A stretch of DNA of 63,847 bases, counting the filler, from Psammoneis japonica (taxonomy: Eukaryota), in assembly GCA_008632985.1 (NCBI GenBank). It is 5 parts of 5 records of this genome, joined end to end, with 100 filler letters (N's around TTAATTAATTAA, not from the genome) between each part and the next. Parts side by side here need not be neighbours in the genome. Positions count along the whole stretch, not along the records: positions 29,475 to 43,586 come from QPGO01000498.1; positions 43,687 to 57,648 come from QPGO01000499.1; positions 57,749 to 63,847 come from QPGO01000597.1; 2 more parts are not named here. One strand, 5' to 3'. Below the pieces are notes generated by a model. The model was given only the letters and a program-made list of their open reading frames with translations, did no database searches and was not told the DNA's origin. Below, in pieces: positions 1-63,847 of the stretch. The translations under genes were made by a program, and so were the position numbers. Position 1 is the stretch's first letter. The number at the start of each line of letters is the position of its first letter.

Positions 1-615
1 CTGGACTCTCTGGCCAGTTTTGTTTGCACCAGCATGTTGACTTGCTGCATTCTTGCTTGATTTGACTGGCACTTGGGACTGGACCTTCTTCCAGCAGTCT
101 TCAACAAGCTTGACAAGCTGCACAGCTTTTGCAGTTCCTTTCTCTCACACCCCACTGTTTGTTTGCTGCTTGTGCTGTGCTGACAGATCAAGCAGTTTGC
201 TTAGATCCAGGGTGCATTGTGTGCAGAAGTCTGCATTCCAGCTGTGTTTGTGCACGCCGCAGCCACCCCTGAGATTTTGAGATTGTTAATCTTGGCGATG
301 GCATGCTCCTCTGCCAGTTCTTGGAATTTGTCCCTTGCAGGCCTCTCCATGAATGCTGCCAATGGCTTGTGTTTGTTTTCTGTTTTCATCACACTGCTTC
401 CTTTCAATGTGGTGAAGCAGATGTCATCTTCAATGTGACCCTGCAGCTCAACTAAGGTCTGCTCTGGCAGCAGTTAAGTGGATGCTGCAAATTCATCCCC
501 GGCATGATTGGGGATTCCTCTTGTGCCTGTGTTGACAGCAGAGATGTTTGTTGGAAGCTGTGACATTGTTGATGAAGAGCATGGACAGGAGGAGCAATGC
601 CGTTGTCAACCTTCT

Positions 616-878
616 TGTGACGTGATGATGTGATTCTGTGTTTTTCCTGGTCAGTCAGTCATCAGAATCATGTGCACTGAGAAGTCCACAGGTTCTGCAT
701 GATGCAGATTGAACCATGCCACTTTTGTTGGACTTTTGTTGAGGTTGACTGAAAAATGCACAAGAAATTTGCCACTTTTAATCATGACAATTGCCAAGCA
801 TTTTGCAGCAAGTGGTGCTTTGATGGTTCATTGAACACATCAGTGTCACACCAGACCTTCAACCATCACTGTGGTGGA
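616..878 (+). repeat. Possible 5' LTR and tRNA-Ala-type PBS of the gypsy element
   Basis: TGTGAC at 616, GTCACA at 845-850, CA at 867-868, then TGGTGGA at 872, which is complementary to a tRNA 3' end ...UCCACCA. No matching 3' LTR was found. Confidence 0.3.
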
Positions 879-3800
879 CCCTCCTATGGCCAAGTGTGCC
901 AAGTCATTGTCTGCCAACAAATGTCTGGCCAACCCCCTGTCCAAGACCTTCATCCCAAAGAAGCACATCACTTGCATGCATGATCGTATCACCATGAGTG
1001 TTTGTCCTCACATCACCACTGACATGGGTGACACAGAGCATTGTCTGGTGTTCAATGTCAACAAGAATGCCATCATGAACACATCAGGATTGTCCTGCGG
1101 CAACCGCCTCACCATCATGGGCACTCTTGCCATTCAGACAAGCCTTGTTGAAGTCAAGACAGCTGAGTGGAAGAGTGTGGGTCATTGATCACTCAAGGAC
1201 CCTGGGAATCTTGCCATCATGTCACACCACAATGCCGCCAGACCTGTCATCCCAAATTGTTTTGATGGCAATGATGTTCTCAAGCCCATCCAGGATGGTG
1301 CTGTTGCTGATGTCCATCCCAATCACATCATGCATGCCAAATTGCAAGGCTTCATTAACCTCCATCATCTGGATGATGCCATCACCAACCCATCAGTCAT
1401 TTTTTTCATCCACTTGCCTGTGGACAACGTCCAATTCCTCAATGCAGCTGGTGACCCCATTGACATGTGTGCCTTACAAAGACCACATCACCGGACAAGT
1501 TGAGGAGCATCAAACCATTGTCTACACCAACAACACATGGATGGCATCTTGGAGCCATTCAACCTTCAAGTGCCAGATTTCACCAGCCTGAACGAGGCTG
1601 CCCCAGCCACTGAATCTAAGGGCACTCACATTAATTTACTTGTTGTTCAAGCCAGGTTCCAACCAATCCTTCAAAACACACTCTGCACCATCGCTCCAAA
1701 CTTCATACATGACCCCTGCAAAATGTTGAATCAGGTTCATCAGAAGTCTGCCCTGTTCGATGGTGCTGCCATCTGCTCCACCATCCAGGAATGTCACAAC
1801 AATTGCAACATTGTCATTTCCACCTTTCCAAATCATCCGGATGCCCTGTGGCAATCAAACCCTCATTGCACTTTCGTTGACAACCTTGACATCCAGATTC
1901 ATCAGAAGATGGAGTCCAACAGGTGCACAGCTCATGCTCAGTCATTTCACTTTGCTGTTCCAATCAGACACAGCACATCCAGAATGCATTTGAAGCCACC
2001 AAGAAAGCAAAATCCTCTCTTGCTGCAAGTTGCATCTTCATCCAGGGTAAACTCAGAAAGACTCGTTGCTTCACCACTTTGGTTCATTTACCCACTCCAT
2101 CTGTCAAGTCAGTTTGCACATCTCCTGGTGCAGCTGTTGTTCTCAACAGTGCAGCCAAGACTGTCCTTCACAAATGTGTGAATGCTCAAGTGCAGTGCCA
2201 AGAGAAATGCTTGTGTTGTGATCCCAAGACCAAGACCATCACCTGTCCTTGTGCTGATGAGCCCAAAGTTGCTGAATGCGCTGCACAGATTTGCAAGGAT
2301 TTCAATGAATGCACGAAGAAATGCTGCACCAACAACAATTGCAAGTGCACCTCTGGTAAGACCAATCTTGGCAACATCCTCCTTTCTGCCCTTCTGTCTC
2401 CCAATTCAAAGATGAGCAACAATGAACAAGTCATGAACTTGCTTCTCGACTCCATCAAGCAGTCCATCAGCAGCTGCATTGGCTCTGCCAAGGACACCAA
2501 GAGTGACAACAACAGCAAGTCCATGGTCACTCTCAATGCTCTTGTTCTTCAATTGGCATCAAATGGCCTCCCACAGTTGCCTGCCCCAGCTGACAATGCT
2601 TTGCCACACATTGTGCTCCAATTGGGTGCCCCAAACTCAGCATTCAAACCTGGGTTCCATGCCATCATTGACAGTGCAGCCACTCTTGCATGCACGACTG
2701 TTGGATGCCTGTTGCCAAGGCTTGTCCAGAATTGGTTAAGAACATCACACTTGCAAAGGATTGCTGCTCTCCCATTGTCCCATCGGGCATTGTCCGTGTT
2801 GCCAACAATGCGGAGGTGAACGTGTCTACAAACCTCCCTGCTGTTCTTGAGTTTCATCTCCCCCATCTCACTGAGAATGTCCATCCGACTGTGTTCAAGA
2901 TCACCCTGTGCAAAAGCATCTCCATTGACACCATTGCTGGCATGTGAGCCTCATCACAGCCACTCAATTCATTTTGGATTTTTTGGATGACATCGTAGAG
3001 GCTAAGCTGCTTGATTGTGAGCCATTTTGCATCAAATGCAAGACTCCAACTTGTTCCATTCTGAAGCTCATCCCTCATCAGGAACCGGTGTCCAACCTAA
3101 ACCTTTTCACATCAATCAAAGCACGCATTGCAGAAGCCAGCCAGTTTGTTGAAAGCTGTCCCAGTTTGGAGCTGCCCATGGAAACATTCACCACCATGAC
3201 CAAATCAAAAGTCACGTTTGATTTCACTTCTGGTTGGCACAACCACTCATCTTCATTGCATCTCATGATGTCAATCATTTGACACTCTCCATCATGAGGC
3301 ATGATGTCTGGCATTAATCTCATTTGGCTCACAATCATTGCCTGTCATCCATCTGCATCTCAGGCATGACTCGCAAACGATGTCACATTTGAATCCCTAA
3401 ACCCCCACACTGTGCCAAGAAGCTGAACCTTTTCAGAACCTTCCTGACATCCAGGATGACTTCCAATTCCTTCATGAATCTTGCATTGGCAAAGTCATTG
3501 GAAAGAACACTTGCCCAGCTTGCACAGACCAGGACGTCAATCCATCCTTCGTTTCGTGCATGTGTGACAACAAACATGATTCCACTGAACCACAAAAGAA
3601 AATCTCCATCTGAGCAATGACATTCCAGCAGTTGTCAAGGACTGATTGATCAAACAGTGTTGGTGCATGTCACCAGATCAAAATGGAAGACAACTCTGCT
3701 GCCAAGACTGCCTTCGCTGCACCACAAGGATGGGAGCATCATTGCATGGTGATGCCATTCTGCATCATCAACGGACCAACCACCTGTGTCATCATGTCGG

Positions 3801-6800
3801 ATGATCTAAAAGACAACTGGGACCATGAGGCCTGCACAGTAAATTTCACCCTCAATGACAGCAGTGGCACTGCCATTGTCATCGATGAGAACTTCGGCTT
3901 TGTTGAGAGCTGCAACACCAGCCTCAAATGTCTTGAGGTGATTCTTCGTGTCACTCATCTCTGCAACCTGTCCTGGAAGCCACAAAAGTGCCTCTTCTTC
4001 CTGCCATCTGTTGAACTCATTGGACATGATTTCACCAAGGACAGAAATCTCCCAGCTGATTCTAAGAGTGGACTGCTCAAGTGCTGGCTCCAACCTGATG
4101 TCACAGCAGCACAATGGCCCAAACAACTTGATCATGAGCTCAAAGACATCAAAGAGGACATCCTGTCTAAACCGTTGCTTCGCTGCATTGGTCACAATGG
4201 ACGACCCCATCTCCAGACTGATTTTTCAGGATGTGGCATGGGGTGTGCCCTGCTCTAACCAGGTGATGACGAAGCCTCCATCGCTGCCATGGAGCAAGAA
4301 AAGAAACCGGGATTCCACCAGTGAATGCTTGTCAAGTGATCTCCCAATTGCACCAACGTGCAAAGGCATTGAATGCTGCCTTTGTTCATGCATTGGCAAA
4401 GGCATGGCCCTTCAATGGGCAATCGATAAAAATGCCCACATAGTTCATGGTGGGCCATTCACTGATGTTGGCAACTGCTTTGGACTCCATTAGATCATGT
4501 TTTACAATGGCTGCAATCCTGCCATCATGCATCCCCAAATGGAGCTTGTCTCTTGGTGGTTCACTGTTGTCCACTGTCTCAATCACATGGTTGTCAATGC
4601 CAACTGTTTCTTGCATTGTGGCCAAGAGATTGACCTCAACCCTCTCCTTCAACAACACATGACCATCACAGACAAACAATCATGAACTGATCCACCAGCT
4701 GCAACAGGACCAACAGTCCAGCCTGAGAATGTGCCACAATGTTGTCACACCAAATCATTTGCAAATGTGACTCCATCTGAAGCTCACCCATCCAAGGTCA
4801 AAGAAGCCATTGCTCTCAAGAATGTCCCCATCCTTTTTGGTGGGAACCAGTGAAGACATTGCCACATCCAACATCCAATGCTGCAGTGTGACTGACATGT
4901 GCATCATTGGAACTGCTGCAGCACAATTGGGGGCTCTCTGTGGTTTCTCATCCCGTCACTTCTTTTCCGCCTGCATGAAACATCAACTTTCCATTCAAGG
5001 TTGTCATCACTGCAGACAATGACATGCATTGTCACAATCTCCTTCAGGACATTGGATGCATCCCCGTCTTTTTGTCCTCTGCAGCAAACCCAATGAATCA
5101 TGTCAAGCATGCTGCTGCACCCAATCTAGAAGGCTGCTGCATCACGGCACCATCGATGACTGACACTCCTGCTCAATTGTGATTTGTGCAAACCCAAGCC
5201 ACCATTGTCACCACCAAAATGGGACAACAGAGCCATCTCCAATGTTTCATTTTTCAGATTCCAATGGTTTTCAAACAAACTGTCATGTCACAGTTCATCC
5301 CCCTTCAACCCCAGGAGCTTTGTGATCACCGCACTCCCCAATGCAACCGAATCAGAAGTCGATGATGACAAGCTTGTCATTGAGAACACCCATCTATCTC
5401 ACTCACCGTCCCCTCTCAAATCTCAACTCATCAGTCAGTTGACACCTGAAGGACCACAATTGTCCACTCTGTGCAGTGCTGAGACATGCAATGTGGATCA
5501 CCCCACTCTGCCAATCGGACCTTTCAACTGCAACATTTGACCAAGTCCTTGGCAACCACTTCCTCAACAAAGAATCCAAGAAAAGCATCCATTGCATCTC
5601 CGTGTGCAAGCACATCCCTTGCTGTGCACTGGAAAAAACTTGACCTCCTGCAAGTTGTGCAACAATCCTCATGCAGTGATGCAGACTGCACTTGATGAGC
5701 TCACGGACATCCAACCATCTCATGCAGAATTCCTTGACACATCAAAAGACACAGTGCCAGCAGCCACTGCTTGAGCTTTTCTTGCAGGATCCACCTCAGC
5801 CCGTCTCCCTGATCATCAGTGTTGGAAGGACGAGCACTTGTGTGACCCCGAAACCAAGCTTGTGCTCAATGTGGTCAAGAATCCATTCCTCATTGCCAAG
5901 GACAATTTTGAGAAGATCAATTTCCATTGCTGGCAACCCATGCACTCCAGAAACATTGTCATTGAAGATGACATGCTCATCATCAGAGAATCCATTGACT
6001 CTGTTGGCAACTTTGCCAAACTCTGTGTTGTTCCATCATCTCTCAATGATCTCATCTTTGTTGCATTCCATGCCAACCCTGTTTGAAGTCATTTCAGTGT
6101 CTGTTGTGCATTTCATTGAAGCTGCCTTCAATTTTGTTGGCCTGGTGTGTGCAAACATGTGTCCGACCTTATCAGCCAATGCCCAGGATGCACTTTGACC
6201 AATGCTTGATGTTACAAGAAATCCAAGATTGTCTGCTCCTTTCTGGTGGAGACCAACTGTTCAAACTTGTTCATGCCAATGCATGTGTGGTTGGTGGTCA
6301 ACGGTGCTTTCAAGGTGAAAAATGTCAATGAATCTCCTAGATGGCATGACTTAATTTGCAGTCTCAGAGGAAATGCATGGTGAAATCAATGATGAATCCT
6401 TTGGCAAAGCCATCATGAAGATTCTGCCAGCTCACAGTTTGTGTCACACACTCCTTGTTGATGCCAACTCCAAATTTTGTGGCTCATTCATTGAAGCCAT
6501 TGACCTTTTAGGATTTAACCTGCATCAAGCATCAGCAGGCCATCATGACCCAATCCTGATGGAACAATTTCATGCGTTTCTCAACAAGTCATTGTGCATC
6601 TTTTGCAATGAATGTGATTTTGTTTGAACCACTGCCGAAGCCATCCAACTCACTGGTTGTGCATGGAATTCAGCCCCAGTTGTTGGGACTGACTTCAGCC
6701 AATTGCTTGTTGCCTGTTGCCATTGGATGCAAGTTCTGCTTCCCTGTCAACTGCACCAAGTTTGAGTGCATCACCCTTCAACCTGCAACTGAATCCATCA

Positions 6801-8070
6801 AGAATTGCACTGAGCACACTCGTAACCTGCTGTCCAAATGCCAGGAATTTTTTTGAGTTCTCATCCAAGAACATTCCCCTGTGCACCATGAACATGTCAA
6901 TGGCAACCACCCTGATCCACTTGTGTGTTTGACAGGCAACTTTGTTTTTGCTCAACAAGCTGTCAAATCTGACGCCAAACATGGCCGAGTTGATAAAATC
7001 ATGTTCTGCCACACAGGCCCATGGAAAATCATAGAGAAGCTGCCAGGAGCTTCATGTCACATTTGCCACTGCAGCAAATCTCATGCAGAAGACAAGAAGC
7101 ATGCTTCCCATTTGTCCCCTTGCCCCCTCAAACTCATCCCTTTTCCTCCTCTCACTAGACCAGATGCCTCTCATGGGCAGATTGACAGGACCATCAAGAA
7201 GCATCCATTTTCCAAAGCTGGTGTTGACTCCTGTGTGCCTTTTCAACCCTGGAAACTTGATCAAGAGAATGCTGCACCATCATCACAATCATTGCCATCT
7301 GCAGCATCATTGGCATGCATTGACTCTGCTGTGCACTTTCCTTCATCAGCTGAACTTAACGATGAACTTGACAGGGTGCACACCAAAGAAGGATTCCTCC
7401 CAGCTACATTGGACAATCACAAACCCTCGTCAACCAGTGCATTTGTCAGGGTGCTCAAAGGCATCAACTTGTGCACAAATAACATCAGGGACTTGACCGG
7501 CCCTCAGTCCCACATCAGAGTGCCTCCCACACAGCAAACACACAAACTGTCCCACTCAGCACTGAATCTGAATCAGCTCATGTTGTGCATCATCCAGAGC
7601 CATCACAAATTGTTCTTTGTCTCTCATTGAGCTCCTGGCACTGCTGGGGCCAAATGGAATGTCATTCAAGTGAATCTTGAATGCACCATGTCAGAAAATC
7701 CTGACGCTTTCTCTGACTGCAGAATGTGCATTGATTTCTTCACTGACCATTCACATGACACACAGTTCAATGCACCAAATCAATGATTCTGGAAGGAGCA
7801 TCACGAACTCAATGGATGATTTGTCCTGCACAACAACTTTCATCTTCTGAAGCCATCTCTAAATGAAACCATTTGCGCTCGTGAAAAGCATCTGGTTGTC
7901 TTCTCCCAATGGGCACACATCCATCATCCCAATGTTTTCCTTCATGGACCTTTCAACTTTGCAACCATCAATGGACGTCAAACCAGAGATCGCAAGTTGG
8001 CATCCAATTGGAACATCCTGTCCAATCTGTCTGACAAACAGGACAATGAAGCACCCATTTCCAATCTCTT
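872..8070 (+). mobile_element. Decayed Ty3/gypsy-type LTR retrotransposon (protease-RT-RNaseH-integrase remnants)
   Basis: Remnant motifs occur in gypsy order: protease-like AIIDSAAT (~2660-2690); RT KTAFAAPQG..VMPF..NGPTT, IVID and KCLFF..VELIGH (3683-4030); RNase H start HLQTDFSGCGMGCALL (~4210-4255); integrase Zn-finger region PSSL.DLIFVAFHANP (~6030-6085); integrase core (6250-6900). Many stops and frameshifts. Ends are approximate. Confidence 0.8.
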
Positions 8071-8659
8071 GAATCTGTCTTTTTTTGCACCATGTCAACA
8101 CACAGTTTCACAATGTGCATTGTGATCCATTTGTTGAGGTGCAGCCCTGTTAACACACGAACATGCCTGCAACATGCAAACCACATGATTTTGAGAATTA
8201 CTGGCTTGGTTCTCACAACCTCATTTTCAAATTTATTTGCCCGCCAAAACAGGCACACTCGTCCAAAATGGACTCCCCCTTTTTTCTTTTTCTTTTTTAT
8301 TCACACACACACACCATGTTTTTGTCATCCCAACTTTTTTCCCTGGTTCACATCTCTCCTCTTTTTTTTTCATGGAGAAGCCATTCTGAAAAAGCCACAG
8401 CTTTTGCCATCTTTTTGGGGTGGCTCAAAAGTGCAGCTCATGCAAGCCAGCATCACTTGGCCATTTGTCCATCAGGAAATTGCCAATCACCAATGGTCTC
8501 CTTTTATTCACCACTTTTCACCTCACCACAGGAGAAGCAGCAGCTCATGATTTTGAGAATCACTCGCTTTTCACACCATTCCACTTTTAAACCTTCCCTG
8601 AATGCAGAAAAAAAGGTGGAATTCTCCCACCAGATGATGTCAATGAAAAGACCATTGAC

Positions 8660-9163
8660 ACAGTGTTTGAGGCACTTCAGAAGAAACATCCAGACCTGAG
8701 GATTCAGGTTGAAGACCAATTTCACAAGTTTTGTGAGCTGCCAGAACTTCAAGACACACTCATCACCGATGATGCTGTCAAGACTGTTGCACGAAAACTA
8801 TCCGGAAGTGCTGCAGGACTTGCTAGATCTGATGCTGACACAGTGTCAGAATGGCTTCTCTGTCATGGGAAGGCCAGTGGATTGCTTCAAGAAGTGTTGT
8901 GGACACTCACAAATTGGCTGGCAAACAAATCACCTCTGTGGGCTGCCTGCCATGCAATCATGGCAAAGCCACTTGTCGTGCTGGATAAAAATCCGGGCAC
9001 ATCCCTGGTCGGCACAGGAGAGGCATGGCAATGAGCCGCTGCCAAAGCCATTCTTCTGGCTGCTGGAGCAGAGGCCAAGGAAGCTTGCAGGACAAAACGG
9101 CTGTGTGTTGGACCAGAAACAGGCATCGAAGGCACTGTCCATGCAATGAGCATGCTCTGGGAA
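8660..9163 (+). mobile_element. Non-LTR retrotransposon RT fragment (CRE/Ambal-like), truncated by a copia insertion
   Basis: Translation LSGSAAG..SDA...WLL.HG.AS..L...L..LTNWLAN.SP.WAACHAIMA..LVVLDKNPG...VGTGEAW...AKAIL...LCVG...GIEGTVHAM matches the CRE-type RT N-terminal pattern. It stops at the LTR start (9164). Confidence 0.7.
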
Positions 9164-9407
9164 TGACAGGATTTGAACAAGATTTTAGTTTATCACACAT
9201 AATTATGTGTGCTCTTGGTTCCGCGCGCATCGCGTGATGTAGTTTGCTTTCGAGCCACAGGCTCACAAGAATAACAACAGTAGCACTGATGTCACAACAC
9301 CAGTCTTTCGGCTCCTGTAACGGTCTCTGCATGGAGACTCATCTGCTATTTAGACAGCAGCAAGGAGTTATTGTTTTCTTCCACCCAGTCATCTTCATTT
9401 TCTGTCA
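9164..9407 (+). repeat. 5' LTR of copia (CoDi-like) copy A
   Basis: Termini TGACAG...CTGTCA. Homologous to the LTRs at 40963-41238 and 62394-62666. Followed by the same 17-nt PBS as copy B. Confidence 0.9.
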
Positions 9408-9424
9408 GATTAACAGTCTTGCTC
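9408..9424 (+). promoter_or_regulatory. Putative primer-binding site GATTAACAGTCTTGCTC (copy A)
   Basis: Lies immediately 3' of the LTR. The same 17-mer lies next to the 5' LTR of copy B (62377-62393, - strand). Confidence 0.65.
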
Positions 9425-12400
9425 TTTATTGTCCATTGAGCGTTCATCATCGTCATCGAGAAATTTTTTCGACGACGCGCACCATTGGCGGTGGAAGTAC
9501 ACATCTACCTTCTTCACTGCTGGATGCTGGATTAAATCTACACATTTGGATTTATCCAATGCCTCCCATCGTTGGATGTGTTTATTCAACGGATATTTGT
9601 TTGACCAGGAATTCTCCCGAATTCTCAGACATCCGAGATTCCGGATTCCTTGTAACGGATCCTGCCAATCCATCTGCTCGCGTCCACGCCCACACGACAT
9701 AAACCCCTGACTCTGGCTCTGCTCCACGCACGCCAAGTCTACCGCATTGTATCTACACCAGATTGCTGGTCTCCTCTACAGTCCTACAAGGTCCACGAGG
9801 ACAACTGTGAGAGGAAGCAGTTCGTGATTGCAGCCTGCGTTGGGGCGAGGGTGCATTTCCCACGTTTGTTTGTCCCTCCACAGTGCCAAATTTGGCCGGC
9901 CTGATCGGGTTATCCAACCAACATAAAATGAGAACGGTTTGGAGGTCTTGTCCACCTCTAGTTAGCTTGTCAGCAGGGGTTTTTAACCCGTTGCTCCACT
10001 CTCAAGCAACCCAAAGTGTCACCAGCTGCGGGTTGGGACATGCCGGCACAACTCTACAGACCGGATAGGAAGCTTGGCACTTAACTATGAATGGGACATC
10101 ATGGCCCGGTGGCTTCTGACTCTTAAGATAGTTCAAGACATCAAGTCAAGATTCAAGTCAAGTTTCAAGTTATTTCAAGCCCACACTTCGATTCTAGCTA
10201 GTTCCGACATCCACCCAGTTGCAACATGGTTCTCACCAGGCAACAGCAAATCGATGGCCTGGAGCACATTCTAGGCACTGTTCTGATTGTGCTCCGCCCT
10301 CAACATTGATGGAACCGATTCGCATCAGGACCTTTTCACTTTTACTCCGATGCAATTGGATGCCCTTGTGTGCAACGACGGCACCAATCAAATGCCTTTG
10401 CCATGTGGTTACAAAGCACAGATAGCTGCGTTGATTAGCCTGTACATGGTAAAAGCGCACGGCAGCGCGGATGTTGGCAATGACCCTCAATTGTTCACAC
10501 AAGAGGAGTTCACCAACTGTCGTCTTAGTCCTGAGCATGCAGCATCCCTCTCCATGGGTACAGCACCATCTGCTCCCACTCCTGGCTCGTTGCCACCCAA
10601 ACCACGTGATCCTATGCATGACTTTAAACGAGGCATCAAACGTGACTTGCCTTCGCGCTTCTCAAGTCTGACAAACAGTGGCACATGTGGCACACCTTCA
10701 TCATTGCGCAGGCCCGCTCCCAAGACGTCGCACACATTCTCGAACCGACGTACAAGCCCTCTACAGCTGAGGACAAGGCCCTGTTTGATGAACAACAGAA
10801 GCACATGTTTGCAGCATTCAAACGGATCTTGCAGAATGACAAAGGCAAGGCACTTGTTTGTCAACACGTCGGCTCCTCTGATGCTCAAGCGGTCTATCGT
10901 GACCTCTCCAAGTACGCCCCTGCTTCCACTCGCGCATCCCTGGAGTCCTCGACCCTTCTCACGTACCTCACCACTGCTCGCCTTGGTGATGGCACCTGGA
11001 AGGGATCCACCCATGCCTTCACACTTCACTGGCAGGACCAGCTCCCCAAGTGTGAAGCTCTCATCCCGGGTGCAGACCAACAACCACAATGTCGTCTACT
11101 CTGCCTCCACCCACAAGTCAACTTGCAAAGGTGCTCTCGTGGATCGTGGTGCAAACGGAGGCATCACGGTGATGATGTTTGTGTCATTGCCCGCACCAGT
11201 CACCAGGTTGATGTCCAAGGCATCGATGATCACCAACTAGTGGACATTCCCATTGTCACTGCTGGCGGTGTCATCCACATGCAATGCGGCCCTGCCATTG
11301 CCATCCTTCACCAGTGCGCCTGCACTGGAAAGGGGAAGACGACACACTCTTGCGGCCAGCTCGAGTGGTGCAAACACGATGTCAATGATTGGTCCATCAA
11401 GGTTCCCAATGGTCTGCAGCGTGTCACCACCATTGATGGACATGTCATTCCCATCGACATTAAAGCCAGCCTCCCATACATTGCCATGCGCCCGCACACC
11501 AATGCCGAATGGGACACTCTGCCGCATGTCATTCTCACTGGTGATGACACATGGGATCCATCTGTCCTTGACCACCAATTTACGGATGATGAGAAGTGGC
11601 ATGATGCTGTGTCTGACCTCCAAGACGACCCGACTACCAACCTCTTTGATGAGTTTGGCAACTGTCGTCACCGCCATGTTGTCAACAACGCCATGCTTGC
11701 AGACTCCGACCTTGATGATCACCTGCTCCTGACATCTGATTTCTTCTGTGAATGCCATGAGCATGAACTCCATCCCAAGGATCCCGACTTTGAGTCCCTC
11801 CGCCCTTGCTTTTGCTTTCTCCCGAAGGACACTGTTCACCGCACTTTCGATTGCATGATGCAGTGTGCCCACATGCCAGCCAGCACGCACCTGAAAAAGG
11901 CGTGCAAATCGCCCAACCCGGCTCTCAATGTCCACCGACGTAATGAACCCATTGCCACCGACACGGTCCACTCTGACACCCCTGCCATTGACTCTGGTTG
12001 CACCAGTGCCCATCTCTTTGTCCGCACGGAATCTCTCGTCACTGATGTGCATGGCACAAAAACTGACAAAGACTTTGTCAACACCCTCGAAGACAACATT
12101 CATAATCGCGGTGCCCCGTCCAAGCTCATCAGTGACCGTGCTCAGGTTGAGATCAGCAACAAGGTTCTTGGCATCCTTCATGCCCTCTTCATCTCTAGTT
12201 GGCAAAGCAAGCCTCACCACCAGCATCAGAATTTTGCTGAACGCCGCTACCAAACTGTGAAGACCATGGCCAACACTGTCATGGATTGCTTCGGGTTCCT
12301 GGCTTACACCTGGCTGCTTGCCCTGATGCACGTGTGTTTTGTGCTCAACCACACGGCATCCACCAAGCTCCACTGGCGTGCCCCCACCGAGGTGCTGTCT

Positions 12401-13080
12401 GGCTCTACTCCCAACATCAGCCCGCTCCTCCGCTTTAAATGGTGGGAACCCATGTGCTGCCACCTGGATGATTCCAACTGGCCGTCCGAATCCTGTGAAT
12501 TACGTGGTCACTTCGTTGGCATCACCAAACACGTTGGTCACCAAATGACATTCAAGATTCTTGCTGACAACACTCAGAAGATTCTCTGCCGTTCCAACGT
12601 GTGCTCCACCCATGATCCATCTGCTCCAAACCTGCGTCTTGGTCCTCCTGAAAAGAAATCTGCTGACCCTGTCATTAAATCCTGCCACGACTCTGAGGAT
12701 TCGCCAGATTCACCAGATGGGGAGGTGATCAGGATGCCCAAAATGCCGGTCTTTGACCCCGAGGATGTCATCAAACGCACCTTTGTACATGAAGCCACAA
12801 GAGGATGGACAACGCCACAGAGCCTGCATCAACAAAGCCATTGAGGACCAGGACTGGAAAATCAGAGAAATCCTGAACTGGTCAAGTTCATTTGCTCCAT
12901 CAACAATGACGAATACGAGGAAGTCCCAGCCTGCAACGACATCATGCACCACATTGAGCAAGAAGACGAGGACACAACCCTCTGGAAGTTCCGATGCATT
13001 GTGTCGCACAAAGGACCATTGCGACCCCATGATCCCTCTTGGAAAGGCTCAAACTACAACGTCATGCTTGAATGGGAGAA

Positions 13081-13647
13081 GACGTGTTCCAGCCGCACGT
13101 GACCCAAATCGTGCACAAAAACGACATTTGCGCGATTTTTGCGCGATCTCTGACTTACGAACGGTTTTTCACCACCAAAAGTATAGATTTATACAAATTC
13201 TAATGTTTTGCAACACTAACAAGACTCGTGTGAGTGTTGCAAAATCATTGTTATTGTGCCATCAATGTTTTTCATTGCGATAGACGAATCGTAACACAAC
13301 TGATGATTTTCGGCGAAATTATTGCCGTTATTTGGATGTTAACTAAATATATCTTTCTACGATGCTTTTTTGGTATATTTTCCACTTACAAAGAAACTTT
13401 TGTATAAAGAGTACTGACGTACAATCAGTATGATGTCTACTGAGGAAGTTTATGATACATATCCCATGAGGAATTTGATACCCCACAAAAAACTATTTAA
13501 TTCTTCATAATTATTCATACTCTAGACGCCTATAAAAGCCAATCCGCTTAAGTATTTTATATGAAAATGCTTCATACACTAATAGATACATAATTTATAT
13601 TCAAAATCGATTGTCGTTTTGTGTGTCACCTGGGACTGGAACACGTC
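13081..13647. mobile_element. 567-bp non-autonomous TIR element (MITE) with 4-bp TSD AGAA
   Basis: Perfect 12-bp TIR GACGTGTTCCAG/CTGGAACACGTC that extends imperfectly (20/23). AGAA flanks both sides (13077-13080, 13648-13651). Removing it restores ..LEWENGEVTS.. of pol. The interior is AT-rich. Confidence 0.92.
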
Positions 13648-14931
13648 AGAATGGGGAGGTCACATCCAAACCCCTTGCCATCATTGCCAAGGACGACCCC
13701 ATAACCTGTGCCATCTACGCGCGTGAGCACGGCCTTCTAGACACCGAAGGATGGAGATGTTTTCACAAGATAGCCCTTCGCCAGAAGAAGCCATTCCGCA
13801 TGGCCAACCAAGCCAAGTTACGCTCCTTTCGCACTGCGCCACGATGCAAGTGCGGGCATGAAGTGCCACGGGACTACAAGCATGCCATGGCCCTTGATGA
13901 GCGCAACAGCAACCGCAAGTGGGGAGACGCAACGGACCTCAAGATGACTCAGCTTGATGAGTGCGAGGTCTTCCACGACTGCGGACACCACAAGGACTCC
14001 AGTGCCCCATCAGGACACAAGTGGATCCGGGTGCATCTCGTCTGTGACGTCAAACATGATGGACAGCACAAAGCAAGGATTGTTGCCGATGGACACCTCA
14101 CAGACGTGCCCGTTGACAGTGTCTGTTCTGGAGCAGTGTCCCTCCGTGGCCTGCGAATGATGATCTTCCTCACCAAACTCAATGAACTAGAGACCTGGGC
14201 CACTGACATTGGGAATGCCCACCTCGAAGCTACGACCAAGGAGAAACTGTACATCGTAGCAGGCCCCGAGTTCGGCGCCCTGGAAGGACACATCCTTGTC
14301 ATCCACAAGGCCTTGTACGGACTCCGCAGCTCCGGCCTCAGATGGCATGAATGCTTTGCCAATTGCTTGCGTGCTGAAGGCTTCTTCCCATGCAAAGCCG
14401 AACCTGACATCTTGCTGCGTAGGAATGGTGACCACTGCGAATACGTGGCAGTGTATGTGGACAACCTAGCCTTTGCCATGAAGGACCCCCAGGCTTTTGC
14501 AGACACCCTCATGGAGAAATACAAGTTCAAGCTCAAGGGCACTGGACCATTGGAGTTCCATCTTGGCTGTGACTTCACCCGTGACCCAGACGGCACCCTG
14601 TGCCTTGCCCCCCGCAAGTACATTGAGCGCATGGTTGACAACTACGCGCGCCTCTTTGGGGAGAAGCCCCGCACTGATGTGCTTTCACCCCTTGACAAGG
14701 GTGACCACCCTGAGCTCGACACCTCCAAATTACTCAAACCGGAGGGCATCCACCAATTCCAATCCTTGATTGGATCCCTGCAATGGGCCGTATCTCTGGG
14801 TCGCATTGACATTACTGTGGCTGTCATGTCCCTGTCTAGCTTCCATGCAGCGCCCCGTCAAGGCCACCTAGACCATGCCAAATGCATCTGCGGATTCCTC
14901 TCCAAGATGCGTCATGGCACCCTCCGAGTGC

Positions 14932-15031
14932 NNNNNNNNNNNNNNNNNNNNNNNNNNNNNNNNNNNNNNNNNNNNTTAATTAATTAANNNNNNNNNNNNN
15001 NNNNNNNNNNNNNNNNNNNNNNNNNNNNNNN
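14932..15031. other. Assembly gap (N44-TTAATTAATTAA-N44 linker)
   Basis: The same artificial six-frame-stop spacer occurs at all four gaps. Confidence 0.98.
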
Positions 15032-15279
15032 CACCAAACGACAACTGTGACCCATGTGAAACGTGGGCTGAGCATGCAAAATTTGTCTCAGACAAAGACT
15101 GCATTGCCTTGCAAGAACAGTTTCAGCATTTTTGCTGCAAAGGGGCCATGCCAAAAGTTGCTCCTTGTGTGCCGACTTGGCAATGCCACAAGTGAATGTG
15201 ATTGAGAATGAGCCCATTGCAGCAGGTGACAAAACTCACAACTTTTGTTGAAACTTGCGGTTTGATGCAGTGACAAAGT

Positions 15280-16480
15280 TTGATGCCGACCAGTGCACCG
15301 ATCTCAAACAACAAAATGGAGACTTTTTTTGTGACTGCTCAAAAGTGGAACCACCAGAAGGTTGTGGAGAATGTCCCCTTTGCCCCAAAGGATCAGTGCT
15401 TTTGTGGCTCGTGCAATTTGGAATCATCTGCTCTTTGTACAAGCAACAAAGAGTGTAGGACATGTTGCAAAGATGTCAAACCACCAGGATGTTTTCTGTG
15501 CCCAAATCAAGGCAAGTTCAAAAGGTGCTTTAATTTTCCCATTGCTCTTTCTGCTGGGGCATCCCACAACTCTTGCATGGATTTTTTCAGGGACACGCTG
15601 GCCAATTGCGATGAGGCTCAATGCGCAGACTTGGAAAGCTCTGGTGCATCATTTCTTTGTGGCTGCGAGGGAGCAACCAATCCTCCTCTAGGAAATGGCA
15701 ACTGCGGCCTGCATCTTTGTCCAGAGGGAGTGGAGCTCTGGAGTGACTTTTTCCAGTTTGGCAAAAATCCATTTGTGAGCTCATGTGGTGATGCCAATGC
15801 CGAATCAGCGCATGTTCCCGACGATGGATGCAAGAGCTTTTTAGACAGCTTTTGGCCGTTTTGTTGCCAAGGCTCTGAGCGCAGAGGCTGTTTCCTTTGT
15901 CCCAGTGGAAACCGCCCCATTGTTGCTTGCATCAATGGGGGGACATCCATCACTGTCAGGAATTTCACAACTTCCAGCTGCCAAGAGTTAGATCAGAAAG
16001 CCGCTTTGTCCTTCACACCCGAGCAGTGTCAAGAACTTGCATCCTCAGATGCTGCTTCACAATGTGGCTGTTGGGAGAGTGTTGCTTTGGTGACTCCTTC
16101 ACCCACAATGCCTGCCCCAACTGCTTCAAAGCCAACAACATTGCCACCTTCTGCTCCAGTTCCAACAACCGCCATCCCGACCACCTTCTTGCCAATGACA
16201 CCTGCTCCAACCACAGACACGCCAGAAACTGCGTTCCCCTCTGCTCCAGTTCCAGCAACACTGATCCCATCCACCCTCTCCCCAACAATGCCCGAACCAA
16301 CTGCTGCTTTTCAGCCAGTGGCGACTGAGCCCCCTGCACCCTCTGCTCAAGCAGCAAACACAACGGGCTCTCCCACCACGCCAGCGACTCCGCCTTCTGC
16401 CACTCTGTTGCCAACAACTTCTCATGCTCTTGCTGTTTTGTCCATGGTGGCAATTCAGTTGATCCTTGTTCCTTGTTGGG
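15280..16480 (+). pseudogene. TpA-eroded Cys-rich surface-protein gene with Pro/Thr-rich stalk and hydrophobic C-terminus
   Basis: Repeated CFLCP.G...C modules, PT/PAPT repeats (16090-16410) and a hydrophobic tail ALAVLSMVAIQLILV. No Tyr in the 518-aa ORF. 5' end is frameshifted. Confidence 0.55.
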
Positions 16481-16883
16481 TGGTGCAAATTTCCATGCAG
16501 AAAGTTCACCATGTCGAACATGGGATTGTGACCAAGTTCACCCAGCTCCAACAAGTGCAAACATTGGAATTTGCAGCCACTGTTCCTTTTAATTTAATCA
16601 ATTCAAGTGTCATCGGACTGTCATCCACTCCTTGGCAATCTGCATCTCCAAATGCCTCAGCATCATCAGGGTCTGGGATTGGGGAAATCACAACGTTCAC
16701 TCCACCCGGAGTGGCAGGATGGAGGCCACCACTGATGGATGCACCTCCGTGGGATTGCACCTGTAAATCGCAAGTGCCCACCGCTGCTTTGTGCACACAG
16801 ACCCACTTGTCATCCGTCACACTGACAGCACAATGACGCTCCATTGGGCCACCTGGACATTGCATCTGTGCCAAGGACAAGTC

Positions 16884-17680
16884 TCATCTAAGGTCTTGCT
16901 CATCCCTGCCCTGGAGCTGTCCTGTTGCCAGAGTGCGACGACAGAGCTGCGCTCCCTCGCGATTCTCTCCCAACAAACAGCAGGCTGCCACAGCCCGCTT
17001 GATGTGACCAGCATTCTCTGGATCACGTTCCATTGATGCCATGGCAGCACGGTGATGCACCTCGAGTCTTGGTCCATCACCCAAATCAACATCAATGGCT
17101 CCAGCACGGGCACATCTGCACACTCCCACCAAGGCTTCAATGGACAATTCCCGGTGTTGCGGCATGTCCGTGCTAATTTGGAGCGCCCACTTGAGCACTT
17201 CCTCTGGATTTCTTTCGGCCTTGCAGCACATGCAACACGTGTCATACCTTGACTCATTGATCTTTGGACAATTGGCCGGGAGAGTTGGTGTGACTTTTCG
17301 TGCGATGGACCACGCTTCCTTGGGTCGCTTTGCAACTTCACGCAACAAATTGGCATGGGTTAAGCTCATTTTAGCATCCTCTGGCCATCGCTCATGGCAT
17401 GCCGCGAACCAAAACATTGCCTCCTCATGTTTTCCGTTGTGAAACGCTTGTGCGGCATGCCGCTGGGCTGTGTCCTTGCACAAGTCACATTTCTGGTTCG
17501 ACTTCTTTCGCAAGTTTTCACCCTTGATGCAACGCGTCAAGGGTGGATTGACCAAATGGGCCTGTGGCGACAAACATGTCTGCAGTGCTCGCCTCTGGTT
17601 TGTCGACAAGCAGTGCATGGACAAGCACCGGGTGTCGTTGCACATTGTTTGAGTCGGGCGACGGACTGTTGAGAATGACA
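16884..17680 (-). pseudogene. Possible TpA-eroded TPR/HAT-repeat protein fragment
   Basis: Helical-repeat-like pattern EEAMFWF..CHERWPEDAKM.L..ANL; TA-poor DNA. Confidence 0.3.
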
Positions 17681-17787
17681 ATAACAGGTGCAGCACCGGT
17701 ATGATGGCCATGAACCCGACAGCGGCGCTTTGTTGAACCCACACAACATCTTTCGACCAATAACTACCCTCTACTTACTGTTCCATC

Positions 17788-20359
17788 ATGACTGACTCCA
17801 ACAAGAACGACTCTCTGTCGTCGTATCAACGCCCATCGCCGCTGTTGGAACGCTTGATGCAACCCCAGAAGAACCCGTCTCTGACTCTTTCGTCCAACAA
17901 AGAATGGATCGCCTTTGCCGACGAGCCACCGCTGCCGTCCATTTCGGATCTAGCACCGCCAGAAGAAAAGTTGGCGGGTCTTCGGTTTCATCCTGAGCTC
18001 TTGACACGATCCCGTTTGGAATGGGCGACGGGTCTCACTCTGCAACACTTGGAAACGGGCCACCGCATAGACGTGCCAATGCCCGAAAATGCAGAGGGGA
18101 TTCGGTATATTCGATTCAATCCAAAGTGTTATCAGACTAACGACGATAGTGACGTTCAGCAAGAATTTTTTTCTTGTTTGCAAAGTCAAGGACGAAAAAT
18201 CGTCGACTCCAAGATTGGAATTGCATCGCGGTCAACTTACAGGACGTGATGTAGGTTCGTGGCGGTGGAGCATGACTTGTATGGATTCTCTATTGCCATT
18301 CAAATTAAATTTGATTCAAGGATGCCCTTTTCAGTTTACGAGTAATGGGAGTTTTCTGTTGGTGGACGTGGTTCCTCAATATCACCCGTCAGATCCACCG
18401 CCCACGCCTCTTTCGGTGGGTCCGGCCATTCAACAAGTACAAAAGGGTGCTCGCAAGGCGCCCGGACGCACCTATCAAGATTTGCTGCAAAATCAACATG
18501 ATCAAGACAAATTAAAGTATTATGTAACGACTGAAGTCGTGAAAGTGCCTTTGGAAAATGATGCTGATGATTCCGTGCAAGTTCTGCCGCAATCGGTGGG
18601 TGGTCGCCTGTTTCAGAGTTTTTCGTGCAGTCCAAACGGACGCTTTCTCTTGGTTCAACGTGTCAATCCTGAGTTGTTGTCCTACTCGGTCCCGTACAGT
18701 CGATTCGGCAAAATTGTAGAGCTCTGGGATTTGCATTCTTCTCAGAGCATCACGGTGGCCTCCTTGCCCGTGGACGATGAAATCCCACTGAGCTACGATG
18801 CCTGTTCTCGTCATGTTCGGCGATTTCGGTTTCATCCCCTTGATGATTCTACCATTCTTTATGCCCATGCCTTGGATGGCGGGGATCCGGCTCGTGAGGT
18901 TGAGGATGGCGACTTTCGGGATGCCTTGTACACGCGCAATCTTTAAGTGGACGACGACGACGGCACGATGGTATTGTATGATCCGATTCAACTGGTGGGT
19001 CTAGAGTGGCGTTATGACGATGTCGATTTTACCAAATCGGGTTTGATTGTCGTGGATGAATATCGTTGGAAGGATCGCATGGAGCGCAAATGGAAAGCTT
19101 CAAGTGATGGAACCAAGACTTTGGTGTGGGAACGATCGTGGGAGGATCGTTACACGTCCCCGGGGGCACCCGTCACCAGACTGGGTCCAAGGGGCCAATC
19201 GTTCATTGTGGAACCAGAACCTCATGTCATTTTCCTCAAGGGAGCCGGAGCGTCTCCCTTGGGTGATCGTCCCTTCTTGGATAGACGGCGCCTGGATACG
19301 GGTGCGACCGAACGTCTTTGGCGGTGCAAGGCTCCAAAAGAAGGAGATATTCCCGACGTTTCCTTGGAAGTGGGTGGTGTTGCACCGACGGACCGTGACG
19401 ATGTGTTTGAATCGGTTGTCATTTTACTGCCGGATAACGAACGTGTGCTCATGAGTCGAGAAAGCAAAAGGACGCCAAGAAACTACTATCTCACGTCGCT
19501 CAAGGATCTCAGCGACCAAGTTACTGTAACTACCTTTCCGCATCCCCAAGTTGACTTGCTGGGTGTGACTAAAGAATTGGTCACGTATGAACGCAATGAT
19601 GGTGTCACCCTGACAGCCAATCTGTATTTGCCCAAGGACTATGACGGCACACCACGACCAACGCTCTTTTGGGCGTATCCTCGAGAGTTCAAGAATTCAA
19701 AGGCTGCCGGACAAGTCAAGGGGAGCAAACACAGGTTTGTATCGGCGTCGTGGGCATCGCCGGTTCATTGGGCAGCCAAGGGATGGGTCAATATGGATGA
19801 CTTTGCGCTTCCAGTTATTGGAGAGGGCGAAGCACAACCCAACGATAACTTTGTTGATCAAATTGTGTCGGGCGCCACAGCTGCCGTCGAGTATGTAACC
19901 AAGAGTGGTGTTTGCGATCCAACGAAATGTGCAGTGGGTGGTCATTCTTATGGGAGCTTCATGACGTCCCATTTGCTCTCGCACACGAGTCTATTTGCGG
20001 CTGGCATTGGTCGCAGCGGAGCCTTTAATCGAACCTTGACTCCCATGTCGTTTCAATCCGAAGACCGCAGCATGTGGGAAGCACCCGACACATACATCAA
20101 CATGTCGCCCTTGATGCACGTCGAGAAGTATTCCAAACAAGACCGTGTCGGAAAACTCTTGTTGATTCACGGGAAGAACGATGAGAACAGTGGAACACAT
20201 CCAATGCAGTCTGAGCGATACTTTTCCACCTTGAAGGCTTCTGGAATTGAATCGCGACTCTGCATGTTGTCGCATGAGCGACACTCCTATCGGGCCAAGG
20301 AATCTATTTTGCACATGGCGTGGGAACAAGAAACATGGCTGGCGAGTTTGGAAGAATAA
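17788..20359 (+). CDS. S9-family peptidase (glutamyl endopeptidase/prolyl-oligopeptidase-like), with one frameshift and one in-frame TAA
   Basis: Catalytic GGHSYG, RSGAFNRTLTP..FQSE.R..WEA, LLIHG..DENSGT..MQSERY, HERHSY. The frame is broken at a 7-T run (~18166-18172) and at TAA 18944-18946. Normal TA content. Confidence 0.85.
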
Positions 20360-20594
20360 ACGTCCACTAGAGACTACACCACCTCTATCTACTAGAGGAT
20401 TCTGATATCCAATATTACAGAGTGCATCTCTTAGATTTTCTTTGTTTATGTATGACCGCAGGGTGCGTGTGAGCAGTGTCACACCATGCCAGAGCGCGTG
20501 TCACGCTCGAATTTTTTTCTGGGGCATCCACGACTAACCTGCTTCCGAGCATCGCACCATCACCACAAACACACCGGTCTTGACACTTGCGACG

Positions 20595-22724
20595 ATGGGA
20601 ATCAAAGACCTTTGGAAGGAGGCACTTGGAGCAATCAACACTGCACCATCTGTGCCCTTTGGTGTTGCTAAAGACACCATTGTTGGAGTCGATTTGTCGG
20701 TGTGGCTTCACAAAAACTGTCACAGCAAGCGCGACGAAGGCATCGCGCAATGTTTGATGTCGCAGCCGCCGCATCCACCGACTGGGCTGCTGTCGTCTCT
20801 TCAGTCCATGCATCACAAACTCGTTTCTGATGGCATTGTGCCGCATTGTGTATTTGATGGATGTCGTCATCCTATGAAGAGTGTTGCTCGAGCCGCGCGT
20901 GACAAAAAGATGGTCAAAGCTCGAGATTGGATGCAGGACTTTGTCAGCCGGGCGAAGGCTAAAGAGCCGGTGACAGAACAAGATCGTTTGACGGCTTCAT
21001 CGAAGATTCGTGATCTGTGTAATCCCGATGCCAGTGCAACATCATGCTTGACAAAGGAGTGGATGGAGCCAGAAGGTGTGAAGCACGAGTGTGCTCCTTT
21101 TGAGGCGGAACATCAGCTTGTTAAAATGGAGGCGGAAGGTCGGATTGATGGAGTTATGACTGAAGATGGAGATGCAACAATTCTGGGTGCAAAAATTGTT
21201 TACTTTAAGGTTGACCTGCGAAATGGAAAGTGGAAAGTGTGCAAAAGGGACGCGTTGCCAGATCAATGTCCTGTGTCCAAATGCAAACTTGAAGACTGGG
21301 CGGCCATTGCTAATTTGCTTGGATCCGATTACAACAAAAGAATTGACAACGTTGGGTTCTCACGTACATTCACCAAGACACTTCCTGGGTGAACAGATTT
21401 CTCAGGCAAAGCTTTGGAGAACGCGATCAGAGAGGAATTTCCCTCGTTGGTGTCTGGAACACCTCCTGACTGTGCCAGCAGATTTGATCGTGCGGTTTCT
21501 CTCTTCAGGCATTGTCCTGTGCTCAATGCTGAGGGAAAGCTGGTGCCACTTGATGCATTGAAACTGACAGAATGTGGTGCTTGGGGTTCCATTGTTGGTT
21601 TCGGGAAACCAGATCCGGCAGATCTGCTGCCAGCTGCAGTGGCACACCATCAAAGGGCACGGCGATTCGATGGTCCAACATTCTTGACTGGGCAACCTTT
21701 GCAAGAGTTTCCCACTCCAAAGTGTGGCACAGCAGAGAATGATGAGGCAGTGAATCAAGTGCTTCTGCAGTTTGCGCGTTTGAATTTTGATCTGGTGCCG
21801 GTGGAGTGTGTCACAACCGATGTGCTTCAATGTTGGATTGCTGCACGACGTGGACACCCAGAGACAGGTGACCGTGATGCAGTCGAGGCAACCGCATCTC
21901 ATCTTAGACTTCACCACACACAAGTGTTGGAACCTGAAAAGGTTCCTGTTCAGATTGGGTGATGGCCAGTTCATGAGGTGCTCGAACCAGCGGGTGCATC
22001 TGAGGGTTGGGATCATGCGTGCCACCTTGAAAAAGTTCGTGAATTGGAGTCCTGCAATGGCTTGGCACTAGAACGTTTCTGTCCAAATGGCAATGAACAC
22101 AATCTTCAATGTGGGCTTCTGTTGCTTGACAGTGGAAGTTTGCTCGTGGATGCCATTCAATTTGAGTGGTTTCGGGCTCTTGCGGATGGTGCGCTCATTT
22201 GGCTCTTCAAGTTGTGCTGCATTCCTTCTCTGAAAACTGACGTTGTGTCATCCAACTTGGAATCTTCTAAAAAGAAGAAGACACAAAAGGGATGCACACT
22301 GCATGTTGGCTTTGATGAAGATGCAAAGAAATTTCTTCAGCACCCTTTTTCATGCTGTGGCTGTCATGATGGAAGAGGAATGTGCTCTCATGTGATTGCA
22401 ACACTGTCAATGTTCCGACAAATTCAAAGGTGTTGCAGCAGAGACATTTTTGAAATGGCAATGCCTGAGTTGCCACTTGATCAATTCCCAATGCCAATTG
22501 AACAACTCGCGTTTCAAGAGACAACAAACCGTGTGGTGGCCCGAGCAGCTTTCTCAGATGGAAACAAGAGACATGAATGGCAACTGCAACAACAACAACA
22601 ACAACAAGAGCCAAAAAACCAATGCCAAGAACAAACATCAACCAACAAATCGCAGGCAACCTCCTCCTCTAGCTCCTGGCTAGACAACCCCAACTGGCCA
22701 TTCCACCAAATTTGCGAGAGCTAA
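20595..22724 (+). pseudogene. XPG/FEN1/EXO1-family nuclease fused to SAP-like and SWIM zinc-finger regions (transposon ORF, interrupted by stops)
   Basis: MGIKDLW..GVDLSVWLH; VFDG..HPMK; APFEAEHQL..M..EG.IDGVMTEDGDA..LGAK; LLGSDY..I..VG (XPG-N/I and H3TH). Then TTDVLQCWIAARRGHPETGDR (SAP-like) and CGC.DGRGMCSHV.A.L (SWIM). Confidence 0.75.
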
Positions 22725-22740
22725 AAAAACCAGCGACCGC

Positions 22741-23133
22741 AGCGGCATTGAAATAAAAGCAACTCCGTTAGAAAGCTCTTGTCCCATGCACAAAGTTGTT
22801 GCCATTGAACGTCCCACAATTCCAAACACTGCTAAAGCAACGATGAGTTGAGCAAATCACAGCAGGATTTTGGCATGCAACTGTGGGTCGTTTGGACATC
22901 TGAGTGCCGATTCGGATCTGCCAGGTGCATGGAAATAAAAGCAACTCCATTAAAACGCTGTTGTTCTGCACACAATGTCATTGCCATTGAATGTCCCACA
23001 ACCCCAAATGCTTCTAAAGCAATGATGAGTTGAGCAAATTGCACTGGGATTTTGGCGCACAACTGCGGGTCGTTTGGCTGTCTGAGTGCCGATTCGGATC
23101 TAGCAGCGGCATGGAAATAAAAGTGACTCCATT
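22741..23133. repeat. ~182-bp tandem repeat (2 units + partial) between the convergent transposon genes
   Basis: Units start AG.GGCAT.GAAATAAAAG at ~22741, ~22923 and ~23105, and share GAGTGCCGATTCGGATCT. Confidence 0.85.
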
Positions 23134-25694
23134 TTTAAACCCCAGTCACTCCAGTGGTCGCCTGGGAGACCACTGTTCCCACCTGGCTTGTGGAGTGGCA
23201 ACCCAAGGTTCATTTCTGCATGGCCCAGTTCCAGCATGCAGGGCACGAGACAGAGATTCTCCATTGGAACATTGTCTCTGAGCCCCGAAACTGACACCAG
23301 CCTTGCGAAGGCTGCTTCTGTAGGACATCTTGCCTGGCACAGATCATGCTTGTCAGGCAGTTCCAAAACATCACACTGCTTTGCTTCTCGAGTGCGCAAA
23401 ACACGAGGCGTGCGAATTCCATTCATGCGCGGAAACAAGCGTTCGATTTTCTCAAAACCTTTGTCGCCAAGTCCTTCTGTGTCACGTGGCATTTTACAGA
23501 GACGCAAGAAAACATCTGGTGGTGACTCATTCTCTGGTGTGTGATCCACAGGAGTTAATTTGCTGCCCATCCAATGAAGCAGATCCCATCGAAACTCTTT
23601 GGTCATTTCAAGACATGCACTGAACATGCATTGCCGCAGCATCTTGCAATCATGGAGTCGATGCAAACGTTAAAACAATTCAAGTTGTTGCAAAAACGAC
23701 TCCGGCAGAATTTTGTGGAGACAAACTGAGAGCTTTCTGGCTCACATCTTGCATGTGTTGCTTGTCTTCTCGAAGCATGGAAGTGACTTTGTCACTCCCA
23801 GCTTCTCGAAGCTTGGCTGTGTGCTCCATCAATGTGACTCATTCTCAATCCATGCATCTGCCATTTCAATTGTCACGTCACATGTTGAGGTTACAATGGG
23901 AGCTGAATCTAATGGTGAAGAAGAATCAGATTCTGTGCTGCACTCGTCACTGTCTCCATCATTGGAATGGCTCATTGTGTCACTCCAGCTGCCATCAGAG
24001 CTGTCAGAGGCAAATTCTGAACCTGCACATGCGTCCAACAAATCAATCATTTCAGTCCCACCAGCACACTCACGTCTTTTTGGCTCATGGACAACCGGCA
24101 CATCCACCACAAGGTTGTCAAGCTCGTCCCCCGTCACCATGTCCGATCGCAAAGTCCAGCACATCAAGATCTCGTGCTGTGTGTGTTTTTTTGCATGATC
24201 TTTCCACTCTGCCACTGGAGCTTTTTCCTTGGGATAGGACCCAATGATTTCCACAATTTTGTTCTCTTCAGCGCGTCCTCCGCAGGCTCGAGTGTGCTCA
24301 AACGACAAAGCACAATTAGTCACAAAGTTGACCCACCGACATGCTGAGCAGCCCATCTTGTTGCTTTGCTCGTTTTGGCGTGCTGCATCATCTTTGCGTT
24401 TCATTTCACAAGGTGCATCCTTGCTGTCAAGCATGAATGAATTCCTGGTGAGATTCATTCTCTCAAACTCATCAGGCATCTCCTTAGAAAAATGCTCTCG
24501 AGGCATTGGAAGGATTGATGGAAACTCCCCGCAAGTGCCCCATCTTGGTGCCCACTGGTTCAAGCATTTCAGAATGCAAGTTCGTGATGCACCAAACTCT
24601 TGGCCAGTGATTTTCCACACTGGGCAGTGATGAATAAAACACTCAACAATCAACACCTGCTCGAACCGACTTGGGTGTTCTGGCTCGCACTGGAGTTTTC
24701 CGGTGCTCTCGTCAAGGTAGATTTCTGGGCACTCCAAAGGAACATCAAGAAAAAATGTTTGAACACAGAGCTTGAGCTCTTGAAATGTAGCACACCCAAA
24801 CATGTCTTTGTCTGCCTGCGGGTTGTTCTTGTGCCACGACGACGATGTCAGCTGGTGCCGTTTGGCGGCATTGCCATCAAGAAAATCCGCAGTGAGCTGC
24901 TCTACGTCCACTGATGAACAAGAATTTGATGATTGCTCAGGGTTTTGTGACAAGGTTGATTTCTTTCGTTTGCGACACTCTGCCACCCGCTTGCTTGTTT
25001 TCAGACCTTTCACGGTCTCCCGTGCAGTCGCAAGCGCCCTCTTCTGCATGGCCACTGCCGACGAGCCTGTTTGTTGTGACACATTTTCCTTGTTGGCACT
25101 CTCTCATTCTCTTTCGTTGACACAATCACCAAATGAATGCTTTTCATAAGATTCCTTGTAACTGTCAAGCTTTGCAAAAGCAGCTTGTTGTTTCCTCACC
25201 ATGCTCCTGCTGCTTCGGTGCGATTGCTTCATTTCGTCTTGAATTGAATTTCTTGGCACATTTGGGCAGAGAAAGAATCAAGTCTCATTGTTTTTTGATG
25301 TCAAAGAGAAGCATTTGTTGGGGTTGTGGGGTGAAAGCTTGGCAAGCTCTGCCGATCTCAATGGAGCAGAAGGCTTCTTGCCCTTGTCAAAGTGCGCCAT
25401 TTGCGGTGCCGTCCAATGGTGCCTGGCAACTGGAGCACACTTCAAATCACCCTTGTATTTGTCAATTCCAAGATTAATCAGCAAGGCGTCTTGAAACAAA
25501 GTGGACTTGTTGGAGTTGCCAGACAGATCCAGCCGTTTGCATCTGCCGGCATGCGGCTCAGCTTCTCCAGCTTCCGCACGAAGAGCGCAACAGCGCTGCG
25601 TTCGACGGCACTCCAAGCCCCAGCTACAAACACAACAATCATTCTCTTCCCCATGGTTTTGTTGTGTCAATGGAGTTGTCGGCGTGGATGCCAT
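23100..25694 (-). pseudogene. DDE_Tnp_4-type (Harbinger/ISL2EU) transposase with possible THAP-like N-terminus, decayed
   Basis: HTH-like QEFGASRTCILKCLNQW; catalytic-like FMLDSKD; S.K...S..RW; CGGRAEE; GLGDKGF...I.TP; ARCPTEAAFARL (cf. ARxxVERAxxRL). N-terminal CVCSWG..C...VARHHW. Confidence 0.7.
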
Positions 25695-26061
25695 TATCGA
25701 CGTATGCCACAGACGACTTGACGGGTCCGCCGTCCATTGTGTGGTGATGCAGCGTTTTCTGGTTTCAATCGTGGATGCCCCAGAAAATTTTTCGGAGCGT
25801 GACGTACGTCTACGGGAGTTTCTACGGGGCGTGACATTGCTTATCGTCTCGAAGGTGTTTTTGGTGTATGACATGTATACTGTAATAGCGTGTCCGTGTA
25901 ACGGAGTGGCGCGCAGAATCCGACGATAGCGGCGCGGCATACAGAACAAATTTTGACACGTGGCGAATCTTCACAACAAAATCTGGGACACTGCACTACT
26001 ACCGTATCACACAGATGACGAAGATGTAGCATGGCGGCTTTCGTAACGATGTAAATGAACA

Positions 26062-26763
26062 ATGCTTTGCTGGAGGCTCGTTTTGATAGTTTGGGTAGCA
26101 TGGCTTATGCCCTGCTTGATTATTCCGGTGGCTGCAATGACGCGGCGACAGGATCTGCGAGAACTGGGCCTCGAAAATGGCTCTTTCACGCAGCAAGAGC
26201 TCAAGAAAGCCTACCGTGCACGAAGCCTCGAGACACATCCGGACAAGGGCGGCTCACACGACGCATTTAGTCGAGTTGCCCAAGCTTATGAATTACTCTC
26301 TGGTTCTGGTACTCACAAATTCCATAGCAACGAGCGTGATCACGATCGAACAAGTCGAGATCGTGAAAATCAAGATCAACAAAGAGAACGACAAGAGGAG
26401 CAACAACGCCAACAACAAGAGCAGGATAATGAGGAAAAGACACGTCAACAGGAAATGTTCGAAGAAGCAGAAGACATGCTCTTTGACATGTTTGAAGACT
26501 TCTTTTCCGGAAACTATGCTGACGTTATCCTGGACAAGATCTTTCCACAAAAAAACTTAACGCGAAACCAAGGGTTTGCCAAACACTGTCTTCGCTGGGC
26601 TGTTGATCGCCTTACAGACAAGGCTTTGTGTCTGTTGGAAGAAAGTGAAGTGTCCATTCACATTGATGGCCGTACCTACTTTTCAGCATCTAGTTTTAGA
26701 GAGTGGCGAGACCGCGTTCGTCAGAGGAGACAGAAAAAGCAACAGCATCATTCTGCATTCTAG
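26062..26763 (+). CDS. DnaJ-domain protein with N-terminal hydrophobic signal
   Basis: LGL......ELKKAYRARSLETHPDKGG...F..VAQAYELLS; intact ORF with normal TA content. Confidence 0.85.
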   Translation: MLCWRLVLIVWVAWLMPCLIIPVAAMTRRQDLRELGLENGSFTQQELKKAYRARSLETHPDKGGSHDAFSRVAQAYELLSGSGTHKFHSNERDHDRTSRDRENQDQQRERQEEQQRQQQEQDNEEKTRQQEMFEEAEDMLFDMFEDFFSGNYADVILDKIFPQKNLTRNQGFAKHCLRWAVDRLTDKALCLLEESEVSIHIDGRTYFSASSFREWRDRVRQRRQKKQQHHSAF

Positions 26764-27542
26764 AATAATGCTACAACATTGTCAGCAAACGACGAAGAGT
26801 GCATGCGCCCCGCCATGGTGGCCCGCATTATTGTTTCTCCAATGTTTGTACAGTTGAAAAGCTAGCTTCAATGTAGCATTTATCGAGAGTACCTGGCGAA
26901 CTTCCATTTGTCGACTAGTCTGGTTTACGATGGACAGCCGGAAAGCCAGTAACAGGGTGAATGAGTTATAAGTAGCAAGGCCAAACTAGTCACCTATGTG
27001 TTTCGAAACAGGGAGTACTCACGCTTCAAAAACAAAGCGGTAGCCTAATCCTGTGTTCAGGGACAACACGGATGCAGCATCTTCCTTGACTTTGGTGTGG
27101 AGTAAGGATCGTCCTAAGCATATGTTGGCGGACCAATTTCGAAAGGAGACTGTTGACTGAACAACGACAATCTCGCCGTATCATACACTGTAAACAATAG
27201 AGGTCAAACTTACTTCGTGCAAGCTGTAAATAGTACTCCGAGTAGAGCTCACTTCCTTGACTGGCGAATGCATTTAGACCAACAGGATTGACGAAACGAA
27301 CAAACGACACAACCACTCGAAGAATTATTGTCGATTGACTGACGAAGCCGACCATACCGGTACCGGAAGCCACACAAGGCCCAACGTCAACTCGAGGATG
27401 TGGTGGATGGATAGCAAACGGAAAGACGATTCAAAACAAAGTTTTTGTGCGAAATGATAACTTGTGGCAGCATGGCAAACTGTAAAATACATTCAGCACT
27501 AGTAACAATGAACATCTAGAGTAATTATGTTGAGTCATACAA

Positions 27543-28493
27543 TCAAAGTTTACTGTTTTTGAAAAACGAAGCTACAGCAACTATTTCACATCCCTGGAAC
27601 AAATCGATCAGGTCGCTTTCTTTTTCTTCCTGTGTTCTGTAGCTAAACAGATCTGGCTTTTCACAAAGCAAGGAGTAAACAATGCCCACTCCGGACATGT
27701 CTGTGCTACGCTCCCCCACGTTGGCCAAGACATATGCCCAGAGAGCTGGATTAACAGTGTCCTGTTTCAAAAGTTGTCGCCCATGCGCTTCGATCAATAC
27801 CGAGCCTACGGCTTCATGACCCTCGTCGACAGCGGCGTCCAGCGGTGTTTCTCCATCCACATCTTTTGCGTCAATGTCAGGTTCGCGTTCCAACAGGAGT
27901 CTCGCCATGCTTTCGCTACCTGACGTGCCTGCTGCATCATGCAAAGGCGTAAGCCCCTCCTTGTCAATCTCGATGACTCGCGCCCCTCCATTCTCCAAGA
28001 AAACTCGCGCTGTGTTTTCCCTTCCGGCACTTGAAGCAAAATGAAGAGCTGTGCCACCCACTGTGATTGACTTCAAATCTACGTCGGCACCATTCTGCAG
28101 TAGTAGAAAACACACACAATCGTGCCCATAATACGAAGCTAAATGAAACGGCGTCAAACCACCGTTTCCAGCTTTGTCATTGACTGCCGCACCGTGCGAC
28201 AGAAGCACACGAGCTGTGGATGCACGCCCGCGAAGGCACGCCAAGTGCAAGAGTGTTACTCCAAGTGACCGATCCATCACGCGTGCTCCAGCATCCAGCA
28301 GGAGTTGCACTTTTGCATCGCGATTGCTTACAGCCGCAGAACCGACAACATCAAAAAGGATGGGGCTTGGACCACCACCATTCATTCGGTTCACAAGCAT
28401 GTTCGGATCGGCGCCGCGCAAAAGTGCACGTCGAACTTCATCCGTGCTGCCGTCACCCAAAACGTTTGATTCTAGGATTTGATCCAAATCCAT
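27543..28493 (-). CDS. Ankyrin-repeat protein
   Basis: Repeated G.T.LH.A...G......LL..GA.VN motifs; intact 316-aa ORF. Confidence 0.88.
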   Translation of the reverse strand: MDLDQILESNVLGDGSTDEVRRALLRGADPNMLVNRMNGGGPSPILFDVVGSAAVSNRDAKVQLLLDAGARVMDRSLGVTLLHLACLRGRASTARVLLSHGAAVNDKAGNGGLTPFHLASYYGHDCVCFLLLQNGADVDLKSITVGGTALHFASSAGRENTARVFLENGGARVIEIDKEGLTPLHDAAGTSGSESMARLLLEREPDIDAKDVDGETPLDAAVDEGHEAVGSVLIEAHGRQLLKQDTVNPALWAYVLANVGERSTDMSGVGIVYSLLCEKPDLFSYRTQEEKESDLIDLFQGCEIVAVASFFKNSKL

Positions 28494-29374
28494 GTCTAAA
28501 GTGACACGTTGTGATGAGAAGTGAATGGAATGGAGCCGCCGTCGACCCTGTGCTGCTTGTTGCTCATTTGCTCACGGCTGACGCCGCTGCCAGCGCTGCG
28601 ACGCTGTTGTCTGTCACTTGTCACGCTCTCTAGCTACTCTACTAGAGTAGCTCCGTGTGCGTTTTGGTGTTCGCGGTTCGAGGCGTTGTGCTGGGTGCGA
28701 AGTAGTCGAGTGAGTCGTCGCAACAAACCGACCAACAGAGCACAAGCGCCTCTGTCAAATTGTGCTTCAAACTGGAGCCCTTGCCGCACTCATCCCCACT
28801 TGCAGCACCCAGCACCCAGAGACATGACGCAGCATTGTTTTCTGTCATTCCAGAGCTGCAACAACATTTGTGAAAACCACCCACGGCTTCTTGGATTCAG
28901 CAGCTCCAGCCGCAGTGCTTTTGGCTGAACATTCTTCGGCAAGCGGGCCAGCACGTGCTGAGCTCGCGTCTTCACTGGAGTCAACATGTGCGCCCGCTTC
29001 TCCCACTGACACAAGGGGAGCTTGTGCAATGCACTTTCCATCCAAATTTTTACCTTGCTCTTTAATGACACTGTTGAGTTGACTGAGTGATTTTGCATCT
29101 AAAATTTTGGGTGCTCGTTTGACTGCTGCTTCTTCTGCTGCTGTGCAGCTGTCGACTGTCATTTGCACCAGTGTCATGTTCTGACATGCACTTTGCAACC
29201 TTTGCCAACAAAAGCTTGGCAAATCTCTCGACATTGTGTGTTGCTCTGTTTTGGAGTGCAGCACGCAGGAAACAATGCCTTGCAATGGCTCATGATGCCT
29301 TTCTCGAGGCAAGTCTGACCTCAGTGCTGGGGGTGCAATTTGCAGCCATGAGAACAAACAACCACTTGTTGAGG

Positions 29375-29474
29375 NNNNNNNNNNNNNNNNNNNNNNNNNN
29401 NNNNNNNNNNNNNNNNNNTTAATTAATTAANNNNNNNNNNNNNNNNNNNNNNNNNNNNNNNNNNNNNNNNNNNN
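29375..29474. other. Assembly gap with linker
   Basis: N44-TTAATTAATTAA-N44. Confidence 0.98.
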
Positions 29475-30021
29475 TCGCTGTGCTGCAGACAGAGTGTGTC
29501 AGCACGCAACTCTGGGCATGAGAGTTTGGCGCCATTCAGTGTTGACAGGTGCACTGACAGCCACACTCCAGTTTTGGTGCTGCACTGGCTGGGCAGCTCT
29601 GGCCTTGATGTCAGGTGGAGTCTTGAGGATTGACCTGAGTTGCTCTTTGTGCAATTTGGCTTTCCTTCCGGATGCTTCTCTTCTTGCTTCACACACAATG
29701 TCCTTGTGAACTGCCAAAGAGAATTGAGAACAGCTGCACAGCAAGTCCATCACATGCAAGCATGTGGGAATGCCACATTTGCAGTTTTGGGTCACAGACT
29801 CCATCGGACAAGGGTCAGATGGTCCTGCAAATTTGATTGGGTTGGCAGATGGGGCCAGCCCAGGATCATCATTGGTCAAGGTCTTGCCGATCACAGCGCT
29901 GGAAGGAACTGGTGCTGGATGATGCACTCTGCTTCAGCAAAGGATTCTCCACAGTCCTTCATTGCATGTTGCACATGGTGCCAATGGCACGTCAGTGACT
30001 TTTGCAGACCTGAGCAGGCAG

Positions 30022-31085
30022 TCACTCTGTGGGTGCTGATGAGTCGCCATCTTTGCAAGTTCTTGGCTGGATGACCAAGGTCCGCAACATGGCTTTTTCT
30101 TCCAACCACCTGTCTTGTGCATCTGTCTCTCTGACAAAGCCTCTGAGGCAGCAGCTGCCTGATGTGACAGCAAAGATGAGGTCTCCAAAGTGTGCTTTTG
30201 TGACGCAAGAGCCACCCTTCTTGCAGCATGCTCCATGCGCAGCTGGGCACGTCTTCTTGCTACAAAGATTGCCTTTACCACCAAAGTGACCTCCTTTGCG
30301 CAGGCAGGGCTTTTTCTTGAGATCAAGGCATTTGCCCTCGTCTTTAAAGCAACAAGATCCTCGAAGTTCAATCGGCTTTGGGTGACAACAGCATGGATCG
30401 TAAGGCTTTGGCGCAGGATGAGGCGTGGGCTTTGGGGGCGGTGTGTGCTTCTTATGAGGTTTTGGGGCAGGGCAAGGAGTGGGCTTTGGGGGTGGTGTGC
30501 ACTTGCAAGGCTTGGGGGTGGGGTGAGGCATTGGCTTCTGGGTTGGGCATGGCATCGGCTTCGGAGTCGGGCAAGGCGTGGGCTTCAGGGTTGGGCAAGG
30601 CGCGGGCTTTGGAGCAGGGCAAGGCGTGGGCTTCAGAGTTGGGTGTGGCATCAGCTTTGGAGCAGGGCAAGGCATGGGCTTTGGAGTTGGGCACTCCTTT
30701 GGGTGTGGCGTGGGCTTCGGGGTTGGATGTGATGTGGGCTTTGGCTTGCAACAATGCAGCTTGTCAGGCTTTGGGGCAGGATGCGGCGCAGGCTTCGGGG
30801 TGCATTTTGGACCATGTGAGGGCATTTGTTGCAGGGCACACACTCAGCTCCATTTCCCAAACAGTTTCCTCCCCTCCTCCAGCAGTTTCCAGGCCTGAGG
30901 ACGAGACACTCTTTGAGTCCGTAGCAGAAGCAGCATGCGCCACACTTGGGCGTGGCTTTTTTGTGCCAGTGCAACTGCCTGTTGACAAGAGCTTCCTGTG
31001 CATCTTCGTGCTTTGGGCTGTCCTCATGGCCGTTGACAGACTTAAGGCACCAAATGCTCACAATCGAGCCAAAGGCGAACTTCAT
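30022..31085 (-). pseudogene. Secreted Pro-rich (PTPKPTPY-repeat, extensin-like) protein gene, TpA-eroded and frameshifted
   Basis: Signal-like MKFAFGSIVSIWCLKSVNG; Cys modules GACCFC and GSCCFK..KCL; 24-nt tandem repeats encoding P(T/A)PKP(T/M/A)P(H/C). Confidence 0.7.
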
Positions 31086-34000
31086 CTTCTTCTTGCACCC
31101 TTTGCCAAAACTCTGTTTGCAAAAAAGTGAGAAGTTCCTGCGATGTGTGCGAACGGGTGCTGTGACTTGAGGTCAAGGTTGCTCCATCCACCAGCAACAT
31201 TTGTTGTGACAAGTGAGCAGACAATGACTGTCTTCACAACTGTTTCCAATGCCAGCATGCCTGCATGACAGACAAGTGATTGTGTTTTCGTCAACAGTTG
31301 GTTCAGGACAAGTCAAGCATTTGAAGGGCAGGAGGGCACAAATTGTCGTCTAAGAGAATGTGTCTGACAAGTGTTTCAGTTGTTAAAAATGACACTGCTC
31401 TGGAGGATGTTCAATGGACATTTCTGAAAAACCTGCATTGTCCTCAGACAATTTGGAAAGCTTGAAATCAAGATTGATGTCTTCAAGACATTTCATGAGC
31501 ACCCAAGACTTTAGTCTGCGCTCTGTGCACTTGGATGCCATCGAGTTCAACGATCACTGAGCAATGCAACCTGTTGGCCCCAGTGAAGGAGCTTGCATCA
31601 CCAGGATTGCCTTGTTCATTTCAACACTGCTGGAGATCGCTGCGCAGGTGCGGGCAGTCCATTGTGAAACCAGAAGATGCCGCAAACTTTTCTCTCATCA
31701 CATCACTTCTTTGAGCATGCCATCCGAACGGAAGGCAATCTTTCACCTTTTGGTTTTGAAACACAAGGAGTGTGATGCAAAGGAGTTAAAAGCCTTTGCA
31801 TGATCATTCACTTGTGCAATTTGCATCTTTTCCTTTGCAGAGGAACTGCAGTTCATTGCACACAGTGTGAGTGTGCAAACAACCCAGTGGATTCCACACA
31901 CACTCTTTCATCAAAGATCTGGACACAGAGGCACAAATTCTTCTTCAAACATTTGTTGCTTCTGGCAAGCCTGCGAATGATGTCATGCATCTTCTTCACA
32001 TCCCCAATGGCACAAGCGCCTTCAAGAGCTTTTGGGCGCTGGTGCACACATGACACATGCGCACTGTGATTTTTCCTGCTGCCATCGAAGGGACAGGCAG
32101 CATTCAGAATGTCCAAAAGAGCAGGACAATTTGCTGGTTTGCTCTCCAATCTGTTTGCATTGGGCTCTGAACACTTTTGGACCTCGAGAACATTGCAGAT
32201 CAAATTGTAGAATCCAGTGCTTGAAAAGTCTGCACTGCCGGCAACAACACACGCAATGTTGCCAGACAGGGAAGAAATGCTCATTGTCTCAAAGTTGTTG
32301 GCAGGAATTGATGCAGTGGAACAGGTGTCCACCAAATTTCAATCCTTGTCAAAGGCTTCGAGAATGCCAATGTCATCTAAGTCATCAGTGATGGCATCGA
32401 GCGACACACAAGTTGGAGCAACGACGAAATCGATTCGAAGTTTTGCCTTGGACCAACCTCCCCAGAGACTTTGGAAATGCCACATGTCCATGCCAAAAAC
32501 AATGGATCCCATTGATGGCATGAAGGGCTGAAGGAAGACATTTGGATTGATTGCACAAACCTCATTCGTGCCACTCATTTTTGGCCCCACGGCCTGGAGT
32601 GTGACCCCTGGAAAAGCATTGCCCATTGGAGAATTGTTTGGAAAGCCATCTGCATCAACCGCAACAAGAACAGCAATGAAGGGAGCCACCAGAATGGCCA
32701 ACAGCATGCTGACAAAATAATTGCAGCAAGAGGAGTCCATTGTGCTTTGAATGCAGTGGCTGTCTGCTCTTGGAACACCTCAACCTTTTTGCACTTTTTT
32801 CTCACGTCATGTGGGCACATCCTCCCATCCAAAACACACCAGCTGCTGCCACATCTTGACGTTTCTCAATCAAGAATCATGAAAAAGCTTGTCAAGAGAT
32901 CAACAAGACAGTCTGTGGCAGCATCAAGTGGTGGAGCCCCCGGGTTCATTCATTGGTCTCATTGTTTGACAGTGAGTGTCGTTGAAGAAAAAACCAATGT
33001 GTCACGACATTGTCGGTCTGACAACATGTGTTGACACCTTCACACAATGACTTGTTAAATTGGCCATCATTGGCTTCTTCACAGTCACAAGAAAAAAGTG
33101 CCACACTCACATGACCCAACAGTTTGCGTGTGAGTGAGGCTCACATTTTCAGAAAACAGTGCTTCGTGACTGTTTTGCACCAACTCGCAACTCGCTGCAC
33201 CTCCTCTTGGAGGGAGCAATGTCACCTGCAAAATTTTCTGCTTGTGTTGATTCACAAGCAGCTTAAAAATGAGTCACAAAACCAAATGTGGTGTTGAAAT
33301 TTTGGACAGACAATGTTGGTGCACATGAGTGCAATTTGCTCAACAAATTGCTGTTTGAAGCAAGACGATGATGACAAACACTTTCCATGCACTGTCAGAC
33401 AATGACTTTGCAATGGCCACTTGACACACTAACATGCCACACTGCTGTGAACACGAACATGCAAAGAAAGTTCCCCAGGATGAAGTCTCAGTCATTCAAT
33501 GTTGAATGCATCAAAAGTGACCAGCAGAAACAACAGCAGCAGAGTCTCTCCGCAATGTTTTGAAAATGAGTTGGGGCTGTTCTGGGAGACTTGCACAAAT
33601 GAATGCTCTCACAAAATGAACTGAGTGTTTGTAAATGCAAAAGAATCCAGGAACACTGGCATGACAAACATTTTGACAACACACCACCTTCATGTCGCTG
33701 CCTTTTGCCAGCAGCGACAAGGCACACAGCACACCACACATTTCTGGCACAGCAGAAAATCCTGAAAATCAAATCCTCTTGCCTTTGCCCTTTTCTCCTG
33801 TGATTGCCTTAAAAAGCACATGCTGACGTTGTTGGTTGTCAGCACCAGCATCGGGCTGAAAATCAGCATGAGGACCAGACAGCCGATGGTGGCGGTCATG
33901 ATGGCCATCATTCCCGATCCACTGCTGCATCATTGTTGTCTGCTCATTGAACTGCAATCCCAGTTGGGGCAATCCAGTGCAGTGTTCATGGCAGATTTCC

Positions 34001-35979
34001 TCTTGCAGTGTGATCACCTTCAGCTTGTTCTTTGCCCGGTTCACAAATTCCTTGGCACCACTTGTGCATGACATGGACAGCTGTTGGGGTTGCTCGGGGG
34101 CCACAACATTCCTTCTTGAAGGTGAAGGTGCTGACAAGTGAGCTGGAGTTCACATTGGGAGCCCACCAGAAATTGAGTCACCCCTGGCAATGGCATGGAC
34201 AACCACCATTGTTGCATCTCCACCATGAATGACTTGAACCACCGCTGCACCTCTTTTTCACAATTGGGTGCCTCCAGTGACTGAAAACTTGGCTCTGAGT
34301 GGAGTCATCATTTGAAGCCAGCCGTCTGTTCCTGAGCTGCCCAGTTGGTCAAAATGGAGACAAGCAAGAGTTCAGAGCAGCAATGATGCATCATCTCTGA
34401 TGGTTGTCAAATGAGACTCAGTCCTCACCAAGGGTTCTCTGACAACATGGTGACAAGCCTCAACAATGAACAAAGGGCTTGTCAGTTGTTCCTCTGTCAA
34501 GCTTCCATTGTGACAGGCATTTTGCAGGAACCCGGATGTGTTCCAGAAGTTCAGACTTGTCCGCTGATCCAAACTGTTGTGGTGCAAACAAGCACATCCC
34601 TGAACAGAGTGAAGCTTCAAGGGATGTTGAGTGGTTGTCCTTCCTCCACTCAGAAATGCTGCCAATCTGCTTTGTGAGACCAGCTCCCAAACATTTGCGT
34701 GCGGGTTTTGAGAAGTGGTGATTGTTCAGTTGAGTCAACCACAATGCACGAACCTTGTCCATGAAAAAACTGCTCTGGAAAAGTCGCCATCATCATTTGT
34801 CATGATGAAGAAGAGTGCAACCTCTGAAGCTGTTGCCATGAAGAAGAGTGCAATCTCTGCCACTGCCGCAGAAGCAAATGAAAACAAGAAGCAAAAGAAA
34901 AAGAATCAGACCCATTCCTCTTCCTTGTCATGGGGATGATGACTGGTGGTGCAGACCACAGCAGCTGTGCTGTGTCAACCATTGCATCAAACTCAGGACT
35001 TGGCCCCTCAACTCACCTGAGGTGATGCCAAGACAACAATGGCCCATCTGGCTGCCACCAAAACTGCAACCACAACTGCCGACAATGCAATGACTCCCCA
35101 TCAACATGTCACTGCTGACCATGACAACAACAGCAATGTGCTCATCTTTGGCAGCAAATGTGGAACAAAGGTGCAGCAAGTGGGTGTGGACATGGAAGTT
35201 GTTGACAACAATTGAGCCACGGAATCCAATGAGGCAAGGTGACAATGACATGTGTCACTGATGGATGAGTTGACCAAGGACATGTTCTTGCAGAACCTGC
35301 ACAAATCTCCTTGTCATCATTTAAGTCCAACAACAACAACAAAATCCATGAACACAAACAATCGCATCAGCACCATGACTGCAGCAAACAATGCCAACCA
35401 AGCAACAACTGGGGCAGGGAAAGACAAGAAAGACAAGAATGTCATCACAGTGGCAGAGTGCAACAAAGATGCCAATCAGACAACAATGACAACCAAGGCA
35501 GCCAACATGCCAGCACAACAGAAAAATGACGAAATTGCCAATCTGCTGTGATTGCCACCCTGTGGACAAATTGTGCACATGGGGGGACAACCCTGCTGGA
35601 TCCTGCAGCAGCCATCCCATTGCTGCCTGACCCTCACCACCATGGTCTGGAGGACTTGTTGTCACCCTTTGGTGGCTGGAGGCAACCTGTGTGTTGGCAA
35701 CAACATCGACAATGACAAATCATGCCATGGAAGCAGCTGAGTTGGGGAGCACAGCACTCACCCAATTTGCTGCAATGATTTGGGGTGCCATGACATGATT
35801 GTGGCTCACAACATGACCAGTCTGTTGCATGGTGTGACAAGGAGAAACCATGCAACCTGTCCAACATTTTGTGTGGAAATGTGTCAATGACCAGTGCCAT
35901 CACAATGCACCCATGTTGCAAAACAAGTTGTCCAAACCACCCTCATCCAGGATCCCTTTGGAAAGAGGGTTGCATCTGA

Positions 35980-37240
35980 AAACAGACACTCTCAAGGCAA
36001 GGCAGTCACCCTGTGTGGAGATTGCCCAGACCTTTGATTGAACCATCTTGGTGGTCCCCCTTGAATCTGATTGGAGCAGCAATTTTGACATTGCTTCCAC
36101 ACCTCACCAAAGCTGGCAGCTTTCTCAGTCAAAACAACAAACAAGATGCCCATGCAGCCTGTTCCAGCTCCAGGTGATCCACAATCCATCATGCAAGGAA
36201 GAAGATGCCAGCCAAGGGTTGCATTTGGCACAGTGCAATCCTTTGATTTTGATTGTTTCAAAAATTGAAAGGTGGGTGTGCAAAAAAAACAAAGTTTTGT
36301 GTGCACTCACCCCTCTGTTTTGGAAAAAAGAAATTTAAGGAGCTTGTTGTGCCAAGTGCAAAAATGGGCCAGTGACAGATCGTGCCCCTTTTTTTGGACA
36401 CCCGAAGTTGGAACAGGCCATGCCTTTGGTGCACAACCCTCCCCAAACACCCAAAACCATGGCAGTGGAAACTGCCACGGCCACAATGAGCAAACACAAC
36501 CATTGGAAGAAGGAGGAGGAGGAGGAGACCAAGAACCAAGCAATGGATGCAACAACAACTGTCGGTGCAAACCAAGAAAATGTGGCAAACAGCGGCAACA
36601 AGTTGACATGACTTTGACCAAAATTGAGCCAGAAGATGAGCAATGGCCCAAACCATTGAAAATCATTCTACTTGTGAAATCGCCATGTGGGGAGGGGTTT
36701 CAACATGTGGGTTGGTGGCTGCACAAGTCCATCATCTGGTTCAGGAATTTGGTGTTCATTTGACATTGAGTGTCAACCAAGTGGCTGCATGATTGCCAGC
36801 CAATCCCATCACCTGGTGGTGGCTCCCTTTGCCACTGTTGGATCCATTGGAGTCATTGTCAAAGGTCTGAATTTCAACAAGATTGCCCAAAAGTGCAGCA
36901 TCAAGCCTCTTGTCATCAAGGGGCTGGGACAAACAAGAATTCCCTGAGTGTGCATGGCCCAGTCATGGAAAAGGAAGAAAAAGAAGCAGAGGCCCAACTT
37001 GCAAAGACACACACCACCTTTGAGCAGCTTTGTGGGGCAGAAGGTTGACCTGTTCTGGCCAGCACCATTGACCAAGTTGCTGATGGAAGCATCTTTGTGG
37101 GCCAGGAGGCCTTGGACATGCAAGTGGTGGATCTTCTGCAAATCTCAGAAGAGCACATCATGGGTCACATCCAAGCAGGTGATTGAGTGTTGCATCTTCA
37201 TCAATCCATTGGACCAAAGTTTTCATGACAAGTTTGCTTG
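35980..37240 (+). pseudogene. Peptidase S49 (SohB/SppA-like) pseudogene
   Basis: IILLVKSPCG (cf. SPGG), SGCMIAS (cf. SGGYMMA), VAPFATVGSIGVI..LNFNK. Multiple frameshifts; TA- and CG-poor. Ends approximate. Confidence 0.65.
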
Positions 37241-38129
37241 AGTCCTTTCTTGGACATGTTGCCTCAGATGAAAAAACTCAAACCTGATTTTAAGTGCTGT
37301 CACACCTTTGCCCAGCAACACCAGCACCAGCCGACCCACACTTCCACTGCTTTCTGTGAGGAGTGACAACTGTTTGAAATGAAGTTGCACAAGAAGGAGG
37401 TCATTGCTTTCTTTTGGAATGGATGCAAAGTGTGCACACACCATGACAGCAGCAAAGAACAATCACATCCAGAAGAGGATGCAAAAGCAGCTCAAGATCA
37501 GGGAGAAAAACCTTGCTTTCACACTTGCAGGTGTTGGAATGAAAGCAAACAGCCCACTGTGTAGAGCAGTGATCTTGGTCAGAACTGGCAAGGAGAAGAA
37601 GGGGCATGCAGGACTTGCAGATGTGAAACAGGGAGCCTTGATGATGTGATGAGAAGGAGTTTGGAAGGAACATTGTTCTCATGTGGAACTGATGCCAAAT
37701 CTTGTGCAGAAATGCCAAGCCACACACCAGATGGATGATCATCAGGTGGTGCTGATGGTTCATCCAAATGAACACTCACAAGCACCACAACAGGGACAGA
37801 ACTTTTGCCAAATGAGGTGGAAAACTTGGTTGACCAGCAAGGGAAGAAGAAGTCATTGAGGGCTGATGTGCATGGACAGAAGTGGTTCACACAGTTTCGG
37901 ACAATTGGCACACTGCAATGCATCATCCAGCTCCTCTCTGGAAAATCTGTTCAAAATTTTCTGCGGGATTCACCGTGCCATGAACAGGAAATTTTGCTGC
38001 CGGTTTTGGTTGTGGATGAGTGCGGTGATTTTGCATTTTTTCCACACAACCTCTGGCATCTAAATTGTGCAGCCCTGGTGCATGAATCCTCTGTGCAGCA
38101 CGCGAGTCTTTGTGTGACACCTTAAAAAA

Positions 38130-38380
38130 GCTGCCCTTCATTTGAAAACATGGCCCATCACATCATGATGTTGCCCTTCATTTGAAAACAGAGCCCATGT
38201 TGTTGCCTTTCATCACATGATGTTGCCATTTGTCACAGCCCATGTTGCCTTTCTTTTGAAAATGCTGCAGGGCTCATGATGTTGCCCTTCACAACATGAT
38301 GTTGCCCATCTTTTGATGATGATGTCCTTTCTTCTTGTTGCCCTTCATGACATGGCATTGCCCTTTCTTGTTGCCCTAGA
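38130..38380. repeat. Degenerate short tandem repeats (CATGATGTTGCCC-like)
   Basis: Several copies of ATGATGTTGCCC / CCCTTCATTTGAAAACA. Confidence 0.6.
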
Positions 38381-38779
38381 TCAGACATTTCAGTGTTTCA
38401 CTTTCTGTTTGGCCCTGAGGGAGCAACGATTCAATTTTGAAAGAAAAATGAACTTCAAAGTTCCTGCGACTTGCTGGTGGTTTCACTTTTGCTCTCAGCA
38501 CCTCGAAGAGTATTCCGTTGAGATAGAGACAAGGGGAAATAGCACACTCTCCTCAAGAACGACTATTACAGATATCTAAATAGAGTTGTATCCTGTATCT
38601 ACGGACTGAAGTCAAGAAAATTTCTTCGCTCAATCGGGAACGATTGGCAAAAGTCACGCTCCGTTGGCTCGAACCACTTGCTGCGAACTGCAATCGTGCT
38701 TAGCTCCTGCTGATCCACTGAAGCAGTCTTGGTCACTCCAATGACGTGCGATGTCCTGTTTTGCCAATTGACTACGTCT

Positions 38780-40222
38780 TCAACAAAACTTCCGTTCACG
38801 ACAGCCATACTCGAAATGATGTCCAATGACAAGCCATTCGTATTCACCCTTGGAAAATGTAACTTTCTTCGATATAGTCACATGCTCGATTTCGACGTAT
38901 TGCGCCAGGTCACTCACATGGTCGCCAGCGAATAGAAACACCAAACAATCTGGGGATTGCAGAAGATAAGACACACCATCAATTGAGCGACTTCGTCTCG
39001 GTATCGTACGGGAGGTTTCATTGAGAACAACAGCAGGTTCCAACGGCTCTCCTGTCTTCGAGAATACATCTGCATTATCCATGGATTTCCCGAAGCATAG
39101 AATGCCATAAAGATTTGAAACAGGATGACAGCATATGCATATGGGTTGGAGCAGCGGCGCCGCAAACACTGTTCCGTTCATCACCGTGTGCCAAGAGAGT
39201 TTCGTGTGTCCAGAGAACTGATGCATCACCGCATTTCGAATAGCCACGTTTAACTCGTTGTTCTTGATTGAGGCAACCACAGCCGAGCAATCTCGAGCCG
39301 AGGCGTTGTCTCCGCACCACTCTTCGACTGTCCTTTCAATTCCTCCGCCTTTAGTGACGATGTGAGGGATACGAGCTCTTTTCCATGTCTTCTGTAGACC
39401 ATCTTCTTTCTCGGCCTCAGTCATTGTGTTGACCAGTCGAATGTTCGTTTCTGCTGTCCCGGCGATGATCTCTTCCTGCGATAGATTTTCAAGAAACTCG
39501 CTTCTCCATGCACGGAACACCAAAAGCGTGCCGCCGTATTGGTGAAATCGCGGACCCAGATAGGACATCGGACATCGATTGTCAAGCTTGAGTATTGCTC
39601 GGGATGACATTTTACTAGGTCGTTCCTCTGCATTGACTTGCACCATTGATTCATCACAATGGTCGTTGGAGTCTAAAGGAGCTTTCTGCTCTTCCTCGGA
39701 GGACTCACCACCTACGAAAGTATCATCAGCTAAAAAATTAGCAATTGCCATTTCTTCTTCGTACTTCTTCTTCTTCTGCTCTTCGAAAGCTTCGTACTTC
39801 TTCTTCTGCTCTTCGAAAGAACTCTCAGCAAATTGCTTGTAGTAAACCAGATTGAAATCTTCTAAATCTTGTGCTTCTAACTTTCGTGCACCGTCGGCAA
39901 AGTAGTTCTTATAACGCTCGTCATTGTGAACGCTTGTGATTGTGATGCCAAGAGTTTCTGCGACGAGGCATTTGTACTTGTACACAGCGAATTGCTTGTT
40001 GAAAACTAGTTTGAAAGCGTCCTCGTCTTCGTGAAGCACACACGGTAAGGCCAAAAGCTGTTTTGATCCACGTCCCTTTTCCAGTTTTTTTTCGCCGTCG
40101 AGAAAGTGTGTCTGATATTCTTCGCTTTCCTCCAAATCGTCCTTCTTGAGGTTGAGGGCTTTAGAAGCCAGAGTTTGGTACTTTCTCTTCTGTTTTGTAC
40201 TGTAGCAAGTCATCGTCTGCAA
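38780..40222 (-). CDS. Hypothetical protein (480 aa) of unknown family
   Basis: Long ORF in TA-normal DNA, where long chance ORFs are unlikely. Tyr retained. Internal duplication FEEQKKKYE x2. Start codon uncertain. Confidence 0.55.
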   Translation of the reverse strand: MQTMTCYSTKQKRKYQTLASKALNLKKDDLEESEEYQTHFLDGEKKLEKGRGSKQLLALPCVLHEDEDAFKLVFNKQFAVYKYKCLVAETLGITITSVHNDERYKNYFADGARKLEAQDLEDFNLVYYKQFAESSFEEQKKKYEAFEEQKKKKYEEEMAIANFLADDTFVGGESSEEEQKAPLDSNDHCDESMVQVNAEERPSKMSSRAILKLDNRCPMSYLGPRFHQYGGTLLVFRAWRSEFLENLSQEEIIAGTAETNIRLVNTMTEAEKEDGLQKTWKRARIPHIVTKGGGIERTVEEWCGDNASARDCSAVVASIKNNELNVAIRNAVMHQFSGHTKLSWHTVMNGTVFAAPLLQPICICCHPVSNLYGILCFGKSMDNADVFSKTGEPLEPAVVLNETSRTIPRRSRSIDGVSYLLQSPDCLVFLFAGDHVSDLAQYVEIEHVTISKKVTFSKGEYEWLVIGHHFEYGCRERKFC

Positions 40223-40472
40223 TAATGCTCTGAATACAAAGCGCTTCCGTCTGACAGAGTGAATGAGACTCCTTGGCGGCGGTGTCGATTATCCGCTGTT
40301 GATTGTTGATACGAACCCAAGGAAGTCCGAACGTACGTTGAATCGCTAATAATGGCTTAGCGTTGGGCGCGCGCCAGCCAGGATGGATCGAAAGTGGATT
40401 AGAAAGGGACACGAAGAGGATCGCAAAAGGATCGCGAGGGACCATTGCGTTGAATTGTAGACATGAAGGGGT

Positions 40473-40962
40473 GTGAACATTGTGCTCACAAACCCAACTG
40501 GAGAACGTGTGCGTTTGACAAAGCAGGAGAGAGAACTGGAAAAGATGACATCATCTCTTGGTGACTTCAGCAACACTGGATCCTTTGGCCAGGCTTTCAA
40601 TGAAGCGCATGCTCGCGCTGGACCTGGACACACCTTTTCTTGCGGCGGTCAAATCCACACCACAAACACTGCCGATGGTGGCAATTACCAGAAGGACTTC
40701 CATGGTGCGAACCGAGATGTTGGGCATGAATGCTTTCGCTCTGTGGTCCACACGTTGAATGCAAATGTCAAGGAAATGACGGGCACCAAGGGGCTGGACG
40801 TCTTCCGTGATGAGAAGTGTCATTGCACCCCGGAACAGGACCGCCAGTGTGCCTTGCACCACAGGATTGAGGCGGACAAGAAGAAGGCCGCCGAGGACAA
40901 CAAGAAGAAGGCCGCCCCCAACCAGCTGACCCCACAAGAAAATGTTGGAGAGCCACTCAAAT
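40473..40962 (+). pseudogene. TpA-eroded ORF fragment truncated by LTR insertion
   Basis: SFGQAFNEAHARAGPGHTFSCGGQIHTTNT; the ORF runs straight into the LTR at 40963. Confidence 0.35.
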
Positions 40963-41238
40963 TGACAGAAATTGAAGGCAAATGGCAAGAATTCAAACAA
41001 CAACTCCTTGCTGCTGTCTAAATGGCAGATGAGTCTCCACTCAGAGACCATTGCAGGAGCCGAAAGACGTGCAAGTCGGCATGATTGGGCTGCTGTCATT
41101 GTTCTTGTGAGCCTTGTGGCTCGAAAGCAAACTGCATCGCACGCGAACGCGCGGAACCAAAGCACACAAAACTGTGCGCGGCAAACTAAACAGCACGCGA
41201 CACTTCGCGCGCACCCAAATCCTGCTCAAATCCTGTCA
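40963..41238 (-). repeat. 3' LTR of copia copy C (heavily TpA-mutated)
   Basis: TGACAG...CTGTCA. Aligns end to end with 62394-62666. A purine-rich tract (CTCCCC on + strand) is adjacent at 41239-41244. Confidence 0.93.
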
Positions 41239-43586
41239 CTCCCCAGTTTGCTTGAGGAGTCACAGAAACAGATTCGACTTTGGATGGAATGAAGTTCCAG
41301 AACATGAGGGGGCGGAGAAGGTCCCAGATTTGGGAGCAACCCCAATGCTTGCTGAGAATGTCAGCAGGGTTGCGGGAGCCTTCGATGAAGTGGAACTCAA
41401 GGCAACCAGAGGCAATTGCCTCACGCACACGGTGGAACGACAGTGCGGTGTGTCGTTTGTGCAACTTGGAGTGCGGGATGGTGGCACTGTCTACAACCGA
41501 CTTGTTGTCACCGAACATGCAACTGACATCACGGATCGGGACGCCAAGGCAGCGCAGGGTGATGTGCAGGTCGACAATCTGCTCAACACAAGTCCTTGCG
41601 GCAACAAATTCAGACCCGCAGGTCGCAGTCTCTACAGTGGCTTGCTTCTTAGAGAACCAATCAGTCGGGAATTTGTTGAGGAAGTGGAGCATTCCCATGA
41701 CAGAGCGTCCGGTGAGCATGCAATGGTGCAAGTTTGCATCGACGTAGTGGGTGGCAGCGACACACTTGCCAAGGGGCGGTGGAGCATCCTTCGGGATCAT
41801 CTCTTCTGCCTCGCCATGCACGGAATGCATCCATTCACAGGCCGGAGCAGGGAGATCCAAATGGTCGGGCTCTTCCATGCGAACGCGGAGAGCACCGTGT
41901 CGCATCTTGGAGAGGTGCCCACAGACGCGTTTGGCACGATCCAAGTGGCCTTGACGGGGCGCAGCTCGGAAGCTAGAGAGTGACATGACGGCCGTGGCAA
42001 TGTCAATTCGGCCAAGGGACACTGCCCATTGGAGCGAACCAACAAGAGACTGGAACTTGTGAATGCCATCGGGTCCCAGCAGTTCGGAAGTGTCCAGTTC
42101 GGGGTGGTCACCCTTCTCCAGAGGTGACAGGGCGTTGGTGGCAGGTTTCTCCCCAAACAGTCGGGTGCAGCTGTCGACCATGCGCTCGATGTACTTGCGC
42201 GGAGACAGGCACAAGGTTCCGTCAGGATCCCAGGAAAAATCGCAACCCAGATGGAACTCAATGGGTCCCGCACCCTTGAGCTTGAACTTGTGCTTTTCCG
42301 TGAGAGTGTCGACAAAAGATTGAGGGTCCTTCATGGCAATGGCGAGGTCATCCACATAAACGGCAATGCATTCACAGTGGTCGCCGTTCCTGCGCATCCA
42401 AATGTCGGGTTCGGCACGGCAGGGGAAGAAGCCTTCAGCTCGCAGGCAGTCGGCGAAGCACTTGTGCCAGCGGAGACCGGAGCTGCGCAGTCCATACAGT
42501 GCCTTGTGGATGACAAGGATGTGTCCTTCGAGTTTGCCAAATTTGGGTCCGGCCACAATGTAAAGCTTCTCCTTGGTGGTGGCTTCAAGGCAGGCATTGC
42601 CAATGTCGGTGGCCCATGTCTCTAACTCGTTGAGTTCGGCCAGGAAAATCATCAGCCGAAGGCCACGGAGGGAGACTGCTCCGGAGCAGACACTGTCGAC
42701 AGGTGCGTCTGTGAGGTGCCCATCGGCTACGAGTCGTGCCTTGTGGTGACCGTCGTGTTTCACGTCGCACACCAGGTGCACTCGGATCTTCTTGTGTCCC
42801 ACAGGAGGAGTGGAAGACTCGAAGGGCCCGCAGTCATGGAAGACCTCGTATTCGTCGAGTTGGTCCATCTTGAGATTAGTTGCGTCTCCCCATTTGCGGT
42901 TGCCGTTGCGTTCGTCTAGTGACATGGCGTGTTTGCAGTTCCGGGGAACTTCGCATCCGCACTTGTAGCGAGGTGCAGTGTGGAAGGAGCGAAGCTTGGC
43001 TTGGTTGGCCATGCGAAACAGCTTCTTTTGGCGCCTCACGATGGTGCGGAACTGCTTCCAGCCATCCGTGTCGAGGAGTCCGTTCTCTCGTGCATAGATG
43101 GTGCATGTGACGGGGTTGTCCTTGGCGATGATGGCAAGAGGCTCGGACGTGATCTCCCCACTTTCCCATTCAAGCATGATGTTGTAGCTTGAGCCTTTCC
43201 AGGTTGGGTCGTGAGGCTTCAGAGGTCCTTCGTGTGACACGATGCGTCGAAATTTCCAAACAGCAGTGTCTTCGTCTTCTTGCTCAATGTGATTCATGAT
43301 GTCATTGCAGGCAAGGACTTCCTCGTGTTCGTCGTTGTTGACAGAGCAGACGAACTTGGTGAGCTCGGGATTGCCACTCACTTTCCATTCGTGGTCTTCG
43401 ACGGCCTTGACGATGCGAGCTCTGTGGCGTTGTCCGTCCTCTTGTGGCTGCATGAGGAAGGTACGTCCAATGATGTCTTGCGGATCAAAAACTGGCATCT
43501 TGGGTGTCCTGATCTCCCCATCAGGAGAATCGACGGGGTTGTCGTCATGGTGAGATTTGATGATGGGTTCAGGTGGCTCCCCATCA
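40963..43586 (-). mobile_element. Ty1/copia (CoDi-like) copy C, 3' half (RT-RNaseH-LTR); 5' part lost in gap
   Basis: 770-aa ORF 41186-43498 with YVDD, DIGNA.LEA, YVDANL.HCMLTGRSV, KKQATVETAT.GSEF, FGDNKSVV, NPADILSKHW. Confidence 0.95.
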
Positions 43587-43686
43587 NNNNNNNNNNNNNN
43601 NNNNNNNNNNNNNNNNNNNNNNNNNNNNNNTTAATTAATTAANNNNNNNNNNNNNNNNNNNNNNNNNNNNNNNNNNNNNNNNNNNN
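43587..43686. other. Assembly gap with linker
   Basis: N44-TTAATTAATTAA-N44. Confidence 0.98.
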
Positions 43687-45487
43687 CCAAGTCCAGTGCA
43701 AAAGTCCATCGGCATTGAGATGGCTTGTCCCTGTTCCTGGCCAGGCACCAGCTTGGCATCTGCCCCCACAAAGACTGCCAAACCAATGACCCAATCAGCA
43801 CTTTGCAGCAAAGCTCTGGGCAGCAAAACATTCTTGGCATTGAGAGGAAAGTGCAGCGCAACAAAATGCTCCCAGCGCCGACAGGAAAGTCAGTGCTCAG
43901 ACCTTCGGGATGGACGGGCGGCAAAGTGAGTTACTGCCACCGGCACAGGTGTTGACTGAAGCATTGTGAGGCTCTGATGTCAGCATGCCAACATGATTTT
44001 ACAGTGGGAACACCCTCGCCCTCTGGAACAAGTTCATGGGCAGAAGGAGGACAGTGTGTTCTGTCTTCCCTTCAGTGTTCTTAAATGTGTCTTTGACGCT
44101 CACTTGTGATGTTGGTTGCTTGTTGCCATCCAAATCTGACTTGGAGTGCATCTGCAGGATTGGCTGGAATCTCCACCACAGGAACATGATGAGAGAAGTG
44201 TGCAGTGCAGTTGGCGTCTTGCTTGAGACTTTCTGAGCGTGCATGTTGTGTTGTTGTTGTTGCTGTCACTGCTGCTGTTTGATGAAGCCATGGACAAGCT
44301 TGCATTGTGTTGCCTTTGAGCGACACTCATGAGCCTGTTGCAGCTTCTCCACCTCACCAAGGACCCGTTTCCACCAACCAAATGACTGCAATCAATTGCT
44401 TGCATGAATCAAATCGTTCATGGACAAGCTGAAGCAGTCATCTGTCGTCTCGTTGCACCAACAAAAAGAGACAATCACAGCCATTTCAAGGGGTGCTTGT
44501 GAATGACCAAGGCTGTCACAACACAAAGCAGGACTTTGCTCTTTTGCACTGATCCCAGAGGATGGATGATCATTCTGATTTGACAAGCAGTGCGCATTGT
44601 GTCTGACTCTCTCCATTCGGCAAATTTCGTCTTTCAACAACTCACCTGGAAAAGCCCTTTCAATGATTCCGCCAGCACTGCAAAAAAATCCAGTGCATTC
44701 TAACTTCACTCTCTTCATCTTTTGTGCCATCTTTTGTTTTCTGTTTGCTTGGTGTCTCTCTTGATCTCCCATCACTGCTGTGCAGCGTTTCTCTCTCTCT
44801 CTCTCTCGCCTCTCAAAGGATCGCAAATCTCTCATCTCTCCACCAGTTTCTAATCAACAGCATGTGTGTCCAACTTCAACAGTGGATGTGTGTCATGCAA
44901 GTTACAGCAGAGAACATCACTCGTCACGAGAAGGTGATTGTCCAGCTTTCATCCAGTGATCGTGCCATGTCACGAGCGGCCTGTCAAGCGGGTGTTTTCT
45001 GCTGCTGCAGAAGTCGAGACGACTCACACTCTGGCGGAGCAGCCTTGGACACCTTCAAACCCACGTGGTTGTGAAATGATGATGAACGAGTTTCGTCTCA
45101 TGTGAACGCGTGAGCGTAGCCCCAGTCAAGTCTGGTTTGAATTGACCGCCATGTGCAATTGTCAATTCTTGTGCTGAAGCCGAAATGCGGGAAACAGGCA
45201 CAGACAGATTTGGGATTGTTGATCTATCTATCGCTCGCTCGATGCGTGACGCCAGGAAGGCTCATGACCTCAGAAATCTATCTTCCGCGTGCGTGTTTGG
45301 TACAAATTCTACGTGATCATCAGGAGGGTGACGCAAGCATTCAACAACATCAACAAAAATACCGACAACAACGCAACGAGAAAGGAGAGAACGACTGCTG
45401 AATGAAGCAGAATAGCGAAAGGTACAGCAGAGATAGTAGACTAGAGAATACTACTTCGTGGATCAGTTCAGCGTGTCGAGTCTCAAT

Positions 45488-46951
45488 ATGTGGAAAACCA
45501 GCGTCTTGTTAGTTTCGCTCCTGACGTACAGTCGAGTTCATGAATCGGATGCTTTTGTTGTGCCCTTCACAACTCAGCGTTCATCTTCGTCTCTGTACAT
45601 GAACAAGAAACGATCGTCCAACAAGAAAAAGACCAAGAGGACGCAGCCCAAAGGTGGTTTTGCCAGTGCCTTGAGGGACCTGCAGGTGTCTGCGTTTCGA
45701 TATGCCGGTGATGTTCGACCAGGAAAGCAAACACCGCAGCGAGTTGTGAAAGAGAAAGATATTATGAAACCCGATTATGCAATGGATGGAGTTGTAAGTG
45801 CCGCTTATGGATGTAGCTATGAGTGTTTGAGGGAGAAAACTGACATACTCTATTGTATTATTCTGCGCCTATGTTAGCCGAAAAACAAGGCGAATCTGCT
45901 GCCATGGATTATTGAAGTCAAGACACCGGACGAGATTGAAAAGATGCGCAAGGCTGGCCGTGTCGCACGAGAGGTTTTGGATATCGCTGGACGAGCAGTC
46001 AAGCCCGGTATAACTACAGATGAAATTGATGGTCTTGTGCACAAGGAAACTCTAAAGGTAAAGCGTTATTGGTTTTGTGGGTGGATGCTTGGAGCGCTAT
46101 TGTACATATACACTCACTCTTTCTTTGATTGTCTTAGCGCGGGGCTTATCCATCTCCTTTGAATTACCGCGGTTTTCCTAAATCCTGCTGTACATCCGTC
46201 AATGAAGTCATTTGCCATGGTATTCCGGACGATCGGCCCTTACAAGAGGGAGACGTTATTAATATTGATATTACGTGCTATCTCAATGGCTACCACGGAG
46301 ATTGCTCCGAAATGTTTTACGCAGGAACCGCTGAACCCGATTCAGACACGAAAAAATTGTTGCAAACCACGTATGACTGTTGGGTCAAAGCAATGGATTT
46401 TGTGAGACCTGGCAATGACTATAGGGATATCGGTGCCATTATTGAAGACCATGTGGTGGAGCGGGGGTTTGCGACGGTTCGCAACTTTTGTGGACACGGG
46501 ATTGGATCAGTCTTTCATACCAATCCAAACATTTTCCATTACAGAAATACAGAGCCACAAGGGCAAATGGCTGCGGGACACACCTTTACCATTGAACCCA
46601 TGATCTGTGAAGGATCGGGTGAGTAGAGTTGATGAGATGTGCGTTTGAATGAAGTTGCTTTCGGCTCTGGCTAACTGTTTGCCCTCCCGTGACACAGCCA
46701 AAGCATTGACATGGCCAGACGAATGGACGGCCACCACCATTGATGGGAAGCGGTCGGCACAATTTGAGCACACCCTCTTGGTCACTACGGATGGCGTGGA
46801 GGCTTTGACGGGGAAGATTGAAACATCGCCCATGCAGTTCTGGGAAAAAGAATCGACAGTACACAAGGGCTTTTGGCTTGGAACGACACCGGCAGCAAAG
46901 GAACGCGAAGCAGAATTGCTGAAAGCTTCTCAAGAAAACCGTGTATCGTAG
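45488..46951 (+). CDS. MAP1: Methionine aminopeptidase type 1, probably plastid-targeted; exons 45488-45793, 45878-46057, 46138-46618, 46698-46951
   Basis: [57 protein letters not shown]. Three GT-AG introns keep the frame. Signal peptide ends ..SDA-FVVP. Confidence 0.93.
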
Positions 46952-49249
46952 TGAGCATTAGTGTGCCATACAAGAAATGCCTCGTAGCAACGAATGGTTG
47001 CTTGGCGTCGACAGGACAACCTCGAGGCCGGCGGATGAAGACTTACTTACGAAAATCCTATAAACCTTAAGTCACTCTCGAGCTGTTGTTCAGCTGCTCC
47101 CGAAGAGTCCGTGATTCAGTTCTTTGAATGGGAGGATGCATTATCCGTTGGCAAGGATGGAGGATAGTCAGTCAACACATCATCTGCTATACGGTACAAC
47201 CTTTGAGCTATCGCTGAAGGAATGCCATGTGTCCTCACAGTCAAGCAGTCCCTGCTGGCAGCCCTGGAACTGTTTTTCTTCCTCAACTCAGTCCCTGCAG
47301 CGGCCCATCTCAATTTTCTTCCACTCTCTAGCCAGTAGAGAGAATCCTTCTCGGGGCTTCAAGTAGTGTGTTCGTTAACCGTTGGGGCACGTCAGCGCAC
47401 TATGTTCCAGATTTTTTGTCCCGGTCATTTTTTGTTGATGGCATGGACACTTCTTCCATGGGTGTTTTGCGTGAGATGAGAACCTCCATTTGACGACCAG
47501 GTCTCACAATTTCGTTACAATGCGATTCATGTTTGCGATTGACTTGCTTTTAGCACAAGAAGCCATCCCCAGCAACGCGCAGCAACTGACCCCCGGTGCG
47601 TTCTCAACGCAAATCAAATGACCGAGAAAAAATGAAACTGCAGGAAAAGTGTGGCACAGCATTGTGCATTGGTTCCAACGAATCCAGCGTTGCAGAACGA
47701 CATGAGCCAACCAAAAGAGGACACAGGAGCATCACTGTACGCTCTTGGCATGCCGCATGCTTGAGGACGACTTGTGTCTTAATTTGTGGAGCATCACGAG
47801 CTTTTGCAGGCTGTTGTCATTTTCTTCCGATGACAAAGCACAACACGGTCGGGCACTCCACACCGGCAAAAGCACACAAAGGTTGCTGTCATTCCATCAT
47901 GTTTCGTCATCCACATCCATTGCAGGAGAGCACACCACCACGTCCGAATGCACACATCAAATGATTCCTGGGTTGTTTCCAAACAAGGCGAAATGGATGG
48001 GCTGCTGACTCTGTCCTGCACCATGCTCAGTGAAGCCAACTCGATTCACGTGGCACCCATGGAGCGTGAAAACGGAGTGTGGGATGCCACACACTTTCAT
48101 GCCTTTTGCGTCTTTTCTGTGAAGGACAAGGCATGGTTGTGACACTGGAAGGTGAAAACTTGAGACTTTGCGAATTTCATCATCTGTCTCCAATTTGTTG
48201 CACCGGTGCATGCGATGGGATCTGACATGAGTGTTTCGCCGAAACTTGCACTGTGGCTCTTGCGCAAATTTGATTTCGGAGCCATGGCGCGAGAGTGTGT
48301 GGCAGTTGCACTGTCGCCGCAACCATCCTTTTGTTTGGGCAAAACGCATGTTCATTTTGGTGCATCCGGCAACATCAGCACGGTGACTGTTCTTGGTCGT
48401 TTGCCCTCGGGTTCGGAAGCCGTCGACATGACGTCACCGCAGTTGTCCTTTTTGTTTGGGCAAAACGCGTGGGCAATGTCAGCACGGTGATTCGTCGTCA
48501 TTTGCCCTCGGGTTGGAAGCCGTCGACGTCACGTTGCCCAGCTGCGTTGTTTGGAACGAGATTCTTCTGTTGTTTTGTTGAAACGATTGGCACTCAGTGC
48601 CAACCCAGAATCTTTTCCAATGCACAAAGCGAATGCTCTTCTGGGCCTCGATGACGATGCAGGCATGGGCGCTGTGGATTCTGACTTTGGGGGCGATGGC
48701 AACGACCGAAACTTTAGAGGTTTTGGCGATGACGGTGACGATGCGGGCAATGCGGGCATTCATGCCACTGATCTTTCATGACAGGCCTGTGTTGCTTTGT
48801 CGGAAGAATCGCCGGCGGCACGGGGATGACATCCGCCCACCCTGCACCTTCTGACACAAAACGAGAGGAGGTGCCTGCGAAGGGATCGCAGTGTGAACGG
48901 CAGCAAGACATGCAACAACATTTCATGCTGCAGACGCCATCATGATCACTTGTGCACGGAATTGCATGCAACCCCAATGACCCTGTCAAGCGGGACACAC
49001 GCTCTGGACAAAAAGCACAGCATCTGACAATGTCGATCGTCTCAATGCTGCCGGCGCACACATGCCGCCTCTTGCTGCTCCTGCCGACCCTCGCTTTGCC
49101 CCATCTTGAGATCCTGCATTGACACTTGATTTCAAGCATTCCTTTCATGACAAGAGATGAGAGAAACACAGCTGCATGGGCTTGCAACTCAGAAGGAAAA
49201 AGGTCCAAGGCTTCAGAAAAGGACATTTTGCTCTTGCAAGGCAGAGCAA

Positions 49250-49445
49250 CAGAAGATTTGAAATCACAAAGGGTTGTGCGAAAGCAATTTTCTCCACTGG
49301 CACACAGGCACACATGATGTGTGGTCGCATGGTCAAAAAGGACAACAGATTTGAAAATGTCAGAAAGCAATTTTCTCCGCTGGCACAAAAGCACACATGA
49401 TGTGTGGTCGAATGGTCAAAAAGGACAACAGATTTGAAAATGTCG
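49250..49445. repeat. ~84-bp tandem duplication in TA-poor DNA
   Basis: GAAAGCAATTTTCTCC.CTGGCACA...CACACATGATGTGTGGTCG.ATGGTCAAAAAGGACAACAGATTTGAAAATGTC occurs twice. Confidence 0.75.
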
Positions 49446-50379
49446 GAATGGTGGTCACTCAGAGAGAAGCTCACAAAAGACAGACAAACAACAGAAATCA
49501 AGTGTGACAACCACAATGGCAGACAAAAAGAAAATGACACCAAACATGCCAAACACAAAGAAGAAAAAACCTGACAATGCAGAACAGCAGACATGTTTGT
49601 TGCAGGCCACATGAACAACACACTTGTGCTCTGGTGTGAGAAACCCAAAAAAAAACAAAATGGCAGATCAAATTTTGACCTGGATTGAGAGGCATTTGTG
49701 ACGGCTGACCAGCGGGCCAAACCAAAATGACAAAAGCACCAAGATGCACTGCCCATGCTGTGATCCCATGTGTCAAAGTCAACAAAACAGTGCAGGCATC
49801 ATGTGCAGTTGGCTGGCTTGCACAGATCTCTGGACTCTAGACCAAGCATGACAACTGAAGACCACATGATTTGTGCCAGCACCAGATCAAACAATCTGGC
49901 CAAACTGTGGAAAAAACAGTGCCAAGCACAATGTGCAGACAATTGTGAGAAGCATGCCAGTCAACAGAAATGGGGTTTTCAGCAATGTTGGCTCATGTCA
50001 GGTTGCCTCCATGGATCCCATCACCACACCAATCATCTGCCAAGAACAGCGGGGGGAGCTGGGGCAGCCTCTTCTTGTCATCCATCATCTTTCCATCCAT
50101 CTTCTCCTTTTGCATGCTGCTCCACTGCGTGGTGACTTCTCTGAGAGCTCAGCTGCCCACAAGAGATCATCTTCTTCTGGCATGCTTGGCCTGCTGTCTT
50201 GGCTGCAAAAGCAAATGAGGTGGACTGAAGATGACAGGTGTGATGTGCTGGTGGTTGGAGGTGGCAGACACACCTGTGGACAACAACAGTTTGCAGCTCC
50301 ATGGGCTGAAAAGATGTGCCATGATGTCAAAACACCAAAAGCCACCACAGCAGCAACTTGGCAAGTGCCCCACATGCCG

Positions 50380-50760
50380 CAACTTGCTGACCATGCTGCA
50401 GCTCCTTCCGGCTTTGCATTCAAAAATTCTGGAATGTTTCAGATTTAGAGCCCTCCCAAGAATGCTGCTGAGACCTTCTCCAGAAGAACACCGGGAGAGC
50501 CTTGTCTGCAAGTCAATGAAACTCTCCAACAATGCTTTGTTTGCTGTTGGAGGAAGAGCATTTCAAGAGCAACAACTTGCTGACCATGCTGCAGCTCCTT
50601 CTGGCTCTGCGTTGAAAAATCCTGGAATGTTTCAGATTTGGAGCCCTCCAAAGAATGCTGCCAAGACCTGCTCCCAGAAGGATGTTGGGGCCTTGTCTGC
50701 AAGTCAATGAAATTTTCCAACATCTTGTTTGCTGTTGGAGGAAGAACATTTCAAGAGTGC
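50380..50760. repeat. ~190-bp tandem duplication in TA-poor DNA
   Basis: CAACTTGCTGACCATGCTGCAGCTCCTTC..GGAATGTTTCAGATTT..GCAAGTCAATGAAA..TTTGCTGTTGGAGGAAGA occurs twice. Confidence 0.75.
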
Positions 50761-51963
50761 TCTTGCAGAGCAAGCTCAGTGCAAATCCAAGTGCAAACAC
50801 AAGAAGAATCATGCAAGTGTGGCTGATGGAACAAAGCCATGTTGCTTTCAATCCTTTCTCCAACTCTTGTGCTGTGAAAAACTTTTTTGGTGCAAAGTTC
50901 TCTGCTCAAGAAATCCCAGCCCTCCTTCTTGACCTTTTAGACAGGCTCAGCTGTCCTGGACTCAGGCGCAGGATGGAAGCTGTTGTTGCAGAATGTGCAG
51001 TCACAGAAGAGAGCATGATTGACTTGTTTCACCATGTGGAGTGCAAGTGCTGTGTTGTGCTGTGCTCAAGAATGATGCTCTCAAGTGCACTGGACACAAG
51101 CTTGACCCCAATCTCCTCGAGAGGATTTGTTGACCACGGATCTGGTCATGCAACAGCTGCAGACTTTGTCTCTGTGGACAATCAAATCCTCAAGGATTTG
51201 TTGACCATGGATCTGGTCATGCAAGATGCTCAGCTTGTCAGCTGCAGACTTTGTCTCTGTGGACAATCAAATGCCAACTGTCAGCAGCATTTCCTGGAAA
51301 GTTGTGGCTTTCTGCCACAAGCAGTGCAATTTTGGCAAAGATTGGCGGTGATTTCAACCTGGCAACAGGCTGATGAGTGGCATTTGAAGCTTCGGATGTG
51401 CAGCTCTTACATTGGTCAAATGGCACTGACAAGGGCTTGACGAACACGTGCATGCGTGTTTGGGGGCGGGGGGGGGGGGGGGGGCTCCGAGGCAGGTCAA
51501 AATAACAACAAGTGTGGGAAATGCGAGCTGTTGTTACCGCAGCACGTAGATCCATCCTTTACGCACGGAACTGAAGTACCGAATGCTTCTTTTACGCCGA
51601 GTTGGCTCATAAATAGCAGCAGCAGTAGTAGTGGACATTGTAGTTGTCGTGAATTGTGACAGTAGAGTGTGCCTTAAGCTTTCAAGTACGACTTTTCCTC
51701 TCTCACATCGCCATTGCTACCGGTAGTATGTGGCAGTTAGAGAGGAAGATTTTTACAACTGGATACAGCCAACCAGTGTCATCTGCCTGTCACACGCAAC
51801 TCTGCTAAGACATGCTGTTTAAAAACATAACGCTCCTCACGACACCTGCAGAGTGATCAAACAAGGCAGCGATGACGACGCAGCACGACTCTCTCGCTAC
51901 CAATTCGACAGGACTGGTCCCACGTCAAAACACCATGCCAACTCTCAACGGGAGTAGCGCGCT

Positions 51964-53643
51964 CTAGTCTGTTACTCGACTAACTATTGGATCGCATCCC
52001 TTTACGTCTTTGACGGCAAAGCCTAGTTCGGTAATTCTCGCTCGCAAAGAATCCGCCAGCTCCCAGTCTTTGGCCTCTTTGGCGGCTGTCCTCTGTTCCA
52101 CCAAGTCTAGTACTTGGTCGGGTACTACGGTCTTTGCCTCTAATTCCTCTTGCTCCTTTTCTGTTAAAGGAACTTGATAAAAGATACCAAAAACCTTATC
52201 CATTTGGTCCATGGCGTCGTGGACGGCTTTCAAGCCAACCAAATCCAAAGGAGGCACGTCACCCTCGTCTTTTGCTTTCTTGACACGTTTGAATTCATTC
52301 TCGGCAGCCTTGACACAGGCAAAGAGAGATGCTGCTGCTCGTGGCATACTCAAATCATCCACCAATGCGGCTTCAAAATTGTCAATCTGTGCACGAACCA
52401 CCTTGTAGGCAATCTCGCTGTCCTTTGCATTCATACTGCATGAATCCTCTTGCACCGTCTCCTTCAATGCGTCTGCAATTTCATTTCGAATCTTGTCCAT
52501 TCGCTTGAGTGCTCCCTTGGCGGCACTCATGGCCTTTGGAGTGAAACTGAGCGGATTCCTGTACTGTGAGCTTACCACCAAGTAACGATAAGCACGGACT
52601 TCGTTTGGTTTGGGACACGCCGCTCGCAAAGTCAGAAAGTTGCCGAGACTCTTCGACATTTTCTCGTCATTAATATTGACAAAGCCATTATGGACCCAGC
52701 AATTACAAAAGACCTTGTCGGTGGCTCCCTCAGATTGAGCGATTTCGTTCTCGTGATGGGGAAAGGTCAAATCCACTCCGCCGCAATGCACGTCAATAGT
52801 GTCACCCAAGTACTTTCGAGCCATAGCGGAACATTCCAGATGCCATCCTGGCCGTCCCTTTCCCAACTCCTTACTATCCCACGTGGCATCTTGCTCCAAA
52901 TCAATACCGGGCTTATAGGCTTTCCATAAACAAAAGTCAAAGGCACCGCGCTTGTCTTGTTCTGTATTTCGCTCAGACGCTTCCATTTCGTCAAAGTTGA
53001 GTTGCACCAATTGTTGTCCATAGCCCTCTTTTTTGTCTACTGCAAAATACCACGATCCCTCATCAGTTTGATAGGCAAGTCCCTTGTCCCTCAGCATGAG
53101 TACCAACTCGACCATTTCATCAATGTGTTCTGTTGCACGGGGGTACTTGGACGCCCGGATAATGTTGAGCGCGTCCAAATCATCCATAAAGGCTTGTTCA
53201 TATTTTCTCGTAATGGTATAAAGATCCGTATTCGTATCCTGACATTTTTTAATAATCTTGTCATCCACGTCGGTTAGGTTGCAAATGTGCTCTACCGAGT
53301 ATCCCAGATACAGCAAGACTCGTTTGAGTACATCATAGGTCAGGAATGCACGAAAGTTTCCAACGTGCGCACTGTCGTAGACGGTCGGACCACACGTGTA
53401 CATACTGACTTTATTCTTTTCAAGAGTTTGAAAGGGCTCTTTTTGACGTGTTTTTGTATTGTAGAGGATCAAATCGTCTTGCGAAATGGCGTGGAGTGAA
53501 GATGAAGATGTTTTGATGCGGCGTCGTTGTTGTTGTATTCCTCCGTTTCTTTGAAAAGGTATGCAATTAGTGGGTGACCACGCATTGATGGGAGAGTCAC
53601 TACAGATAACGAAAAAAACAGCAATAAGGGAATAGCGTGCCAT
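51964..53643 (-). CDS. cysS: Cysteinyl-tRNA synthetase, organelle-targeted (start 53643 or 53700)
   Basis: MYTCGPTVYD.AHVGN, DF.LWK, GRPGWHLECSAM, D.H.GG.DL.FPHHENEIAQS, KMSKSLGN. N-terminal signal ..INA-WSP. Single intact ORF. Confidence 0.95.
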   Translation of the reverse strand: MARYSLIAVFFVICSDSPINAWSPTNCIPFQRNGGIQQQRRRIKTSSSSLHAISQDDLILYNTKTRQKEPFQTLEKNKVSMYTCGPTVYDSAHVGNFRAFLTYDVLKRVLLYLGYSVEHICNLTDVDDKIIKKCQDTNTDLYTITRKYEQAFMDDLDALNIIRASKYPRATEHIDEMVELVLMLRDKGLAYQTDEGSWYFAVDKKEGYGQQLVQLNFDEMEASERNTEQDKRGAFDFCLWKAYKPGIDLEQDATWDSKELGKGRPGWHLECSAMARKYLGDTIDVHCGGVDLTFPHHENEIAQSEGATDKVFCNCWVHNGFVNINDEKMSKSLGNFLTLRAACPKPNEVRAYRYLVVSSQYRNPLSFTPKAMSAAKGALKRMDKIRNEIADALKETVQEDSCSMNAKDSEIAYKVVRAQIDNFEAALVDDLSMPRAAASLFACVKAAENEFKRVKKAKDEGDVPPLDLVGLKAVHDAMDQMDKVFGIFYQVPLTEKEQEELEAKTVVPDQVLDLVEQRTAAKEAKDWELADSLRARITELGFAVKDVKGCDPIVSRVTD

Positions 53644-54321
53644 GGTGAATATCGCGAAGCTTTTCAAAAGGATGGTTTGTGTTTGGAGGGAAATGGCCAT
53701 GGTCGGGTTCGGTAGGTGTCGGCGGGTCGGAGGTCGGAGGGAAGAATACAACACACGTCAGTCAATTCGCGCGACTTGCGCGCATTTGGCACGGTAACGC
53801 ATCGACAGCCAGGCAACATCGTCACCCATTCCACAGCCGCACTGACTGATAGACATATTTTTATTGAAAATTTATTTACAATCGTGTATGAATAGCCCAT
53901 ATATTGTACATTATTCAGCGCTTTATATTCGAGGATAATCGGTCTTTTTTCAACATTCACACTGTCCACTCGCAGCCAAAGACAACCGGTCGGCACTTGT
54001 TCGTTGTGCGCCTCTCCAAACGCCGTGTTTTTGTCTCTATTGATATCATTTTGAGGTGAGCAACAAAAGCGACGTTTGAATGTAACGCATCGGTTGATGG
54101 ACTGCGCTGTGTATCGAGAGCAACTTTAACAGAGACCAACGCTGCTTGGTTGTGTGATTGCGTGATGCTACGTAGAGCACAGTACACTTTCTACGCCGGC
54201 CGTGGATACGCGATGCTTTTTTCTTGTCAATCATACCGTTTCTGACTTCGCTGCTCTCTGCTCTGTCTCTCTTTTGCATGACAGAAACATAACGCAGCAC
54301 TACTGCTAAACATCAAGAACA

Positions 54322-57117
54322 ATGCCCAAAGATGGTGGTCATGGTCCGGGCGGAGCGGCTGGCTCCGACTCTCGCTTCTTTACGACGCAGAAAAAGGCGA
54401 GATGCACGAGCTCCGGTTGGAATTGCACTCGACAGACCGCAACACCAAGGTGGACGCTGTAAAGAAAGTAATTGCCAGCATGACGGTCGGCAAGGACGTA
54501 TCTATGCTGTTTACCGATGTGTTGAACTGCGTTCAAACAGGAAATATCGAATTGAAAAAGCTCGTGTACCTGTACTTGATCAATTATGCCAAGAGCCAAC
54601 CGGAACTAACGCTGTTGGCTGTAAACACCTTTGTGAAGGACGCCAACGATCCCAATCCGCTTATTCGAGCACTTGCCGTCCGTACTATGGGCTGTATTCG
54701 TGTCGATCGCATTACGGAGTATCTCTGCGAACCTCTCTCGCGTGCTTTGCGAGATGACGATCCCTATGTCCGCAAGACAGCTGCTGTTTGTGTTGCCAAG
54801 TTGTACGACATTGCTCCGGCGCTGGTGCAAGAACGAGGCTTTTTAGAAGTGTTGCATGATTTGATTTCCGATTCCAATCCATCCGTAGTGGCCAATGGCG
54901 TGGCGGCTCTTTCGGAAATTGCCGAAACGTCTGGACGGGATGTCATGAAGATTTCGGCCAGTGTCTTGCAGAAGCTATTGGCCGCACTCAACGAGTGTAC
55001 CGAGTGGGGACAAGTTTTTATTTTGGATTCGCTCGCCAAGTACACTCCTACGGATGGACGAGAAGCTGAGGGAATTATCGAACGAGTCACTCCGCGACTG
55101 CAGCATGCCAATTCGGCGGTTGTGATGAGTGCTGTCAAAGTTATTCTCAGCTACATGGAGTACATGGGAAACCAAAACTCGGACGCGGTTCGCAACCTGA
55201 CACGCAAACTCGCTCCACCGCTTGTTACGCTTTTGAATAGCGAGCCGGAAGTTCAGTACGTGGCACTCCGAAACATTAACCTAATTGTGCAGAAGCGTCC
55301 CAGCATTTTGGAGAACGAGATCAAGGTCTTCTTCTGCAAGTACAATGACCCGATCTACGTCAAGATGGAAAAGCTTGAGATTATTATTAAACTCGTTTCC
55401 GAAAAGAATATCGATCAAGTCCTTTTGGAACTCAAGGAGTACGCCACCGAGGTTGATGTTGACTTTGTCCGCAAGTCGGTCTCGGCTATTGGACGGTGCG
55501 CCGTCAAGTTGGAACGCGCCGCGGAACGGTGCATTGGCGTCTTGCTTGAACTCATTCAAACCAAGGTCAACTATGTGGTGCAGGAATCCGTTATTGTCAT
55601 TAAGGACATTTTCCGTCGTTACCCCAATCGGTATGAAAGCATAATTGCCACTCTCTGTGATAATCTTGACACGCTCGACGAACCACTTGCCAAGGCGAGT
55701 ATGATTTGGATTATTGGAGAATACGCAGAGCGGATTGACAATGCCGATGAGTTGCTCGATACCTTTTTGGAAACCTTTGAAGAAGAAGACCCCGCAGTGC
55801 AGCTGCAACTACTGACGGCAACCGTCAAGTGCTTTTTGAAAAACCCCGAAGATACCCAAGACATGGTACAGCGCGTTTTGGATATGGCCACGGAGGAATC
55901 GGACAATCCAGACCTAAGAGATCGTGGCTTTATCTACTGGCGATTGCTCAGTACGGATCCGGAAGCAGCCAAAATGGTGGTGCTTGGCGACAAGCCCGTT
56001 ATTGAGGATGACACCTTTCGGCTGGAACCGGCGCTGCTTAACGCGCTCATTGGACAGATTGCCACTCTCAGTTCGGTATATCACAAGCCACCTGAAGCCT
56101 TTGTGGTGCGTGGGCACGCGGGACGGGGTGTCGAAGAGGAGGCTTACGAAGAAGAAGACGAGGAGGAAGATGTGGAGTATGAAGGAGAGAATGATGTAGA
56201 CGATGGTGAAGACGGACAGGTGGATTTGCTAGATATGGGAGGACTCGCTGTGACGGACGACCGATCGGCGCCAGATGCTTTTGGAGTTGTGGTACGTGCT
56301 GCTCCATATGTTGCTGTTATAATTTTGTCACTGTTGTCTTCTTACCCCTTTACATTTTTTCCGCGCTCTACTGCTTTAGTCCAAGCCCATCATGCACCAG
56401 GTTTGTACTCCCGACAAGTCTGGCGGCATTGAAATCCTTGCTGGCTTCCATCAAATCAACTCGGCAATCAAGATGGAAATGGAATTTCGCAACGTCTCTT
56501 CCGAGACGCCCGTATCTAACTTGGCTATTCAGTTGAACAAGAACGCGTTTGGGTTGAGCCCTGCAAGTCAGCAGATTATGTTGAACCCGCACGTTCCACA
56601 TGGTTCGTCGGGAGCGGCCCAAGTAGAGCTTGTCGTGACTCCCGCTATGCTGGCACCTGTTGCTGCCGGACAGCAAGCGTCTCCACAGATTCAAGTTGCC
56701 ATTAAGAACATGGCCACGAGCAACGTCTTTTACTTTGCCGCCAACTTTGCATTAGAGGCACTCTTTAGCCCAGACGGTGCCCTGGATCGATCCGCCTTTA
56801 TCGAAGCGTGGAAGTCGATTGACGACCAAAAGGAAATGTACAGCACCGTGACCGACTTGCCCACGACGGATATTGAAGAGGTCCAAGCCAAATTCAAGAC
56901 TAACAATGTCTTTTTTATTGCCCGTCGTCCCGTACCGAACGCCGAGGGACAGGAGGTTGTCTACTTTTCCATGCGTACCGTGACTGCGATGCAATTCTTG
57001 GCGGAACTCACATTTAAAGAGGGTGTGAATGCTTGCAAAATTTGTCTCAAGACGGAGGCTGCACCCTATGCCACCATGGCCAAGACCGCCTTGGAGAATC
57101 TGCTTCGTGCTCCGTAA
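54322..57117 (+). CDS. AP-1/AP-2 complex beta-adaptin; intron 56292-56379; apparent 1-nt homopolymer frameshift near 54395
   Basis: [10 protein letters not shown](G)[56 protein letters not shown]-terminal appendage domain. Intron GTACGT...TTTAG is in frame. Confidence 0.93.
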
Positions 57118-57648
57118 GGTGTTGTCGATGTTGAGTTGATGGGCGCAGTCGAGTAGCTGAACGCGGTAGTAGCGATGTTTTCTAGTGTGTTCCTGTTGTC
57201 TGTATGGCATGATTATCTTTCTAGTCTTTTGCTGTTGTCTGTACATAATGATATGAAAACAGCGCCACGGTGGAATGCTACAAGCAATAATTGTAGTCCA
57301 GTGTACTCGTGCTGCATTCGTTTTCGCGACTCTGTTCTCTCTCTACTCTACTGTAGAGTGGAGAAACGCGCACTGTTTCATTGGTGGCATGCGCGATCTT
57401 CTGGCACGTCTGGAACTGGACTGGAAACGCAAGGATTGAGCCAGTGAGGGTGGGTGAAGACAAGTGGACAAATCGGCATGGAAATCATTGCCCAGACAGC
57501 CAAATGTGTCAACATTCAACATGAAGACATTGAACACAACAATTTCAGTGACAATTTTGAAAATGTTCCCATGAGTGAAAACATCTGTGGCAATGATCAA
57601 GTGCAGGTGCTTGGATTTGCACAAAAAGCACCCAGACAGTCATGGCTG

Positions 57649-57748
57649 NNNNNNNNNNNNNNNNNNNNNNNNNNNNNNNNNNNNNNNNNNNNTTAATTAA
57701 TTAANNNNNNNNNNNNNNNNNNNNNNNNNNNNNNNNNNNNNNNNNNNN
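57649..57748. other. Assembly gap with linker
   Basis: N44-TTAATTAATTAA-N44. Confidence 0.98.
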
Positions 57749-60700
57749 TGGCAAGAGGCTCGGACGTGATCTCCCCACTTTCCCATTCAAGCATGATGTT
57801 GTAGCTTGAGCCTTTCCAGGTTGGGTCGTGAGGCTTCAGAGGTCCTTCGTGTGACACGATGCGTCGAAATTTCCAAAGTGGTGTCTTCGTCTTCTTGCTC
57901 AATGTGATTCATGATGTCATTGCAGGCAAGGACTTCCTCGTATTCGTCATTGTTGACAGAGCAGACGAACTTAGTGAGCTCGGGATTGCCGTTCACTTTC
58001 CATTCGTGGTCTTCGACGGCCTTGACGATGCGAGCTCTGTGGCGTTGTCCGTCCTCTTGTGGCTGCATGAGGAAGGTACGTCCAATGATGTCTTGCGGAT
58101 CGAAAACTGGCATCTTGGGTGTCCTGATCTCCCCATCAGGAGAATCGACGGGGTTGTCGTCATGGCGAGATTTGATGATGGGTTCAGGTGGCTCCCCATC
58201 AGGAGGATCAAGACGCAGGTTTCGAACGGCAGGATCGGGGGTAGCGGAGCGAACGTTGGACCGGCAGAGGATCTTCTGAGTCTCGTCAGATAGAATCTTG
58301 AAGGTCATCTGGTGGCCGACGTGCTCAGCAATGCCAACGAAGCGTCCACGCAACTCACGGGATTCGGACGGCCAATCGGAGTCATCGAGGTGGAAGTGCA
58401 CTGGTTCCCACCAGTGAAAGCGAAGCAATGGGCTGATGTCCGGGGTGGATCCAGTGAGAGTCTCGAGGGGCGTGCGCCAGTGGAGACGTGGGGACGCTGT
58501 GTGGTTGAGTGAAGCACACGCACATGAGCGCCAGCAGCCATGTGTGGGCGGGCGAACCAAAACGGTCCATGACAGTGTTCGCCATGCGCTTCACGGTCTG
58601 GTGTCGACGCTCGGCAAAGTTTTGGTGTTGCTGGTGAGGCTCACTTTGCCAGCTGGAGATGAAGAGGGCGCGTAGGATCCCGAGCACTTTGTTGCTGATC
58701 TCAACTTGAGCACGGTCGCTAATGAGTTTGGATGGGGCACCACGTTCACGGATCTGATCCTCGAGTGTGTTGACAAACTCTTTGTCCGTCTTAGTGCCGT
58801 AGACGTCAGTGACGGTAGACTCGGTGCCAACAAACAGTTGGGCGCTGGTGCAACCAGAGTCGACGGCCGGGGTGTCGGCACAAACGGTGTCAGTGGCGAC
58901 AGGCTCGTTGCGGCGGTGCACATTAAGGGCGGGGTTGGGTGATTTGCAGGCCTTGCGAAGGTGTGTACCGGCGGGCATGCGGGCGCACTGCGTGGTGCAG
59001 TCAAAAGTACGACGGACCGCATCGGCAGGTAGGAAGCCAAAGCAAGGCCGAAGAGACTCGAAGGGGGGGTCCTTGGGCTGTACAGTGCGCTCCGGAGGTG
59101 GAACGTCATCGCCCTGGGGGTCAATCGCATGCAGATGACACTCGTAGAACACGTCGTCGTTCGGAATGAGGTGATCATCGAGGGCGGACGCGTGATCGGC
59201 AGACAAGGAAGCGGACAAGATGGTCTCGTTGACAACGACACGGTGACGGCAGTTGCCGCATTCGTCAAATGGGTTGGCAGTGGGATCGTCCTGCAGGTCA
59301 GAGATCGCGTCGCACCACTGGTCGTCGTCAGTGACAGAGTGATCGAGGACGGAAGGGTCCCATGTGTCATCACCGGTGAGGATGACATGGGGCAGGGTGT
59401 CCCATTCGGCGTCAGTGTAAGGTCGCATGGCAACATGAGGCAGGCCAGCCTTGATGTCAATGGGGATGACATAGCCATCAGGAGTGGCAATGCGTTGCAA
59501 GCCGTTGGGCACCTTGACAGAGCGATCGTTGACATCCTGTTTGTACCATTCGAGCTGGCCGCAGGAATGGATGGTCTTGCCCTTTCCCGTGCATGCGCAC
59601 TGATGGAGGATGGCGATGACGGGACCACGCTGGGTCTCAATGACGGCACCAGCGGTGACAATGGGGATGTCCACCAATTGATGATCGTCAATGCCCTGAA
59701 CGTCGACTTGGCGAGAGGTGCGTGCAATGACGCGAACGTCGTCGCCAGCAATGCCGCCGTTGGCCCCACGATCGACTAGAGCGCCAGTGCGTGTGGAGCG
59801 ATGAGCAGAGGCAGAGCAAATGACATTGTGGTTGTCAACGCGGCGGCAAGTGCGGCCGTTAAGTTCATGTCATCTGCAGAAGCTGGCGGGGTAGAGGAAG
59901 CGGCGGATGGCCCCGGTCGACTGGCATTGGGGGCTTGGTTAGGAGACAACAGACGTTGCAGATCACCGGGTGGCAGTGGCTTGCGCTTGGTGAGGTGCGC
60001 CAGGATGGGATCCGAAGTGGCGTCCACATGTGAGCGGAGTCACCACAGTCAGCAGGAGTCGTGTTGGACAAGTTGACATCACCGTCACTCCCAAGGTGTT
60101 GGTCGTGAAGGTTGGCCGTAACAGACTCATGGCAGTTGCTGGCTCGCGGGTTGCGGGGAGGCGGACGAGAATGCTCAAGGATGATCGCCTTGGAGGAATC
60201 GGGCAACGAATCCCAGAGCCGTTGGTGGTCGGGAGGGAGACGTCTCCATTGGACACCGGTGAGGCTGGGACCGCGGGTGCAGGCAGCATTGGCTTGAAGG
60301 ACGTCAACGTCGCTGTCAATGTCGTAGAACACATCGTCGGACGGTTCCTCGGAGCAGACGTCGTGTGCGTGTGGCGCGTCGGGGAGCTCGAGGTGTCGTC
60401 TTGGGTTGAAACGTGCTGTCGCACTGAGCTGCCGCGGAGAGGAGCAAGCCACAGCATTGATCGCATGTGAGGCTCTTGCCACTCTGCGTACGATGCTGAT
60501 CAGCTTGGTTCTTGACAGCACGGAGTTCCTCGACAGGGTGCACGGCATTCTCGAGCATGACGCGCTTCTGTCCTTCAGAGAAGTGGTCACTGGCGGGATG
60601 AGTGCCTCGCACTTGCGCAACTGATCTTGCCAATGAAGGATGAACCCGTGGGTCGGACCTTTCCAAGTGCCATCACCAAGACGCGCGGTGGTGAGGTGCG

Positions 60701-62666
60701 TGAGCAGGGTGGAGGACTCGACAGATGCGCGGGTGGAGGCAAGCGCGCACTCAGACAAGGAGCGGCAGACGGTCTGTGCGTCAGAAGACCCCACATTTTC
60801 GCGAATGAGAGCCTTGCCCTTGTCGGTGAGAAGGATGCGTTCGAAGACGGCGAACATGTGCTTTTGCTGTTCAGCAAAGAGCAGTTTGTCTTCGGGGCTG
60901 GTCGGTTTGTACGACGAGTCTAGAATGCACTCGACGTCTTGGGCACGGGCTTGTGCCACAAGTGAGGTGTGCCAAGTGTGCCACTGCTTGTCGGATTTGA
61001 GAGCCGTGAAAGCGGTGGGATCACGCTTGATGCCTCGCTTGAAGTCCCGCACCGGGTCGCGTGCCTTGGTCGGGTTGGTGACATGTGGAGGTGCAAGGGG
61101 TGAGCTGCCGATGGACACAGAAGACATGCAGTCGGGGCTGAGGCGGCAGGCAAGGAACTCGTCATGCGTGAACAAAGAGGAGTCGTTGGCAACGTCAAGA
61201 CCTTTGTGTGCTTTGACAATGTACAGACTGACTAGTGCTGCTAACATGTTCTTATAACCACGGGGCAAAGGGATTACATTAGTGCCGTTGTCGCACTCAA
61301 GCGAGTCGATTTGGGACGGCATGAACGTGAACAGTTCCTGATGCGAGTCCGTGCCGTCTTGGGCCAAAGCCAAACGAAGAGGACTCCCAGCACCTTGGGC
61401 AAGCACGGTTCCAACAACGTGCTCGAAACCATCGGTTTGTTGCTGACGAGTGAGAACCATGGCAGACAAAAGTGGTGTCAGGACAATCAATTCTGGTTGG
61501 GAAGCGAAGGTAGACTCGAAACTTGGGTGAGAATAGACTTGACTTGAAATGGACTTGACTTGAAATCTTGAACTATCTTAAAATCAGAAGTCGCCGGGCT
61601 TTGTCATCCCGTTCGTTGTCAAGTGCTAAACTTCCCATCCGGTCCGTAGAGTTGTGCCGGCACGTCCGAACCCGCAGCTGGCGGCGCTTTGGGTTGCTTG
61701 CGAGCGGAGCAGCGGGTTGTAAACCCCTGCAGGCAAGCTGACTAGAGGTGGACAAGACCCCCGAACCGTTCTTATTTTATGTCGGTTGGATTTCCCGATC
61801 AGGCTGGCCAGTTGACGCAGGCGTCAGGCGCTGTGGACGAACGAACAAACGCGGGAAAGCACCCTCGCCCCAACGCAGGCTGCAATCACGGCTGCTTGCT
61901 CTCACAGTCGTCCTCGTGGACCTAGTAGAACTGTAGAGCACCAGCAGTCCGGGGTAGATCAGGTACAATGGACTCGGTGTGCTTGTAGAGTGGCAGCAAA
62001 ACCGCAGTCCGAAGAGTGGGTACAGGTTCTTGGCCGTGAAGATGTGTATATATATATATGTCTTCAGCGACGAAGATCCTTGAATGTGTAGGGTTCTTGA
62101 CCGTTAACCGATGAATGGTATATCAAGGGATGGATCAAGGATAGACTTGGATATGACCGTTGAATATGTCTTCAGCGACCGAAGGTAGTATAATCAATCC
62201 AGATATCCAGCGGTAAGGAGACTTGACGGTGACGTTAACTTCCTGCCGATGCCCTGGTATTGAATGCGCGTAGACTTGCCGATGTATGTAGAATAATACG
62301 GAGGTCCACGTAGAATTGAAATAGCGTCGTTGGTAAATCAACGACGACGATGGCGGTTGCTCAATGGGTTGACAATGAGCAAGACTGTTAATCTGACAGA
62401 AAATGAAGGCAAATGGCAAGAATTCAAACAATAACTCCTTACTGCTGTCTAAATAGCAGATGAGTCTCGCTCAGAGACCTTACAGGAGCGAGAGACGTGT
62501 AAGTCGGTATAATCGGGCTACTGTTATTATTCTTGTGAGCCTTGTGGCTCGAAAGCAAACTACATCGCGCGTGAACGCGCGGAACTAAAGCACACAAAAC
62601 TGTGCGCGGTAAACTAAACAGCGCGCGATACTTCGCGCGCATCCAAATCCTGTTCAAATCCTGTCA
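57749..62666 (-). mobile_element. Ty1/copia (CoDi-like) copy B, 5' half (LTR-PBS-leader-gag-protease-integrase); 3' part lost in gap
   Basis: gag 61490-59865 (FKRGIKRD), ALVDRGANGG, integrase SDRAQVE..QNFAERR. Frameshifted. Homologous to copy A and overlaps copy C by ~450 nt. Confidence 0.95.
62394..62666 (-). repeat. 5' LTR of copia copy B (TpA intact)
   Basis: TGACAG...CTGTCA; PBS at 62377-62393. Confidence 0.93.
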
Positions 62667-63847
62667 CACTGTTCTCATGATGCTTCCCGGATGACCCTGG
62701 GGACCTGGGCTCTGTTTGATGTCTTCAATGCCCTGAGTTTGCAACTGGTTGGTTGGTTGTTGCACTGGGGTGTCTGTCCTTTCACTCTGGAGTCAGGAGC
62801 TTCAGATCTCAATCTGGCATGGATGAAGCAACTGGTTGCCACAACTGTGCTGGACAAGCCTTCTTGCAATGCTCCATCACCATTCTCAAAGCATTCCCTG
62901 GGGCCCCAAGAGATTTTCTGCTGTCAGTTGGTGGCATCAGGGTGTCTTCTCACTCTGGAGTTGTGAATTTCAGCTCACATTTTGTTGGGAGGCACTGCTG
63001 CACCAGATGAGGCTTTGTAATCTGCCAACATTCTTGTTGCAATGCTTGCCCAACATTCTCACAGTGTTTCCTTGGCTCCTCTAGAGACCTTCAATGCCCT
63101 CAGCCTGCAGTTGTTGTGCTGTTTGGTTGCACCAGGGTGTCCTTTTGCTCTGGACAAGGGGCTTTCATCTTGTCTTGCTCTGGCATGGAGCAAGTGACTG
63201 TGGGGCTGGAGCTGCTCCAGATGTTCCTTGCAACCCCCCCTCCCCCCGCAAATCTCAAAATGTTTTCTGGGTTTTGCCAGAGATCTTCAATTGCCTCAGC
63301 CTGCAGTTGTTGGGTTGCTTGGTTGCATCAGGGTGTCCTTCACTCTGGAGTTGGGACCTTCATCAGCTGTGTTGCTCTGGCACAGCTGAGATGACTTGTT
63401 GGCTGCAACTGCACCAGATGAGCCATCAACACTCCACTGCTGTTCCCAAAACGTTCCCTGGATTCCACCAGAGACCTTCAATGCCCTCAGCCTGCAGTTG
63501 TTGGGTTGGTTGGTTGAGTCATGGTGTTCTTTCTCTGAGGAGAGAGGAGTCTTTTTTTGCTCTGACTCTGGCATGGCTGAAGTGACTGGTGAGCACCACT
63601 GCACCAGGCAAGCAACACCATTCAAAGTGTCCTCTTGGCTCTCCTGCAGATCTTTGACACCTTTGGCCTGCAGCTGGTGTGTCCTTTGTTCACTCTGGAG
63701 CAGTTGGGAATTTTCCTCCTCTCATGTTGGCATGAGCTGATTGTCTGGGGGATGGAGCTGCAACAGATGAGCCTTGCAACACTCCGCCGCTGTTCTCAAA
63801 GTGTTTCCTGGGTTCCACAAAAGACCTTCAATGCAATCAGAAAGTGC
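62667..63847. repeat. Degenerate tandem repeats, TA- and CG-depleted
   Basis: TTCAATGCCCTCAGCCTGCAGTTGTTGG-like and CACTCTGGAG motifs recur at ~62720, 63090, 63290 and 63480. Confidence 0.55.

Follow-up and report, generated by a model that had tools for sequence, protein, structure and literature searches.

In the 63,847-nucleotide stretch of diatom DNA analyzed here (Psammoneis japonica, GCA_008632985.1; hereafter, the window), TA dinucleotides have been changed into TG or CA, in this direction, on both DNA strands, and within particular domains. We consider it likely that these changes result from a process that acts at the level of DNA, is tied to repeat-like sequences, and runs parallel to the decay of CpG while being separable from it. 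The most visible consequence is the replacement of conserved tyrosines by cysteine or histidine in the copia-type retrotransposons of the window.

The window is made of five contigs joined by linkers (N44-TTAATTAATTAA-N44). Every copia copy is broken off at a contig end, none being whole within one contig, and LTR-like repeats sit at the expected flanks. The initial annotation compared three copies, A, B, and C. These sequences exist, but B and C share a 455-bp overlap at 97.6% identity (self-blastn), the first 455 bp of B repeating the last 455 bp of the contig of C. They could be halves of a single element, or else copies or alleles that are nearly identical, and hence only two independent elements, A and B/C, can be compared. 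This non-independence goes beyond the initial annotation, as do the TAY flank rule, the window-wide extent of the signature, and the accompanying CpG decay described below.

Element A (strand +) starts with a 5' LTR (9184..9458) that contains 13 TA and 11 CG, is 80% identical to both B/C LTR copies (self-blastn and alignment), and serves as their outgroup. It continues with the leader, gag, protease, and integrase (9459..13077), where Cys or His have taken the place of conserved Tyr, and its frame is open from 10646 to 12841, up to a single stop (12842-12844). A MITE-like insertion follows (13078..13651), with the terminal inverted repeat ACGTGTTCCAG and a target duplication of ~9-10 bp, which copy C lacks. 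The last part is the reverse transcriptase (13652..14931; Pfam RVT_2, E=2.3e-25), truncated by the contig end, with YVDN where YVDD is usual. The other copies are on the minus strand. The RT-RNase H part of copy C (41186..43586; RVT_2, E=2e-26) has an open frame of 800 codons, is truncated by the contig end, and adjoins a 3' LTR copy (40963..41239; self-blastn and alignment) where 2 TA remain. Copy B extends from gag to integrase and the start of the RT (57749..61577) and is frameshifted into 3 ORFs. Upstream of it, a leader with a 5' LTR copy (61999..62748, the LTR at 62394-62667) is not TA-depleted, while being flanked by depleted stretches; it may be younger sequence, or the contig may be mosaic or chimeric. 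The 277-bp repeats at 40963-41239 and 62394-62667, both in positions expected for LTRs, are 90.6% identical and have, respectively, 2 and 16 TA, and 17 and 20 CG. Given this disparity in TA and the undepleted leader and LTR next to B, and since B and C may derive from different copies or from different alleles and contigs may be mosaics, we dropped this LTR pair as an insertion clock or as a proof of post-integration change, and relied on it solely for the direction of change as polarised by the outgroup.

Pfam RVT_2 in both A and C identifies a copia-type reverse transcriptase. No Pfam family matched the ORFs of A and B upstream of the RT, and these regions align to the N-terminal parts of long homologues. 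There are 1520 homologues at E<=1e-20, and among the matches listed all carry PF07727. The copia part of the window also attracts very many related contigs in a word-depth search, where summed depth is not copy number and is used only for the existence of these contigs. A and B/C appear to be dead elements belonging to a CoDi-like Ty1/copia family that is very abundant in a diatom genome.

We assessed tyrosine loss at conserved columns, defined by at least 80% agreement among at least 10 of 120 database homologues; gag was excluded from polarised counts because no homologue covers it. Element A lost 13/20 conserved Tyr (7 to Cys, 2 to His), against 58/380 other residues (Fisher p=1.8e-6), and element B/C lost 19/25 (13 to Cys, 3 to His), against 39/499 (p=3.9e-15); the figure for copy C is 14/20. 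Since Tyr is what the relatives have at these columns (80% or more, mostly above 95%), TAY is ancestral and TGY and CAY are derived, the direction that the initial annotation had proposed. The 10 peptides on which it relied are all exact (A, strand +, 10889-14528; C, strand -, 42284-42976; B, strand -, 60687-60773), with TAT or TAC in one copy and TGC or CAC in another. Two of its examples, AVYRDLSKY and LTYLTT, are present as strings and lie in gag, where there is no outgroup to polarise them. At columns 690, 734, and 1418, one element has Cys where the other has His, and Tyr is found in, respectively, 62/63, 58/67, and 119/120 homologues. Cys is common to both elements at 4 columns, with 3.6 expected if the hits were independent.

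Such losses are infrequent among relatives. At most two Y>C/H changes were found in 118/120 database homologues, the others (P0061 and P0106) having 8-9, and neither Y>C nor Y>H was seen at the 23 conserved Tyr positions in 60/80 environmental copia loci. Similar Tyr loss was found in separately assembled metagenome contigs (L024, L062, L071, L025, L053/54, and L066), and L024 has more His (11) than Cys (6). The rhoTA of the copia copies of the window is 0.16-0.26 (0.26 in A), against mostly 0.5-1.0 in intact-looking relatives.

The changes occur in very specific contexts. Among the inferred transitions, 71/75 are either CpG>TpG/CpA or A>G at 5'-TAY-3' (that is, T>C at RTA on the other strand). 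A>G falls at TAY in 8/9 and 16/16 cases, including cross-codon I>V, T>A, and I>M changes, and T>C falls at NTA in 7/7 cases, 6 of them at GTA. At CpG lie 21/23 and 8/8 of the G>A and 7/7 and 4/5 of the C>T, 40/43 when C>T and G>A are taken together. Changes that span codons (T|AY>T|GY) and GTA>GCA (V>A) are also seen in the elements. Between the two B/C LTR copies, 22/23 substitutions are transitions and 1/23 is a transversion, and in the 455-bp B/C overlap all 9 substitutions are of the two context-specific kinds, with no transversion.

Both strands are affected, as the initial annotation had argued from Y>C and Y>H at one column in different elements. The outgroup-polarised LTR changes comprise 4 TA>TG and 5 TA>CA, all aligned sites give 17 TA/TG and 22 TA/CA differences, and YTAY (26) and RTAR (29) survive equally in depleted domains. 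The 20 Cys against 5 His in the copies of the window look at first sight like the one-sided bias that would contradict this claim, but they are accounted for by the TAY motif itself: the sense strand of every Tyr codon reads TAY, whereas the antisense strand does so only after a purine, so that Cys is in excess without strand bias. In line with this, the ratio of Cys to His is 4:4 for Tyr codons preceded by a purine and 14:1 for those preceded by a pyrimidine (23 codons, p=0.033). The rule fails in environmental loci (overall p=0.71), where 10/11 His codons of L024 follow a pyrimidine, and therefore it may be lineage-specific or incomplete. The preference for a pyrimidine at +1 is also weak (34/60) in the unpolarised comparison of A with B/C, because lineage differences are mixed in.

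The flanks were also examined in a census of tetramers. Normal DNA (14 kb) has 170 RTAY, 282 YTAY+RTAR, and 75 YTAR, whereas depleted DNA (27.3 kb) has 4, 55, and 75 (p=6e-26 and 5e-14); the two classes were picked by total TA, a choice that affects everything but the way survival differs from flank to flank. This survival is ~1% for RTAY, ~10% for one-sided sites, and ~50% for YTAR, and among individual tetramers it spans about a hundredfold (ATAT 0, ATAC 0.015, GTAC 0.04, CTAA 0.46, TTAA 0.86). No flank preference was found for the loss of CpG in this census, unlike for that of TA.

The signature extends far beyond the copia copies. The large repeat-like domains of the window have rhoTA of 0.0-0.1, with rhoCG of 0.07-0.3 in the old ones, and intervals of 1 kb and 2 kb split into depleted and normal classes inside single contigs. 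The strongly depleted domain at 1..9000 (rhoTA ~0.09, rhoCG ~0.19, rhoTG/CA 1.7-2.0) contains weak gypsy-type RT remnants at 3650-4255 (RVT_1, E=4.9e-4; RT_RNaseH_2, E=3.3e-3; both below the curated Pfam cut-offs), where decay has gone too far for the motifs to be read one by one. The one at 29475..38400 has other copies and lacks any TA between 34001 and 35000. At sites where the window reads TG or CA, other contigs of one sequencing run retain TA or CG, and at 30936-31721 this is the case for 18/19 listed differences. The domain at 62749..63847 has tandem repeats, 0-2 TA and 0-2 CG per 250 bp, and a sharp edge against the LTR copy. In the domain at 47687..51000, rhoTA is 0.02 and rhoCG is 0.74-0.91 in the first part; at 48-49 kb, a rhoTA of 0.02 coexists with a rhoCG of 0.91, which shows that the losses of TA and CpG are separable. 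A Pfam search of 21 ORFs of depleted domains returned only the weak RVT_1/RT_RNaseH_2 matches and an XPG nuclease, leaving 19 unmatched, and the Cys-rich ORF at 15274-16833 had no homologue among 435 candidates. The stretches at 35.1-36.1 kb and 40459-40962 are at unique word depth; the domains are only partly shown to be repeats.

Other parts of the window are spared. The single-copy host genes at 51687..57648, among which a cysteinyl-tRNA synthetase (51964-53757, strand -; 62-68% identical to diatom orthologues) and an AP complex beta subunit (from 54282, strand +), have rhoTA of 0.54-0.63, rhoCG of 0.9-1.2, and ordinary TAY Tyr codons. The young MITE nested in element A is not TA-depleted (rhoTA 0.81, rhoCG 1.43), and the unique, probably non-coding, DNA at 38.5-40.4 kb retains 8-12 TA per 250 bp.

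The copia elements, probably after integration, and the surrounding repeat-like DNA have been hit on both strands by two context-specific transition processes. One is the ordinary decay of CpG to TpG/CpA; the other, faster and separable, changes A to G at 5'-T-A-Y-3' (T to C at 5'-R-T-A-3' on the other strand). A sense-strand hit on a Tyr codon gives Cys and an antisense hit gives His, mainly after a purine. Since the Tyr codon is itself the target motif, Tyr is uniquely exposed among amino acids, and since neither process makes TAA or TAG, and that on TA erases them, dead copies retain long open frames. Most likely, TA loss would be to some repeat-specific modification or deamination what CpG loss is to 5-methylcytosine: the T in RTA might be oxidised or otherwise modified and mispair with G, or the A in TAY might be deaminated to hypoxanthine, either lesion being laid down on silenced repeats and fixed as A:T>G:C. 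A bolder version, possible though somewhat short of probable, is an enzyme-driven mutator of repeats in some diatoms (a "reverse RIP"), specific to 5'-TAY-3' on double-stranded DNA, be it a natural DNA adenine deaminase or a TET/JBP-like thymine modifier whose product mispairs with G, which would inactivate transposons by erasing Tyr codons while leaving frames open.

The most serious alternative, which we nevertheless find unlikely, is that nothing is targeted and that a species-wide mutation or repair bias toward TA>TG/CA becomes visible in old, unselected, perhaps poorly repaired heterochromatin. Depletion does rise with apparent age, from the untouched nested MITE through the intermediate copia elements to the nearly TA-free DNA that received the insertions, and some depleted stretches are at unique depth. 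Yet, the probably non-coding unique DNA of those contigs retains its TA, domain edges are sharp (e.g. at 62749), and flank specificity is about a hundredfold. Furthermore, the near-absence of transversions among recent differences implies that the TA process outpaces background mutation by an order of magnitude. It is far less probable that the RNA intermediate was edited from A to I by an ADAR- or ADAT/TadA-like deaminase and then reverse transcribed. The excess of Cys over His would fit such editing. TadA/ADAT-type enzymes favour U before the edited A, and in bacteria TadA turns the Tyr codon TAC of an mRNA into one for Cys. However, sense-strand A>G is not the only change: there are antisense hits (Y>H, V>A at GTA, TA>CA in the LTR), depleted domains are strand-symmetric, TA/CA differences are not fewer than TA/TG ones, His outnumbers Cys in L024, and the excess of Cys follows from the motif. 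Depletion also affects non-copia DNA, including ~500 bp at unique depth beyond the LTR edge; this favors, like the initial annotation, changes made in the integrated DNA over edits to the RNA intermediate.

An artefact, whether of sequencing, of assembly, or of building a consensus for such a highly repeated family, seems more improbable still, even if contigs end within repeats, the LTR and leader of B appear mosaic, and the run used for comparison, the only one found, probably comes from the assembly's own sample. Long pieces of the window, one of them a depleted piece of 2812 bases, recur in contigs of this run with 0 letters changed, and Tyr loss is seen again in metagenome contigs that were assembled separately, as well as in two database proteins. 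We know of no sequencing or assembly error giving domain-limited, TAY-specific transitions. Finally, it is hardly credible that the changes are not damage at all, with TGY and CAY read differently by the organism or the Cys and His variants selected and functional. The 800-codon frame of copy C might suggest so, but open frames are expected from a spectrum unable to make TAA or TAG; host genes use TAY for Tyr and translate normally, as exemplified by the conserved cysteinyl-tRNA synthetase, non-coding LTRs carry matching changes, A has an altered YVDD, and B is frameshifted.

The context-specific hypermutation known in repeats consists of C>T changes (RIP, 5mC decay, APOBEC) or of A>I at the level of RNA. 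Among the literature listings searched, nothing describes TA>TG/CA loss in the repeats of diatoms, and nothing offers a precedent for an A:T>G:C process that works on DNA itself, at a motif of three bases and on both strands of repeat-like sequence; the consulted part of PMC2806351 has no mention of transitions, RIP, dinucleotides, or hypermutation. Should an enzyme be behind the process, either the engineered adenine base editors would have an equivalent in nature or a mutagenic modification of DNA would be added to those known. There are also practical consequences. Dead elements with long open frames appear intact to gene callers, the loss of TAA and TAG creates spurious ORFs in several frames, dating by LTR divergence would give ages that are too high, and dinucleotide composition would mislead methods that use it to bin sequences or to detect transfers. 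Scoring the signature across algal genomes is easy, by counts of RTAY vs. YTAR and by Tyr>Cys/His at conserved columns.

The process we favor, TA loss in integrated repeat-like DNA, resembles several known systems without coinciding with any. It shares the A>G change, the U/T before the affected A, and Tyr>Cys recoding with ADAR or ADAT/TadA editing and with hyper-edited retroelements; such editing acts on RNA and would give sense-strand changes only, whereas here both strands and non-copia DNA are affected. Like APOBEC editing, it is a context-specific damage, there by deamination, that marks dead retroelement copies, but APOBEC changes C to U on minus-strand cDNA (sense G>A) and the distinctive change here is A:T>G:C. 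A further parallel is the decay of CpG by 5-methylcytosine, the pattern of which (CpG>TpG/CpA with CpG deficit and TG/CA excess) is itself found in the window. In both, a self-complementary pyrimidine-purine dinucleotide turns into TG or CA, on either strand and in the same domains; TA loss differs in its target, in needing a pyrimidine after the A, in being faster, and in being separable. To our knowledge, no T or A modification at a TAY/RTA motif is known in diatoms. In dinoflagellates, 5hmU is made by TET/JBP, replaces T preferentially in TA and TC, is enriched in repeats, and is linked to transposon silencing, according to the consulted part of PMC11572971. This T-directed mark at TpA in repeats suggests how T>C at RTA could plausibly arise by chemistry, but it belongs to a different lineage, that part of the paper reports no mutational footprint, and our search of literature listings gave no evidence of 5hmU in diatoms. 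Another comparison is with RIP in ascomycete fungi. The DNMT4 enzymes of diatoms, which have no known function, are relatives of RID, a factor of RIP (PMC9998398). RIP targets duplicated DNA; here, related contigs are very numerous for the copia part and 29.5-38 kb has other copies, while some depleted stretches are at unique depth. Both processes leave dense, short-context transitions on both strands of repeat-like or transposon DNA and spare single-copy neighbors. But RIP changes C:G to T:A, mostly CpA to TpA, and creates TpA, AT-richness, and stops, whereas here C>T/G>A changes fall on CpG, TpA rho is down to 0.0-0.26, and the change is A:T>G:C, which destroys TpA and erases TAA and TAG.

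Tyrosine is lost from the copia copies of the window at a rate well above that of other conserved residues. The initial annotation had listed three CoDi-like retrotransposon copies, A, B and C, in which conserved Tyr codons (TAY; Y, pyrimidine; R, purine) had become Cys (TGY) or His (CAY). All three are present, each at the end of one of five contigs of ~14 kb: A at 9184-14931 (+), C at 40963-43586 (-) and B from 57749 to ~62667 (-). The contigs are joined by four linkers (14932-15031, 29375-29474, 43587-43686 and 57649-57748), each made of 44 N, TTAATTAATTAA and 44 N with stops in all six frames, and features are not readable across these joints. C's contig ends, and B's begins, with a shared stretch of 455 bp (97.6% identity, same orientation), so that B and C are either halves of a single element or two near-identical copies, or alleles. 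Hence, only two independent elements stand, A and B/C, whose DNA is 69-78% identical. The ten peptide strings quoted in the annotation all occur exactly in the window, with TAT or TAC in one copy where the other has TGC or CAC.

Compared directly, A and B/C give an unremarkable spectrum (180 transitions and 114 transversions in the RT part), with a pyrimidine at +1 in 34 of 60 unpolarised contexts, a weak signal explained by the divergence of the two lineages before insertion. Changes were polarised with homologues of the C reading frame, of which 1520 among 8000 scored had E<=1e-20; the best 120 of these 1520, all RVT_2 and 54-67% identical, were aligned codon by codon to A and B/C. The counts exclude gag, which lacks homologue coverage, the end of A's first frame, which runs into an insertion, and the frameshifted tail of B's third ORF. 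Columns were called conserved at >=80% agreement among at least ten homologues. In A, 71 of 400 conserved columns are changed, including 13 of 20 Tyr and 58 of 380 other residues (Fisher p=1.8e-6); the Tyr replacements are 7 Cys, 2 His, 2 Phe, Leu and Gly. The B/C element has 58 of 524 columns changed, with Tyr lost at 19 of 25 and other residues changed at 39 of 499 (p=3.9e-15), the replacements being 13 Cys, 3 His, 2 Phe and Trp. At three conserved Tyr columns one element has Cys where the other has His, and at four both have Cys, against 3.6 expected under independent hits. Since the homologues agree on Tyr at these columns, TAY is ancestral and TGY and CAY are derived, as had been proposed. 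Relatives carrying Cys or His there are rare: when each homologue was taken in turn as the test, 118 of the 120 had at most two such changes, and two database proteins among these best 120 of 1520 (P0061 and P0106) had 8-9.

Transitions could be inferred at columns whose observed codon lies a single base away from one for the conserved residue, and nearly all of them fall in two contexts. G>A follows C in 21/23 cases in A and 8/8 in B/C, C>T precedes G in 7/7 and 4/5, and A>G lies within T-A-Y in 8/9 and 16/16, a set that includes cross-codon Ile>Val and Thr>Ala (where the preceding codon ends in T) and ATA>ATG before C. All seven T>C changes lie within N-T-A, six of them in G-T-A. Overall, CpG decay or TAY>TGY (equivalently RTA>RCA) accounts for 71 of the 75 inferred transitions.

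To delimit the target, stretches of 1-2 kb within the window were sorted by their TA content, and the flanks of TA were counted in 14 kb of normal and 27.3 kb of depleted DNA. Total TA defined the classes, a choice that does not bear on how survival differs among flanks. RTAY fell from 170 to 4 sites (length-scaled survival ~1%), YTAY from 155 to 26 (~9%) and RTAR from 127 to 29 (~12%), whereas YTAR had 75 sites in each class (~51%; contrast with YTAR p=6e-26 for RTAY and p=5e-14 for the one-sided sites). A second census by tetramer, on slightly different stretches (19.6 kb normal and 26.2 kb depleted), gave the lowest survival for ATAT (0), ATAC/GTAT (0.015) and GTAC (0.04), and the highest for TTAA (0.86), CTAA/TTAG (0.46) and CTAG (0.31). 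These differences define the target as T-A-pyrimidine on either strand, a motif found on both strands of RTAY and on neither strand of YTAR. Loss of CpG has no flank preference, with 27-32% survival in all four flank classes.

This motif also explains the ratio of Cys to His. The sense strand of a Tyr codon is always TAY and gives Cys, while the antisense strand is TAY, and gives His, only after a purine. In the window copies, Cys and His are level at 4 each among codons after a purine, against 14 and 1 among those after a pyrimidine (p=0.033). Strand bias is therefore not what produces the 20:5 excess of Cys, and the other measures are symmetric: 26 surviving YTAY against 29 RTAR, 17 differences of TA/TG type and 22 of TA/CA type across all sites aligned between A and B/C, and 4 TA>TG with 5 TA>CA in the LTR polarised with A's LTR, in agreement with the earlier suggestion that both strands were hit.

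TA depletion is not restricted to the copia copies. Windows of 1 kb alternate between two states inside single contigs, as measured by rhoTA, which is low where TA is depleted. The normal state (rhoTA 0.5-0.7, rhoCG ~1) covers 18-20 kb, 26-28 kb, 38.5-40.4 kb, 45-47 kb and 51.7-57.6 kb, the last containing an AP-complex beta subunit and a cysteinyl-tRNA synthetase that is 62-68% identical to proteins assigned to Cylindrotheca, Attheya, Cyclotella, Thalassiosira and Seminavis, which marks the host as a diatom. The depleted state (rhoTA 0.0-0.1, rhoTG/CA 1.7-2.6) covers 1-9000, 15-17 kb, 21-25 kb, 29.5-38.4 kb, 47.7-51 kb and 62749 to the end, with zero TA at 34001-35000. The copia copies are intermediate (0.16-0.26), and whole loci of relatives elsewhere are mostly at 0.5-1.0. 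TA and CpG loss are separable, since 48-49 kb has rhoTA 0.02 with rhoCG 0.91, and the LTR copy adjoining C has 2 TA against 16 in the other LTR copy, with 17 and 20 CG.

Nested insertions give an order of ages. At 13078-13651, A carries a 574 bp MITE-like insertion absent from C, with terminal inverted repeats ACGTGTTCCAG, a duplicated target of ~9-10 bp (GAATGGGAG-like), an AT-rich interior and an internal palindrome at 13202-13249. Its TA (rhoTA 0.81) and CpG contents are normal, which makes it younger than the depletion or exempt from it; A itself is intermediate, and the DNA into which A inserted is nearly TA-free. The leader and 5' LTR copy adjoining B (61999-62748) are also undepleted, with 13 RTAY in 250 bp, between the depleted copia body of B and fully depleted tandem-repeat DNA whose boundary at 62749 is sharp. 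Such an arrangement suggests either a mosaic contig or a recombinant of younger age. Given the abundance of the copia family, the contigs may be mosaics, and the LTR pair was therefore used only for the outgroup-polarised direction and not as proof of post-integration change.

That the depleted domains are repeats is only partly shown. The first and most depleted one has weak matches to RVT_1 and RT_RNaseH_2, below Pfam cut-offs, at 3650-4255 (+), probably the remnant of a gypsy-type element. We also compared contig 3 at 80% likeness with 6400 contigs of the one public run that contains this stretch, which is probably the sample behind the assembly and hence not independent. Summed word depth, a sign that many related contigs exist rather than a copy number, was 78,000-247,000 over the copia part, ~32 in neighbouring DNA and 32-230 in the depleted DNA at 29.5-38 kb, rising at its peaks to 716 and 2527; some depleted stretches (35.1-36.1 kb) have unique depth. 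The run contigs differ from contig 3 by 661 transitions and 165 transversions, and at 30936-31721 the window has TG/CA where another contig keeps CG/TA in 18 of 19 listed differences. Past the edge of the 3' LTR copy, ~500 bp (40459-40962) are TA-poor, with 1 TA and normal CpG. This DNA has unique depth, is covered without differences by one run contig, coincides with an ORF at 40467-41021 (+), and may reflect spill-over, or else be an old fragment of unrelated origin. Direct repeats, short and either tandem or close together, of 67-434 bp and 67-94% identical, lie mostly within depleted domains (48368-48534, 49280-49448, 50380-50757, 51122-51272, 63057-63840 and 22745-23133).

Several long overlapping open frames occur on both strands at 8591-9338 and in other depleted domains. 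With TAA and TAG erased, TGA is the sole stop left, so that ORF lists of these domains are inflated. An XPG/EXO1-like nuclease frame (XPG_N, partial XPG_I) at 20538-22721 (+) runs on through two in-frame TGA (21390 and 21960) and passes into a TA-poor tail. Introns may account for the two stops, or the frame may belong to a pseudogene copy that this process has altered. A 520-codon frame at 15274-16836 (+), in a TA-poor domain, has zero tyrosine and consists of Cys-rich repeats followed by a stalk rich in Pro and Thr and by a hydrophobic segment. Neither a Pfam family nor, among 435 candidates, a homologue matches it, and it could be a depleted member of a surface-protein gene family.

Among 80 metagenome loci encoding copia relatives, 60 have no Tyr to Cys or His change at 23 conserved Tyr positions, and eight have at least four: L024 (17/22), L062 (11), L071 (7), L025, L053, L054 and L066 (6 each) and L060 (4). 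The most extreme, L024 (1-2766), keeps 1 of 22 Tyr and has 3 TA in 2766 bp (rhoTA 0.02). Tyr loss thus occurs in a minority of copia-bearing organisms or copies. His is not rarer than Cys in these eight loci (36 and 27), and the purine rule fails (overall p=0.71). L024 departs from the window copies in having more His than Cys, with a pyrimidine before 10 of its 11 His codons. The flank preference may be lineage-dependent, or the TAY motif incomplete.

These observations bear on several explanations. Editing of the RNA intermediate, of the ADAR type, is disfavoured by the antisense hits, the strand symmetry, the depleted domains outside copia and L024. The domains outside copia favour mutation of integrated DNA, the reading that the initial annotation had preferred. 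A passive mutation bias acting on old DNA keeps some probability but is disfavoured by the TA-rich unique DNA alongside, the sharp domain edges and the near absence of transversions. An assembly or sequencing artefact is disfavoured by the independent metagenome contigs, which show the same Tyr loss. A change of genetic code, or selection, is excluded by the ordinary Tyr codons of the host genes of the window.

With the ancestral state of TA, its context, the action on both strands, the confinement to domains and the independence from CpG loss established, the cause looks enzymatic rather than a general mutation bias, considering the scarcity of transversions among recent differences (1/23 and 0/9) and the ~hundredfold discrimination among flanks. 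In the most economical model, a modification specific to repeats would leave TA loss as its footprint, much as 5-methylcytosine leaves CpG loss. One route would be modification of T in RTA, oxidised thymines being known to mispair with G. In another, the A of TAY would be deaminated to hypoxanthine; TadA/ADAT-type deaminases prefer a preceding U, and we know of no natural DNA adenine deaminase. Sequence alone does not separate the routes, which read one motif from opposite strands. The first route has a parallel in dinoflagellates, where 5-hydroxymethyluracil made by a TET/JBP enzyme takes the place of T, with a preference for TA and TC, and is enriched at repeats (PMC11572971). Diatoms have methylated transposons and RID-related DNMT4 enzymes whose function is described as unknown (PMC9998398); these fit the CpG component and do not explain TA loss.

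The open-access literature searched holds no report of a TA-loss process in diatoms or other algae, and the available text of the founding CoDi paper says nothing on transitions, RIP, dinucleotides or hypermutation (PMC2806351). We rate the process as belonging with repeat-associated hypermutation, a known kind, while the underlying chemistry has a substantial chance of being new. CpG decay is a parallel process, from which TA loss differs in its target and flank rule. The resemblance to RIP lies in the dense, context-specific mutation of repeat-like DNA on both strands, but the defining feature is opposite: TpA is created in RIP and destroyed here, in the direction A:T>G:C.

Follow-up and report, generated by a model that had tools for sequence, protein, structure and literature searches.

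TpA dinucleotides have been almost completely removed, by changes running from TA to CA or TG, from long blocks of transposon-derived and other non-genic DNA of the diatom Psammoneis japonica. The window analysed here, i.e. the whole stretch of 63,847 nucleotides, consists of five contigs joined end to end by linkers of the form N44-TTAATTAATTAA-N44. Pooled, the TA-poor blocks amount to 26,208 bp (26.2 kb), 41% of the window, and contain 110 TA where 1758 are expected, an observed/expected ratio (O/E) of 0.06 compared with 0.57 in genic DNA; several 500-bp windows within them have 0 TA. The original prediction, which described transposon and pseudogene blocks nearly devoid of TA next to genes with normal TA, is thus borne out by blocks that are both real and extreme. 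Very probably they result from a targeted process acting on the duplex genomic DNA of silent units and turning TpA into CpA or TpG, with a chemistry that we infer. The contig joins, the TA-poor blocks and features lying in them are as follows.

14932..15031, no strand: contig linker, with further copies at 29375-29474, 43587-43686 and 57649-57748
1..9000, no strand: TA-poor, CpG-poor relic block (per kb, TA O/E 0.03-0.12 and CpG O/E 0.12-0.27)
3650-4255, plus strand: faint Ty3/Gypsy reverse-transcriptase remnant in block 1..9000 (RVT_1 E 4.9e-4, RT_RNaseH_2 E 3.3e-3, both under Pfam cut-offs)
15032..17000, no strand: TA-poor block, recognisable homology absent (TA O/E 0.0-0.14 per 500 bp)
29475..38400, no strand: largest TA-free, CpG-poor block (TA O/E 0.00-0.25 per 500 bp)
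43687..45000, no strand: TA-poor block (TA O/E 0.03-0.09 per 500 bp over 44001-45000)
47600..51450, no strand: TA-free block (TA O/E 0.00-0.04; CpG normal in the first 1.4 kb)
50380-50776, no strand: 193-bp tandem repeat inside block 47600..51450 (evidence includes self-BLAST)
62668..63847, no strand: tandemly repeated flank, TA-free and CpG-free, insertion site of Copia copy Y (TA O/E 0.07, CpG O/E 0.06; self-similarity)

The edges of the blocks are sharp, the final TA of the window being found at 62629, within the LTR of copy Y. Positions 34001-35000 of the largest block contain 0 TA, and the window starting at 43501, which spans a linker, has a TA O/E of 0.21. Among the affected sequences the Copia elements and the faint Gypsy remnant are of mobile origin, and a pseudogene is affected as well; a Pfam search of the ORFs in block 15032..17000 gave 0 matches, and most of the TA-poor sequence is unexplained by any Pfam match.

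Three copies of a very abundant Copia family allow the change to be followed at the level of single sites.

9184..14929, plus strand: Copia copy X, truncated by the contig end (self-BLAST; RVT_2 E 2.3e-25)
9184-9407, plus strand: 5' LTR of copy X
13078-13651: TA-normal 570-bp insert in copy X (TA O/E 0.81)
40963..43586, minus strand: Copia copy Z, truncated by the contig end (RVT_2 E 2e-26)
40963-41239, minus strand: hypermutated 3' LTR of copy Z (TA 2/15.6 = 0.13)
57749..62667, minus strand: Copia copy Y, truncated by the contig start (self-BLAST)
62394-62667, minus strand: TA-bearing 5' LTR of copy Y (TA 16/18.8 = 0.85)

The LTRs at 40963-41239 and 62394-62667 align over 274 columns with 91.6% identity. 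At 14 dinucleotides TA in the 62394 copy faces CA or TG in the 40963 copy, the opposite case occurs 0 times, and TA is common to both at 2; these sites make up 14 of the 23 mismatches, and our recount by alignment agrees with the earlier one made by hand (14 of 16 TpA differing, 7 to CA and 7 to TG). Resolved by context, T and C are exchanged before A at 7/27 YA sites and A and G after T at 7/25 TR sites, compared with 1/21 for YC, 1/27 for YT, 1/49 for AR and 0/25 for GR, and with 2/34 for YG and 3/37 for CR in CpG contexts. Changes are therefore enriched at TpA over other contexts (14/52 vs 3/122, Fisher p=3.6e-6), in keeping with the predicted TpA specificity (7/27 and 7/25 at TpA, at most 1/21 at non-YpR contexts), and TpA is lost at roughly 8x the CpG rate and roughly 80x that of other transitions. 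A minority of CpG had indeed changed, as stated before, but the recount gives 5/21 instead of 4/20. The description of the two LTRs as sisters has to be corrected: the LTR at 40963 is the 3' one of copy Z and that at 62394 the 5' one of copy Y, since the two lie on separate contigs, the overlapping internal parts of the two copies are only 97.6% identical (blastn; 98.0% with MAFFT), and the 5 bases flanking each LTR, judged by eye, differ between the two.

Depletion varies along the elements. TA O/E in copy X is 0.55 over 9184-10500, 0.19 over 10501-13077 and 0.37 over 13652-14929; copy Y has 0.84 in its 5' part (61501-62667) and 0.21 in its interior (57749-61500); the interior of copy Z has 0.16, and its residues include 1.1% Tyr, 5.3% His and 3.5% Cys. 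Copies X and Y thus retain TA in the 5' LTR plus about 1.1-1.3 kb and are depleted inside, so that whole-element targeting in its simple form is insufficient, and the claim that all transposon DNA is TA-poor fails for these Copia 5' ends (0.84 and 0.55).

TA is the ancestral state and the change runs AT>GC. For the Copia copies, polarity was assessed by tblastn with 150 outgroup Copia proteins, a column counting as Tyr if no fewer than 8 outgroups cover it and 60% or more of them carry Tyr. Over the three window copies (n=39 Tyr columns), TAY was kept in 13, replaced by CAY or TGY in 19 (8 His, 11 Cys) and by other codons in 7, the copies being related so that X and Z may owe some of their Tyr losses to shared descent. 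Conversely, His/Cys columns had become Tyr in 0/20 cases (Fisher p=6.6e-5); His columns were kept in 17/19, none having turned to Tyr, and 20/22 Trp columns and 14/14 Gln columns were free of TAG and TAA. The third LTR, that of copy X, sides by reading of the alignment with the TA copy at 9 of the 14 sites, with the CA/TG copy at 3 and with neither at 1, 1 being deleted. Moreover, in a set of 80 related Copia loci from metagenomes the whole-locus TA O/E has a median of about 0.66, and only 13/1540 of their 500-bp windows fall below 0.2, 10 of these 13 in one locus; one of the loci, L067, represents an independent TA-free case; none of the 120 nearest proteins (0/120) has less than 1.5% Tyr. 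Among the 40 listed of 120 differences from paralogous contigs, CA/TG of the window faces TA at 12 and CG at 19, and a TA change in the opposite direction is seen at 2. The same polarity is found in a sequence that is not a retroelement.

20538..22721, plus strand: XPG-family (5'-3' exonuclease-like) pseudogene with XPG_N and XPG_I domains, inside the TA-poor block 20500-25500

This pseudogene is colinear with the proteins P0271 (48% identity) and P0272 (46%), carries two in-frame TGA and has 0.3% Tyr vs 4.0% in its homologues. Its 19 Tyr columns read 7 His, 7 Cys, 1 Tyr and 4 other, and 0/21 His/Cys columns have become Tyr (p=5e-7). Protein outgroups (Copia Tyr 19/39; pseudogene 14/19), the third LTR and the TA-normal state of the 80 related elements therefore agree with the predicted direction, TA>CA/TG, opposite to that of RIP, and outgroup polarisation gives TA as ancestral, not derived.

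The composition of the blocks shows the same specificity. CG O/E is 0.27, CA 1.74 and TG 1.82, the remaining 12 dinucleotides lying between 0.89 and 1.19, and the deficits of 1648 TA and 1115 CG stand against excesses of 1280 CA and 1257 TG. The predicted strand symmetry holds for the LTR pair (7/7), for Tyr>Cys vs Tyr>His in the Copia copies (11 vs 8) and the pseudogene (7 vs 7), and the blocks contain 3013 CA vs 2796 TG. The process has a flank preference: surviving TA amount to 62/1433 at YTAR, 44/3136 at mixed and 4/1347 at RTAY sites (p=8.5e-16), the survivors being in TAA and TAG contexts. TpA loss is separable from CpG decay, the interior of copy Y combining TA 0.21 with CpG 0.97, and positions 48001-49000 TA 0.0 with CpG 0.9, before CpG drops to 0.07-0.15 within block 47600..51450.

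Within the window the loss is regionally restricted, and intact genes serve as control.

51500..57400, no strand: control region of live genes (TA O/E 0.45-0.86, CpG O/E about 1)
51964-53757, minus strand: CysRS (Pfam; normal TA and CpG)
54282-57114, plus strand: AP-1 beta adaptin (Pfam; normal TA and CpG)

Pooled over seven intact ORFs, the synonymous NNT|A junctions (codon positions 3|1) retain TA at 121/205.5 = 0.59, TA within codons is at 0.50 and 0.49, and the non-coding gene flanks are at 0.62-0.94, compared with 0.06 in the blocks, which upholds for this window the statement that genes are spared. An untargeted genome-wide TpA>CpA/TpG bias, with TA retained only where selection holds it, would be in line with genic TA lying below expectation (0.57), with a slight CA/TG excess there and with a CA of 1.45 at the 3|1 junction. 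It is nonetheless very unlikely: at NNT|A junctions, at which T>C never alters the amino acid, TA is not below the within-codon values, the flanks keep their TA, and young LTRs within TA-free DNA are still at 0.85. Nor do we attach any real weight to an artefact of sequencing or assembly, or to a base modification misread at TpA. Contigs rebuilt from the reads (run X1) reproduced the largest TA-free block, 29475..38400 on the third contig, with 0 differences in pieces of up to 2812 bp and at a word depth of about 32, equal to that of the neighbouring gene, most of the block being at single-copy depth; the reproducing runs come from one sample, one study and a single platform and could be the very data from which the assembly was made. 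Besides these independently built contigs, a modified A read as G on its own strand would produce a conflict between forward- and reverse-strand reads at every site, and the unrelated metagenomic contig L067 is in the same state. The opposite polarity, a RIP-like CpA>TpA process having mutated the 62394 LTR and left the 40963 copy intact, has a negligible probability. An alignment of two sequences alone is indeed compatible with either direction, and the third LTR counts for less because RIP may recur at identical sites in different copies; protein outgroups, pseudogene and TA-normal related elements are nevertheless all contrary to it, transposon blocks almost without TA are the opposite of RIP, TAG and TAA are absent at the Copia Trp and Gln columns (20/22 and 14/14), and in both the Copia copies and the pseudogene it is refuted by the Tyr-column and His/Cys-column tests.

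Other alternatives concern the substrate and the lesion. The substrates of ADAR (A>I) and APOBEC (C>U) are RNA or single-stranded cDNA, and the changes they leave in retro-copies are biased to one strand; ADAR prefers a 3' G. A-to-I editing of retrotransposon RNA by an ADAR-like enzyme, or deamination of single-stranded cDNA, before integration is suggested by the presence of retrotransposons among the best polarised cases and by the preference of ADARs for a U before the edited A, reported by the authors of a study on Bigelowiella natans (Mettrop et al., 2026, bioRxiv 10.64898/2026.01.13.699255). We find it most improbable, because both Copia strands are hit (Tyr>Cys 11, Tyr>His 8), TpA has been erased to the same extent from the XPG-like pseudogene and from 9-kb blocks that lack retroelement features, and the survivors are TAA and TAG, contrary to that 3' G preference; editing fixed by retrotransposition is rejected on the same pattern, which is neither confined to the transcribed strand nor limited to retro-copies (11 vs 8; 7 vs 7; CA 3013 vs TG 2796). 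A lesion on thymine within the same targeted process, i.e. 5-hydroxymethyluracil or a base-J-like T made by a TET/JBP-type enzyme and mispairing with G or mis-repaired, is unlikely, if less so. Its footprint would be the same, A>G on one strand being T>C on the other, and dinoflagellate DNA carries 5-hydroxymethyluracil mainly at TpA and TpC; TC, however, is not depleted (O/E 1.04 in TA-poor blocks vs 1.08 in genes), and the analysis yielded no evidence of such a base in diatoms. Error-prone synthesis of the Pol-eta type, whose motif is WA>WG and which had been put forward as a candidate, fails since AA is not depleted (1.19 in blocks vs 1.14 in genes) and the conserved Asn columns of copy Z are kept (8/8, both alignments). 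GC-biased gene conversion is rejected as well, only TA being lost (AT 0.92, AA/TT 1.19/1.18), at an unchanged GC content of 0.482 vs 0.484.

In the targeted process that we favour, double-stranded genomic DNA would be the substrate, TpA becoming CpA or TpG with the two strands equally likely to be hit; action at the DNA level is indicated by changes on the transcribed and the opposite strand alike, and by changes in non-retroelement sequence. It would be aimed at non-genic or silenced units (LTR retrotransposons, relics, tandem repeats and at least one pseudogene), leave live genes and their flanks untouched, and act much faster than CpG decay, so that with time nearly all TpA would disappear, those preceded by a pyrimidine and followed by a purine last. 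As to the chemistry, there is close to an even chance that a deaminase, TadA/ADAT-like or of another type and drawn to silent chromatin or foreign DNA, turns adenine in 5'-TA-3', best in 5'-TAY-3', into hypoxanthine, which would then be read as G. Pfam searches of the window found no deaminase, as expected from the earlier remark that it holds no causal enzyme. The process may serve in genome defence.

To our knowledge, the targeted hypermutation of eukaryotic mobile DNA known before a preprint of 2026 was all cytosine deamination (RIP, APOBEC, 5-methylcytosine decay). The original prediction knew of no described system of this kind; the same signature is in fact reported in that preprint for B. 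natans, where mutation accumulation revealed hypermutation at TpA in integrated NCLDV and virophage sequences (Mettrop et al., 2026). Changes there are almost only A>G/T>C, all at TpA and with TpG or CpA as the product depending on the strand; about 1e-7 to 1e-6 de novo events arise per site and generation in culture, and in the long term TpA is depleted with a gain of CpA and TpG (Rho 0.45 in the NCLDV region); reverse transcriptase and DDE domains are over-represented in TpA-depleted CDS, and an ADAT2-like adenine deaminase is proposed as the enzyme (bioRxiv 10.64898/2026.01.13.699255). As far as the accessible part of that account goes, the two cases share this near exclusivity and strand dependence, the depletion with CpA and TpG gain, and the confinement to particular regions, seen here within the window; those of B. 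natans are of foreign or mobile origin, and those of the diatom include mobile elements along with a pseudogene. They differ in lineage (a diatom, hence a stramenopile, vs a chlorarachniophyte of the Rhizaria), in targets (Copia, transposon relics, tandem repeats and a pseudogene vs giant-virus inserts), in depth (0.06 over 26 kb vs Rho 0.45) and in the kind of evidence, a sequence footprint here and real-time mutation accumulation there; the co-occurring CpG decay and the sparing of YTAR, described here for the diatom window, are not found in the accessible part of the B. natans account. A literature search for TpA hypermutation of this kind found none in diatoms. The two systems may be the same, and diatoms could possess an enzymatic defence that deaminates adenine at 5'-TA(Y)-3' in duplex DNA of silenced or foreign units, homologous to or convergent with the B. 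natans pathway.

Fungal RIP in ascomycetes resembles the present case as a dinucleotide-specific transition hypermutation of mobile elements or duplicated genes with strong skew and sharp-edged blocks. RIP, however, changes C>T, mostly CpA>TpA (PMC2621366), enriching TA and lowering GC, whereas TA is erased in the diatom blocks (O/E 0.06) at equal GC content, and it is rejected as an explanation. The trigger of RIP is sequence duplication, ahead of meiosis; in the window the Copia family is very abundant, but most of the largest TA-free block is now single-copy by depth. LTR retrotransposons of Phaeodactylum tricornutum are reported to be CpG-methylated (PMC2806351). Decay of 5-methylcytosine at CpG likewise turns a self-complementary YpR step into CA/TG and co-occurs in the older blocks (CpG O/E 0.27), but it cannot remove TpA, and the two are separable in the window. 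With ADAR/APOBEC editing in animals the process would share a deaminase-driven hypermutation of mobile or viral sequence fixed in genomes, and the 5' U of ADAR, if a diatom deaminase is involved; it differs in hitting both strands equally, also in non-retroelement DNA.

The TpA-erasing footprint has so far been reported from only one other alga, and an AT>GC footprint at TpA is now found in a diatom, nearly complete over many kilobases. If the proposed pathway exists, an 'inverse RIP' would be old and widespread in SAR-group algae, would shape a large share of non-coding DNA (41% of the window), and might provide a natural double-strand DNA adenine editor. Diatoms are ecologically dominant and some species are genetically tractable; a second lineage permits a comparative enzyme search among genes common to the signature-bearing lineages, for which candidate deaminases can be held against a fingerprint: TAY hit, YTAR spared, AA untouched, both strands affected, CpG decay outpaced. 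For annotation, TA-free, Tyr-free ORFs in diatom or metagenome data are to be taken as decayed elements, not genes, long spurious ORFs arising in TA-free DNA because TGA is the sole remaining stop codon.

The pooled sequence of six blocks almost without TpA (1–9000, 15032–17000, 29475–38400, 43687–45000, 47600–51450 and 62700–63847; 26,208 bp in total, or 41% of the window) was compared with a genic set of 15.6 kb.

Observed/expected (O/E) dinucleotide ratios and GC content (TA-poor blocks; genic DNA)
TA: 0.06 (110 vs. 1758 expected); 0.57
CG: 0.27; 1.03
CA: 1.74; 1.17
TG: 1.82; 1.19
Other 12 dinucleotides: 0.89–1.19; 0.84–1.16
GC content: 0.482; 0.484

The deficits of TA and CG in the blocks (1648 + 1115) approximately equal the excess of CA and TG (1280 + 1257), and several 500-bp windows contain no TA at all. 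This block-wide pattern is far stronger than the signal of the LTR pair described below. The window itself is read as a concatenation of separate draft contigs; features on either side of a linker have no physical linkage. The four complete pieces measure 14931, 14343, 14112 and 13962 bp, in falling order.

Features of the window
1–14931, 15032–29374, 29475–43586, 43687–57648, 57749–63847: five pieces, split by four linkers
14932–15031, 29375–29474, 43587–43686, 57649–57748: four identical linkers (44 N, TTAATTAATTAA, 44 N)
9184–14929, plus strand: Copia copy X, truncated (window self-BLAST)
18947–20359: S9 peptidase, live gene (Pfam)
20538–22721: XPG-like pseudogene (XPG domains, homologue alignment)
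26059–26763: DnaJ protein, live gene (Pfam)
27543–28571, minus strand: ankyrin protein, live gene (Pfam)
43586 down to 40963, minus strand: Copia copy Z, truncated (window self-BLAST)
about 45878–46623: M24 peptidase, live gene (Pfam)
51964–53757, minus strand: cysteinyl-tRNA synthetase, live gene (Pfam)
54282–56432: AP-1 beta-adaptin ORF, live gene (Pfam)
62667 down to 57749, minus strand: Copia copy Y, truncated (window self-BLAST)

The AP-1 beta-adaptin shares 87–95% identity with proteins attributed, where a source is named, to diatoms; the DNA is that of a diatom. Copies X, Y and Z belong to one Copia family, which is extremely abundant in sequencing run X1: 5356 contigs of this run match the stretch, and word depths over the Copia part (40963–43586) sum to 75,000–240,000, vs. 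about 32 for single-copy DNA. Copy X is interrupted at 13078–13651 by approximately 570 bp of TA-normal (O/E 0.81), CpG-rich sequence that is absent from copies Y and Z and may have been inserted later. TA-poor blocks also contain tandem repeats of about 182 bp (22740–23103) and about 193 bp (50380–50776) and a longer nested array (62704–63840).

The edges of the TA-poor blocks are sharp and some correspond to element ends. TA density rises abruptly at 9186, the LTR of copy X beginning at 9184; the last TA stands at 62629, the LTR of copy Y ending at 62667; and TA density falls at 20538, where the pseudogene starts. In X and Y, the two copies that include a 5' end, TA is retained over the 5' LTR and the following 1.1–1.3 kb (O/E 0.55 for 9184–10500 and 0.84 for 61501–62667), their interiors being depleted (0.19 and 0.21, respectively). 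Pfam gave no match at E<=0.01 for 130 of the 137 stop-to-stop ORFs in the blocks. The informative matches are one ORF with weak RVT_1/RT_RNaseH_2 similarity and one with XPG domains; five further ORFs with weak single matches look like chance. With TAA and TAG lost, TGA is nearly the sole remaining stop codon and long ORFs that are spurious and match no family therefore arise, reaching 520 aa, for example in 15274–16836 and 23829–25103, which makes TA-free DNA a trap for gene callers.

Alignment of the LTR of copy Y (62394–62667) with that of copy Z (40963–41239) over 274 columns (91.6% identity) reproduces the counts of the original prediction: at 14 dinucleotides TA in copy Y is matched by CA (7) or TG (7) in copy Z, and the opposite case does not occur. 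Only two TA are common to both LTRs, each within CTAA, and CpG differs at 5 of 21 positions. Transition differences affect 7 of 27 YA and 7 of 25 TR sites, as against 1/21 for YC, 1/27 for YT, 1/49 for AR and 0/25 for GR (Fisher p=3.6e-6 for the excess in TpA context). Changes to CA and to TG form no runs along the LTR when inspected by eye. The two LTRs had been taken for sisters, a description that does not hold: they lie on different contigs whose ends overlap over 455 bp with 97.6% identity, and the five bases beside each LTR are unmatched by eye. The LTR at 40963–41239 is the 3' LTR of copy Z, that at 62394–62667 the 5' LTR of copy Y.

As two copies alone do not separate a change of TA into CA/TG from a RIP-like change of CA into TA, polarity was examined by four tests (Copia outgroups, the pseudogene, the third LTR and related elements), all of which point to TA as the ancestral state. 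For the Copia outgroups, 150 representative proteins were compared with the window by tblastn, retaining columns with at least 8 outgroups and at least 60% agreement. Across copies X, Y and Z, the 39 conserved tyrosine columns are occupied by TAY in 13 cases, by CAY/TGY in 19 (8 His, 11 Cys) and by other codons in 7, i.e. 13/39 kept vs. 653/778 for all residues. Conserved histidines are kept in 17 of 19 columns with none changed to tyrosine, conserved tryptophans in 20 of 22, and neither the latter nor the 14 conserved glutamine columns contain TAG or TAA. A MAFFT alignment of copy Z with 36 of the 150 outgroups agrees on the tyrosine loss (of 16 columns, 6 keep Tyr, 5 have Cys, 3 His and 2 another residue). 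Part of the losses in copies X and Z, which are related, may be shared by descent; the consensus NAYLEA, however, has become NACLEA in Z and NAHLEA in X, which implies independent changes at the same tyrosine.

The pseudogene frame is full-length and colinear with two XPG-family proteins of 655–658 residues (48% and 46% identity), and carries two in-frame TGA. Of the 19 columns with tyrosine in both homologues, it retains tyrosine at 1 and shows histidine at 7, cysteine at 7 and another residue at 4, and none of 21 His/Cys columns has become tyrosine (p=5e-7); its tyrosine content is 0.3% vs. 4.0% in the homologues. At the 14 LTR sites the third LTR, from copy X, agrees with copy Y (TA) at 9 and with copy Z (CA/TG) at 3, one site matching neither and one being deleted (as read from the alignment); at one site the three copies show TA, CA and TG. 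Concerning related elements, 80 metagenomic Copia loci, retrieved with a five-sequence alignment (a scan with a single Copia protein gave no relative), have whole-locus TA O/E of 0.02–1.15, and only 13 of their 1540 500-bp windows fall below 0.2, 10 of these within one locus. The 120 nearest database proteins have a median tyrosine content of 4.3%, none below 1.5%, vs. 1.1% for copy Z. Related elements are thus TA-normal.

A uniform genome-wide TpA bias would require no targeting, but a bias giving 0.06 in neutral DNA would have erased TA at NNT|A codon junctions, where T>C is always synonymous, and in gene flanks too. In the seven intact ORFs scored, TA at these junctions reaches 121/205.5 (0.59; 0.50 and 0.49 within codons), and non-coding gene flanks show O/E of 0.62–0.94; the process is thus targeted and not genome-wide. 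Editing of sense RNA or minus-strand cDNA before integration is disfavoured by the equality of the strands relative to transcription, with Tyr>Cys vs. Tyr>His at 11 vs. 8 in Copia and 7 vs. 7 in the pseudogene, and CA and TG numbering 3013 and 2796 in the blocks overall. The changes also reach the pseudogene and 9-kb blocks in which no retroelement features are seen. The changes are made at the level of duplex DNA, on both strands equally. The polarity tests, the regional TA loss and the strand symmetry bear out the core of the original prediction, a targeted TpA mutator. The distribution of CA vs. TG per 500 bp is more uneven in the blocks (chi2 96.7, 48 df) than in genes (39.5, 27 df), and ancestral coding-strand composition could be the source of this difference.

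TpA loss is separate from CpG decay and faster. The interior of copy Y has TA O/E 0.21 but CpG 0.97, region 48001–49000 has TA 0.0 but CpG 0.9, and rough per-site divergences from the LTR pair reach 2.08 for TpA, against 0.27 at CpG and 0.025 in the remaining transition contexts. LTR elements of P. tricornutum are CpG-methylated according to the available part of PMC2806351, which fits the CpG decay in the window. Survival of TA, calculated as TA/(TA+CA+TG) by neighbouring bases from the 110 TA remaining in the blocks, is 62/1433 (4.3%) for YTAR, 44/3136 (1.4%) for mixed flanks and 4/1347 (0.3%) for RTAY (p=8.5e-16), TTAA being the most spared (28/110) and ATAT having no survivor. These flanks suggest that TA with a pyrimidine on its 3' side is the preferred substrate of the mutator, an A before a pyrimidine (TAY) being the good target on each strand. 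A WA motif does not fit, since AA is unchanged (O/E 1.19 in the blocks vs. 1.14 in genes).

The process had been put forward as a system of a new kind. It is real, but one of the same kind has already been described in mutation-accumulation lines of Bigelowiella natans: according to the accessible part of the preprint (bioRxiv 10.64898/2026.01.13.699255), A>G or T>C changes, all at TpA, make up 230 of the 231 mutations in two integrated viral regions, the rate is about 6e-7 per site and generation, in some lines only, and an ADAT2-like deaminase is proposed. That part makes no mention of diatoms, and no report of TpA-directed mutation in diatoms was found in the literature searched, including the available part of PMC2806351. 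The kind itself dates from a first report in 2026 and is not new; the window adds its second lineage, which is by far its most extreme case.

This striking feature is real. Its observed properties are the direction of change, the specificity for TpA, the symmetry between strands, the restriction to certain regions, the preference for certain flanks and the greater speed compared with CpG decay. As to the chemistry, we regard it as possible, if somewhat short of probable, that adenine at 5'-TA-3' would be converted into hypoxanthine by a deaminase that is brought to DNA of silent or foreign character. TadA and ADAT2/3, which deaminate adenosine in tRNA, invariably encounter U33-A34, the native site of E. 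coli TadA being UAC, and such substrates would suit the TAY preference. The main chemical rival to adenine deamination is a mispairing modified thymine. Deaminase, TET/JBP and Y-family polymerase domains were absent from the ORFs scanned with Pfam within the window.

Logan contigs from run X1 cover 29475–40988 without a single difference, the longest piece being 2812 bp, a match that is not an independent platform as the sequencing runs share one sample and may be the assembly's own source. Word depth in this run is about 32, equal over the TA-free block and the adjoining gene; support for the TA-free block comes from this run, the other two (X2 and X3) reaching small parts of the stretch only. 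Among the 40 listed of 120 differences from paralogous contigs, CA/TG in the window stands against CG in the paralogue at 19 and against TA at 12, the reverse for TA occurring at 2, and 7 are of other types. The Copia element of an unrelated metagenomic contig (L067, 61% protein identity to copy Z) contains 3 TA in 2766 bp (1–2766) and a single Tyr among 769 residues, with CVDD replacing YVDD, and is an independent case of the same TA erasure. Two predicted proteins from ENA metagenome assemblies (P0183 and P0204) are Copia fragments in which Tyr is absent (0.0%) and His and Cys are raised; they are probably hypermutated copies called as genes.
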